The notes under the pieces were generated by a model that made no database searches, had not been told where the DNA came from, and saw only the letters and a program-made list of their open reading frames with translations. A stretch of DNA of 45,920 nucleotides from the sequence record SRR20825010_2866; one strand, written 5' to 3'. The position numbers were made by a program, and so were the translations under genes. Positions within the stretch are counted from its first letter, which is position 1. The number at the start of each line of letters is the position of its first letter. Positions 1-45,920 of the stretch are shown here, one piece after another.

Positions 1-501
1 GCCGGCCTGGTAGTGGCCTGGCACGTTGCAGGCAAACTCAATGTCGCTTTCTTCGGTAAACTTCCAGACAACCTCCTTGCTCTGCCCTGGTTCCAGCAAC
101 ACGCTGTTCGGGTCGTCATGCTTCATGGTTTTACCGTTGCCCATGTCCATATTCATCATATCCTGATTGAGCTTGCCGCCCTGGATCACGCCGTGTTCTA
201 CCATCATCATCATTTCTTTCTGATGGCCTTCATGCATGGAAGGGGTACCAATGTTGAACTCGTGGACCAGGCTACCCTCGTTCTTGACCACAAAACGCAC
301 GGTTTCACCGGTCTCAACACTGATTTCTTCCGGCTCGTAGTAGTTGTCGTACATTTCCACTGTGATAGTGCGAGAGGCCTCCGAGGCTTTACCCGGTTCG
401 CCGCTGCTGGCGCCATGGCCGCCGCCATGAGCACCGGCGGCGAGGGTCACTGCCGACATCGACATGGCAGCGGCTGCAACAATCAACTTGGATGCGTTCA
501 T
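1..501 (-). CDS. CopI-like periplasmic cupredoxin, 3'-partial (runs off the left edge; missing from ORF track)
   Basis: Manual translation from ATG at 501 (SD GGAG): MNASKLIVAAAAMSMSAVTLAAGAHGGGHG...LVHEFNIG...HEGHQKEMMMMVEHG...FACNVPGHYQAG. Signal peptide, His/Met-rich loop, type-1 Cu C-x4-H motif. Confidence 0.88.
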   Translation of the reverse strand, partial: MNASKLIVAAAAMSMSAVTLAAGAHGGGHGASSGEPGKASEASRTITVEMYDNYYEPEEISVETGETVRFVVKNEGSLVHEFNIGTPSMHEGHQKEMMMMVEHGVIQGGKLNQDMMNMDMGNGKTMKHDDPNSVLLEPGQSKEVVWKFTEESDIEFACNVPGHYQAG

Positions 502-600
502 ATTGTTTTCTCCATTAGTAAAGTGGCCGGAAATTCCGGCGTCGGTTAGCTCTGAACAAAGAGGGATGCCAAAATACGAAACACACCATCGCGCATTAAC

Positions 601-616
601 CTGAATTCTTGCTGAA
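601..616 (-). promoter_or_regulatory. Direct-repeat box 1 (TTCAG-CAAGAA-TTCAG) facing the cupredoxin gene
   Basis: 11-bp-period repeat typical of OmpR/PhoB-family sites; one of 10 similar copies. Confidence 0.7.
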
Positions 617-636
617 AATATCGAACTAATTGGTCG

Positions 637-652
637 TTCAGGCTGAATTCAG
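637..652 (+). promoter_or_regulatory. Direct-repeat box 2 (TTCAG-GCTGAA-TTCAG) facing RR1; probable autoregulatory site
   Basis: GACACT (-10-like) at 663-668, exactly 10 nt downstream. Confidence 0.72.
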
Positions 653-714
653 GTTGATCGGCGACACTCGTTTCACATTTGGCTCACAGCCTGGTTCAAA
701 GAAGGAACGTCGTG

Positions 715-1380
715 ATGCGATTACTGCTCGTTGAAGATGACCGTTTGCTGGCTGACGGACTAAGTGGACAGCTTGAAAAGGCGGGGTTCAGCGTTGATAC
801 AACCTATACAGCCAGAGAAGCCGCGATCCTGGGCGAGCAGGAGGATTATCGGGCCGCCGTTCTTGATCTTGGCCTGCCTGACGGCAACGGATTAGACGTA
901 TTAAGGAAGTGGCGAAAACACAAGATCGCCTTTCCGGTGCTCATTCTCACAGCAAGGGGCGACTGGCATGACAAAGTTGAAGGCCTCAAAGCGGGGGCAG
1001 ACGATTACTTGGCAAAACCCTTTCAGACCGAGGAGTTGATTGCCCGGCTCAACGCCATTGTGCGCCGAAGCGAAGGGCGTATTCATTCAATGGTAAAAGC
1101 CGGACGCTACGAATTGGATGAGAATCGTCAGAGCTTGAAGTCCGACGACGGCAAGGAACACAGCCTCACCGGCACCGAATTTCGCCTGCTGCGCTGTCTG
1201 ATGAGCCGTCCCGGCCATGTTTTCTCGAAAGAGCAGCTAATGGAACAGCTTTACAACTTGAACGACACTCCGAATGAGAACGTGATCGAAGCTTACATTC
1301 GCCGATTGCGGAAACTGGTTGGCAACGACACCATTGCAACCCGTCGCGGCCAGGGATATCTGTTCAATGACGCTGTTTAG
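715..1380 (+). CDS. OmpR/PhoB-family response regulator RR1 (QseB/BqsR-like)
   Basis: MRLLLVEDD, LDLGLPD, LTAR, GADDYLAKPF receiver; winged helix ending TRRGQGY; SD AAGGA. Confidence 0.95.
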   Translation: MRLLLVEDDRLLADGLSGQLEKAGFSVDTTYTAREAAILGEQEDYRAAVLDLGLPDGNGLDVLRKWRKHKIAFPVLILTARGDWHDKVEGLKAGADDYLAKPFQTEELIARLNAIVRRSEGRIHSMVKAGRYELDENRQSLKSDDGKEHSLTGTEFRLLRCLMSRPGHVFSKEQLMEQLYNLNDTPNENVIEAYIRRLRKLVGNDTIATRRGQGYLFNDAV

Positions 1381-2722
1381 TAAGCCGAGATCTGTCAAAG
1401 GCACGTTGCTTTTATTGCTACTGCCTGCCGGCATTGCGTTAATGGGGCTTGCATGGCTGGTTCACGGCCTCTTACTGGACCGAATGTCCCGGGAGTTCGT
1501 GGAGACACGTCTCAAAGATGAGGTCGCCTTTCTGGAGCACCAGATTCGTGATTCTGGCGGTCAATTGGATAGCCTCCAGACCGGTGACTACTTTCAGGAA
1601 GTCTTTCACCACGCCTTCGCCATACATTCTCCGTCCAAGACTATCATTTCCCCGGATTCGTGGGCGCCGGTGTTAACGTCGTTGATTGAATCAGCGGAGG
1701 ATGGAACCCTTCGTGTGCAGAACGGAGATACAGTCGAAGGACCCAAGAACATTCTTGCGTACCGAAAATCGTTCCAGATGGACGATACGCCGATTGTAGT
1801 GATCGTGTCCGAGGATCTCGGCGCACTGAAACGCAGCCAGGCAGAGTTGCACGCGTGGACGGCCATTGTCTCTATTCTGCTGATTCTGCTCCTGGTCGTT
1901 GTGATCTGGTTCGGTATCAATTTGTCCATGCGCCCTGTCGTCGAGCTAAAGGCTACGCTAAAGCGACTTCAAGATGGCAAGGTTTCTCGGATTCATGTTC
2001 AGGCGCCTGAGGAGTTTCGACCACTAGTCCAGCAGCTCAACCAATTACTCGATTCGCTTGATCAACGACTGGAACGGTCAAGGGATGCGCTGGCGAATCT
2101 CTCTCACAGCGTCAAGACCCCGATTGCGGCCGTCCGGCAGGTTCTTGAGGACACCAGCCGTCCACTCTCCAACGATCTCCGCCTTCAGATGACCTCGAGA
2201 CTCAATGACATCGACAAACAGCTTGAAGCCGAGATGCGCCGAAGTCGCTTTGCAGGACCACAGGTTGGAAAAAGCGCTTACCCTCTGAAACAGGCGAGGG
2301 ATCTACTTTGGATGCTGGGGCGGCTATACCCGGAAAAGTCCTTTGAACTGTCGAGTTCTCTGCCGGAGGAAGCCCGCTGGCCGATTGAGGAACACGACCT
2401 GAATGAAATCATGGGCAATCTCCTGGACAACGCAGGCAAATGGTCAGAACGATGTGTAGAGCTGTCACTCGTTCAGAATTCCGGAACACTGAAGATCTGC
2501 GTGACAGACGATGGGGCAGGCGTCCACGAGGCAGAAATCAGCAAGCTGGGTCAACGGGGATTGCGGCTGGACGAGCAGACCCCAGGCCATGGCCTTGGGC
2601 TGGCGATTGTTCGAGAGATTGTCGAACGCTACAGTGGAACCCTCCACTTCTCACCTGCTCCGAAAAGTGGGTTGTCCGTGATAGTTGACCTTCCCAGGGC
2701 GGTGCCGGTGATCAATCGTTGA
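1367..2722 (+). CDS. Sensor histidine kinase HK1 (QseC/BqsS-like)
   Basis: Two TM segments, HAMP, H-box LSHSVKTP, N-box GNLLDNAGKW, DDGAG, GHGLGL; overlaps RR1 stop. Confidence 0.95.
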   Translation: MTLFSKPRSVKGTLLLLLLPAGIALMGLAWLVHGLLLDRMSREFVETRLKDEVAFLEHQIRDSGGQLDSLQTGDYFQEVFHHAFAIHSPSKTIISPDSWAPVLTSLIESAEDGTLRVQNGDTVEGPKNILAYRKSFQMDDTPIVVIVSEDLGALKRSQAELHAWTAIVSILLILLLVVVIWFGINLSMRPVVELKATLKRLQDGKVSRIHVQAPEEFRPLVQQLNQLLDSLDQRLERSRDALANLSHSVKTPIAAVRQVLEDTSRPLSNDLRLQMTSRLNDIDKQLEAEMRRSRFAGPQVGKSAYPLKQARDLLWMLGRLYPEKSFELSSSLPEEARWPIEEHDLNEIMGNLLDNAGKWSERCVELSLVQNSGTLKICVTDDGAGVHEAEISKLGQRGLRLDEQTPGHGLGLAIVREIVERYSGTLHFSPAPKSGLSVIVDLPRAVPVINR

Positions 2723-2801
2723 CCCGGCCACCTGGTATGTGGTTAAGCGATCACATGTGGATAGTGTTTGTATAGAAAACTTTCCTCACAGTAATGCCTT
2801 T

Positions 2802-2817
2802 TTCAAGCTAGATTCAG
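2802..2817 (+). promoter_or_regulatory. Direct-repeat box 3 (TTCAA-GCTAGA-TTCAG) facing RR2
   Basis: Same consensus and spacing, ~115 nt upstream of the RR2 ATG. Confidence 0.65.
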
Positions 2818-2931
2818 CTTCGTCTGTTGTTATAGCGGGTCGCTTGAAGTCCGATCTCTTAGCTAATTTTGATTTGCTCTCGAGAAGGGCGACAGCCACA
2901 ATTTTCCAACATCCAGAGACGGCGCTTATAG

Positions 2932-3600
2932 ATGAAGGTTCTAATTGTCGAAGACAACGCGGTACTCGCAGAAAAAATCTCCGTTTGGCTTGCGAAGGAA
3001 AACTTTACTGTAGATGTTGCCCAAAACGGAAAAGAGGCAAATTTCTTCGTAGAGACAAGCAGTTATCAGGCGATCATTCTGGATATAGGACTGCCCGACG
3101 AGAACGGGCTTTCTTTGATGCAAAAATGGAGAAGCAACGGCAAAGATGAAGCCATCCTGATTCTAACTGCCAGGTCCAACTGGACAGAGAGAGTTGAAGG
3201 CTTGAATGCCGGGGCAGACGACTATCTTCCAAAACCGTTCGAATTTGATGAACTGAAAGCTCGACTTAGCGCCATCATAAGAAGAAAAGACGGGCGAACA
3301 ACTGATAAGATAGCGGTTGATGGGTTTCTTCTAAGTTCAACCTACAGAACGCTAACAACCCCTGATCATAAAGAATTCAGGCTAACCGCAACAGAGTATC
3401 GCCTTCTTCAATGCTTCCTTCGATCTCCTGACAGAGTCTTTTCCCAGGATGATCTTGTTGAATCACTTTACAATATCGAAAGATGCCCAACGCGAAATGT
3501 TGTTCAGGTATATATTGCGAGGCTTAGGAAAATACTTGGGAAAAAAAGAATAAAAACGTTGAGAGGGCAAGGTTACTATTTCGCGAGAGAGACCCACTAA
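2932..3600 (+). CDS. OmpR/PhoB-family response regulator RR2
   Basis: MKVLIVEDN, LDIGLPD, GADDYLPKPF, TLRGQGY; clear paralog of RR1. Confidence 0.95.
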   Translation: MKVLIVEDNAVLAEKISVWLAKENFTVDVAQNGKEANFFVETSSYQAIILDIGLPDENGLSLMQKWRSNGKDEAILILTARSNWTERVEGLNAGADDYLPKPFEFDELKARLSAIIRRKDGRTTDKIAVDGFLLSSTYRTLTTPDHKEFRLTATEYRLLQCFLRSPDRVFSQDDLVESLYNIERCPTRNVVQVYIARLRKILGKKRIKTLRGQGYYFARETH

Positions 3601-3610
3601 AAAATTTATA

Positions 3611-3647
3611 CTGCGAGTCACGTCAGTAACTCTCACCTGACTCGCAG
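3611..3647. terminator. Hairpin between convergent RR2 and small-protein genes
   Basis: CTGCGAGTCA...TGACTCGCAG 10-bp inverted repeat. Confidence 0.55.
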
Positions 3648-3659
3648 AAAACCAAAAAA

Positions 3660-3899
3660 TTACTGTTTCTTCAATAGATCAGCAACTAGCTCCTTGATTA
3701 CTCGATGCTCTTCCTTCAACTTCTTGACCGTCTCGCTTTCTTCAGAACGATAGTCGGAGGACCGTTCATCGATGCTCTTATCAGGGTAGCTTCTTGCCTC
3801 ATTATACCTATCTGCTTGTCCGCCATTGCTGCCTGCGAGGGCTATGGAAGCCCCGGTTCCTAGAAAAGATGCTATTAAAATTACAGACACTTTTTTCAT
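3660..3899 (-). CDS. Small secreted hypothetical protein (79 aa)
   Basis: SD GGAG, signal peptide MKKVSVILIASFLGTGASIALA, charged helical mature part, own upstream box. Confidence 0.75.
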   Translation of the reverse strand: MKKVSVILIASFLGTGASIALAGSNGGQADRYNEARSYPDKSIDERSSDYRSEESETVKKLKEEHRVIKELVADLLKKQ

Positions 3900-3973
3900 A
3901 AACAGCTCCGATATGTCATTCTATTCAACCAACGAAATTCAATCGCCTTACGCAGTTAGTAGAACATCGAAAC

Positions 3974-3989
3974 CTTAAACACATTTGAA
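3974..3989 (-). promoter_or_regulatory. Direct-repeat box 4 (TTCAA-ATGTGT-TTAAG) facing the 79-aa gene
   Basis: Consensus match; TCTACT 10 nt downstream. Confidence 0.65.
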
Positions 3990-4201
3990 TGTGGACGTAT
4001 TTTAAAGATCTTCACATTCCGTAAACTACAGGCCCACAGCTATTCAGGCAGATTTTGACAAGACTAAACGAACGACCAAAGCACAACCCCTCCAGCGTCA
4101 GGTGAGTTGCGACACGCATCAATCCCATCTATGCTTTCAAGCTCAGTCGCCTCTCTAGCCCGCAGCTAGCTCCTCCCGCTCAATCGACCATAACTAATAC
4201 C

Positions 4202-5524
4202 ATGACAGCGCAGAAAAGCATCCGAAAAACTGCACTCCAATATGGCATCGTTTTCAGCCTCTTGTATTTTCTACTAATTTTTTTCTCGCACACTTATGTA
4301 ATAGAGCAGCTCTCGAACGAGTCCAGAAAACATCGCCTTGACAAGGAGGTGGAGAGTTTTCAAACCATCATTGAAAACGAAGTTCCGACGCCCGACGAGA
4401 TTGGCAGCATGATTGATCGATTCCAATTGCTACTGGAGCACGCCCTCGTCGTCGAAATGAAAGACGGAAGCATCATTGCCAGTAGCAACATAGATCAAAC
4501 AACGTTGCGCATGGTTTCAAGAAAGCCGGCGGGCTTTGTAGAAATATCCCAAGGTGCAGATGGCCTTCTTGGATTGAAACGAGGTGTCGGAATTGATAGT
4601 CCGCTTTCGTCAGTCACCATCCTGGAAATGGAAAGCGGACTAGCTGAGCGATCCAGTGGGGCTCACCTGACCTTGCTGGCTGCCTCCGCATTATTACTTT
4701 TTGTTCTCTTGGCTCTGGTAGGCACCACTACTTACCTCGCTTTGAAACCGATCGAACACATCAAGGAAGACATGAGGAGACTGCAATCTGGCAAACAACC
4801 TCGTTTGAATCCTGACGCACCAGAGGAGTTCAGTCCGCTGATCAAACAGTTCAATAACCTACTTGAACTAGCAAGTCGTCGCCTTGACCGCCATCGCCGC
4901 CTCAATTCCGATCTTTCTCACATGGTCAAGACCTCGATCTCTGCCAATCTCGCAATCTTGTCAGACACTGGTTCATTACCTCCGTCCCGCGACGACATAG
5001 AGTTCATGACCTCCAACCTAAAGGATCTAAGCCGGTCCTTGAACTACCGCATGAGCAAGGCAGATATCTCCGGCAGGCAGATGGGGCAAACATGTTTGCC
5101 GATTGAAATAGCGAACAACGTCATTTCTGTCATGGAAAAAATCTTTCCCGATAAGAGTTTCCGTATCAATACATCCTTGCCGAATAACTTCAGTTGGCCC
5201 ATGGAGCGTCAGGACCTATCAGAGTTATTCGGTAACCTGCTCGAAAACGGCGGGAAGTGGAGTCAGGCTGAGATTGACGTTTCAATAAGCCAGACCGATT
5301 CCGGGCTAACGATAGAAGTTGCAGACGACGGCCCTGGGATTACTCCAGAAGCGGCCTCAAAAGTGATGGATAGAGGTTCCCGGCTTGACGAAACCGTTTC
5401 TGGATTTGGATTGGGACTGTCCATCGTGTCCGAAATACTAGAAGACAATTTCGGACGGATGAACATTGGCCCCTCAGAAACAGGGGGCGCCAGGATTACA
5501 GTTGTGCTTCCTTTCCCAGAGTAG
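4202..5524 (+). CDS. Sensor histidine kinase HK2
   Basis: Two TM segments, HAMP, H-box LSHMVKTS, GNLLENGGKW, DDGPG, GFGLGL. Confidence 0.92.
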   Translation: MTAQKSIRKTALQYGIVFSLLYFLLIFFSHTYVIEQLSNESRKHRLDKEVESFQTIIENEVPTPDEIGSMIDRFQLLLEHALVVEMKDGSIIASSNIDQTTLRMVSRKPAGFVEISQGADGLLGLKRGVGIDSPLSSVTILEMESGLAERSSGAHLTLLAASALLLFVLLALVGTTTYLALKPIEHIKEDMRRLQSGKQPRLNPDAPEEFSPLIKQFNNLLELASRRLDRHRRLNSDLSHMVKTSISANLAILSDTGSLPPSRDDIEFMTSNLKDLSRSLNYRMSKADISGRQMGQTCLPIEIANNVISVMEKIFPDKSFRINTSLPNNFSWPMERQDLSELFGNLLENGGKWSQAEIDVSISQTDSGLTIEVADDGPGITPEAASKVMDRGSRLDETVSGFGLGLSIVSEILEDNFGRMNIGPSETGGARITVVLPFPE

Positions 5525-5611
5525 AGCACAACCATAATTCCTCCGCCCCGCTATGACGGAGGGATTACCCTCCCCTGCTGGCGATCAAAACTGTGTATTT
5601 CCACCTCTCTT

Positions 5612-8600
5612 CTACCGTTGCATATCATCGAGTTTAGCCCTTGAGAAGCGCGTGAATAGAGCCGGTAAAACAAAAAGCGTTAGGAAAGTCGCAGTCACGA
5701 GACCACCTACAATCACGCTGGCCAGTGGCTTCTGGATTTCCGCACCCACGCCCGTCGACAATAGCATCGGTATCAAACCGAGTGCCGAGGTTATTGCTGT
5801 CATCAAGACAGGGCGCAAACGGGAGACGGCACCTTCAAACACCGCGGCATCCACGCTTAACCCATCCTGTATTCGCTGATTGATGCTTTCGACCATAACG
5901 ACCCCGTTAAGCACCGCCACACCGAACAGCGTGATAAATCCAACGGAACTGGGCACTGAAAGATACTGACCGGAGATCCAGAGTGAAAAGACGCCACCAA
6001 TAACGGCAAGCGGCACGTTGACCAGAATCAACAATGCTTGACCGACCGAACTGAAAGCAAAGTACAGCAACAGCGCGATCAGGCCCAGAGATACAGGAAC
6101 CACAATGGTCAATCGCTTCTGAGCTCGCTGCTGGTTTTCAAACTGACCACCAATATCAACCGAGTAGCCGGGGGGAAGGTTCACTTCTGACGCGATGGTA
6201 TCCTGAATATCGGCAACCACACTGCCCATGTCACGACCCTGCACATTGGACTGAATGACCACACGGCGCTGAACGTCATCGCGGCGCACCTGAGGCGGGC
6301 CAGACTCAATAGACACATCGGCCACATCGCCGAGTCTCACCCAGGCTCCGGACGGCGCCTGTAACCTGAGATCGGCAATGGCATCCCGGTCTTCCCGGAA
6401 ACGTTTGGCCAGACGCACATAGATATCATACCGCTCATTTCCGTTGATGATCTGGCCAGCGGCGGCACCACCCAGTCCATCCCGGACGACACTCATCACA
6501 TCAGACACGGCGAGTCCGTACCGGGAGAGTGCCTGACGGTCAGGCTGAACCACCAACTGCGCTTCACCAGCAATCTGCTCCATGGCCACGTCTCGTGTTC
6601 CCTGAACTGTTCGGACCGCCGCTTCAATCTTCTGGCCTTTCTCCGCCAGTACGTCGAGATCCGGGCCAAAGAGTTTGATGGCCAACTGCGCACGAACACC
6701 TGACAACAATTCATCAACCCGAGTCGCGATAGGCTGAGAAAAGTTAAACAGTAGCCCCGGGTGCTGTTCGAGCTTCTCCTCAAACAGAGCCTGCAATTCA
6801 TAGCGATTACTGGCGCTGGTCCACTCCGAAGTGGGTTTTAAGCCAATATAGATCTCTATATTGTTAACGGGCTCCGGGTCGCCGCCTATTTCTGCTCGGC
6901 CAGCCCGGGATAGAGCGTAAGTCACTTCTGGAAACTCCATCAACATGGCTTCCAGTTTTGGCGCAACTTCAAGCGCCGTATCAAGGCTTGATGAAGGGGC
7001 GAGCGTCACCCGGAGGTTGATCGTTCCTTCTTCCAGCTCAGGGACAAACTCAGTGCCGAGTCGAGGCACGACCAGAGCCGCCAGCACCACAAGAACAGCG
7101 GCAGCACCGACAACAGATCTGGTGTGTTTTAGCGACCAGTCAAGGCCCTTGCGGTAGAGCTTCTCAAGAGGTTTTAAAACGAAGCTTTCCCGCTCCCGAA
7201 TACCCTTGCGAAACATAAACGAAGCCAACGCAGGCACAACCACCAGAGCGACGATCACAGCGGACACAATGGCCAGCATGATGCTGATCGCCATTGGCTG
7301 GAAAAGCTTGGCTTCCACACCTTCAAAACTGAACAGAGGCATGAAAACGACCAGAATAATCGCCGTCGCGAAAAAGATGGGGCGCGCCACTTCCCGACCG
7401 GCTTCCTGGAGTCTAAGCGCAATGCCATGATCATCATGTGACGCGTCCAACGGATCGGGGTCGTTTTCAACCAATTCATCCCGATGGGCGTCATGCTCAG
7501 CATCGGGATGCGTCAGATGTTTGAACATGTTCTCGACCATAACAACAGAGCCGTCCACCAGCATGCCAATTGCCACAGCAATGCCGCCCAGAGACATCAA
7601 GTTGGCCGAGAGACCGAACCAGGCCATGATCATCAGCGCAATACCGATAGAAATCGGTATAGAAAGCAGCACGAGCGTTGTTGCCCGAAGATTCATCAGA
7701 CACAGGGCAAGCACGATAGCAATGAACACAAAAGCCAACAGAAGCGCATTGGTCACCGTCTCTACGGCCTTGGTCACCAGATCCGCCTGGTTGTAATAGG
7801 GCTCAAAACGAACCCCACTCGGAAGCGCCTGATTTATGCGATCAATGCGGGCCTCGATGCCGTCGATGGTGGCTTTTGTATTGGCCCCCATTCGTTTGAG
7901 TACAATGCCAGAAACCACTTCACCCAGTTGTTCAACTTGACCGTCTTCATCCTTCCGGGTCATGGTCACCGCACCCTGGCGAATTTCAGTGCCCAGCGCT
8001 ACTTGGGCGACATCGCTCACCGTCACTGTAATGCCATCACTGGTTTTAACGGGCACTTGACGGATCTGCTCCAGCCCCTGCTCGCCATTACCCAGCCAGC
8101 CCATACCGCGAATAACCAACTGCTCCTGCCCGCGGCCCATATACCAGCCCCCAACATTGGAGTTGTTGTTCTCCAGGGCTTCCATGACATCGTTCTGTGA
8201 TAAGTCATAGGACAGCATTCGCGCCGGGTTCAGGTTAACCTGGTACTGGCGGACCTCTCCGCCAAACGACAGGATTTCTGTCACCCCTTCAGCAGGTATC
8301 AGCAACAGTTTGACCAGCCAGTCGTGCAAGCTGCGCAATTCCATTGCGTCGTACCCCGAATCCGGGTCCGCTATCAGCAAGTACTGGTAGACCTGGCCAA
8401 GACCGGACGTATTCGGCCCCATTTCAGGCACCCCGACCCCGTCCGGAATCAGCTCCCGCGCGGCCTGCAACCGCTCGAAAACCAGTTGGCGCGCGAAATA
8501 GATATCCGTGCCCTCTTTAAAGACCACGGTGACACCAGACAACCCGGTTTTGGAGATGGACCGAACCTCCTCAACATCCGGCAACGCATACATCACCGCT

Positions 8601-8809
8601 TCAATGGGATAGGTGATCAGCTGCTCGACTTCCTCAGCCGCAAGTCCGGGCGCCTCTGTATTAACAGCGACCTGGACGTTTGTAACGTCGGGGAAAGCAT
8701 CAAGGTTCAGTTTTGGTATCTGAAACGCGGCCGTGGCGATAAGCACTGCAAGCGCAATAAGAACCAACAGGCGGTTCTGAACCGCCCAGTCGACAACTCG
8801 GTTGAACAT
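5612..8809 (-). CDS. czcA: Heavy-metal RND permease, CzcA/CusA family (copy 2; symbol is family-level)
   Basis: LDAFPDVTNVQV, TM4 AIGMLVDGSVVMVEN, RLRPVLMTA; 1065 aa. Confidence 0.93.
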   Translation of the reverse strand: MFNRVVDWAVQNRLLVLIALAVLIATAAFQIPKLNLDAFPDVTNVQVAVNTEAPGLAAEEVEQLITYPIEAVMYALPDVEEVRSISKTGLSGVTVVFKEGTDIYFARQLVFERLQAARELIPDGVGVPEMGPNTSGLGQVYQYLLIADPDSGYDAMELRSLHDWLVKLLLIPAEGVTEILSFGGEVRQYQVNLNPARMLSYDLSQNDVMEALENNNSNVGGWYMGRGQEQLVIRGMGWLGNGEQGLEQIRQVPVKTSDGITVTVSDVAQVALGTEIRQGAVTMTRKDEDGQVEQLGEVVSGIVLKRMGANTKATIDGIEARIDRINQALPSGVRFEPYYNQADLVTKAVETVTNALLLAFVFIAIVLALCLMNLRATTLVLLSIPISIGIALMIMAWFGLSANLMSLGGIAVAIGMLVDGSVVMVENMFKHLTHPDAEHDAHRDELVENDPDPLDASHDDHGIALRLQEAGREVARPIFFATAIILVVFMPLFSFEGVEAKLFQPMAISIMLAIVSAVIVALVVVPALASFMFRKGIRERESFVLKPLEKLYRKGLDWSLKHTRSVVGAAAVLVVLAALVVPRLGTEFVPELEEGTINLRVTLAPSSSLDTALEVAPKLEAMLMEFPEVTYALSRAGRAEIGGDPEPVNNIEIYIGLKPTSEWTSASNRYELQALFEEKLEQHPGLLFNFSQPIATRVDELLSGVRAQLAIKLFGPDLDVLAEKGQKIEAAVRTVQGTRDVAMEQIAGEAQLVVQPDRQALSRYGLAVSDVMSVVRDGLGGAAAGQIINGNERYDIYVRLAKRFREDRDAIADLRLQAPSGAWVRLGDVADVSIESGPPQVRRDDVQRRVVIQSNVQGRDMGSVVADIQDTIASEVNLPPGYSVDIGGQFENQQRAQKRLTIVVPVSLGLIALLLYFAFSSVGQALLILVNVPLAVIGGVFSLWISGQYLSVPSSVGFITLFGVAVLNGVVMVESINQRIQDGLSVDAAVFEGAVSRLRPVLMTAITSALGLIPMLLSTGVGAEIQKPLASVIVGGLVTATFLTLFVLPALFTRFSRAKLDDMQR

Positions 8810-8823
8810 AATGGCTCCCGGAA

Positions 8824-10074
8824 TCAGTGGTTGTGTGGGTCAAAGCCGCCTTTGGCAATTTCAGAGGCCACAAAAAATGCGCCCCGCGAAACGATCCGTT
8901 GGCCCGCAGTCAGGCCCGAAATTTCACGGAGTCCGCCAATTGAGCGACCCAGTTCCACTTCCACAGGCTCATACTCCCCTCCAGCCTCTTCCACATAGAC
9001 CGTCCAGTCGCCATCGGCGCCTCGCATCAACGCACTCTCCGGCACCGCAAGCACCGGTTCCGTGGTTTTAAAAAGGAAATACACATCTGCAAACATTCCG
9101 GGATGAAAACGATCTTCAGGATTGTCCAGCTCCAACCGAACAATCCGCGTGCGGGTCACAGCGTCAATGGTATGAGCTTCCTGGGATACCGTTGCCACAG
9201 CTACACGACCTGCAACTCTTACTTCCGCTTCTGCTCCTTGCTTAAGGACAATGTCGGAGTTTGCTGGCAGGTGAGCCTCTACCCAAAGTTCGCTTTCATT
9301 AGCCAGAGTCACCAGCGGTTGGCCTGCCTCAACTCTTTGTCCTTGCTCAAACTCATCGGTCAGCACTGCACCGTCCACGCGAGCCCTGAGCGTGTATTCA
9401 CCGAGACTACCTACGCCGCTGGCCTTCAACGCACCAAGGTCATCATCGTTTAGCCCATAAGCAAGCAGAGTCGCCCTCGCCGCTTCAATGTTGGCTTTCG
9501 CGGTATTGAACCGTTGATCACCCACCACGGAACGACCCAGCCCGCTGATTCGCTCCCATTCAGGAAAAGCCTTCCTGTAATCAGCCTGAGCCTGTGCCAC
9601 CGTCTCACTGAACAGGGTGACCAGTTGCTGGCCTTTGGTTACGTGCTCACCCAACTCCACATGACGTTTCAACACCACCGAGGCAACCCGGGGGGACACG
9701 TGATAGCTGGTATAGCCGTTGGTCAGCAGCTCACCGGGAGCGTAGATTTCATAGTCAACGCGCTTGCTCTCGAGGATTGCTACTTCAATGCCGGCGAGCT
9801 CTTTCTGTTTGGCATTGATGCTTGCGGTAGTTGCTTCTTCATGACCACCATCGCCCTCCTCTTCGTGGCCATGACCTTCTTCCTCTTCATGCTCACGTTC
9901 TTCAGCATGCCCGCCCTCATGCTCATCCTCTTCACCGGTGCTTTCTCGATGATCGTCGCCACCGGCGGCATGATCATGGCCGGCCTCCTTATGAGCATCT
10001 TCCTCGGCCTGCGCCAGTGAAGGAGGAGCTATAAACAGCGTCAGTACAAATACTGAAATCAGAGTTTTTTTCAT
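8824..10074 (-). CDS. czcB: RND periplasmic adaptor, CzcB family, with His/Glu-rich N-terminus (copy 2)
   Basis: MFP motifs IDAVTRT, PGMFADV, LAVPESAL; between OMF and RND genes. Confidence 0.92.
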   Translation of the reverse strand: MKKTLISVFVLTLFIAPPSLAQAEEDAHKEAGHDHAAGGDDHRESTGEEDEHEGGHAEEREHEEEEGHGHEEEGDGGHEEATTASINAKQKELAGIEVAILESKRVDYEIYAPGELLTNGYTSYHVSPRVASVVLKRHVELGEHVTKGQQLVTLFSETVAQAQADYRKAFPEWERISGLGRSVVGDQRFNTAKANIEAARATLLAYGLNDDDLGALKASGVGSLGEYTLRARVDGAVLTDEFEQGQRVEAGQPLVTLANESELWVEAHLPANSDIVLKQGAEAEVRVAGRVAVATVSQEAHTIDAVTRTRIVRLELDNPEDRFHPGMFADVYFLFKTTEPVLAVPESALMRGADGDWTVYVEEAGGEYEPVEVELGRSIGGLREISGLTAGQRIVSRGAFFVASEIAKGGFDPHNH

Positions 10075-10098
10075 GATGAATATCCAGTTTCCAGAATA

Positions 10099-11316
10099 TT
10101 ATTGGAAGGAGGTGATCAGTTCGCCAGAATGGCTCAAGAGCTCAATCAGGCCCAGCTGCGCCAGCTTTTCCAGTTCAATACCGGTTTTCAGGCTCTCCGC
10201 GCGCTGGCCCAGCGCCTGGAGATACTCAGAGGTGGAGAGGTCGCCGACCTGCCACTGCTTCTCAAGCAAATCGGCACTTCGCTGTACACGCCCCTGGGAC
10301 AGTTCTTTCCATCGACGGAGTTGCTTGTCGTATCGCTTCCAGGAAGCGCGAGCGCCCGCCAGGTCATATTGTTGTTTCCGGTAGAGCGCCTGAAACCGCG
10401 CTTCGGCCTCCACAGCCCGTCGATTCGCAGCCCGGATTTCAGCGCTGTAGTTATTACGGACGTTCAGAGGGATCGAGAATGTCAGGCCAACCACGCTCTC
10501 TCCGCCGTCACGTCCTCCGCTCAGCCCTACTGTCGGCGATGCTGTCGCTTTGCGCCTGGCAACCTCTGCCTCACTTTTCAACACCTGCCACTTGGCTCGA
10601 GCGGCTGCAATTGACGGGTGTGCCAACAGATCGGCATCACCAATCTGGGACTCCAGCGCTGGCCAGATATACTCGGGAACTCCGCCATTCTCAGGCCTCC
10701 AGTCTGGCAGACGTTCTCTAACCTGAGTTTCTGCCCGATTAACTGCGGCCTTTGCCTGGGCGACTTCGCTCAACTGACGGGATAGATTTAAAAACAGAAG
10801 CTCTGCGTCGGCACGCCCCAGATCACCTGCCTGCTGGCGCTGTTCAACCTGGTCCAGCAAGGTATCCAGGCGCTGCTGTTGGGATTCAGCAATTTCCTCA
10901 AACAGCGTAGTGGCGCGCCACTCGACAAGCGCAAACAATGATTCAGACGTTTGTGTCAGAACTGCTTCGCTCAAGCCAGCTTGCGCAGAAAGCCTGATCA
11001 GCTTTGCCTTCTCCTGTAATGCGCCCTGTTGATCAGACCAATCGATCGTTTGTGACAGCCCTGCCTCAAAGTTATTCTCACTGCCCGTTCTGTCTGCTCC
11101 CACGGACAACTCCGGGTTATACAGCGGTTGTTCACTTGCCTCAGCGTCCTCTTTCCGCGCTGCCGCCTGCTCTGTCGCCGCCAGTACCTCTGGGTGCTTG
11201 CTTATCTGGCCAGTGAGCCAATTCGCCCAATTAACAGTCTCCGCCTGACCGAACAGCGGAATGGATAGTAGTACTGAACACAACAACGCCCGAGGCGAGT
11301 GCTTGCTTGCCTTCAT
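10099..11316 (-). CDS. czcC: TolC-family outer-membrane factor, CzcC-like (copy 2)
   Basis: NPEL motif, VGLTFSIPL, helical repeats; ATG 11316 chosen for SD GGAG. Confidence 0.9.
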   Translation of the reverse strand: MKASKHSPRALLCSVLLSIPLFGQAETVNWANWLTGQISKHPEVLAATEQAAARKEDAEASEQPLYNPELSVGADRTGSENNFEAGLSQTIDWSDQQGALQEKAKLIRLSAQAGLSEAVLTQTSESLFALVEWRATTLFEEIAESQQQRLDTLLDQVEQRQQAGDLGRADAELLFLNLSRQLSEVAQAKAAVNRAETQVRERLPDWRPENGGVPEYIWPALESQIGDADLLAHPSIAAARAKWQVLKSEAEVARRKATASPTVGLSGGRDGGESVVGLTFSIPLNVRNNYSAEIRAANRRAVEAEARFQALYRKQQYDLAGARASWKRYDKQLRRWKELSQGRVQRSADLLEKQWQVGDLSTSEYLQALGQRAESLKTGIELEKLAQLGLIELLSHSGELITSFQ

Positions 11317-11409
11317 CGACTTTCTCCCGAAGCGATTTATAGCCAAAAAATGATAGGCGTATGGCGCCTATGACGAGGTAGGAAGAGGCCGAGATAATAA
11401 ATGCGAACT

Positions 11410-11425
11410 TTGAAATGAGTTTGAA
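11410..11425 (-). promoter_or_regulatory. Direct-repeat box 5 (TTCAA-ACTCAT-TTCAA) facing RND operon 2
   Basis: Consensus match; TATTAT 11 nt downstream. Confidence 0.68.
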
Positions 11426-11544
11426 TTCGGAAAAACAGTTCAGATATGAGTCGCTAAAAACTCTTTGGAGCGCTTCTCAATGAGGCTAAGAACGGCAGCT
11501 CGCGACCAATCGCCGCGATGCCACCGTCTCATTCCAGGAAGGGA

Positions 11545-11889
11545 CTAGATTGAAGTGGGTTGGAGTGCGCTTTCGTCGGTCGCACCGTCTTCAATACGAA
11601 CGGCCTGGACCAGGCGGGATACAAGTACCTTGCCATCCCCCGGGTGCCCATCCCGGGTCCTGCTCGTTCGCACAATGATGTCCACAACTTCATCGGCAAC
11701 AGCATCGGTCGCTACATCTACTTCCAGCTTGACCATCTGCACTTTCTCCAGAGGCGATTCATCGCCAACCAGATGACCAAATTCGTTGAGAGACACGACA
11801 GCAATGCTTGCCACCCCCTTAACTTTGGCCAGAGCATCAACCACATGCTCTGCCATCACTTCTCTGACATACGCTTTTATTTCATACAT
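11545..11889 (-). CDS. PII-like (GlnB-fold) protein at the end of RND operon 1
   Basis: MYEIKAYVR start, VKLEV, GDGKVLV, AVRI motifs; SD AGGAGG. Confidence 0.88.
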   Translation of the reverse strand: MYEIKAYVREVMAEHVVDALAKVKGVASIAVVSLNEFGHLVGDESPLEKVQMVKLEVDVATDAVADEVVDIIVRTSRTRDGHPGDGKVLVSRLVQAVRIEDGATDESALQPTSI

Positions 11890-11906
11890 AAACCGCCTCC
11901 TGACTA

Positions 11907-14900
11907 TCAGACTTCAACGTCACGACGTTCGGATGCAAACCACTGATACACGCTGGGCAACACTACCAACGTCAGCAGCGTTGACGTGATCAGACCGCCA
12001 ACCACAACCGTTGCCAGTGGCCGTTGGACATTAGAGCCAATGCCATCGGCCAGCAGCAGGGGAATCAGCCCCAGAATAGCCACAGAGGCTGTCATCAGAA
12101 CCGGCCGCAAACGGCGTTGAGCGCCCAGCTTGACTGCTTCAATGACTTCGTAGCCTTCGTCCCGCAACTGATTGATGTAGCTCACCATTACCACACCGTT
12201 CAGTACGGCTACGCCAAACACCGCAATGAACCCCACAGCAGCGGGCACGGAGAGGTAAAGCCCCGTCACAAACAACGCGACAATGCCACCAGTAACCGCA
12301 AAGGGCACATTCATGAAGATCAGCGCCGCATAGCGAAGACTACTGAATGCAGAAAAGAGAAGCAGGAAAATAAGCGCCAGAGTAATGGGCACAACGATCG
12401 CTAGCCGCGCCATGGCCCTTTCCTGGTTCTCAAACTGACCGCCGAACTCCACGAAATACCCCGGCGGCATATCCACTTGCTCCTCGATCCGCTTGCGCAA
12501 ATCCTGAACAACACCGCCCATATCGCGACCACGCACGTTCATCTGCACGTACTGACGGCGACTGGCATTGGAGCGTGAAATTTTCTTGGGGCCTGCGTAC
12601 ATTTCAACATCGGCCACCCGTGAAAGCGGGATAAGCTCGCCACTGTTGCCCCTGAGGGGAAGCTTTCTGATTTCATCGATGGACCCGCGATAGGACTCTT
12701 GCAGCCGGGCGAAAATCTCAAATCGACGGACACCGTCGAAGACCAGCCCGGCGCCTTTACCACCTATACCGGTTTCAACCGTACTCATCAGGTTATCGAC
12801 GCTGATGCCGAACTGCGCCAGCACTTCACGGTCGGGGCGAATAACGATCTGTTTTTTACCCGCACTCTGCTGAGCGCGGACGTCCGTTGCACCCGGCACC
12901 TCTTGCGCCAGTGCCGCCACTTCCCTGCCGATCCGGCCCAACTCGTCCAGGTCGTCGCCGAAAATGCTGGCAACCAGTTGCGCCTGAACGCCTGACAGGA
13001 GTTCGTCGGTTCTGAGCTGAATCGGCTGGGACAGATTGTTGGCAAGCCCGGGAACCCGCTCATCCAAAGCATCCGCAATCCTGCTTTGGAGATCCTCGTA
13101 GCTCACGTCCTCTCGCCACTGATCCAGGGGCTTCAGATTGACAAGCGTCGCAACAACGTTCACAGGTTCAGGATCACCACCGACCTCGGCACGACCGATC
13201 CTGGCATAGGTGCCGGTGACCTCTGGAAATTCGTCTACAACGGACTGAATCCTTTTGCCATATTTGATGGCGGATTCAAGACTGGCTCCAGGAGGCAGTG
13301 TCGATCGAATCTGGAACGTGCCTTCCCTGAGCGTGGGCACGAATTCGCTCCCGAGATAGGGAAACAGCAGAAGACTGCCGGCAAAAGCAATGACGGCAAC
13401 GCCCATCACAATCTTAGGGGCTTTGACGACAGTATTCACTACCGGCTTGTATAGCCGGTTCAGGAACAGAACCAGCTTCGGCTCTTTGTGACGCCCGCCC
13501 ATCTTGAATGACAGGGAGGCCAGAACAGGCACCAACGTCAACGCGAGTAACAGCGCACCGACCAACGCAAAGCTGATGGTGTAGGCCATGGGCGAAAACA
13601 GCTTGCCCTCAACGCCCTGTAGCGTAAACAACGGAAGAAAAACGATGATAATAATGCCAATCGCAAACACGATCGGACGGGCCACTTCCCGGGCTGACTC
13701 ACCTACAAGCCTCAGAACGCTGATCTTTTCATCGGATCGCTCCTCAAGGTGTCGGAAGATGTTCTCTATCATCACGACAGCGCCGTCCACCATCATGCCG
13801 ATGCCGATAGCCAGCCCCCCCAGACTCATCAGGTTGGCCGACAGGCCCGACATGCGCATAGCAATGAACGCAAAGAGTACAGACAACGGCAACGTCGCCA
13901 CCACGATCAGTGTGGAACGAATATTTCCTAGGAACAGATAGAGAAAAACCAGCACCAGAACCGAGCCTTCAAGCAGCGCTTTCTCGACAGTGCCTATAGC
14001 CTTGCCCACCAAGTCTGCCTGAGAGTAGTACGCTTCTATTTTCAGCCCTTCGGGAAGTGACTTGTTCAGATCATCGATTTTTGCATTGACGTCCTCAAGT
14101 ACCTGACTGGTGTTGGTCCCGATCAACTTCATCACGTAGCCGCCCACGGATTCCTCACCTGAGGACACCTCTGCGCCACGACGAATTGCCGGTCCAAGGC
14201 CAACCTCCGCCACATCCTTGACGTAAATAGGAGATTCTCCCTCACTTTTGGACACAATGATGTTCCGGATATCTTTGATGCCTGCGTTACCGGAGTTGAC
14301 CCAGCCGTAACCGCGGACAATGTACTCTTCACCTCCGCGAGTAATGAATGAGGCGCCGACGTTACGATTATTCTGGGTGAGGGCGCCGCGAACATCAGAC
14401 ACCGTCAGGTTCCTTGCCTGAAGCTTCTGCGCATCAATATTGACCTGGTACTGCTTTACCTCGCCGCCGATAGAAAGCACACCGGTTACGCCCGGCACGG
14501 TCCTGAGCTGGGGTTTGACAATCCAGTCCTGAATCGTGCGAATTTCCTGCAGGCTGTATTGCTCTTTATCCTCAGCTTCCAGGGAATACATCAGGATGCG
14601 CCCAAGACCGCTTGCGATGGGCCCGAGTTCAGGTTCCCCCATCCCTTCGGGAATCTGGCGCTTGGCCTCGGATAGCCGTTCGTTAACTAGCCGCCTGGCG
14701 AAGTAGATATCGGTGCCATCTTCGAAATAGATGGTCACCCGCGAAAGTCCGAAAATCGACGTGCTCTGCACTTTTTCTAACTTGGGAATACCATACATGC
14801 TGATCTCAACGGGATAGGAAATCAGCGTTTCGATATCAACCGGCGACAATCCAGGACTGGTAGTGAATACCTGAACCATGGTCGGTGTCGCGTCCGGAAA

Positions 14901-15014
14901 CGCATCCACCGGCAGTTTTTGAAATGAAAATACGCCGGCAACGATCACGGCGATAGCAAAGACAAGCGTCATCAGACGATTGTTCAGCGCATAATTCACA
15001 ATTGCGTTGATCAT
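11907..15014 (-). CDS. czcA: Heavy-metal RND permease, CzcA/CusA family (copy 1; symbol is family-level)
   Basis: VDAFPD, TM4 GIGMMVDGAVVMIEN, RLRPVLMTA; 1035 aa. Confidence 0.93.
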   Translation of the reverse strand: MINAIVNYALNNRLMTLVFAIAVIVAGVFSFQKLPVDAFPDATPTMVQVFTTSPGLSPVDIETLISYPVEISMYGIPKLEKVQSTSIFGLSRVTIYFEDGTDIYFARRLVNERLSEAKRQIPEGMGEPELGPIASGLGRILMYSLEAEDKEQYSLQEIRTIQDWIVKPQLRTVPGVTGVLSIGGEVKQYQVNIDAQKLQARNLTVSDVRGALTQNNRNVGASFITRGGEEYIVRGYGWVNSGNAGIKDIRNIIVSKSEGESPIYVKDVAEVGLGPAIRRGAEVSSGEESVGGYVMKLIGTNTSQVLEDVNAKIDDLNKSLPEGLKIEAYYSQADLVGKAIGTVEKALLEGSVLVLVFLYLFLGNIRSTLIVVATLPLSVLFAFIAMRMSGLSANLMSLGGLAIGIGMMVDGAVVMIENIFRHLEERSDEKISVLRLVGESAREVARPIVFAIGIIIIVFLPLFTLQGVEGKLFSPMAYTISFALVGALLLALTLVPVLASLSFKMGGRHKEPKLVLFLNRLYKPVVNTVVKAPKIVMGVAVIAFAGSLLLFPYLGSEFVPTLREGTFQIRSTLPPGASLESAIKYGKRIQSVVDEFPEVTGTYARIGRAEVGGDPEPVNVVATLVNLKPLDQWREDVSYEDLQSRIADALDERVPGLANNLSQPIQLRTDELLSGVQAQLVASIFGDDLDELGRIGREVAALAQEVPGATDVRAQQSAGKKQIVIRPDREVLAQFGISVDNLMSTVETGIGGKGAGLVFDGVRRFEIFARLQESYRGSIDEIRKLPLRGNSGELIPLSRVADVEMYAGPKKISRSNASRRQYVQMNVRGRDMGGVVQDLRKRIEEQVDMPPGYFVEFGGQFENQERAMARLAIVVPITLALIFLLLFSAFSSLRYAALIFMNVPFAVTGGIVALFVTGLYLSVPAAVGFIAVFGVAVLNGVVMVSYINQLRDEGYEVIEAVKLGAQRRLRPVLMTASVAILGLIPLLLADGIGSNVQRPLATVVVGGLITSTLLTLVVLPSVYQWFASERRDVEV

Positions 15015-15028
15015 GCTCCCCCCGAGTA

Positions 15029-16213
15029 TTAGTGTCCGTGAGCGGCGCTGCGGCCACTGGCGGTAATGGCCGACATCAGATCAAAAGCGCCCACTGAGAC
15101 CACTTCCGTGTTTGCGCTGATGCCGGACTTAATTTCTATCCAGTCGTTAGCCTCCTTGCCAAGAGTGACTGGAACCGCCTTGTAGGCTCCCCCTTCATTA
15201 CCCGGAACAAATACAACGGACTCGTCATCGATGGTTTGCACGGCATCGTGTGGAACTAGGGGCAGTGATGCCGCCGATTGAGTCATGACTCTCGCTTTGG
15301 CATAGGTATTTGGACGAAGGTCGCCGTTGGGGGATTCGAGTACAACGCGAACCGGAATGGTGCGGGTTTCCTCATCAAGCTCATTTGAGATCCAGGACAC
15401 TTCCCCGGTGTGAAAGCGGTCTGCAACCGACTTTGAGAAGACCTGAACTTCATCTCCGACGGATACCCTGCCAATGTCAGTTTCGGCAACTTGCAACATC
15501 ACCCACACCACAGAGGTATCAGCTACGGTAAAAGGCGTATCTGAAGAGCTTAAGGTTTGGCCCAACCGGGCATCCATGCGCTCAATGCGACCTTGGATAG
15601 GAGAACGGAGCTCGTACTGTGCGAGACTGCTATCTGCGCCTGACGAATCACTGCCAAAAACCGCCAGTTGCTCACGAATCGAATCGTACTCCGCTGTAAT
15701 CTCAAGATAAGCGGCCTTGGCGTCCAAGAACTCTTCTTCGCTGGTGAAGCTTTCACTCCGCAATTGCTTTTCTCGCTGATACTCCGCAGTCGCGGCTTCT
15801 TTCCGAGCTTTCAACGAGTTCAGGCGGGAACGAATGCGGGCCAACTCAACGCTGTTCAACGCGGCCAACAACTGGCCTTTTTCAACCTGGTCCCCCAGAT
15901 CAACAGCCAGTCTCGTAAGCTTTCCCTGCAATAGCGGCCCTACCTCAGCGACGCGATCCGGAACATAGCGAACTTCAGCTGGCGCAGTAACGATATTGTC
16001 AGCACGGCCTCGGGGCACCGTTACAGTCTGCACGGAGAGCAACTCCCTCTGCTCTGGGGTCAGATGAACTTCGCGGGCCTCACTGCCTTCAGACGCGTGC
16101 CCGGCCTCTCCCTTTTGGTGCTGCCCTCCTTCGGCTTCTTCGGCGCCGTACGCCAGTGGCTGATAGACCAGAAAACTGATCGCGACAAACAATATCTGCA
16201 TATTTCGAATCAT
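15029..16213 (-). CDS. czcB: RND periplasmic adaptor, CzcB family (copy 1)
   Basis: LGDQVEKGQLL, ELRSPIQG, LDEETRT, LRPNTY; C-terminal HGH. Confidence 0.92.
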   Translation of the reverse strand: MIRNMQILFVAISFLVYQPLAYGAEEAEGGQHQKGEAGHASEGSEAREVHLTPEQRELLSVQTVTVPRGRADNIVTAPAEVRYVPDRVAEVGPLLQGKLTRLAVDLGDQVEKGQLLAALNSVELARIRSRLNSLKARKEAATAEYQREKQLRSESFTSEEEFLDAKAAYLEITAEYDSIREQLAVFGSDSSGADSSLAQYELRSPIQGRIERMDARLGQTLSSSDTPFTVADTSVVWVMLQVAETDIGRVSVGDEVQVFSKSVADRFHTGEVSWISNELDEETRTIPVRVVLESPNGDLRPNTYAKARVMTQSAASLPLVPHDAVQTIDDESVVFVPGNEGGAYKAVPVTLGKEANDWIEIKSGISANTEVVSVGAFDLMSAITASGRSAAHGH

Positions 16214-16262
16214 CTAAACACCTTCGACGTAAAAGAATCTTCAACCATTAATTTTCTTGTCA

Positions 16263-17564
16263 TCAGGAACCGGATGACATTGAAAGGGCACCACCGGTGC
16301 TCACTTCCAAGGCCCGGACGGCGTCGATATAGTCGTGTTGCACTTGGACGTATTCCTGCCTCACCGATAAAAGATTGTCCTGGGCGGCCAGGACATCGGA
16401 AGCATCGACTTTTCCCGCTTGAAGGGCTTTCTGCATCAGTTCCAGCGTTTCCTCCGAACGCTCGAGAATCGACTCGTTCATCTGGCGCAATCTGTGCGCG
16501 GCGGATTCGTACTGGGCCACAGCGGATACGACCTGGCGCTCAGTCGCCAAACGCAGCGCCTCAGCCTCAAGCTCGGAGATTCTTAACTGAGCCGAAGCCT
16601 CCCTTTTTTCACCGGAGTAATCATGAAACACGGTCAGAGGCATCGACACACCTGCACCAAAAAGGTTGGATCTTTCCTCCCGCTCGTAGAATCCGAACAC
16701 TTTCAGGTTCGGAGTCGTTAGACTCTTGGCCAGTTTCAAACTGGACTCATTCGCAGCAATTCTGGCGGCTGCCGCTTTCAGATCCCCTCTCTGGCGCTGA
16801 GCCGTCGCGACAAGCCGATTAGTTGGTGGCAAGTTGGCACGAGCTACATTAAGTTCTCCCGCGACCCCTACCGCATCGGAGGGGGACACCCCAAGAACTT
16901 CCGTCAGGTCAATTTTTGACTGCCTAAGCTTTTGCGCCGCTTCGGCCTTTTGGTTCTTAGCTCTTGCCAAGCCAATGACGGCGGTATTGAGCTCAATCCT
17001 GGTCTGCTTGCCCCGCTCAACGGACACCTCAACCAGCTCTTTGGTTCGCTGCATCAGCTCAACGGTGCGGGTTGCGGTTTCCAGCTCTTTCTGAGCAAGC
17101 AGTATCTTGAAGTAGGCTGACCGCACTCGGGCCTTGGTCGCCACCTTCAGGTATTCAAGTTCCTGCTGTTGAGAAGTGAGAGTGCTCTGAGCACGCGACT
17201 GACCGAGATCGCCCCGATTGCCCATCCAGACTTCCTGAGTAACCCGAACCTCGTAATTCAGTGACTGATCCGCCTGATCTGGATTGTCACGGCCACTCAG
17301 CTCAAGCTCGGGGTTGCTGGGCGCCCAGCGGCTGGCATGATCGAGCTCAGCCTCTTGCATGGACACCGCAGCCCTCCTCAAAGCCAACACCGGGCTATTC
17401 TCAAATGCCATTACCATTGCCTCTCTCAAGGAGACAGCCTGGCTGGCCTTGGCTCGTTGGTACTCCTTGAGTGAAACGCTCTCCCCGGCCGTGGCCGCCG
17501 CCGAAGGCATGACGTTCAAGACTCCGGGTACTATCAGCACCCACAACAACAGTCGTTTGTTCAT
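16263..17564 (-). CDS. czcC: TolC-family outer-membrane factor, CzcC-like (copy 1)
   Basis: Signal peptide, SNPELEL, GVSMPL; first gene of CBA order. Confidence 0.9.
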   Translation of the reverse strand: MNKRLLLWVLIVPGVLNVMPSAAATAGESVSLKEYQRAKASQAVSLREAMVMAFENSPVLALRRAAVSMQEAELDHASRWAPSNPELELSGRDNPDQADQSLNYEVRVTQEVWMGNRGDLGQSRAQSTLTSQQQELEYLKVATKARVRSAYFKILLAQKELETATRTVELMQRTKELVEVSVERGKQTRIELNTAVIGLARAKNQKAEAAQKLRQSKIDLTEVLGVSPSDAVGVAGELNVARANLPPTNRLVATAQRQRGDLKAAAARIAANESSLKLAKSLTTPNLKVFGFYEREERSNLFGAGVSMPLTVFHDYSGEKREASAQLRISELEAEALRLATERQVVSAVAQYESAAHRLRQMNESILERSEETLELMQKALQAGKVDASDVLAAQDNLLSVRQEYVQVQHDYIDAVRALEVSTGGALSMSSGS

Positions 17565-17646
17565 TCAATATCATCCTGGCTATTTGACTGAGATACATGA
17601 ATCAGCGTTTTCGCCGTAAATGCCAGGACGACCCTACAGACAGACC

Positions 17647-17662
17647 TTTAAATCAGTCTGAA
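17647..17662 (-). promoter_or_regulatory. Direct-repeat box 6 (TTCAG-ACTGAT-TTAAA) facing RND operon 1
   Basis: Consensus match; TAGGGT exactly 10 nt downstream (17631-17636). Confidence 0.68.
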
Positions 17663-17789
17663 TTCGGCGCCATCAAACCTAAACTCGTACGGAGTTCAAC
17701 GAAACTATGGCGGGGTATACGCCAAAAAGAGGTGAAAGAAAGAGACAAAAGAGGAGGGCATCGTCCAGCGCATGGGAGGGAGCGCAGAT

Positions 17790-17821
17790 AAAAAACGACG
17801 GGCCTATTTCAGCCCGTCGTT
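17790..17821 (-). terminator. Rho-independent terminator of the DcaP-like porin gene
   Basis: AACGACGGGC-loop-GCCCGTCGTT followed by a T run on the minus strand. Confidence 0.8.
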
Positions 17822-17854
17822 GGGTCCAATTATGTGAAGCAACACTATGAACGA

Positions 17855-19108
17855 TTAAAAATCGAACTGCGCAGCCAGTTGCAGGCGAGTGTTATCAGCA
17901 GATTCGCCATTGGCCAACTCTTTGTCTGCGAAGGAAAGCTCCAATCCCAGCGTTACCGGGTCAGCAACTTTGTAGAAGTTGCTGAAGTGAACGCTTTGCA
18001 GGGTTTCAAAGGAGTTTGGGAACAGATCTGCTGGCTGATCGCCCTCTACCCGCCCATAGGACAGACCAGAGGAGAACTTCGGCGTCCACTGCTGACTGAT
18101 AGCAACGTTGGCACCGTATGCCTCAATGGTTTCAAGATCGCCGTTGGCGTCGATGTATGCTTCACCAATACCAGTGCGGCCAGCGCTGCTGTCGTTATTG
18201 CTGAAGGAACTGTAGATGTAACGACCCACGCCGTCACCAAAGATCGCCCCTGCCATGACCGTGGTGGCGTCGGTCAGGTTTAGCCGACCAGCGATCAAAA
18301 CGCCATAACCAAAGGCGTTATCGTCGCCCGTAGCAGCTGCAGAGTCAGTCTGAAGCGAACGTGCCAGACCGGCAACTTCAATGCCACCAGCACTGCCGGC
18401 CCACTTGTACTTGGCAGTCAGATCCGGCGCATTATCGCGGGAGCCGTCAAAACCCGTTGTTTCCGGATTCTCAGCAGAAACGGAAAAATTAGCACCGCCG
18501 CCAAGAGGCATGGTGTAGCGCAACTGTGCCTGACGAATAAAAGAAACACCTACTGGACCGTCGAAATCAACCGTGGACGGATAGGCGGTAAATTGCATGA
18601 AGTTACTCCAGGTTTGACCGGCGAGCAGGCCGTTCAGCTCACCATAGGCGTGACGAAGACGCAGCCCTCTGGAGTTGGAGAAAATTTCATTACCGCCACC
18701 ACCGTAGAAGTCACCTTCAACGGTCGTTTTGACATCACCCACTTCGGTTGGCGTGGTTGTCTTAATCCGAACCCGTGATTGTCGAGCATGGGCTCGGAAT
18801 GAAGGGTCGCTATCGCTATTAGCAGTATCAAGGCCTGCTACGAACAGGCTGTCACCCATGTCCTGATCAAAATCATAGATCATGTCCAGCTTGACATAGC
18901 CACCGATTGTTACAGTGGTGTTAGTGCCAGGCACCATCCAACCTTCCGACCCCTTACTTTCCGCCATGTCATCCAATTGGCGCTGCAAATCATTAATCTG
19001 TGTCTGAAGTTCAGTTGCAGATTGCGCATGAACAGACGGGGCCAGCAGACCCGTAACCGCAAGCGCTAGTGTTGCTCTCATCGCTAACCTGAGTTTATTA
19101 GTTTGCAT
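17855..19108 (-). CDS. DcaP-family trimeric outer-membrane porin
   Basis: Signal peptide, short coiled coil, IGGYVKLD, ARQSR, LRLRHAYG, LAGQTWSNF, RQAQLRY, terminal F. Confidence 0.9.
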   Translation of the reverse strand: MQTNKLRLAMRATLALAVTGLLAPSVHAQSATELQTQINDLQRQLDDMAESKGSEGWMVPGTNTTVTIGGYVKLDMIYDFDQDMGDSLFVAGLDTANSDSDPSFRAHARQSRVRIKTTTPTEVGDVKTTVEGDFYGGGGNEIFSNSRGLRLRHAYGELNGLLAGQTWSNFMQFTAYPSTVDFDGPVGVSFIRQAQLRYTMPLGGGANFSVSAENPETTGFDGSRDNAPDLTAKYKWAGSAGGIEVAGLARSLQTDSAAATGDDNAFGYGVLIAGRLNLTDATTVMAGAIFGDGVGRYIYSSFSNNDSSAGRTGIGEAYIDANGDLETIEAYGANVAISQQWTPKFSSGLSYGRVEGDQPADLFPNSFETLQSVHFSNFYKVADPVTLGLELSFADKELANGESADNTRLQLAAQFDF

Positions 19109-19273
19109 TGTAAATCAGTCTCCATGAGCTTTCGTTGTATGTCATCTGACCGGTACTTGGCCCTGAACAAACAGACAGCTAATGCGCTTCAGTTGTCGGC
19201 CACTACCGGTAAGTGGTTCATTGATCTCGCACTTTCCGCCAGAACAACGACTCGCCATTGATAGCAGATGAAC

Positions 19274-19289
19274 TTGAAACGAAATTGAA
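19274..19289 (-). promoter_or_regulatory. Direct-repeat box 7 (TTCAA-TTTCGT-TTCAA) facing the DcaP porin
   Basis: Followed by GTTCATCTG, as is box 8; TATCAA 10 nt downstream. Confidence 0.7.
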
Positions 19290-19374
19290 AAAGAGCCCCC
19301 TTAATACCTTTGTATTAACGCCCCATCGCAACCGCTCTTATAACTGTGCCCTTTTCATCATCTAATTTTATTTT

Positions 19375-19390
19375 TTCAAGCTGAGTTAAA
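19375..19390 (+). promoter_or_regulatory. Direct-repeat box 8 (TTCAA-GCTGAG-TTAAA) facing the 98-aa gene
   Basis: Mirror partner of box 7, sharing the GTTCATCTG extension. Confidence 0.68.
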
Positions 19391-19440
19391 GTTCATCTGT
19401 TTCCATCGGGATGCAGACCATTCAACTTAAAGGTGACTCT

Positions 19441-19737
19441 ATGAGAAAACATCTCTTGCTCACATCTCTAGCATTAACCTTGGCGGCAGGAAGTCTCCAT
19501 GCCTCTGAGGCCAATGACGGCAGCCTGGCACAAAACATGCTCTCCGAAAGCAGCGTTCAGGACATGAAGAGACAGCATAGGGTAATGACTCAGGCAGCCT
19601 TATCTAAAGTAGGCATGGAAGCTCGCCGAAAATTGATGCAATCGAATAAAGACGACATTTATCACGAGATGATAAAGTCGGGCGATATTAATCTATCTAA
19701 ATCAGACCAATTCTCAAAAGATCAGCTTACTCATTAG
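19441..19737 (+). CDS. Small secreted Met/His-containing hypothetical protein (98 aa)
   Basis: SD AAGGTG, signal peptide ending SLHA, own box and downstream terminator. Confidence 0.78.
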   Translation: MRKHLLLTSLALTLAAGSLHASEANDGSLAQNMLSESSVQDMKRQHRVMTQAALSKVGMEARRKLMQSNKDDIYHEMIKSGDINLSKSDQFSKDQLTH

Positions 19738-19842
19738 AAATAATGTCGCACCAATAGCTTTTTCGATTGAATAATAGAAACTTGTCGATACACGACATTC
19801 TAAAACCAGTTGCATCGTGAATGGTCTCCACCATTCCGTCTT

Positions 19843-19872
19843 GCCGCACTACTTTTGTAGTGCGGCTTTTTT
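19843..19872 (+). terminator. Rho-independent terminator
   Basis: GCCGCACTAC-TTTT-GTAGTGCGGC-TTTTTT. Confidence 0.85.
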
Positions 19873-19923
19873 AGGCCTAGATTTAGTCGATAACAAATTC
19901 TAACCACCTGCTTGGCAGACAAC

Positions 19924-21237
19924 ATGCCCAGAAAACAACAACGCCCTTCAATAAAACGGAAACTGCTTACTTTTCTGACACTAACGGGTTTCGCGTGTAC
20001 CGGGCTAATATTCTTCTCACACACCCTTTTAATCGACTATATCCATGACGAGCTTCACAGGCAGCAGCTAGAGGCTGCAGCTAACCGACTCTCAAAGATG
20101 CTAACAAATGATAAAGAAGAAATTACAAAATCCTCTCTCAGAAATTTTTCATTGTCTCAATATTCTGTTCACATCGAAGACAGTCAAGGTCGGAGTTTTA
20201 CAAGCGAGAACATTAAACCGAAATTACAGGTGGTAGAATCGTTCAAAAAGCCTGGAATTTTTCACATATCGGATGATGATCGCTCAATCCTTGGCTACTA
20301 CAAAATATTTAATAACAGACAAGATAAACTAAGCGTTACTATAATTGAAAAAAGCTCCTACTCCCCAAACACGCTTGACAAAATTCACATTCTTATATGG
20401 ATAATATCTTTTGCAATTCTCGTTACGATATCAATGATCATATTTATTGGGGTAACTATCGCACTAAAACCCTTAAAAATGATGAGTTCCCAATTAACGT
20501 CGCTTAAAAAGGGTGAGCGTAATAGACTGGATGAGAACGTACCTGAAGAATTCAATGAACTTGTCAAACATCTTAATCGTCTATTAGAGTCGTACGACAA
20601 AAAACTTACCCGTTCACGCCACCTAGCCGCAGATATTTCTCATAGCTTAAAAACCCCCCTTGCCGTCATAAATTCCATGATCAATGACGAAGCCATTCCC
20701 ACCACAATCGCGAGTCAAATTAAGTCTCAACTGTCTGAAATGCACGAGCTGATCGACACTCAAATGAGAAAAACCGAAATGTCCGGTCAGTACATTGGAA
20801 AGGCGACACCGATCATTGAGAGAACTCTGGCACTGGTGGACGTAGTCAGTCGAATCTATCCTTACAAACAGATCCATCTTCAAGAAACATTACCCAGAGA
20901 GCTTGTCTGGCCAATTGATGAGCGTGATTTTAATGAGATCTTGGGTAATGTGCTTGATAACGCAAGCAAATGGTGCTCTCAGGAAGTTCATCTACACTTG
21001 AAACTTCACGATGACACTTTGACCATTCTTGTTGAAGATGACGGCCCCGGAGTAGCGTCACACCAACTCGCCGATCTTACCAGGCGCCAGAAAAGACTGG
21101 ACGAAAAAACCCCTGGCTATGGCCTTGGCCTATCAATCGTTGAGGAAATCATCAATGACTACGGTGGCGCCATGCATTTTTCTATATCACCCAAAGGTGG
21201 TCTTCGGGTTCTAATCGAGCTTCCCAGAAGCATTTGA
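19924..21237 (+). CDS. Orphan sensor histidine kinase HK3
   Basis: Two TM segments, HAMP, ISHSLKTP, GNVLDNASKW, DDGPG, GYGLGL; visibly AT-rich. Confidence 0.92.
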   Translation: MPRKQQRPSIKRKLLTFLTLTGFACTGLIFFSHTLLIDYIHDELHRQQLEAAANRLSKMLTNDKEEITKSSLRNFSLSQYSVHIEDSQGRSFTSENIKPKLQVVESFKKPGIFHISDDDRSILGYYKIFNNRQDKLSVTIIEKSSYSPNTLDKIHILIWIISFAILVTISMIIFIGVTIALKPLKMMSSQLTSLKKGERNRLDENVPEEFNELVKHLNRLLESYDKKLTRSRHLAADISHSLKTPLAVINSMINDEAIPTTIASQIKSQLSEMHELIDTQMRKTEMSGQYIGKATPIIERTLALVDVVSRIYPYKQIHLQETLPRELVWPIDERDFNEILGNVLDNASKWCSQEVHLHLKLHDDTLTILVEDDGPGVASHQLADLTRRQKRLDEKTPGYGLGLSIVEEIINDYGGAMHFSISPKGGLRVLIELPRSI

Positions 21238-21267
21238 CGACTACAAGGGCAACTTATCCAGCTTTAG

Positions 21268-22806
21268 TCAGCGACCAGTAGGCATAGCAGCCCGATACAC
21301 CAACGTCTCAACGTCAAAACTGTCACTTTGAACTGAGTTTTCATCCGGCGACATAAAGAATAACTCTGTATTGCCTGATACGGGGGACACCGGAGCCGAC
21401 GTTAGAAGACTTGTTGACTGCGTTTTAGGAGATTTCCCGGATCTCAGCGTCAACCAATCAACTCGAGTATCATAAACACCTATCATATCTTCGGCTGCAC
21501 TGGATTCCTGTGGAATCCCGATATTAACTGCGTCCCCACCGGAGCGTACGAGCAGGTTCGGCAAAAATAGTGTTTGCCTCGGACTAAACACCAACTCAGG
21601 CGACACGTCGTAAGTCATACTCGTGCCTGACACCCGGTTTCCAATCTCATAGTCCAGATGTGGGCCCTCAGTGCCAGCAGGGAAAAATGAAACCTTCCCT
21701 TGGGAGACGGTCACCATATTCAAAGGTCCCGGTTTGTTCTGAACAACGGCACCGATTACCCGAAACACCGGCGTGTATCGGCTTAACTTTTCATGATCGG
21801 CCTTATCAAGGTCAGGCCCGTTCGGTGAGATTAATATCTCATAAACCTCTGAACCAAACCCCTGCTCTGAGTAGAAAGACTGCCCGAGAATAGTTTCCCG
21901 GCGACCGTCAGCGTCCAAATCCTGCAATCCCAAAATTAAGGGAATGAAACCGATGGCTTCGGCCTCCCCCTCGGCCAACTGGATCAAAGAACTTGAAACA
22001 CTACGGCCATTCCACTGATTTAAAATGAGGTAATATGAGTTCTCTGAAACGTACCAGTCCATTCGGATAACTTTCTCCCGACGGGGCACCTCAATGGACG
22101 CCAGGCTCTGAACAGCCCCGCTGGAATCAACAAGGAAAAAGCTGAGTTTGTTTCCATGCTCCGCCGCAAAATAGTAATCGCTGCCAGAACGAAACGCGGA
22201 CAACGACTTTGCGTTGATGGGCAGTCTGGCAAATGGAGACGCTAAAACCTCCTCCTCAACTGAACCTACCCGACGTTCTTCATCATCGGTCTGTACGATG
22301 CCGACCAACCAGGTGTTATTGTAGGTCGCAACGGCTTGACCTCTCCCGGTAACTTGAAAGCGCACCAATGGCACATCGTTTGACGCCTCTGGCTCGTCCC
22401 GCCACAAAAGATCAGGAAATCGGGCTTTCAACGCCGGCGTTACCGCCCTGGGGTCGCCGGCTCTGTCAGTAAACACCGCCGGGATACCGTAAAAGCGTTT
22501 CGCTACAGCTCCAACGGAGGGCATCGTTCCAAACAGCACTTTCCCTACTGCTTGATCCTTTCCGATACTCTCGATACCGATGACTGAAGGATTTTGTTCC
22601 GGGATGCCTGCATTATCAGGCTCCCGCAACACAACAAATAAATCACCCACCTCAGCAGTGGCATCGTCAACTGTGAGGGAAAGCACTTTTTGATCACGAT
22701 CTACCTGAGTGACCTTTGCCTTTGCGGGATGCTCACGCTCAACCGCCTGTACCGCACCAGCTAGTAGTAGCATCAGGAACACAAATACTGCAGAACGAGT
22801 CATCAT
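21268..22806 (-). CDS. Secreted hypothetical protein with one FG-GAP/VCBS-like motif
   Basis: Signal peptide ending AVQA; DLDADGRRETILGQ Ca-binding-loop-like motif; beta-rich C-terminal half. Confidence 0.75.
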   Translation of the reverse strand: MMTRSAVFVFLMLLLAGAVQAVEREHPAKAKVTQVDRDQKVLSLTVDDATAEVGDLFVVLREPDNAGIPEQNPSVIGIESIGKDQAVGKVLFGTMPSVGAVAKRFYGIPAVFTDRAGDPRAVTPALKARFPDLLWRDEPEASNDVPLVRFQVTGRGQAVATYNNTWLVGIVQTDDEERRVGSVEEEVLASPFARLPINAKSLSAFRSGSDYYFAAEHGNKLSFFLVDSSGAVQSLASIEVPRREKVIRMDWYVSENSYYLILNQWNGRSVSSSLIQLAEGEAEAIGFIPLILGLQDLDADGRRETILGQSFYSEQGFGSEVYEILISPNGPDLDKADHEKLSRYTPVFRVIGAVVQNKPGPLNMVTVSQGKVSFFPAGTEGPHLDYEIGNRVSGTSMTYDVSPELVFSPRQTLFLPNLLVRSGGDAVNIGIPQESSAAEDMIGVYDTRVDWLTLRSGKSPKTQSTSLLTSAPVSPVSGNTELFFMSPDENSVQSDSFDVETLVYRAAMPTGR

Positions 22807-22840
22807 AGGAAAAAGTCACTTAATGCGGATTCATTTCGTA

Positions 22841-22882
22841 TAACAAAAGCGGGGTGGCGCTCCCACCACCCCGCTTTTGTTA
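22841..22882 (-). terminator. Terminator-like hairpin right after the porin stop codon
   Basis: Perfect 17-bp inverted repeat TAACAAAAGCGGGGTGG / CCACCCCGCTTTTGTTA. Confidence 0.8.
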
Positions 22883-24286
22883 GAACTTGTACCTTACCCG
22901 ACCAGCAACATGAACAATGTCCTGATCGCTTTTGCCGTCCTGTAAGGCAGTTTCCTCCAGCGCATCCATGGCATCGCCTGATGCCAGGTATGCAGCTTCT
23001 GCCGACAGCTCAAGCGAAGGGTATGGGAGGTACGAGACCTTGGAGCCAAATTCCAGTCCGAGATCTTTTGAGGACGATCCATCGGCAAGTGCAATGTCCT
23101 CAGCCAAGCGGTTGTAGACAATCATTCCGCTGACCGTAATATTGGCCGCTACTTTATGATCGAGCTGTAGCTTGTTCATGAAATACCCTTTGTCGAGGAT
23201 ATAGGGCGTTTCGGCGAAGTAGTCATCGCTCGTCATGTTTTCCTGAAAAATCATACTGTCGCTGAAGTCGACATCCGTGGCGATGAAGGCGTCGAAGTCC
23301 GCGTCTTGCTCATTGCCATCGCCCGATGCGTAGAGCACGGTGTACGTCAGTTGGTTTGGTCCAAATTGCAGCCCGAGCTCGCCGCGTCCCAGAAAGGTCG
23401 AAAGGTCATAGTTCGTATTGGGATTCCTAGCACCATTCAATGGGACGAAATTTACACCTTCTATTGTTCCGCTTTGGCCAATCACCGTACCCTTCACGAA
23501 CATGCGGCCTAGCGACGTCTCCTGACCATAATCCATCTCCACCCCAAAGCTGGAAACGGAATATTTGGAGTTATCAGCGATACTCTTCAGTTCATACTCC
23601 CTGCTATTTACCGTACCTACTCCCTCAGCAATTTGATCATTCATCTGATAGAGATAGAATAGGCCCGCGCTCAGGTTCGGTGAGTAACGCTTGTTCAGGT
23701 TGATCGCGAAGTTGTCCGCGCCATCCCAGCCTTCGTCCTGTTCTGAGTCGACGCCGCTCTCATTGGAAGAGTCACCTCGCCCCCATAACAACTGATAGTC
23801 AAATCCAGAGCCCAGTGAGCCTTTCCAAACAGCGGCTGTGGCGGTTTCAGTCCAGACATGTCGGTTCACTGACACTGGCTGCAAGCCCAGCGATACGCGC
23901 TGGGCTAGCGTGTTGGGCACCAAGAAATCCACATAAGCCCACCGTGTTTCGATGTTCACACCATCACCGGAATAGTCGCCACCCGCCCCCTCACCGTAGC
24001 GGATGCCACCAATCTCCGTCGCGAATACACCGGTAACTTTCTTGTCGTCGGAAGTTGCCTTCGCCCAGAAGCGATATTTGACCTCGCCGAAGCTCTCGGT
24101 CGGCTCGTCATCTTTCAGCGTACCGCCACCTGAGTTACCACCAGAAAACCAGTCTCTTTGATTGGTGTAAGCCTGAAAGCGGTTATCCATATCACCGTGG
24201 AATTCAATCTCCGCTGCCGTCGCGGCCCAACTTCCCGACAGTGTTGTCATCCCTGCAATCGCAGTGGCCAGAATGTTGCGTTTCAA
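22880..24286 (-). CDS. Outer-membrane beta-barrel/porin, resembling Desulfobacterota OmpJ-like porins
   Basis: TTG start with SD GGAGGGG, signal peptide, alternating beta-strand pattern, C-terminal RYKF. Confidence 0.8.
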   Translation of the reverse strand: MKRNILATAIAGMTTLSGSWAATAAEIEFHGDMDNRFQAYTNQRDWFSGGNSGGGTLKDDEPTESFGEVKYRFWAKATSDDKKVTGVFATEIGGIRYGEGAGGDYSGDGVNIETRWAYVDFLVPNTLAQRVSLGLQPVSVNRHVWTETATAAVWKGSLGSGFDYQLLWGRGDSSNESGVDSEQDEGWDGADNFAINLNKRYSPNLSAGLFYLYQMNDQIAEGVGTVNSREYELKSIADNSKYSVSSFGVEMDYGQETSLGRMFVKGTVIGQSGTIEGVNFVPLNGARNPNTNYDLSTFLGRGELGLQFGPNQLTYTVLYASGDGNEQDADFDAFIATDVDFSDSMIFQENMTSDDYFAETPYILDKGYFMNKLQLDHKVAANITVSGMIVYNRLAEDIALADGSSSKDLGLEFGSKVSYLPYPSLELSAEAAYLASGDAMDALEETALQDGKSDQDIVHVAGRVRYKF

Positions 24287-24386
24287 TGTAATCCCCTCCA
24301 GTTTCTTTCTTGATTGTTTGTGATATCCGATTCGTACGGATCGTGGCGTAAATCTTAAAACCAGCTAGAACAACGGACTAAAGGTC

Positions 24387-24417
24387 AAAAAAAAGGCGGG
24401 AATGAAGCATTCCCGCC
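24387..24417 (-). terminator. Rho-independent terminator downstream of the classical porin gene
   Basis: GGCGGGAATG-CTT-CATTCCCGCC followed by T8 on the minus strand. Confidence 0.85.
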
Positions 24418-24461
24418 ATTAAATAACCTTAGTTAACTCGCAAGTAGGTTCTCACACGAAC

Positions 24462-24477
24462 CTTAAATGAACTTGAA
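24462..24477 (-). promoter_or_regulatory. Direct-repeat box 9 (TTCAA-GTTCAT-TTAAG)
   Basis: Consensus match with GTTCG extension; flanks resemble box 5 over ~40 bp. Confidence 0.68.
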
Positions 24478-24534
24478 ATCCGGAAAAGATTTCAGATACG
24501 TCGGTCTCCCTGTATTCAGCGATCACGCTCGACC

Positions 24535-25524
24535 CTACATGGAAAACTTATGCTCGAAGCCCACACCAAATGTGGAGTCCTCAGAGTCAGCCAAGTCCGC
24601 CTCCACCTGAGACACGTAAGCATAAACCTTACTCTTGCTAGCCAGTTTATAATCGAGCCCCAAGGCCAGCAGGGTTAGCTCCTCGTTTGTTGTCTCGGCT
24701 TCTGTCAGTCCGTACTGCGCCTTGATCTTCCAACGCTCAAGGTTAACGGCACCGCCAACCAGATAAGACGTATCTTCTCCAGGGCCATCGCTTTCTTCTG
24801 CCAACTGGTAAACTGCGCCGATCTCGAAGTTGCTTAATCGGACCTTCCCTACGGTTCGCAGGATATTGAGACGACTATCGCCACTTGAATCGGCTTCCAG
24901 TGAATCTTCGATATCAGAATCGTAGGCAATACTGCCGTAGAAATGGTCGTTCTCAAACGTAAAAGAGCTGGAAACTGCATCCGCAGGTCTGTCGTTCTCT
25001 GCCCCAGCTGACTGCTCTTCACCCGGGATGACGGCAACACTAACGCCCACAGCATCAAACAGACGTGGAGAACTGTATTGAACAATGTTGCTGGTCCGAT
25101 TTTCACCAGCCATGATATTTTTTATATCCGCCTGTAGGTCGTTGAACTGGTCAACCTTGCCCTGCGCTGACTTTAAAGGTGTATCAAATTTTCCCGCAAT
25201 CAGTGCACCAAGGTTCGCCTGCTTGAAGCCACCGTAAATATTACGCTGCGAGAAAGTCTGGCCATCCTTATCTCCATCATCAATCGATATTTCAAATTCT
25301 GCCTTGTAGATCGCCTCCAAGCCTTCGAGGTCGGTATTGAGCGCCCCTTTTACCCCCAGACGGGACGCATTACTCTGGAGCTTCCAGGTATCGCTATTAC
25401 CGTCGTCCTGGTTTTCATACGAAACATTGGCTTTGCCATACAGGATAGGACCTTCCGCCGCTAGTGCATTCATTGAAGTTACTGCAACCCCACCAAACAC
25501 CAACATTGATAGACACTTTTTCAT
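24535..25524 (-). CDS. Gram-negative general porin (Porin_4-like)
   Basis: LYGKANVS, SNASRLGVKG, FSQRNIYGG, AGKFDTP, VQYSSP, GFEHKF; SD GAGG before ATG 25524. Confidence 0.92.
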   Translation of the reverse strand: MKKCLSMLVFGGVAVTSMNALAAEGPILYGKANVSYENQDDGNSDTWKLQSNASRLGVKGALNTDLEGLEAIYKAEFEISIDDGDKDGQTFSQRNIYGGFKQANLGALIAGKFDTPLKSAQGKVDQFNDLQADIKNIMAGENRTSNIVQYSSPRLFDAVGVSVAVIPGEEQSAGAENDRPADAVSSSFTFENDHFYGSIAYDSDIEDSLEADSSGDSRLNILRTVGKVRLSNFEIGAVYQLAEESDGPGEDTSYLVGGAVNLERWKIKAQYGLTEAETTNEELTLLALGLDYKLASKSKVYAYVSQVEADLADSEDSTFGVGFEHKFSM

Positions 25525-25668
25525 GAGCACCTCTTCAGATTAGATAGATTCAAAATGACACTTGAAGTCTTTCAAATGCTGAGTAGATGGTGCTTTGCAC
25601 TTATTGCAGAGTTGTTACATTTTTAAATTTTTTCTTTGTATTTCAACAACCTAAAACAAAAACCTTTT

Positions 25669-25700
25669 ATTATATCCTTTGACACTGAATTGAACTTGAA
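25669..25700 (-). promoter_or_regulatory. Direct-repeat box 10 (TTCAA-GTTCAA-TTCAG, 25685-25700) with perfect -10 TATAAT (25669-25674)
   Basis: TATAAT begins exactly 10 nt after the box. Confidence 0.75.
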
Positions 25701-25792
25701 TATAAGCGGCTGTCTTCGTACATCGCGTCGTGGGCACGGAAGCGCTTTCCGTCTGACGCCAGGTCATTCACTAAATTCTTCTGTTCGCTCCC

Positions 25793-25868
25793 TGTGGTGG
25801 CCCCCGCTAAACCGGACACCACCTTGTTAATTTGATGCCAGTTCTGCCCGGTATTCCCCGGGCGATCT
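25793..25868 (-). mobile_element. IS3-family right-end remnant (~75 bp)
   Basis: TGTGGTGGCCCCCGCTAAACCGGACAC resembles IS3 termini (TG...GGACAC); minus strand encodes RSPGEYRAELASN*, like an OrfB C-terminus. Confidence 0.6.
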
Positions 25869-26017
25869 AATTGTTCCGCCCGTTCACGCCCTTTTTCCAG
25901 CGACCGGCCTGCCAAGACAATGTTGCCGTCGATCCGTTGCCCCAAGAGTGTTGCAATAGCCGCCCCTGCAGCTCCGTGGCCACCAAGGATAAGTACGCTC
26001 TTGTTGCTCTGTCTCAT
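25869..26017 (-). pseudogene. Truncated NAD(P)-binding oxidoreductase (saccharopine-dehydrogenase-like N-terminus)
   Basis: SD AGGAG; VLILGGHGAAG...IVLAGRSLEK Rossmann start, only ~50 codons before the IS remnant. Confidence 0.7.
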
Positions 26018-26053
26018 CGTTGCTCAAACTCCTTTTTGACGTACTCCAGTTCA

Positions 26054-26077
26054 ACCCTTCAGTTACTACAGGGTCAA
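26054..26077 (-). promoter_or_regulatory. CadR/PbrR-type MerR operator-promoter (imperfect) facing the pseudogene
   Basis: Minus strand TTGACCCTGTAGTAACTGAAGGGT. Confidence 0.7.
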
Positions 26078-26136
26078 ACCGCAAGTCGTCGAATCGCGGT
26101 GGGTTCACCAGTGTCGTCAAAACTAACAACTTAACG

Positions 26137-26167
26137 TTGACCCTGTAGTGACTACAGGGTTTTAAAT
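26137..26167 (+). promoter_or_regulatory. CadR/PbrR-type MerR operator-promoter
   Basis: TTGACC, 19-nt spacer, TTAAAT; perfect dyad ACCCTGTAGT-G-ACTACAGGGT. Confidence 0.88.
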
Positions 26168-26200
26168 AACGGAACTTGTGCGAGAACCGGAGCCGCGAAA

Positions 26201-27097
26201 ATGAGCAAACCCTGCGATGGACAGTGTGGCAGTGAAGATCCTGTCGTAAACAATGAGTTTCAGAGACCCGTCACCGCCGAAACAGGCAGTCAGCTCAGCA
26301 CCTACAACGTGCCAAAAATGGATTGCCCTTCAGAAGAGCGAATGATTCGGATGGCGCTCACGGGCGTTTACAACATTCAGTCACTCTCATTCGACCTATC
26401 GAATCGAAAGCTGGAAATTATTCATCAGGGCGAAACAGGACCTATTACCAGCAAGCTGGAAACCCTGGGGCTGGGCGCTTCCTTGCAGAAGTCAGAAGAA
26501 GCCAGCCCTGAGTCCGTCAGGGCGGCTGAATCGTCTCATGCCAACGAGACTGAGGAATCCGGCACTTTATGGATACTGCTGGCAATCAACGGCCTGATGT
26601 TTCTGGTCGAGATGACGATGGGCCTGATCGCGCAGTCTGCTGGCCTAATTGCAGACTCGCTAGACATGCTTGCCGACGCTGCCGTCTACGGTCTTGCTCT
26701 TTACGCCGTTGGGCACGGCATCAAAATGCAGGTCAGAGCTGCGCATGTGGCTGGCATTCTCCAGCTTATCCTTGCCGTCGGTGTACTGGTTGAGGTTGGC
26801 AGGCGTTTTCTGTTCGGCAGTGATCCCCAGTCGTCAATGATGATGACCGTCGCCTCTGTTGCTCTCGTTGCCAACATCAGCTGCCTTCTTCTGATCGCAA
26901 AACACCGTGAAGGCGGTGCTCACATGAAAGCCAGCTGGATCTTTTCGGCCAATGATGTGGTTATCAATCTGGGAGTTATCCTTGCGGGGCTTCTTGTTGC
27001 CTGGACCGGTTCAAACTATCCGGATCTGGTTATTGGCGGCGTTGTGGGAGGCATTGTATTCATTGGTGCCAAGCGCATCCTTGCACTAAAAGGATAA
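26201..27097 (+). CDS. Cation efflux (CDF-like) transporter with N-terminal HMA-like domain
   Basis: MDCPSEE HMA-like motif; LIADSLDMLADA and SANDVVIN CDF motifs. Confidence 0.88.
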   Translation: MSKPCDGQCGSEDPVVNNEFQRPVTAETGSQLSTYNVPKMDCPSEERMIRMALTGVYNIQSLSFDLSNRKLEIIHQGETGPITSKLETLGLGASLQKSEEASPESVRAAESSHANETEESGTLWILLAINGLMFLVEMTMGLIAQSAGLIADSLDMLADAAVYGLALYAVGHGIKMQVRAAHVAGILQLILAVGVLVEVGRRFLFGSDPQSSMMMTVASVALVANISCLLLIAKHREGGAHMKASWIFSANDVVINLGVILAGLLVAWTGSNYPDLVIGGVVGGIVFIGAKRILALKG

Positions 27098-27101
27098 TTC
27101 G

Positions 27102-27638
27102 ATGTCTGAACACCGTGCTAGTTTTTCTACGTTTATCTTTCTCGGCTTTTCCACACTGGTAGCGCTGGCCGACCAGCTTATTAAATGGCTCGTCCAGCAA
27201 TCCATGGCTTACGGGCAATCGGTTGAGATCACTCCTTTCTTTAATTGGGTGCACGTATGGAATAAAGGCGCTGCCTTTAGTCTCTTCGCCGATGGCGGGG
27301 GCTGGCAGCGATATTTTTTTATTGCGATAGCCGTTGTCGTCTCGGCTGTTCTGGTCAAATTGATTCGGGACAGCCATAAGCGAACAGAAGCCCTGGCCTA
27401 TGCGATGGTACTTGGCGGTGCATTCGGAAATGTCATCGACCGAGTTTTCCGAGGCTACGTTGTCGATTACCTGGATTTTCATTGGCAATCCTGGCACTGG
27501 CCGGCGTTCAATCTTGCCGACGTCTTCATAGTCCTGGGCGTGATCATGATTTCGGCCACTAGCTTTAGAACCCAAAAAAGTCCCGACGAACAAGTGGAAG
27601 ACTCGCGCTCAAAAACGGGCAACTACGGAAGGGAGTAG
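27102..27638 (+). CDS. lspA: Lipoprotein signal peptidase II (accessory, PbrC-like copy)
   Basis: DQLIK, NKGAAFS, GNVIDR, VVDYL, WPAFNLAD. Confidence 0.93.
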   Translation: MSEHRASFSTFIFLGFSTLVALADQLIKWLVQQSMAYGQSVEITPFFNWVHVWNKGAAFSLFADGGGWQRYFFIAIAVVVSAVLVKLIRDSHKRTEALAYAMVLGGAFGNVIDRVFRGYVVDYLDFHWQSWHWPAFNLADVFIVLGVIMISATSFRTQKSPDEQVEDSRSKTGNYGRE

Positions 27639-27650
27639 GAGGAGGAATCA

Positions 27651-28001
27651 ATGCACAGTGAATTGAAACGCTTCTTTCGTGCGGAACTTCAGGCTGCCCA
27701 CGAGGCAGAAAAACGGGGCGATATCCAGTCTGCCTTCACCCATCTTGAACGCGCCCATATCCTCAGCCAGAAATACGCTCTGGCGCACGCCGCAACTCAT
27801 ATACGGATGCTCAAACTGGGTTGGCGGACGAGAGATGCTCGCGAAGTCGTTGGGCAGTTTACTCGAGCGATTGCTGCCTTACTCTTCTCCCGCATCTGGG
27901 TTCCGGCTGGGAACACAGGGCGCGCAAACGTCAGCGCATTCGCGCCCATGCCGTTACCTGAGGATTTAGCACGCGTACTAAAGGAAACCCACGAACGGTA
28001 G
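27651..28001 (+). CDS. DUF3703-family protein
   Basis: AFTHLERAHILSQ, H-x3-H, PAGNTGRANVSAF-PMP. Confidence 0.85.
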   Translation: MHSELKRFFRAELQAAHEAEKRGDIQSAFTHLERAHILSQKYALAHAATHIRMLKLGWRTRDAREVVGQFTRAIAALLFSRIWVPAGNTGRANVSAFAPMPLPEDLARVLKETHER

Positions 28002-28040
28002 GTTTTCTCCCCAAGCAAGAGAAAAACCGACCGCAAATAT

Positions 28041-28071
28041 TTGACCCTGTAGCTACTACAGGGCTCATAAC
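28041..28071 (+). promoter_or_regulatory. CadR/PbrR-type MerR operator-promoter
   Basis: TTGACC, 19-nt spacer, CATAAC; dyad CCCTGTAG-CTA-CTACAGGG. Confidence 0.85.
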
Positions 28072-28102
28072 TGTGTACAAATCCTTGTTGATAGAGGCAG
28101 AC

Positions 28103-29002
28103 ATGCACGACCACAGTCACGATCATAGCCATCATTTCGACACTCATAACCGCTCATTTGCGATTGCGGTCATACTCAATACGCTGTTTGTCGTCATCGA
28201 AGCGGTGTATGGGATTATTTCCGGCTCTCTGGCGCTGCTGGCCGACGCTGGCCACAACCTCAGCGATGTGATGGGTCTGATTCTGGCCTGGGTGGCCAGT
28301 TGGCTCGCCAGTAAAGCCGCAACATACGGCAAAACCTATGGTCTGAAGAAAACCACCATCCTGGCGGCACTTTTCAACGCCTTGATTCTGATCGCCGCTG
28401 TTGGTGGCATCACCTGGGAAGCTATTCAGCGCCTGACGGAGCCTGCTGATGTCGCTGGCTTGACGGTCGTGATCGTGGCTGGCATTGGTGTGTTGATCAA
28501 CGGCGCCACCATGATGCTTTTCCTCAAAGGGCAAAAAGGCGACATCAATATCCGCGGCGCCTTTCTACATATGGCCGCAGATACTGCAGTGTCAGTGGGC
28601 GTGGTAATCTCCGGTACGGTACTGATGTTCACCAACCTGGCCTGGATTGACCCCATCGTCAGCCTCATTATTGCCGTTGTGATCTTTATGGGCACCTGGC
28701 AGTTGCTGAAAGATTCCGTAAAACTGGCCGTCGATGCTGTTCCCAAGGGCATTGATCCTTCGGCCGTCCACGAACGCCTGGAGAATTTACCTGGTGTTCA
28801 ATCGGCCCATCACCTTCACATCTGGGCACTGAGTACCACTGAAAATGCACTAACCGTTCACTTGGTGAAACCGGACCCCGAGAGTGACGACCGGATCATC
28901 AGCGAGGCCGCTGACATGTTGAACGAGCACTTTGGCATCCAGCATACAACCATCCAATGGGAGCGCGGTGACGATCAATGCCCGAACACTAGCCACTGTT
29001 GA
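28103..29002 (+). CDS. czcD: CDF Zn/Cd/Co transporter (CzcD/ZitB)
   Basis: His-rich N-terminus, SLALLADAGHNLSD, GAFLHMAAD, HHLHIWALS, HTTIQ. Confidence 0.92.
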   Translation: MHDHSHDHSHHFDTHNRSFAIAVILNTLFVVIEAVYGIISGSLALLADAGHNLSDVMGLILAWVASWLASKAATYGKTYGLKKTTILAALFNALILIAAVGGITWEAIQRLTEPADVAGLTVVIVAGIGVLINGATMMLFLKGQKGDINIRGAFLHMAADTAVSVGVVISGTVLMFTNLAWIDPIVSLIIAVVIFMGTWQLLKDSVKLAVDAVPKGIDPSAVHERLENLPGVQSAHHLHIWALSTTENALTVHLVKPDPESDDRIISEAADMLNEHFGIQHTTIQWERGDDQCPNTSHC

Positions 29003-29037
29003 ACGCTATATTTACCGCATCAAGAGCGCCTGCCCCC

Positions 29038-29997
29038 ATGCGAGACTTAATTGAACGCCATCAGGTCTGGGCCTACCTCATCGCTGTTGTCCTCGGCCTT
29101 TTCATCGGTTGGAAGACTTCTCCCGGCGAGATTGTGCCCGACTACCTGATCTGGGCACTACTGGGGGTTCTGCTCTACGCCACGTTTACCCAAACACCAT
29201 TGACTCACCTGTCTGACGTACTCCGGGACCGTCGGTTCATGGGTGCCTTGCTCACCGGCAATTTTCTGGTGATGCCGGCGATCATCGCCTTACTGATATT
29301 GGCACTGCCGGACAATGACGCGCTGAAGTTGGGAATGCTTCTGGTATTACTGATGCCCTGTACCGACTGGTTTGTCACTTTCACTCACCTGGGCAAGGGG
29401 GACAGCACGCGAGCCATTGCGGCAACACCGGTTCTGCTGATTGCTCAATTGGGTCTTCTTCCACTTTACCTCTGGCTTTTCCTGGGCAATCAGTTCGACG
29501 TGAATCTTGAGCTTGGACGACACCTCCTGCCGGCCTTTGTCGGGCTGATTATTGTCCCGCTTATCCTCGCATTTCTGACTGAAAAACGGGCCGAAAACTC
29601 CAGAAGAGTCACCGGGTTCATTCGCTTCATGGGCCTGATTCCGGTCCCTCTGCTTACAGTCGTACTTTTTATCATCACAATGACACAGGTCAGTCAGATC
29701 ACCAGTACCGGCCCACTCATCTGGCCCTTGATGATTGTGTTCCCGACCTATCTTCTAGCCGCGGCTCTGGTTGGAAAGGCTCTGCGCTGGGTCTTTCGAT
29801 TACCGGTGGAAACCGGTCGCACCGTCACCTTCAGCCTTGGAACACGCAACTCCTTCGTGGTTTTACCTTTGGCACTTTCAATGCCAGAGGCGTGGGCTGC
29901 GGCCGTTGTAGTGATTGTCGTGCAGTCCCTGGTGGAACTGTTTGGAATGATGCTTTATCTGCGGTGGGTGCCTAGTCGGCTGCTACCAAACACCTGA
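29038..29997 (+). CDS. Acr3/SBF-family membrane transporter (arsenic-resistance-like)
   Basis: About 10 TM segments; NF-x2-P, PCTDWF, TRNSFVVLPLA, QSLVEL. Start uncertain (28999 TTG or 29038 ATG). Confidence 0.8.
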   Translation: MRDLIERHQVWAYLIAVVLGLFIGWKTSPGEIVPDYLIWALLGVLLYATFTQTPLTHLSDVLRDRRFMGALLTGNFLVMPAIIALLILALPDNDALKLGMLLVLLMPCTDWFVTFTHLGKGDSTRAIAATPVLLIAQLGLLPLYLWLFLGNQFDVNLELGRHLLPAFVGLIIVPLILAFLTEKRAENSRRVTGFIRFMGLIPVPLLTVVLFIITMTQVSQITSTGPLIWPLMIVFPTYLLAAALVGKALRWVFRLPVETGRTVTFSLGTRNSFVVLPLALSMPEAWAAAVVVIVVQSLVELFGMMLYLRWVPSRLLPNT

Positions 29998-30043
29998 AAA
30001 GGTCTGACGCCAATTTAATCAAACTAAAATATGGAGATCTCAC

Positions 30044-30682
30044 GTGCGAACCCGAACCCTGGTCATCAGTCTTGTTCTTATTTGTCTGGTTATCTTCGCG
30101 GCCGCTTTTGTTTATTACGATCGTTCTCAGGGTACTAATGAACCCGCCGTTGTTGAAAAAACGCCACTGGTGAGGGATTACTCCCCCATTGTCGGCCCTG
30201 AGGGCGCTCAGGTAACCATTGTCGAGTTCTTCGACCCATCCTGCGAAGGCTGTCGCGCCATGTACCCTTATGTGAAACAGATTATGGCGGCCTACCCAGA
30301 CAAAGTGCGCCTGGTATTGCGCTACGTGCTGTTTCACAAAGGCTCGGAAGAGGCCGTCAGAATTCTGGAAACCGCCCGCGAACAGGGGATCTACGAGCCG
30401 GTGCTTGACGCTGTCATGGAAGCCCAGCCCCAGTGGCATGACGATCCCGATGTCACCGCAGCATGGGATGCGGCGGAGTCAGCCGGGCTGGATGTAGAAG
30501 CCGCTCGGGCCGGTATGACCTCGCCTGAAATAAACGGCATTATTCAACAGGATGCTGCGGACGTTAAAGCGGTTGGAATTTCCGGAACTCCAACATTCTA
30601 CGTCAACGGAGAAAAGTTGAACCGGCTGGGCCCCCAGGAACTGTACGACCTGGTCACGTCCAAGGTAGAGTCATCGAAATAA
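30044..30682 (+). CDS. DsbA/thioredoxin-fold periplasmic protein
   Basis: N-terminal TM, EFFDPSCEGC, GTPTFYVNG. Confidence 0.9.
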   Translation: MRTRTLVISLVLICLVIFAAAFVYYDRSQGTNEPAVVEKTPLVRDYSPIVGPEGAQVTIVEFFDPSCEGCRAMYPYVKQIMAAYPDKVRLVLRYVLFHKGSEEAVRILETAREQGIYEPVLDAVMEAQPQWHDDPDVTAAWDAAESAGLDVEAARAGMTSPEINGIIQQDAADVKAVGISGTPTFYVNGEKLNRLGPQELYDLVTSKVESSK

Positions 30683-30704
30683 CAACACCAGAACCGGCAA
30701 CATT

Positions 30705-31547
30705 ATGTCACTGCTTGACTACCTTCTACCCTACGATTTCTCGCCGCTGACCGTGCTGAGCTACATGCTCGTGATGGGGTTCTATGGCATCGGACTGCTT
30801 CGGATGCCGGATCAGGATCGGCCTGGCTCGCTACGGATTTTTGCGTTCACCCTGGGGGTGCTGATCTGTTATGCGGTGATGCAGACGCGCTTCGATTACT
30901 ACGCGCAATACATGTTCTTCGTTCATCGGGGCCAGCATCTGATTCTTCATCACATCGGGCCTATCCTGATCGCGCTGTCCAACCCCTTGCCGGTCATGCG
31001 GTTCTGGTTTGAAAAAATCAGCCCGGGCTGGCGGCGCACGCTCCGGCCTCTGGGTTGGGTTTATCGGGTTCTACAACAGCCCTTCATTGCCCTTTTCCTG
31101 TTTGTTGGGCTCATTTATTTCTGGCTGTGGCCATCAATCCATTTCGACGCCATGCTCAGTCGAGATCTGTACTGGGTCATGAACTGGAGCATGTTACTGG
31201 ATGGCCTGCTGTTCTGGTGGTTGATCTTCGACCCGCGACCGCCTGCGATCACCTCATCGCTGGGGTATGGCAGACGCATGTTGGTTCTGGCTGCCGCAGG
31301 TGTGCTTCAGATGTTTCTTGGGGCGTGGATCGTGTTCTCACGTGACATGGTCTACGACGTTTACGAAGTCTGTGGCAGGGCCTGGCCGCTGGACCCGGAA
31401 GTCGACCAGCTTCTTGGCGGCATGCTGACCTATATCCCTCCGGCCATGATGAGCATCCTTGGCATTCTTCTGATGCTCCGGCGAGCCATGCATCAGGACG
31501 GAAAATATACCAACCAATCCAAACAACTTGAGGAAACAGCGTCATGA
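30705..31547 (+). CDS. Cytochrome c oxidase assembly protein (Caa3_CtaG-like)
   Basis: HRGQHLILHH, FWW, DQLLGG motifs; multiple TM segments. Confidence 0.85.
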   Translation: MSLLDYLLPYDFSPLTVLSYMLVMGFYGIGLLRMPDQDRPGSLRIFAFTLGVLICYAVMQTRFDYYAQYMFFVHRGQHLILHHIGPILIALSNPLPVMRFWFEKISPGWRRTLRPLGWVYRVLQQPFIALFLFVGLIYFWLWPSIHFDAMLSRDLYWVMNWSMLLDGLLFWWLIFDPRPPAITSSLGYGRRMLVLAAAGVLQMFLGAWIVFSRDMVYDVYEVCGRAWPLDPEVDQLLGGMLTYIPPAMMSILGILLMLRRAMHQDGKYTNQSKQLEETAS

Positions 31548-32167
31548 GAACTCGCTTCTGGCGACAGCGCTCCAAAATCATATCGGCGACCTTAACGCTG
31601 ATAGCATCCCTATTGCTGACTGGTTGCCTTGGAAATGACGAGGAAGACTGGAACGGCAAAAACATCAGTGGCTTGATGCCTAAACTGGAATTCGACCTGA
31701 TCAATAGCCAGGGCGAGTCGGTATCTGGCGATGATTACAGTGGCCGCGTGAGAATGCTGTTTTTCGGGTTCACCTCGTGCCCCGATGTTTGCCCAACTGC
31801 CCTGCAAAAGCTCAATCAGGCAACCAGTGGCCTGGACCCGAAGCTTCAGGATGAAGTACTCACTTTGTTCGTGAGTGTCGATCCGAAACGTGACACGCCT
31901 GAGCGTCTCGCAAAATACGTGGATTTCTTCGGTGACAATATTGTAGGACTCACTGGAAAAGAACCCCAGCTTCGTGAACTGGCAAAACGATATAGAACAA
32001 CCTTCGGTTATGACGAACCTGACCCCGATGGAAATTATGCGGTGTCACACAGCAGCGCGATTTATGTATTTGATCGCGAAGGTAACCCCCGCCTCTTAAT
32101 GCGGCCCGATTTGAGTAGGGAAGAAATTCGGCATGACCTCGTTGCTCTTATTCAGGAGGATTCCTGA
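31544..32167 (+). CDS. SCO1/SenC copper chaperone lipoprotein
   Basis: Lipobox LLTGC, FGFTSCPDVCP, VDPKRDTPE, VSHS. Confidence 0.93.
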   Translation: MRTRFWRQRSKIISATLTLIASLLLTGCLGNDEEDWNGKNISGLMPKLEFDLINSQGESVSGDDYSGRVRMLFFGFTSCPDVCPTALQKLNQATSGLDPKLQDEVLTLFVSVDPKRDTPERLAKYVDFFGDNIVGLTGKEPQLRELAKRYRTTFGYDEPDPDGNYAVSHSSAIYVFDREGNPRLLMRPDLSREEIRHDLVALIQEDS

Positions 32168-32232
32168 ATCGAGTTGGAGTTGATCTTAGGGCACATTTCC
32201 ATCAGCTTGACGCCTAAAGGCGACGAAGTCAT

Positions 32233-33537
32233 TTAACCCGGCCACCGCGGATGCAGTTCATCAATCACATACCGGTGGGAATGCTCCGCTCCCGATTCCG
32301 TTCTGTGCGGGTGGTCGCGTGGCAGGTCATGATGGCTATGGGCAATCACCAATGGATCATCGGCGGGCCACAGTCGGCTGGCTGCAATCAGGAAGACAAG
32401 CCCCAGAACCGCCAACACAATCAGCGTTGGCTGAATGCCGGCAGATGAGCCAAGCCATCCCGCCAGCGGATAGGCGACCAGCCAGCCGGCGTGAGACAGC
32501 GAAAACTGGGCAGCAAACAGTGCTGGGCGGTCTTCGCCATGAGAAGACTGGGTGAGCAAACGGCCTATGGGTGTCTGAACCGTTGAGAATCCGACACCAA
32601 GCAGCGCCCAGACTGGCATCAGCCTGTAGAGGCTGTCGGCAAACCACGCCGCGCCCAAACCGCCGAGCAACACCCAAGCCCCTGCCAGCATCACCGGACG
32701 GTCCTTCCAGCGTTTGAGCAGCGCGGGCAACGCCAGTGCCGCCAGCATGGAACCCGCGCCGAATGCCGCAAAAGCCATGGCCGTGTGCTGTTCGATCAAG
32801 CCAAAACCACCCTGCACCATCACTACGGTGTTCACGATCACCATGGAGCCGGCCATGCTGACCACCACATTCAGCGCGATCAGCCCCCGAAGGCGCGGTG
32901 TGGCCATAAAAATACGAAACCCACGGCGGGCACGCTCGTGAATACTCCGGCGCTTCTCCGGTGCAGAGCCAGAAGGCAGAGCCACCGATACGACGAGCAA
33001 CGCGGATGCGATGAAGCCAACCACCGTGCCGGAAAACAGCCCCTGCCAACTGGTGACCAACAACAGCATGCCGGCCAGAGCCGGGCTGATCAGGTTTTCA
33101 AGATCGTAGGCCAGACGGGAAAGGGACAGCGCCCGAGTATAGTCGTCCTCGTTGGGTAAGGTGTCCGGGATGGTGGACTGGAACGTCGGCGTAAAGGCCG
33201 CAGATGCCGATTGCAGCACGGCGATCAGTACATACACCTCCCAGACTTCCGTCACAAAAGGCAAGGCAAGTGCAACGGCAGCCCGCACCAGATCCAGCGA
33301 TACCAGCATCAATCGTCGGGGCACACTCTCGGCAAGCGCTGAGGCCAGCGGTGCAATCAGCACATAGGCAACCATTTTAATGGCCATCGCCGTGCCAAGT
33401 ACCTGCCCCGCTTTATCTCCAGCCAGATCGAACGCCAATAGACTCAAGGCCACGGTTGCCAGCCCTGTGCCGAGCAAGGCGACCACCTGGGCCAAAAACA
33501 GATGACGATAGGTTTGGTGTTTCAGGATTCCAATCAC
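32233..33537 (-). CDS. MFS transporter, NreB/NcrA-like Ni/Co exporter
   Basis: 12-TM MFS with His-rich C-terminus HSHHDLPRDHPH...HSH; downstream of an NreA-like repressor. Confidence 0.85.
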   Translation of the reverse strand: MIGILKHQTYRHLFLAQVVALLGTGLATVALSLLAFDLAGDKAGQVLGTAMAIKMVAYVLIAPLASALAESVPRRLMLVSLDLVRAAVALALPFVTEVWEVYVLIAVLQSASAAFTPTFQSTIPDTLPNEDDYTRALSLSRLAYDLENLISPALAGMLLLVTSWQGLFSGTVVGFIASALLVVSVALPSGSAPEKRRSIHERARRGFRIFMATPRLRGLIALNVVVSMAGSMVIVNTVVMVQGGFGLIEQHTAMAFAAFGAGSMLAALALPALLKRWKDRPVMLAGAWVLLGGLGAAWFADSLYRLMPVWALLGVGFSTVQTPIGRLLTQSSHGEDRPALFAAQFSLSHAGWLVAYPLAGWLGSSAGIQPTLIVLAVLGLVFLIAASRLWPADDPLVIAHSHHDLPRDHPHRTESGAEHSHRYVIDELHPRWPG

Positions 33538-33649
33538 GGGTCACCCACCGCTTACAAAAACCGCATTCAGAACCAGTGTCAGTCGCTGGTACATGTAAAG
33601 ATTGAACCGCTACGGTGTGACTGAATCCGGGAATTGGTTACTGACAGGA

Positions 33650-33928
33650 TCACAGATACCGGGCAATGGCCTTAAATTCGTCCACTCGGCGTTGCTGATC
33701 CGGTGCCAGAGGTCCGATGGCATCATCGAGGCAGTGCTCTATATGATCCTGAACCAACACTCGCTTGGCCTGTTGAATGGCCTTTTCCACGGCGTGAAGC
33801 TGTTGGGCCAGTTCCAGGCAGGGTTTTCCCTGATCAATCATACCAATCACGCTTTCAAGATGGCCGTTAGCCCTCTTCAGGCGTTTGATAATATTCGGGT
33901 GAGATTGATGCGTGTGACTATTTACCAT
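33650..33928 (-). CDS. CsoR/RcnR-family metal-sensing repressor (NreA/NcrB-like)
   Basis: HTHQSH, KRLKRANGHL, PCLELAQQL, DHIEHC. Confidence 0.9.
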   Translation of the reverse strand: MVNSHTHQSHPNIIKRLKRANGHLESVIGMIDQGKPCLELAQQLHAVEKAIQQAKRVLVQDHIEHCLDDAIGPLAPDQQRRVDEFKAIARYL

Positions 33929-33939
33929 GTTTAATTCCT

Positions 33940-33956
33940 ATCCCCCATGGGGGGAT
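33940..33956. promoter_or_regulatory. C/G-tract operator of NcrB/RcnR type in the divergent promoter
   Basis: ATCCCCCATGGGGGGAT dyad just upstream of the repressor ATG. Confidence 0.75.
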
Positions 33957-34008
33957 GTTATCCTCTATCTCCCTTGAAATCCAACCACAGATTCGACGCA
34001 TTAGATTG

Positions 34009-34392
34009 ATGATTTCGGCCATCCACCAGAGAAAACTGCTTCCGACGCTCGTCATGCTGTTTGCATTGGCGGGTCTGTCACTGTCGGTGATTGGCGAGTC
34101 ATTCTCTCACGGTGTGGCTGAGCTGGCTGGCGATTGGGAATCACTGCATGACGGCCACCCAGGCAGTCATGGTGGACATGGACACACCCACGATTTTGAC
34201 GAAGAGCCAGAGGCGGCGTCACTTCATCATGATGCTGGCAATCATACCCACGAGACCGTAGATCAGCTCAGGGTTCCGTTTGTTTCCCAAAGCCTGACCG
34301 TTCTCCGGCAGCCCGTGCCCTTTGCCGGAGGCTCTCCCCGCAGTTTGCGCTATCGGCTTGAACGCCCTCCAAAAGCTCTCCTTTCCGCTTGA
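34009..34392 (+). CDS. His-rich exported hypothetical protein ending RLERPPK (CzcI/DUF2946-like architecture)
   Basis: N-terminal hydrophobic segment, HDGHPGSHGGHGHTHD...HHDAGNHTHE, C-terminal RPP; start uncertain. Confidence 0.72.
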   Translation: MISAIHQRKLLPTLVMLFALAGLSLSVIGESFSHGVAELAGDWESLHDGHPGSHGGHGHTHDFDEEPEAASLHHDAGNHTHETVDQLRVPFVSQSLTVLRQPVPFAGGSPRSLRYRLERPPKALLSA

Positions 34393-34440
34393 TTCTTGCC
34401 GCTTGCGCGGCCCGAGAAAACACATTCGATTGGAGTCTTT

Positions 34441-35175
34441 ATGTTGTCAAACTTGCCTGGCCGATGCCGTGGTGTGTCCTCAATGGGCACAGGTAATCGT
34501 CTACTCTGGATATTTCTGACTTTGGGCTTGCTGGGCCTGAGTACCGATGTACTCGCCCATGCCGTCGCCCAGGGCGACAAGGGGTACATCCAGGAAATTA
34601 CCGGGATAAACCTTATTTCGTTCATCTATCTGGGGGCCAAACACATGGTCACCGGCTATGACCACCTGCTGTTCCTTCTGGGTGTCATTTTCTTCCTCTA
34701 CCAGATGAAGCACATCGCGATCTACGTGAGCCTGTTTGCCTTGGGGCATTCCACCACAATGTTGCTGGGGGTTTACTTCAACGTGGGCATCAACAGCTAC
34801 ATCATTGATGCGATTATTGGTCTGTCCATCGTCTACAAGGCACTGGACAACATCGGTGCCTATCAGCGGTGGTTTGGCTTCCAGCCCAACACCAAGGCCG
34901 CCACGTTGATTTTCGGGTTCTTCCATGGCTTTGGTCTGTCCACCAAGATCATCGAATACGACATCTCACAGGACGGCCTGATTCCGAACCTCCTTGCCTT
35001 CAATGTGGGCGTGGAAATCGGACAGTTAATCGCCCTGGCCATGATCCTGATTGCCATCAGCTTCTGGCGAAAAACCGACGGCTTTTTCCGCCATGCCTAC
35101 ACCGCCAACGTGACCATGATGAGCGCAGGTTTCCTGCTCTTTGGCTATCAACTCACCGGTTACTTTGTCGCCTGA
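34441..35175 (+). CDS. HupE/UreJ-like membrane protein (Ni/Co transporter family)
   Basis: Signal ending VLA-H, HMVTGYDHLLF, GHSTT, FGFFHGFG, FNVGVEIGQL; SD GGAG. Confidence 0.88.
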   Translation: MLSNLPGRCRGVSSMGTGNRLLWIFLTLGLLGLSTDVLAHAVAQGDKGYIQEITGINLISFIYLGAKHMVTGYDHLLFLLGVIFFLYQMKHIAIYVSLFALGHSTTMLLGVYFNVGINSYIIDAIIGLSIVYKALDNIGAYQRWFGFQPNTKAATLIFGFFHGFGLSTKIIEYDISQDGLIPNLLAFNVGVEIGQLIALAMILIAISFWRKTDGFFRHAYTANVTMMSAGFLLFGYQLTGYFVA

Positions 35176-35190
35176 TTCTGGAGATTTTTT

Positions 35191-35880
35191 ATGTACAACA
35201 CCGATATACCCAGCCGTGAAGAACTGCCCAGCACTGCCAAGCTGGTTCGATCCACCATCATTGCCGCTATTGTGGCGCTGGTTCTGCTGGTAACCGTGGT
35301 CATGCCCGCTGAATACGCCCTGGACCCAACCGGCGCAGGTCGCCTTTTGGGTCTGACTGAAATGGGCGAGATCAAGGAGCAGCTTGCTGAAGAAGCAGCT
35401 GCTGACGAGGCTGCCCAGATGGTTGCGGTGCAATCGTCGGTTGATCAGAAGACCCCGGAAGTCAAAGAACCTGTCGTGGATGAAGCCGTTGAGGAGCCAA
35501 GTCCCTCACCTGAAGTAGAGGTTGCGCCTGCTGAGCCTGCGCCTGAACCGGAAATTGCGGAACCGCAGTGGCAGGATGAAGTACGCGTGGTTCTCACACC
35601 GGGAGAAGGCACAGAGTTCAAACTCACCATGGAGAAAGGTGCTACAGCCCGGTTCTCCTGGGTGTCTGAGGGTGGCCCTATCAACTTCGATACCCATGGT
35701 GATGGAGGCGGCCAGTCAATTTCTTACGAAAAAGGCCGGGGCGTTCCGGAAGATGAGGGTGAGCTTGTGGCTGCACTCACCGGCAACCATGGCTGGTTTT
35801 TCCGAAACAGGAACGACAACAACATCACCCTCGTGCTGAGAACGGGCGGAGATTATGGGGAGTTGCGAAGAGCGTTATAA
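35191..35880 (+). CDS. Conserved transmembrane-anchor protein associated with HupE/UreJ-like genes
   Basis: One TM, PAEY-x2-DPTG, acidic Pro linker, C-terminal domain FDTHG...GNHGWF. Confidence 0.8.
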   Translation: MYNTDIPSREELPSTAKLVRSTIIAAIVALVLLVTVVMPAEYALDPTGAGRLLGLTEMGEIKEQLAEEAAADEAAQMVAVQSSVDQKTPEVKEPVVDEAVEEPSPSPEVEVAPAEPAPEPEIAEPQWQDEVRVVLTPGEGTEFKLTMEKGATARFSWVSEGGPINFDTHGDGGGQSISYEKGRGVPEDEGELVAALTGNHGWFFRNRNDNNITLVLRTGGDYGELRRAL

Positions 35881-35900
35881 ATCCAGGTGATCCTACCAAG

Positions 35901-35928
35901 GGAGGGCCGGTCTCGCGGCCGGCCCTCC
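35901..35928. terminator. GC-rich hairpin at the end of the island operon (no U tract)
   Basis: GGAGGGCCGGTC-TCGC-GGCCGGCCCTCC. Confidence 0.5.
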
Positions 35929-36058
35929 TGCCGACTATTCAGGGTACTAATAAGAAGTGCACTGCAATAAGTCGCGATGGCCCGCTTTATGCTTAAACCT
36001 CCCCTAGACACCAAAACCGTCAACATTTTCTCATTGGCCATGGGAGGGGACCAACGCC

Positions 36059-36712
36059 ATGTCGCTACTCACATCGCTGATCAAAGCCAGCACCCAGTTC
36101 CAGCAGGCCATGGAAAAGAAACAGCCGGCGGCATCAGGCAATGCGGCACCAAAGCCCACAGCGCCGGAGGCGCCGGCTTCCGCAACCGATGACCGGTTTA
36201 CCCTGTCCGAGCGGGCGAGTTTCGATACCGGCCGCCCCAAATCCACCCGGTTGCAGATGGCTGAGTACAAGCAAACCGTCGGGCAGGACCTTGCCTATAT
36301 GCGGGAGACGCTGCGGCATAAACTTGCCGAGTACAAACTGAATCCGGCAACCAGTGTGGAAGTCTCAAAGACCGACGAAGGCAAAATCAGCGTTGGTGGT
36401 GGCATCCCAGAGGATAGCCGCAGCCGTATCGAACAGGACCTGAACAACAGCAAGCCGTTCGGGGAGGCATTCAGCCGGCTCAGTGCCAGCGAGCCCACCC
36501 TGCACTTTGTGGACAACGCGCTCAAGTTGAACAAGGCATACGGCGTGAACAATTCACTGCTGGACACCCTGGTCAGCGACAACCAGCAATTCAACGGCCT
36601 GCAGGACCTGGCGCACCGCTACGACAGCCTGCGCAGGACCATCAGTACCGATCAGGCCACCAACTACGCAGACCGCAAAAATTTCGCCCTGAGCCTGAAC
36701 ACCCGGGCCTGA
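36059..36712 (+). CDS. Hypothetical protein
   Basis: 217-aa ORF, SD GGAGGGG, host-like codon usage; no family recognised. Confidence 0.75.
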   Translation: MSLLTSLIKASTQFQQAMEKKQPAASGNAAPKPTAPEAPASATDDRFTLSERASFDTGRPKSTRLQMAEYKQTVGQDLAYMRETLRHKLAEYKLNPATSVEVSKTDEGKISVGGGIPEDSRSRIEQDLNNSKPFGEAFSRLSASEPTLHFVDNALKLNKAYGVNNSLLDTLVSDNQQFNGLQDLAHRYDSLRRTISTDQATNYADRKNFALSLNTRA

Positions 36713-36717
36713 CTCCG

Positions 36718-37341
36718 TTAAATCCGGAAGGGCTCTGGGTCCCCTTTGCCGACGCGAGTCACCTCCGGCGCATCCCCAGTCATATTCACCACGGTGGTCG
36801 CCTCCAGGCCGCAAAAGCCACCATCGATGATCAGGTCCAGATCGTGTTCCAGAGTTTCCCGGATGTCATAAGGGTCGGTCATTGGGTCTTCGTCACCCGG
36901 CAATATCAGCGTACTGCTCATGATGGGTTCGCCCAGTTCCGCCAGCAGCGCCTGCACAATCGCGTTGTCTGGCACCCGCATGCCAATGGTTTTACGCTTG
37001 GGGTGTAACAGACGGCGTGGTACTTCACTGGTGGCGTCCAGAATGAATGTGTATGCCCCCGGTGTGAAGTTCTTGAGCAGCCGATACTGGGTGTTGTCGA
37101 CCTTCGCGAACACGCCGATGTCCGAAAGGTCCCGGCACATCAGGGTGAAGTTGTGCTTGTCATCCAGGCGGCGAATGCGCTTTATCCGGTCCGCTGCCTG
37201 CTTGTCACCGAGGTGGCAGCCAATGGCGTAGGCGGAATCCGTCGGATACACAATAACGCCTCCCTTGCGGAGAATATCCACGGCCTGGTTGATCAGCCGC
37301 TTCTGGGGCGTTTCCGGGTGAATCTGGAAGAACTGGCTCAC
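36718..37341 (-). CDS. yciO: Sua5/YciO/YrdC-family protein
   Basis: SQFFQIHPETPQ-RLI, YPTDSAY, PGAYTFIL; GTG start overlapping the bolA stop. Confidence 0.92.
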   Translation of the reverse strand: MSQFFQIHPETPQKRLINQAVDILRKGGVIVYPTDSAYAIGCHLGDKQAADRIKRIRRLDDKHNFTLMCRDLSDIGVFAKVDNTQYRLLKNFTPGAYTFILDATSEVPRRLLHPKRKTIGMRVPDNAIVQALLAELGEPIMSSTLILPGDEDPMTDPYDIRETLEHDLDLIIDGGFCGLEATTVVNMTGDAPEVTRVGKGDPEPFRI

Positions 37342-37682
37342 TGGCCACCTCCGGGTGCAAAGGCCGGATCGTTCTTGGAGCCGCCCATGCAATTAGGAGA
37401 ATCAGGCGCAGCCTGGCCGGAACTCTCCCACTCCTGTGGTGAATACACATGCAGCGCCAGGGCGTGGACGCCACCGGCCATTTCGTTCGCCAGTATTTTG
37501 TAGATGGCTTGGTGCCGCTTGACCTTACCCTGACCCTCGAACTCTGAAGACACCAGAGTCACCTTGAAATGGGTTTCAGAGTTCGGCGGCACGCTATGTT
37601 TGTGGCTCTCGTTTTCAACCATGAGGTGTTGACTGTCGAAAGCGCTTGTCAGCTTTTGCTCAATGGCTTGTTGTGTGGACAT
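37338..37682 (-). CDS. bolA: BolA-family protein
   Basis: NESHKH, SETHFK, RHQAIY, GVHALALH, SPNC. Confidence 0.93.
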   Translation of the reverse strand: MSTQQAIEQKLTSAFDSQHLMVENESHKHSVPPNSETHFKVTLVSSEFEGQGKVKRHQAIYKILANEMAGGVHALALHVYSPQEWESSGQAAPDSPNCMGGSKNDPAFAPGGGQ

Positions 37683-37805
37683 AAACAGGCCTGCTCCTGA
37701 TTGAATGTGTTATGGAACAGTCTACTACACCAAACGCTGTGTTACCTTGACAGGATACAGACAAAGCGCCATCTTCCACCCCCACCCGAAAACTGCTTCC
37801 GACTT

Positions 37806-39971
37806 ATGCGCCTGTACATTGCTGAAAAACCAAGCTTGGGCCGGGCAATTGCTGCTGCCCTCCCCGCTCCCCATCAGAAAGGGAACGGATGGATTCGTTG
37901 CGGTGAAGGAAGCAACGCCAGCACCGTTAGCTGGTGTATCGGCCATCTATTGGAACCGGCAGAACCCGGCCAGTACGACCCGCGCTGGAAAAAATGGCGA
38001 CAGGAAGATCTGCCCCTGTTCCCCGGGCGTTGGGAGGTAATGCCCAAAGACAGCGTACGCCAGCAGCTCAAGGTATTGGAGTCTCTGGTCCGCAAGGCGA
38101 AGACCATTGTCCACGCCGGCGATCCGGACCGGGAAGGCCAACTGCTGGTGGACGAAGTCATCCGCTACACCGGTGCCACCTGTCCGGTGCAGAGAATCCT
38201 GATCAACGACCTGACCCCGGCGGCCGTGGCAAAGGCCATCCAGGCACCCAAGGACAATCGTGAGTTTCGCCGCCTGTCCCATTCCGCCCTCGCCCGCCAG
38301 CGGGCGGACTGGCTCTACGGCATTAATCTTACCCGTTTCTATACCCTGTCCTATCAGCAGCAGGGCCAGCAGGGCGTGTATTCCGTCGGCCGTGTACAAA
38401 CCCCGGTGCTGGGATTGGTGGTGGAGCGGGACAACACCATTGAGAACTTCCAGCCGAAACCTTTTTTCCGCGTTCAGGCGACGTGCCACGCGATAGATGA
38501 GGAATCGGACCAGCAATCATTTACGGCACGCTGGCAGCCCTCGGAAGCCTACCGGGAATACCTGGATGAAGAAGACCGTTTGTTGGACAGCGATGTCGCC
38601 AGGCAGATCGCCGAGGCCGTAGAAGGACGGCCCGGCAAAGTTACGGAATCCCGTTTCCGCGACAGGAACGAAACGCCGCCTCTCCCATTCTCACTCTCAG
38701 CCTTGCAGATCGAGGCGGGGCGACTGTTCCGCATGGGCGCGAAAGACGTGCTGGACACCGCACAAAACCTGTACGAACGCCACCAGTTGATTACCTATCC
38801 CCGTTCGGACTGCCGTTATCTGCCGGAAGGTCATTTTGACCAGCGTCAGAGTGTGGTGCAGGCCATTGGCAATGTCGCCGGCGAACTGGCGACAGCCTGC
38901 GAGGCAACGGACCTCAACCGCCGCACCGAAGCCTGGAACGACAAGAAGGTGGATGCCCACCACGCTATCATCCCGACGGCCAGAAAGGCGCCCAATGGAC
39001 GTCTGAGCGAAGCTGAGAGAAACATTTACGAACTGATCAGCCGGTATTACCTGATGCAGTTCAGCGCCGACGCCATTCACCGGGAAGGCAAATTAACTGT
39101 CGGGATTGGCGAACACGCGTTCAGGGCAACGGAAACCGCGGTTCTTCAGCCGGGCTGGAAAACCCTGGAGATTCGCCAGCGGGAAAGCCGACAGGAGGCC
39201 GCCAAAGCGCCCCTCCCTCGCCTGGAGAAAGGTGACCCCATACTCTGTGACTCGATGGACATCGCCGAGCGCAAAACCCAGCCACCCCAATATTTCACCG
39301 ACGCGACGCTGCTGTCAGCGATGACCAATATCGCTCGCTTTGTCAGCGATCCAGAACTTCGGAAAACCCTGCGTGAGACCGATGGGCTGGGCACTGAGGC
39401 CACGCGGGCGGCGATCATTGATACCCTGTTCCGGCGCGACTATCTATACCGGGACAAGCGCCACATCCGGTCAACGCCGAAGGGAAAAGCGTTGATTGAT
39501 TCATTGCCGGAATCCGTCAGCAAGCCGGATATGACGGCCATCTGGGAAGCCACCCTGGAAAGTATTCGCCGCGGCGAGGGCAATCCCAAGCAGTTTATTG
39601 CAGACCTGAAAGAACAGATACGCGGGTTCATCAATACCCCAGAGCAGGAAGCCAAGACTGCCCCACCAAGCGAGGGGCAGCCGCACTGCCCCAAGTGCCG
39701 CGCTCCCATGCGCCAGCGCGAGGGCAAGTTTGGTGCCTTCCATGCCTGCACCCGCTTTCCTGACTGCAAAGGCACACGGCCCATTGAGGACCAGTCTCCG
39801 GCGGATGGCACGGGAGAGAAACCCATTCCCTGCCCGCACTGTTTTTCGCCCCTGGTGCGCAGACAAGGCAAAAAAGGCTGGTTCTGGGGCTGCAGTAATT
39901 TCCCCGGCTGCCGACAAACACTGGATGACGACAACGGAAAGCCTGCGATCCGTTTACGCAACACTACATAA
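37806..39971 (+). CDS. topB: DNA topoisomerase III with C-terminal zinc ribbons
   Basis: IAEKPS, DPDREG, GRVQTP, ITYPRSD, GLGTEATRA; two C4 repeats. Confidence 0.96.
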   Translation: MRLYIAEKPSLGRAIAAALPAPHQKGNGWIRCGEGSNASTVSWCIGHLLEPAEPGQYDPRWKKWRQEDLPLFPGRWEVMPKDSVRQQLKVLESLVRKAKTIVHAGDPDREGQLLVDEVIRYTGATCPVQRILINDLTPAAVAKAIQAPKDNREFRRLSHSALARQRADWLYGINLTRFYTLSYQQQGQQGVYSVGRVQTPVLGLVVERDNTIENFQPKPFFRVQATCHAIDEESDQQSFTARWQPSEAYREYLDEEDRLLDSDVARQIAEAVEGRPGKVTESRFRDRNETPPLPFSLSALQIEAGRLFRMGAKDVLDTAQNLYERHQLITYPRSDCRYLPEGHFDQRQSVVQAIGNVAGELATACEATDLNRRTEAWNDKKVDAHHAIIPTARKAPNGRLSEAERNIYELISRYYLMQFSADAIHREGKLTVGIGEHAFRATETAVLQPGWKTLEIRQRESRQEAAKAPLPRLEKGDPILCDSMDIAERKTQPPQYFTDATLLSAMTNIARFVSDPELRKTLRETDGLGTEATRAAIIDTLFRRDYLYRDKRHIRSTPKGKALIDSLPESVSKPDMTAIWEATLESIRRGEGNPKQFIADLKEQIRGFINTPEQEAKTAPPSEGQPHCPKCRAPMRQREGKFGAFHACTRFPDCKGTRPIEDQSPADGTGEKPIPCPHCFSPLVRRQGKKGWFWGCSNFPGCRQTLDDDNGKPAIRLRNTT

Positions 39972-40085
39972 CGACACTGAAGCGAAATTGCGGATTTGTA
40001 ATAATATGAAGCGGAATTCAATACCCATTCCCCGCCGTCGGCCGGGAAGCCTGAATATGACAAATTTGATGTCGGGAGACGTTTG

Positions 40086-40811
40086 ATGCGAATTGCCCTG
40101 CTTGAGGACGAACATGAACAGGCTCAGCACATTCAGTCTGTGTTGTCCGAGCGCGGGCACCACTGCGACAGTTTTCCGTCAGGCCAGGCATTCCTGAGCG
40201 CGGTCCTTCACCGCAGCTATGATCTGCTGGTGATGGATTGGCAAATACCCGACATGACCGGGATTGAGGTTCTGGAAAGCGTACGTGCGCAGTTGAACTG
40301 GCAGATTCCGGTGGTGTTTCTCACCCAGCGCGACAGCGAGACGGACATCGTACGTGCGCTGGATGCTGGTGCTGACGACTACCTCGCCAAACCCGCTCGC
40401 GAGGCAGAACTGGTGGCGCGCATCAATGCATTGGCACGTCGCACCAGCCCCGATACCGAAAAAGAATCGTTGCAGTACGGCCCTTTCGAGATCAATACCC
40501 AGCTTCGGACCATTGCGCTTCACGGCAACGTGCTGACGCTGACCGACAAGGATTTTGACCTGACCCTGTTCCTGTTCCAGAACCAGGGCCGACTACTGAC
40601 CCGCGAGATGCTGCTTGAGCGGGTATGGGGACTGGCGAAAGACATCAATACCCGTACCGTGGACACGCACATGAGCCGGCTTCGCCGCAGACTGGGCCTT
40701 AATCCCGAAAACGGCTTCCGCATCAAGACCATTTACCAGCGCGGCTATCGTCTTGAGGCCATGAAAGCCTCTGGCCCGGATGAGAACGTACCGGTCATGG
40801 AACAAGCCTGA
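40086..40811 (+). CDS. OmpR-family response regulator
   Basis: LLEDE, DWQIPD, GADDYLAKP, TRTVDTH, RGYRL. Confidence 0.95.
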   Translation: MRIALLEDEHEQAQHIQSVLSERGHHCDSFPSGQAFLSAVLHRSYDLLVMDWQIPDMTGIEVLESVRAQLNWQIPVVFLTQRDSETDIVRALDAGADDYLAKPAREAELVARINALARRTSPDTEKESLQYGPFEINTQLRTIALHGNVLTLTDKDFDLTLFLFQNQGRLLTREMLLERVWGLAKDINTRTVDTHMSRLRRRLGLNPENGFRIKTIYQRGYRLEAMKASGPDENVPVMEQA

Positions 40812-40812
40812 C

Positions 40813-42450
40813 ATGAGTCAATGCGTCACCCTGCGAACACTCACCGGTTTGCTGCTCCTAATCAGCTCCCTGGCGGCGTTGCCAGTACAGGCGGAACTTT
40901 CGGTCACCCGGGGCTCCCAGGCGGCCACTGCTACCCCTGAATCCAATGCGACGCCGGAGTGGATCTATACGGTACGACCCGGTGAACATTTTGCGGAGAT
41001 CGCTGACGCATTGTTGTCCAAGGATATTCCCGCCATTCGCCTGCTACAGCATAACGGCATCGATAACCCCGCCAAGGTGGGCAGTGGAGACAACCTGAGA
41101 ATTCCCCTTGCCTGGCTTCAGCGCCAACCCAACCCTGCGCGGGTCAACTCGGTGACCGGGTCGGTGCAACTGATTTCCGGTAGTGACGGCACCAAACGCC
41201 CCCTGACCAGCGATTCCCTGATTCGGGTGGGTGATGAAATCCGGTCACAGGCTGGCACGGCAACCATCGAACTTGCTGACGGCTCTGTAGTGCGGATATC
41301 ACCGCATTCCCGCCTCGCCTTCAATCGCCTGACGCAGTATGGGAAGTCCGGCATGGTGGACACCCGCCTGCGCCTCAATCAGGGCGAAATTGAAACCCAG
41401 GTGAAACCCGTGATCGAGGGCGGTTCACGTTTTGAGATCGAAACGCCCTCCGCGGTGGCGGCAGTCAGGGGCACCATGTTTACCCTCAGGACTGCGCCCG
41501 GCATGACCGATCTACGGGTTACCGAGGGCGAGGTATCGTTTGGCCCGCCGGGGCAAACACGCCGGATTCCAGCTGGTTATAGCGCCAGCGTTTCAACCGC
41601 AGGTGTGGGCAGAATGAGCATCCGCCGCCTGCCCCCAGCTCCGGAGATTAACCCCCTGCCGCAGCAGTTGAAGCAACTTCCTGCACAGTTGAGCTGGACG
41701 CCCAACGGAGCCAACAGCCATCGCGTGGATATCTTTGATGCCGAGTCCGGCCGCTGGATTAACAGCAGCGAAGTCAGCGACAATGATTTCGATATTAACC
41801 TGCTGGACAATGGCCGCTACGAGATTCACCTTGCCGCCATCGACAATCGTGGCATGGCAGGCATGCCCGGCGTCATGTCTTTCGAAGTCGACCTACAGGC
41901 CCGGACTGCCGCACTGGAACAACCGGAACCAGGCGCGACCGTTAACGACGACATGCCCGAGTTCCGATGGCAGTTGCGCGGCGAAAACGAAGTCGCCCGG
42001 GTGGAAATTGCGGAGGACAAAGACTTTGGAAACACGATTGCCACCAGCGAGTGGGCGCCTGATGAAAGCGCGCTGCCTTCTCGACCACTGACACCGGGAC
42101 AATACTACTGGCGGGTGGTCACCGAGGCCGGCGGCAATTCTGTGGCCACGAGTGAGGCACGCTCGCTGGTCGTGAACGGGACCTTGCCACCGGTTCGCAT
42201 CATCAGTGTCAACTACGTCGATAGCCAGGTAAGGGTATTCTGGCAGAAGGTGGATACTGCAACCGATTATCGCCTGCAGCTGTCTGAAGAACCGGGATTT
42301 AACAACATCATCAAAGAGGCTACGCTGTCGGATACCACTGCGGCCTTGCGCCTCATTCCCGGAAGACGGTATTTTGTTCGCCTGAAAGCCCTCTCTGACG
42401 GTCCGCTCGAAAGCCGGTGGGGACCAGGGAGGGAATTGTTTCTGGAATAA
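40813..42450 (+). CDS. LysM + FecR + FN3-like secreted protein
   Basis: YTVRPGE...LRIP LysM; FEIETPSAVAAVRGT-F FecR; YYWRV, YFVRL FN3-like repeats. Confidence 0.88.
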   Translation: MSQCVTLRTLTGLLLLISSLAALPVQAELSVTRGSQAATATPESNATPEWIYTVRPGEHFAEIADALLSKDIPAIRLLQHNGIDNPAKVGSGDNLRIPLAWLQRQPNPARVNSVTGSVQLISGSDGTKRPLTSDSLIRVGDEIRSQAGTATIELADGSVVRISPHSRLAFNRLTQYGKSGMVDTRLRLNQGEIETQVKPVIEGGSRFEIETPSAVAAVRGTMFTLRTAPGMTDLRVTEGEVSFGPPGQTRRIPAGYSASVSTAGVGRMSIRRLPPAPEINPLPQQLKQLPAQLSWTPNGANSHRVDIFDAESGRWINSSEVSDNDFDINLLDNGRYEIHLAAIDNRGMAGMPGVMSFEVDLQARTAALEQPEPGATVNDDMPEFRWQLRGENEVARVEIAEDKDFGNTIATSEWAPDESALPSRPLTPGQYYWRVVTEAGGNSVATSEARSLVVNGTLPPVRIISVNYVDSQVRVFWQKVDTATDYRLQLSEEPGFNNIIKEATLSDTTAALRLIPGRRYFVRLKALSDGPLESRWGPGRELFLE

Positions 42451-42483
42451 CCCACAATTTCCTGATACCCGACAGCAGGCCCC

Positions 42484-45051
42484 ATGACCCGGAACTGGTT
42501 TCCCATTAAAACAACACCTTGGACGCTGGGCCTGCCACTACTGACATTTTTGCTACTGCTCCAGACGACCTCTGCTCCGGAGCGCCTGGACTTCTGGCTT
42601 TACGACACCCTTATCACCGCAACACCCGCAGAACCGGCCGATGACGTCGTTGTTATCGCCATTGACGAACTGAGCATGGATCGCCTGGGGCGCTGGCCCT
42701 GGCCACGGACAACCCATGCACAGCTCATTGAGAAACTCCATCAGGCCGGCGCCAAAACGATTGTCTTCGACATCCTGTTCCCCGAACCATCGCCGGCAGA
42801 CCAGGCAATGGCCAACGCCATGCAGAAACACGGCAACGTCATCCTGCCGCTTCATCTGTCACCGCCCTCCCGGCACTACCTGATCAGCGAACAACTTCCC
42901 GCCCCTGCGTTGGCGTCCGCAGCTGCAACGCTTGGGCACGCCCACGTGGAGCTTGACGAAGACGGCTTGGCGCGAGGACTTTATCTGTTCAATGGCCTGG
43001 GCGATCAGCTATGGCCCAGCCTGGCACTGGCGGCCTCTGATACACCGTCACCGGGCCCGGAAATATCCAGTGTGCCGCCCTACACAAACGTCAGACAGCA
43101 CTACCGCGCCATTCCAATGGCTGGCGGTGCCGGGACGCTGCCTTCCCACTCCTATACCAAGGTGCTTGATGGGCAATTCGCAAAGGATGCTTTCAAAGGG
43201 CAAACCGTGTTTGTGGGTGCAACCGCACCGGGTTTTGGCGACATCCTGCCCACCCCGTTTTCGGGCCTCAATCAGCCCATGTCCGGCGTTGAGTTCCACG
43301 CCAACAGTTATTCCGCATTGGTGAAAGACGAACTGATATCACGGGTATCGAAGCCTATTGCGATTGGTCTCGCCGTTTTTATCATCGCTCTATTGTCGTT
43401 CACCCTACCCCGCATGCGACCGGCACGTAGCATTTTGCTCTGTTTGACGAGCCTCGGCTTATTGGCTCTCCTGCATGCGCTGCTGTTGGTCGGAGCCAAG
43501 CTCTGGCTACCGATCTCCCACGCCATCGTAATTCCCCTGCTGGCGCTGCCCGTATCCAGCGCACTACGGCTGGCCATGACCAACAGCTTCCTCAACCGGC
43601 AGCTTGACGAGCTTGCCCGCGGGCCCACCATGACCCTCGAAGAGCCGTCACTGAGGCACCCACCGCAACTGCTCAGCCATTTCCAGGCCCTGCTTCAACC
43701 AGAGGGCTGGCTGTTAGCTGAAGGTGATGACGTGATGACGTCTTCTGGTCTGGCCGCCGATGATATCCCGCCACTGGACACCCCGGGCCAATGGCATCAC
43801 ATTGATGGCCAAAGCTGGGTCAGCCTGATACGCAATGGCGTTACCTACAAAATCGGGCTCAAGCTGCCCAACGACCTGAGCCGGGAGGCCATCCAGCGCT
43901 ACCTCCGCCGTTTGCCGCTGTCCAGCACCCAGGAGCCGGTGCGTAAAACGGGGCCAAGGGAAAACATCTCCGCTCGAATCGAGCGAGTACGCGTAGCGAC
44001 CGAGCGCATGAGTCAGATGCAGAGGTTTATCAGGCGCAGCTTCGAACGCATGCCGGACGGCATTATCGTAACCGACGAGTTAGGCGTTATCCGCTTTGCC
44101 AACGGCCACATTGAAGAATGGTTTCGTGAACCCATGCCAAGCCTCAGTGGCCTACCCCTGGCCAGACTTCTGGAGGGACACGACCCACGAGACAATCCGC
44201 CCTGGCATGAAACCGTCTCGGAAACCCTCACGCTGGCTCAGAGCCGCACAGTGGACCTACGGATTCGCGATAAGGATTTCCTGATTCACTTCGCGCCGTT
44301 TTCACTGCCTGACAGCGATCAGAACGGCATTATCGCCAACATATCGGATATCTCGGAACTCAGGGAACAACAGCGCCAGCACCGGGAGGCCATCGACTTC
44401 ATTTCTCACGATGTTCGCTCGCCCCTGGTTTCACAACTTGCACTGATCGAACAGCTCAAGCGGAATCGTGGCCATATCGAGCCGGAACAGCTCGACCAAT
44501 TGGGTCGGCTAGCGAAGCGCAGTTATCATCTTGCTGAAGAATTCGTGCAGCTTGCCAGGGCCGAACAGTTAACCGAAACCCGCTTTTACGAGTGCGAGTT
44601 TTTAGCCATTGTTGAGAACGCCCGCGACAGCGTCAGCGAGCAGGCTGCCGAGAAAGGCATTCAGCTGTTACTTCAGGGAACAGAGGATTTGTGGCTGAAA
44701 GGAAATGCGGAACTGCTTGAACGTGCCGTGATCAACCTTCTGACCAACGCCGTGCAGTACAGCCCATCCGGATCGATCGTCAACATTCAGGTTTTTCAGG
44801 CCGGCCACCAGGCGTGTCTGACTGTAAGCGACGAGGGGGAAGGCATTGCTCCGGAAGAAATCCCCTATCTGTTTGATCGCTATCAGCGCCAGAAAAGCAG
44901 CGAGCTGTCTGGCAATCATGGCACCGGGCTCGGGCTGTCGTTCGTGAACGTTGTGGTCGAAAAGCATCACGGTGAAATAACCCTTCGCTCCCGACCCGGG
45001 GAAGGGTCGGCCTTTACCCTCAAACTGCCGATTGCGCATCCATTGGGGTAA
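42484..45051 (+). CDS. CHASE2-PAS sensor histidine kinase
   Basis: IDELS-x2-LGRWPWPR, FDILFPEP, GVEFHA; PAS; SHDVRSP, NLLTNAVQYS, GTGLGL. Confidence 0.93.
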   Translation: MTRNWFPIKTTPWTLGLPLLTFLLLLQTTSAPERLDFWLYDTLITATPAEPADDVVVIAIDELSMDRLGRWPWPRTTHAQLIEKLHQAGAKTIVFDILFPEPSPADQAMANAMQKHGNVILPLHLSPPSRHYLISEQLPAPALASAAATLGHAHVELDEDGLARGLYLFNGLGDQLWPSLALAASDTPSPGPEISSVPPYTNVRQHYRAIPMAGGAGTLPSHSYTKVLDGQFAKDAFKGQTVFVGATAPGFGDILPTPFSGLNQPMSGVEFHANSYSALVKDELISRVSKPIAIGLAVFIIALLSFTLPRMRPARSILLCLTSLGLLALLHALLLVGAKLWLPISHAIVIPLLALPVSSALRLAMTNSFLNRQLDELARGPTMTLEEPSLRHPPQLLSHFQALLQPEGWLLAEGDDVMTSSGLAADDIPPLDTPGQWHHIDGQSWVSLIRNGVTYKIGLKLPNDLSREAIQRYLRRLPLSSTQEPVRKTGPRENISARIERVRVATERMSQMQRFIRRSFERMPDGIIVTDELGVIRFANGHIEEWFREPMPSLSGLPLARLLEGHDPRDNPPWHETVSETLTLAQSRTVDLRIRDKDFLIHFAPFSLPDSDQNGIIANISDISELREQQRQHREAIDFISHDVRSPLVSQLALIEQLKRNRGHIEPEQLDQLGRLAKRSYHLAEEFVQLARAEQLTETRFYECEFLAIVENARDSVSEQAAEKGIQLLLQGTEDLWLKGNAELLERAVINLLTNAVQYSPSGSIVNIQVFQAGHQACLTVSDEGEGIAPEEIPYLFDRYQRQKSSELSGNHGTGLGLSFVNVVVEKHHGEITLRSRPGEGSAFTLKLPIAHPLG

Positions 45052-45097
45052 CAGCAAGGCCGAGCATACACTTCATGTCAGAGATCCGTTGTCTGAA

Positions 45098-45559
45098 CTA
45101 GATGGTTTTGCTGACCGGCGCCGATGGCGCGCTCATCAGGCCATCAACATCTTCCACCTGAATCGTGAAGTACCAGGTGCCCGCCGACAAGTTCTCAACG
45201 TCATAGCTCATCGTTTCCAAGCCTCCGACATTGTCGACTTGAACTTGTTTGTCGAGGTTATTCCTATCCGTTCCGTACCTGATAACGTAGCGCTCCAAAT
45301 CGTACGGACTTAGATCATCGCCGTTTTCACGATCGGTGGGCGCATTCCAGCTGAGCGACGCCGAGCGGTCAACCACTCCCTCGCCACCACCGCTCGGTGG
45401 TGGATTGCCCTCGGAACCACCTGAGCCAACCCCCGTGCTATCGCCTGTACCTGCAGTGCTCTCTGAGCTACCAGAAGAACCGCCCCCACAGCCTGTGAGG
45501 ACCAATCCTAAAAACAACGCGGCAATCCATGCCTGTGACACTTTGATGACGCGTTTCAT
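45098..45559 (-). CDS. Lipoprotein with fibronectin type III-like domain
   Basis: Lipobox LTGC, Gly/Ser linker, LSWNAPT-RENG, GTWYF. Confidence 0.85.
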   Translation of the reverse strand: MKRVIKVSQAWIAALFLGLVLTGCGGGSSGSSESTAGTGDSTGVGSGGSEGNPPPSGGGEGVVDRSASLSWNAPTDRENGDDLSPYDLERYVIRYGTDRNNLDKQVQVDNVGGLETMSYDVENLSAGTWYFTIQVEDVDGLMSAPSAPVSKTI

Positions 45560-45856
45560 ATGTATTTCACACCAATAAATTGCCGAATTTGTTAAATTGT
45601 ATAAAACGTGGGCAAGTATCGATGTGAATGGTGTCATTTCCCAAGTTACGATTTTGTCAATTTTTCGACAGATAACCGTAATGAAACAACTGAGGATACT
45701 GATTAACCGGGCAATTTTTTGCCCGAAAGGCGATAAATGGCGGTTATTTTTGGTACGAAAGTATTAGATTTAAGGAAAGCCGACTGGATAGGAGTTGCAA
45801 AAGGGTCGAAAAATATGCAGGGCGGAACTAAATCCTGAAGTAGACCGAACAGGCAC

Positions 45857-45885
45857 AAAAAAAGCCGGTCAAAGACCGGCTTTTT
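45857..45885. terminator. Bidirectional Rho-independent terminator after the tRNA
   Basis: A7-GCCGGTC-AAA-GACCGGC-T5. Confidence 0.85.
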
Positions 45886-45890
45886 ATAAG

Positions 45891-45920
45891 TGGTAGCGGG
45901 GGCAGGATTCGAACCTACGA
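45891..45920 (-). tRNA. tRNA 3' portion, probably initiator tRNA-Met (partial; anticodon outside window)
   Basis: Minus strand TCGTAGGTTCGAATCCTGCCCCCGCTACCA: T-arm plus acceptor strand CCCGCT-A-CCA typical of tRNA-fMet. Confidence 0.8.

Follow-up and report, generated by a model that had tools for sequence, protein, structure and literature searches.

Ten tandem-repeat boxes at a copper locus and in an adjoining metal-efflux island: a chromosomal pair and an eight-site island set

The 45,920-nt stretch of DNA analysed here (the window) contains exactly ten matches to the pattern TTCAR-N6-TTMAR, which we assign by sequence and position to two sets, a chromosomal copper set (601 and 637) and an eight-site set in an acquired island (Table 1). 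All ten are candidate binding sites, very probably for two related response regulators, one belonging to the copper locus (RR1) and the other island-borne (RR2). The explanation that we favor, with a probability of roughly 60%, is that dimers of these PmrA/BqsR-like regulators serve two circuits, RR1 acting at 601 and 637 and RR2 at the eight island boxes. The identity of the binder, activation, the copper signal and the division of labor between RR1 and RR2 are what we infer; what the sequences show directly are the statistics and spacing of the boxes, their conservation, the genes around them, the edges of the island and the existence of two sequence classes. An earlier note on this DNA had read the sites as one program, which is at odds with the apparent split into a conserved copper pair and eight sites in an acquired island with its own RR2, the two groups differing in sequence.

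Table 1. Features of the window, with boxes given by sequence; "+10" denotes the hexamer beginning 10 nt past a box.
Feature	Coordinates	Strand	Sequence	Remarks
CopI-like cupredoxin gene, cut by window end	1..501	-		Pfam Cupredoxin_1 and Copper-bind, above cut-offs
RR1-type box	601..616	-	TTCAGCAAGAATTCAG	predicted copI-like cupredoxin promoter; GATGGT at +10
RR1-type box	637..652	+	TTCAGGCTGAATTCAG	predicted RR1-HK1 promoter; GACACT at +10
RR1, OmpR-family response regulator, 221 aa	715..1380	+		Pfam REC (Response_reg) and Trans_reg_C
HK1 sensor kinase	1319..2722	+		HATPase_c
Variable insertion downstream of HK1	2740..33920	.		blastn vs. L010, L004, L007
Island box, mixed type	2802..2817	+	TTCAAGCTAGATTCAG	114 nt upstream of RR2 start codon
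RR2, paralogous OmpR-family regulator	2932..3600	+		Response_reg and Trans_reg_C
79-aa protein, signal-peptide-like N-terminus	3660..3899	-		between RR2 and HK2
Island box	3974..3989	-	TTCAAATGTGTTTAAG	74 nt before 79-aa secreted-protein gene
HK2 sensor kinase	4202..5524	+		no box facing gene
Heavy-metal RND pump 1	5612..11346	-		OEP, HlyD-type adaptor, CusA/CzcA-family permease
Island box	11410..11425	-	TTCAAACTCATTTCAA	before RND pump 1
Heavy-metal RND pump 2	11545..17564	-		OEP, adaptor, permease, P-II-like protein
Island box	17647..17662	-	TTCAGACTGATTTAAA	before RND pump 2 and P-II-like gene
Terminator-like hairpin of porin gene	17821-17794			upstream of box 17647
Island box	19274..19289	-	TTCAATTTCGTTTCAA	165 nt before DcaP-family porin gene 19108-17855
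Island box	19375..19390	+	TTCAAGCTGAGTTAAA	before 108-codon secreted-protein ORF 19411-19737
HK3	19912-21237			after terminator-like hairpin at 19843-19866
Strong terminator-like hairpin, 10 bp + T8	24395..24417	-		∼20 nt past predicted start of 24462 promoter
Island box	24462..24477	-	TTCAAGTTCATTTAAG	then hairpin, porin-like 24286-22880, FG-GAP-like 22806-21268
Island box	25685..25700	-	TTCAAGTTCAATTCAG	TATAAT at +10; 154 nt before Porin_4 gene 25530-24535
Third OmpR-family response regulator	40083-40811

The pattern search returned all ten boxes at the coordinates and on the strands listed in the earlier note, compared with 0.87 expected (mean of 100 dinucleotide shuffles of the window; maximum 4). 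The claim that they are non-random and face genes is likewise borne out. Non-coding DNA by the gene map amounts to 4223 nt (9.2% of the window) and holds all ten, vs. a mean of 0.13 and a maximum of 2 in 2000 shuffles of the intergenic DNA; every box faces a gene, and the five that lie between same-strand genes all point in the direction of those genes. The ten lie within 2937 nt of intergenic DNA left of 26,200, vs. none in 1286 nt of such DNA to the right; the earlier note likewise saw none in intergenic DNA beyond 25,700. The description of all boxes as intergenic fits the gene map but needs a qualification at 25685, which overlaps the 3′ end of an ORF of 115 codons (25670-26017, minus strand). 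This ORF resembles what is left of a saccharopine-dehydrogenase gene, of which the related plasmid has an intact copy, and box 25685 is thus not plainly intergenic. A 24-nt weight matrix trained on the ten boxes scores them at 22-32 bits (values inflated by training on these same boxes) and everything else at 9.8 bits or less, which argues that the set is discrete. With one mismatch tolerated, 14 further sites appear and the total rises to 24 vs. 18.06 expected; since 8 of 100 shuffles reach at least 24, we attribute the added sites to chance. Relaxing the first half-site to TTMAR gives no further sites in the window.

In all ten boxes the two half-sites are spaced 11 bp apart as a tandem direct repeat, and as 11-bp units the boxes read TTCARGyTnAn twice. 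A G(G/T)T triplet trails seven of the ten, matching the "most" noted before, and the six -10-like hexamers singled out at that time (TATAAT, TAGGGT, GACACT, TATCAA, TCTACT and GAACCT) all begin 10 nt past the box. By the stricter pattern of A2 and T6, the hexamer at this position is -10-like in six boxes of the window and departs from the pattern in four. Among unique contexts, nAnnnT at +10 is present in 61% of 229 non-coding vs. 8% of 36 coding examples, and flanks beyond the search pattern (TT on the 5′ side, GTT on the 3′ side) are confined to non-coding sites. The distance from box to -10 is identical at porin and pump promoters, and a consensus scan of these promoters found no separate -35 hexamer. 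This fixed offset fits a predicted replacement or overlap of the -35 element, as expected of the OmpR/PhoB family, for which the ∼11 bp tandem repeat and a nearby REC plus winged-helix regulator with a box at its own gene are also characteristic. Because the box ends 10 nt before a weak -10, we propose that the bound regulator stands in for the -35 element.

The copI gene and the RR1-HK1 operon form a conserved chromosomal copper locus in a Marinobacter-like genome. The cupredoxin scores 187 bits with the NCBIfam CopI model NF051440 (cut-off 280), the protein being incomplete at the window edge; RR1 homologues are 221 aa long, and the true start of HK1 is probably inside its ORF, overlapping the end of RR1. 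Both boxes are TTCAG-N6-TTCAG, and box 637 is 62 nt upstream of the RR1 start codon, through which RR1 would regulate its own operon. The pair is retained in 75 of 77 RR1 orthologues, with the 35 bp spacing in 66 of 76. In 68 unique copI-RR1 intergenic sequences, box 601 is at least 90% conserved, and the conserved blocks comprise both boxes and ∼18 nt downstream. Four periplasmic histidines of HK1 (H74, H97, H98 and H178) show conservation of at least 97% across 73 unique orthologues. Across 52 loci, the ORF-free DNA flanking RR1 has 174 non-coding sites toward the copper genes (∼29 kb) and 8 in the opposite direction (∼26 kb), which marks the sites as specific to metal loci; the labels coding and non-coding are approximate here, since genes in the compared loci were called by crude ORF rules. 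In one genome (L012), RR1-type boxes are found upstream of copI-copA-copB and of a P-type ATPase operon; in Halomonas KO116 the genes behind them are copC, two for multicopper oxidases, and those for plastocyanin and DcaP, and elsewhere genes for Met-rich periplasmic proteins. The same kinds of genes follow the sites in Hydrocarboniclastica (regulator 63% identical to RR1; 6 sites vs. 0.38 expected) and Halomonas THAF12 (52% identical; 3 vs. 0.04). From the genes behind these boxes in other genomes, copper is strongly implied as the signal of RR1-HK1, which narrows the inducing ion, given before as unknown, for this system and not for RR2.

The island begins directly after RR1-HK1, and comparison of genomes indicates that it is horizontally acquired and mobile. 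Its right edge falls at 33,920 or 35,970 depending on the comparison genome (∼31-33 kb in all), and it is missing in M. algicola. The left 21 kb (4172-25000) is 93.5% identical to the conjugative Marinobacter plasmid pHL2708Z5; on the related plasmid RR2, HK2 and HK3 are present, RR1 is absent and the same boxes are retained. Besides RR2 and its two kinases (HK2 and HK3), the island encodes two heavy-metal RND pumps, along with three outer-membrane channels and a pair of small secreted proteins, of which the 79-aa protein had no family match in profile searches. RR2 is 47% identical to RR1, and its box is kept upstream of orthologues in four genomes (L001, L003, L005 and L006) and absent at the Halomonas orthologue. 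In the weight-matrix scan, neither HK2 nor HK3 has a separate box. On a Halomonas plasmid, the RND pump 1 orthologue is still preceded by a box, TTCAAGTTCATTTCAA. Both permeases exceed the TIGR00914 cut-off of 701.45 bits (1068.6 for pump 1; 1132.7 for pump 2), and pump 2 scores 718 bits with ZneA and 670 with CusA, a gap that does not decide its substrate. CzcA-type divalent-cation pumps carry a DFG...DGA...VEN motif in transmembrane helix 4; the corresponding helices here, IGMLVDGSVVMVEN and IGMMVDGAVVMIEN, have no Asp-Phe-Gly. The hairpin at 24395 has a predicted fold of -19.1 kcal/mol (z = -3.7), with none of 200 shuffles as stable.

The two sets of boxes are distinguished by their half-sites. 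TTCAG/TTCAG is found in 196 of 206 unique RR1-side sites and in none of 22 sites upstream of genes orthologous to those of the island (at least 72% identity), counts that overstate the number of separate observations because orthologous sites are non-independent. The eight island boxes are mostly TTCAA-N6-TT(T)MAR, with TTTAAR, TTTCAA or TTCAG as the second half; as TTCAG occurs as second half at 2802 and 25685 and as first half at 17647, the classes overlap. Residue 191 of the recognition helix is E in 80 of 80 RR1 orthologues, as well as in three copI-linked regulators that are less closely related, all with TTCAG boxes nearby, and Q in all five RR2 orthologues, which share the helix RNVVQVYIARLR. 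E vs. Q thus tracks G vs. A at box position 5, with one independent Q lineage, since the island class is a single lineage (the window and three close genomes, the plasmid at 93.5% identity, and a single promoter from Halomonas). No such correspondence with box type is seen at positions 192 and 195, where the Halomonas regulators have V and A, like RR2, although they lie beside TTCAG boxes.

These three TTCAG half-sites, and a 16-bp pattern with equal spacing and equal -10 offset in all ten boxes, would also suit a single regulon, in which RR1 and/or RR2 read the boxes interchangeably and one metal signal switches on cupredoxin, pumps, porins and small proteins. We regard this as rather unlikely, since the sequence classes part cleanly by origin, RR1 orthologues in the 52 island-free loci occur almost exclusively with TTCAG/TTCAG, and on a plasmid that has RR2 and lacks RR1 the island seems to function as one unit. 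N188 and most of the recognition helix are common to both regulators, but three of the four base-contact positions of PmrA differ between them. The island does adjoin RR1-HK1 in the window and in three other genomes (L003, L005 and L006); however, these are closely related (90-96% identical DNA), and so the shared junction may be one inherited event.

It is improbable that the boxes act in repression by blocking the promoters that they overlap, whether at a few of the sites or chiefly where a porin gene or a perfect TATAAT follows. The consensus hexamer after box 25685 might work without an activator, and metal-responsive regulators of Pseudomonas are known to reduce porin expression, but the equal distance to -10 at porin and pump promoters and the lack of a separate -35 hexamer in the scan point to activation. 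BqsR reportedly can act either as activator or as repressor (PMC13522522), but the same geometry activates for PmrA (PMC10570014) and BqsR (PMC4358008). Finally, the tie between boxes and RR1/RR2 is drawn from sequence, and a further OmpR-family regulator is encoded in the window, but it is most improbable that the repeats serve a regulator encoded elsewhere or are leftovers of a short repeated element, given the box pair before RR1 and the box before all RR2 orthologues except that of Halomonas, similarity limited to 16-24 bp with unrelated flanks, a fixed orientation and -10 offset, and a box family that is also that of the closest characterized regulators.

In the favored two-circuit reading, dimers of PmrA/BqsR-like OmpR-family regulators would occupy the two tandem 11-bp units, and the bound regulator would replace the -35 element and recruit RNA polymerase, as for PmrA and BqsR. 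HK1 would sense periplasmic copper, and RR1 would then bind 601 and 637 and turn on the copI and RR1-HK1 operons, while RR2 would read the variant boxes of the eight island promoters. The box classes are similar enough that cross-reading may occur, for example by RR1 at the mixed box before RR2. More speculatively, RR2, as a paralogue of the host's copper regulator on a mobile metal-resistance island, and its eight promoters may have drifted together (residue 191 from E to Q, box position 5 from G to A), which would place the island partly apart from and partly within the resident copper circuit, with the mixed box linking the two; in this tentative extension, promoter 24462 would make a regulator-dependent ∼50 nt RNA or an attenuated leader and not simply mRNA.

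Among known systems, both regulators are nearest to PmrA/BasR and BqsR/CarR, the latter named in the earlier note for its box. PmrA (box CTTAAT/CCTAAG; activation complex 8JO2) is the best NCBIfam model for both (NF007928; RR1 202 and RR2 194 bits, cut-off 330), and BasR (8jo2/4s04) is the best solved relative of both; CarR (8gc6, receiver domain) is also among the best for RR1. The PmrA box takes the -35 position, where the bound protein touches sigma region 4 as well as the beta flap, and N188 contacts the AA bases of the box (PMC10570014). N188 is retained in RR1 and RR2 and is the only contact common to both; T187, V192 and H195 are replaced by E, A and R in RR1 and are R, V and A in RR2, which additionally keeps V192. 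With these contacts not all retained and scores far below 330 bits, we rejected RR1 and RR2 as PmrA/BasR equivalogs. Furthermore, the acidic sigma-4 patch (E172, D182, E184) is not clearly retained, and lipid-A modification genes are absent nearby.

The Pseudomonas aeruginosa BqsR box, TTAAG-N6-TTAAG, has the same 5+6+5 tandem layout, with overlap of the -35 element (PMC4358008) and an autoregulated operon with a metal-ion response (PMC4358008, PMC13522522), features that are predicted here as well. The first half differs, being TTCAR in 10 of 10 boxes, with C where BqsR has A, and the candidate target genes encode efflux of copper and heavy metals vs. polyamine, LPS and feo genes for BqsR; in this comparison neither RR1 nor RR2 passed an equivalog model.

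Like CopRS, CusRS and CzcRS, the present systems are two-component systems adjoining, and predicted to control, copper and heavy-metal genes (RND pumps, multicopper oxidase, cupredoxin) and are probably autoregulated, but the island has one response regulator with two kinases. With the CopR/CusR/CzcR model TIGR01387, RR1 scores 149.4 and RR2 144 bits, so far under the cut-off of 279.2 that we rejected membership of this subfamily and place both in another OmpR-family lineage with a similar job, which upholds the earlier contrast with classic CzcRS and CusRS operons. The box is also unlike those of CopR and CusR. A parallel in gene order is CinRS-cinAQ of Pseudomonas putida (PA2807-PA2810 in P. 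aeruginosa), in which a plastocyanin-like cupredoxin gene is divergent from a copper-sensing two-component operon, as it is here; the CinRS regulator, unlike RR1, is of the CopR lineage.

The pattern TTCAR-N6-TTMAR, a 16-bp direct repeat, matches the window at exactly ten positions, as the earlier note had counted, and every site agrees in coordinate and strand. Dinucleotide shuffles of the whole window (n = 100) contain a mean of 0.87 matches and at most 4. All ten boxes lie in non-coding DNA, which by the gene map makes up 4223 of 45,920 nt; when the intergenic segments alone are shuffled (n = 2000), the mean is 0.13 and the maximum 2. The boxes are also confined to the left part, as had been claimed, with 10 in the 2937 intergenic nt left of 26,200 and 0 in the 1286 nt to the right. 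Use of TTMAR for the first half-site returns the same ten sites across the whole window, and none is gained. A weight matrix trained on the boxes scores them at 22-32 bits (values inflated by the self-training) and everything else at no more than 9.8 bits; the interval from 9.8 to 22 bits is empty. There are thus no sites beyond the ten, and none stands ahead of the CDF genes or of the sensor kinase genes HK2 and HK3. Sites with one mismatch bring 14 additions, for a total of 24 against 18.06 expected, a total reached in 8 of 100 shuffles, and we attribute them to chance. The best near-miss (37562, 9.1 bits), ahead of a topoisomerase gene, is probably also chance. The stretch 40083-45051 (+) encodes a third OmpR-family regulator, then a protein with FecR/LysM domains and a CHASE2-PAS histidine kinase; this regulator has neither a box nor metal genes nearby. 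Rfam, at gathering thresholds, gives no match in the window.

All ten boxes aim at a gene, and the five that lie between genes on the same strand all share the direction of those genes. The -10-like hexamers that had been listed do begin 10 nt past the box, and the triplet G(G/T)T, said to follow most boxes, is found after seven of the ten.

Boxes in the window and the genes that they face (RR1 and RR2, OmpR-family response regulators; HK1 and HK3, sensor kinases)
Start	Strand	Gene or genes faced
601	-	CopI-like cupredoxin
637	+	RR1-HK1
2802	+	RR2
3974	-	79-aa protein with signal-peptide-like N-terminus
11410	-	CusA/CzcA-family RND pump 1
17647	-	CusA/CzcA-family RND pump 2 and P-II-like gene
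19274	-	DcaP-family porin
19375	+	108-codon secreted-protein ORF, then terminator-like hairpin, then HK3
24462	-	468-aa porin-like and 512-aa FG-GAP-like genes (families are Atlas leads only)
25685	-	Porin_4 porin

Pfam and NCBIfam assign no family to the 79-aa, 108-aa or 512-aa protein, and the Atlas leads for the 468-aa protein include an alginate-export-like as well as a porin-like assignment. Pump 2 scores 718 bits against the solved structure of ZneA and 670 bits against CusA, but these scores and the helix-4 motifs do not discriminate copper from zinc as substrate. Boxes 11410 and 24462 have similar 30-nt stretches upstream (…tatctgaa…ttttccg.a…; 11425-11455 and 24477-24510, -), which suggests that the two promoters are duplicates. 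Box 25685 sits within the end of a 115-codon ORF, apparently what is left of a saccharopine-dehydrogenase gene; a related plasmid has that gene intact.

Two boxes are followed by hairpins that bear on what they transcribe. Behind box 24462, about 20 nt past the predicted start, there is a 10-bp GC-rich hairpin with T8 (24417-24395, -; fold z = -3.7), for which Rfam has no match (region 24385-24442, -). As the porin gene upstream has already ended where the box lies, this promoter would give either an RNA of about 50 nt or an attenuated leader for the 468-aa gene. A strong terminator-like hairpin (19843-19866, +; 10 pairs and T6) separates the 108-codon ORF from HK3, so box 19375 may mainly drive the small secreted protein; HK3 would then depend on read-through or on a promoter that is not seen. 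A second leader hairpin, behind box 11410 (11371-11353; 7 pairs, z = -1.07), is matched by 35 of 200 shuffles and was rejected as weak; terminator-like matches in 1-17600 are at chance level (19 versus 17.2).

The RR1 side of the system is widely conserved. Searching species-representative genomes with RR1 gave 80 loci (84-95% protein identity), mostly in Marinobacter, with others in Alcanivorax/Alloalcanivorax, Halopseudomonas, Pseudomonas abyssi, Vreelandella and Allohahella. Both divergent boxes are kept in 75 of the 77 orthologues with enough upstream DNA, and the pair is spaced 35 bp in 66 of 76. When 68 unique copI-RR1 spacers are aligned, the blocks that stay conserved are the two boxes and about 18 nt past each, and the leaders are variable. 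Across 82 loci (1.50 Mb) there are 318 matches, split by crude ORF rules into 46 coding and 272 non-coding; as orthologous sites are not independent, such large counts express consistency rather than sample size. The non-coding sites share features outside the search pattern, namely TT ahead and GTT behind, that are absent from the coding sites, and nAnnnT occurs at offset +10 in 61% of 229 unique non-coding contexts versus 8% of 36 coding ones. The earlier note had named equal frequency in unrelated intergenic DNA as evidence against a regulon; in the 52 loci that lack RR2 and are fully flanked, ORF-free DNA on the copper-gene side of RR1 totals about 29 kb and holds 174 non-coding sites, versus 8 in about 26 kb on the opposite side. 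The box is therefore not a general trait of intergenic DNA.

RR1 stands at the head of a copper locus. In one RR1 locus (L012), the (-) box stands ahead of copI, a multicopper oxidase and CopB. About 3.3 kb from it, a second box faces a small gene of unknown kind, one that is amino-acid-permease-like and one for a P-type ATPase with YHS and HMBD domains. Elsewhere, boxes precede genes for Met-rich periplasmic proteins (13 sites), multicopper oxidases, CopC, an outer-membrane factor, an ECF sigma factor and others. The Halomonas KO116 plasmid has 10 sites (0.47 expected), ahead of copC, plastocyanin, two multicopper oxidase genes (one cut by an IS) and two DcaP genes. Two further plasmids encode copI-linked regulators with just 63% and 52% identity to RR1; the first has 6 sites (0.38 expected) and the second 3 (0.04 expected), again ahead of plastocyanin, regulator, multicopper oxidase and neighbouring genes. 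From this gene content we infer that copper is the signal of RR1-HK1. In the periplasmic domain of HK1, H74, H97, H98 and H178 are kept in at least 97% of 73 unique orthologues. An RR1-type box on a Hydrocarboniclastica plasmid (L083, 16181-16196, -) lies 98 nt ahead of egtB-egtD, for ergothioneine synthesis, and hints at a thiol-histidine antioxidant pathway under the copper regulator there. The RR1 loci L055-L069 seem near-identical: they agree in match coordinates, in their 86% identity to RR1 and in where their sites lie, among them a conserved match at 10786 that was scored as coding. Their hosts span Marinobacter, Alloalcanivorax, Alcanivorax, Halopseudomonas, Pseudomonas abyssi and a Methylococcales MAG, which suggests that the copper locus itself has spread horizontally in recent time.

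The boxes fall into two classes. Among unique non-coding sites on the RR1 side, 196 of 206 read TTCAG/TTCAG, versus 0 of 22 sites ahead of orthologues (at least 72% identity) of genes on the island, the insertion after HK1 that carries RR2, HK2, HK3 and the pumps. These 22 have TTCAA, or in one case TTCAG, at the start, and TTTAAR, TTTCAA, GTTAAA or TTCAG at the end. Of the window's own boxes, 601 and 637 belong to the RR1-side class and the remaining eight to the island class. The Halomonas KO116 plasmid contains both: its sole island-type box is ahead of the pump beside its RR2-like gene, and its cop genes have TTCAG/TTCAG.

RR1 and RR2 are 47% identical. For both, PmrA is the top-scoring NCBIfam model, although far under its cut-off, and both are also under the CopR/CusR/CzcR subfamily cut-off; the top solved relatives are BasR/PmrA (8jo2, 4s04) and, for RR1, also CarR/BqsR (8gc6). 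For PmrA, the residues reported to contact the TAA bases of CTTAAT/CCTAAG, in a box at -35, are T187, N188, V192 and H195 (PMC10570014), and BqsR is reported to bind TTAAG-N6-TTAAG, overlapping the -35 element (PMC4358008, PMC13522522). The aligned contact residues are E, N, A and R in RR1 and R, N, V and A in RR2. All 80 RR1 orthologues and three more distant copI-linked regulators have E at position 191, where all five RR2 orthologues have Q; this residue tracks G versus A at box position 5, with one independent Q lineage only. Residues 192 and 195 were rejected as a specificity switch, as Halomonas copI-linked regulators have V192 and A195 like RR2, beside TTCAG boxes. HK1, HK2 and HK3 are full-length paralogues (30-32% identity).

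These observations are consistent with a model in which RR1 would serve the copper locus and RR2 the island, with input from both HK2 and HK3; at each box, a phosphorylated dimer would bind the two 11-bp units, replace the -35 element and recruit RNA polymerase. At the mixed box ahead of RR2, RR1 may provide input. The single regulon read by RR1 and/or RR2, as first proposed, fits the common pattern, and given the two box classes we regard it as possible but doubtful. Repression at some boxes is improbable. An unrelated regulator, or a relic, is very unlikely, given the box pair kept in nearly all RR1 orthologues.

The two-regulator reading places the second circuit on mobile DNA. The conjugative plasmid pHL2708Z5 of Marinobacter salarius (L001) matches window 4172-25000 at 93.5% identity; it retains eight of the boxes and encodes an RR2 orthologue, HK2 and HK3 without RR1. 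The DNA past HK1 resumes at window 35,976 in M. algicola and at 33,920 in M. goseongensis, so the region from about 2.7 to 33.9 (or 36.0) kb is, by this comparison, a variable insertion directly past HK1; at this place both species lack the stretch 2740-33920 (or 35970). Its left junction is common to three close genomes, and its edges share no word of 10 nt or more and so give no att-site evidence. The right part of the island, with CDF transporters, lspA, DUF3703, DsbA, CtaG, SCO1, MFS and HupE/UreJ, has no boxes and must therefore be regulated by something else. In a search for diverged copies, the porin-like protein matched only pHL2708Z5, and RR2 only two close plasmids, with other relatives at about 44% identity or less. 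On pHL2708Z5 (10063-11452), a TorF-family porin gene lies between RR2 and the 79-aa gene, and a second locus (L003) has a 1.4-kb gap there (12880-14289); with just 59 nt at this place (3601-3659), the window appears to have lost the gene. A TonB-dependent receptor gene between pump 1 and the P-II-like gene of the plasmid (19646-21700) is likewise absent from the window.

Our search of a library of open-access papers found none describing the box; passages of an Alteromonas copper-genomics paper and of a Marinobacter atlanticus transcriptome paper do not mention it, and the latter reports a co-expressed copper gene set for which no correspondence to the window genes could be established. TTCAG-N6-TTCAG and its regulator lineage offer a concrete, testable handle on copper resistance in Marinobacter, Halomonas/Vreelandella, Hydrocarboniclastica, Alcanivorax and relatives, where these regulators are annotated merely as "response regulator transcription factor", and the box could serve copper-regulon prediction in those genomes. 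The chromosomal and conjugative-plasmid pairs provide a natural case of a transferred regulon insulated from, or coupled to, the host circuit. In kind, this is an ordinary OmpR-family regulon. What appears to be new is the box consensus, the presence of three outer-membrane channel genes within the regulon, the paralogous pair of regulator and box carried by a mobile island that has two kinases for one response regulator, and, as a non-orthologous replacement in several marine genera, cop genes headed by a PmrA/BqsR-like lineage rather than by the textbook CopR/CusR.
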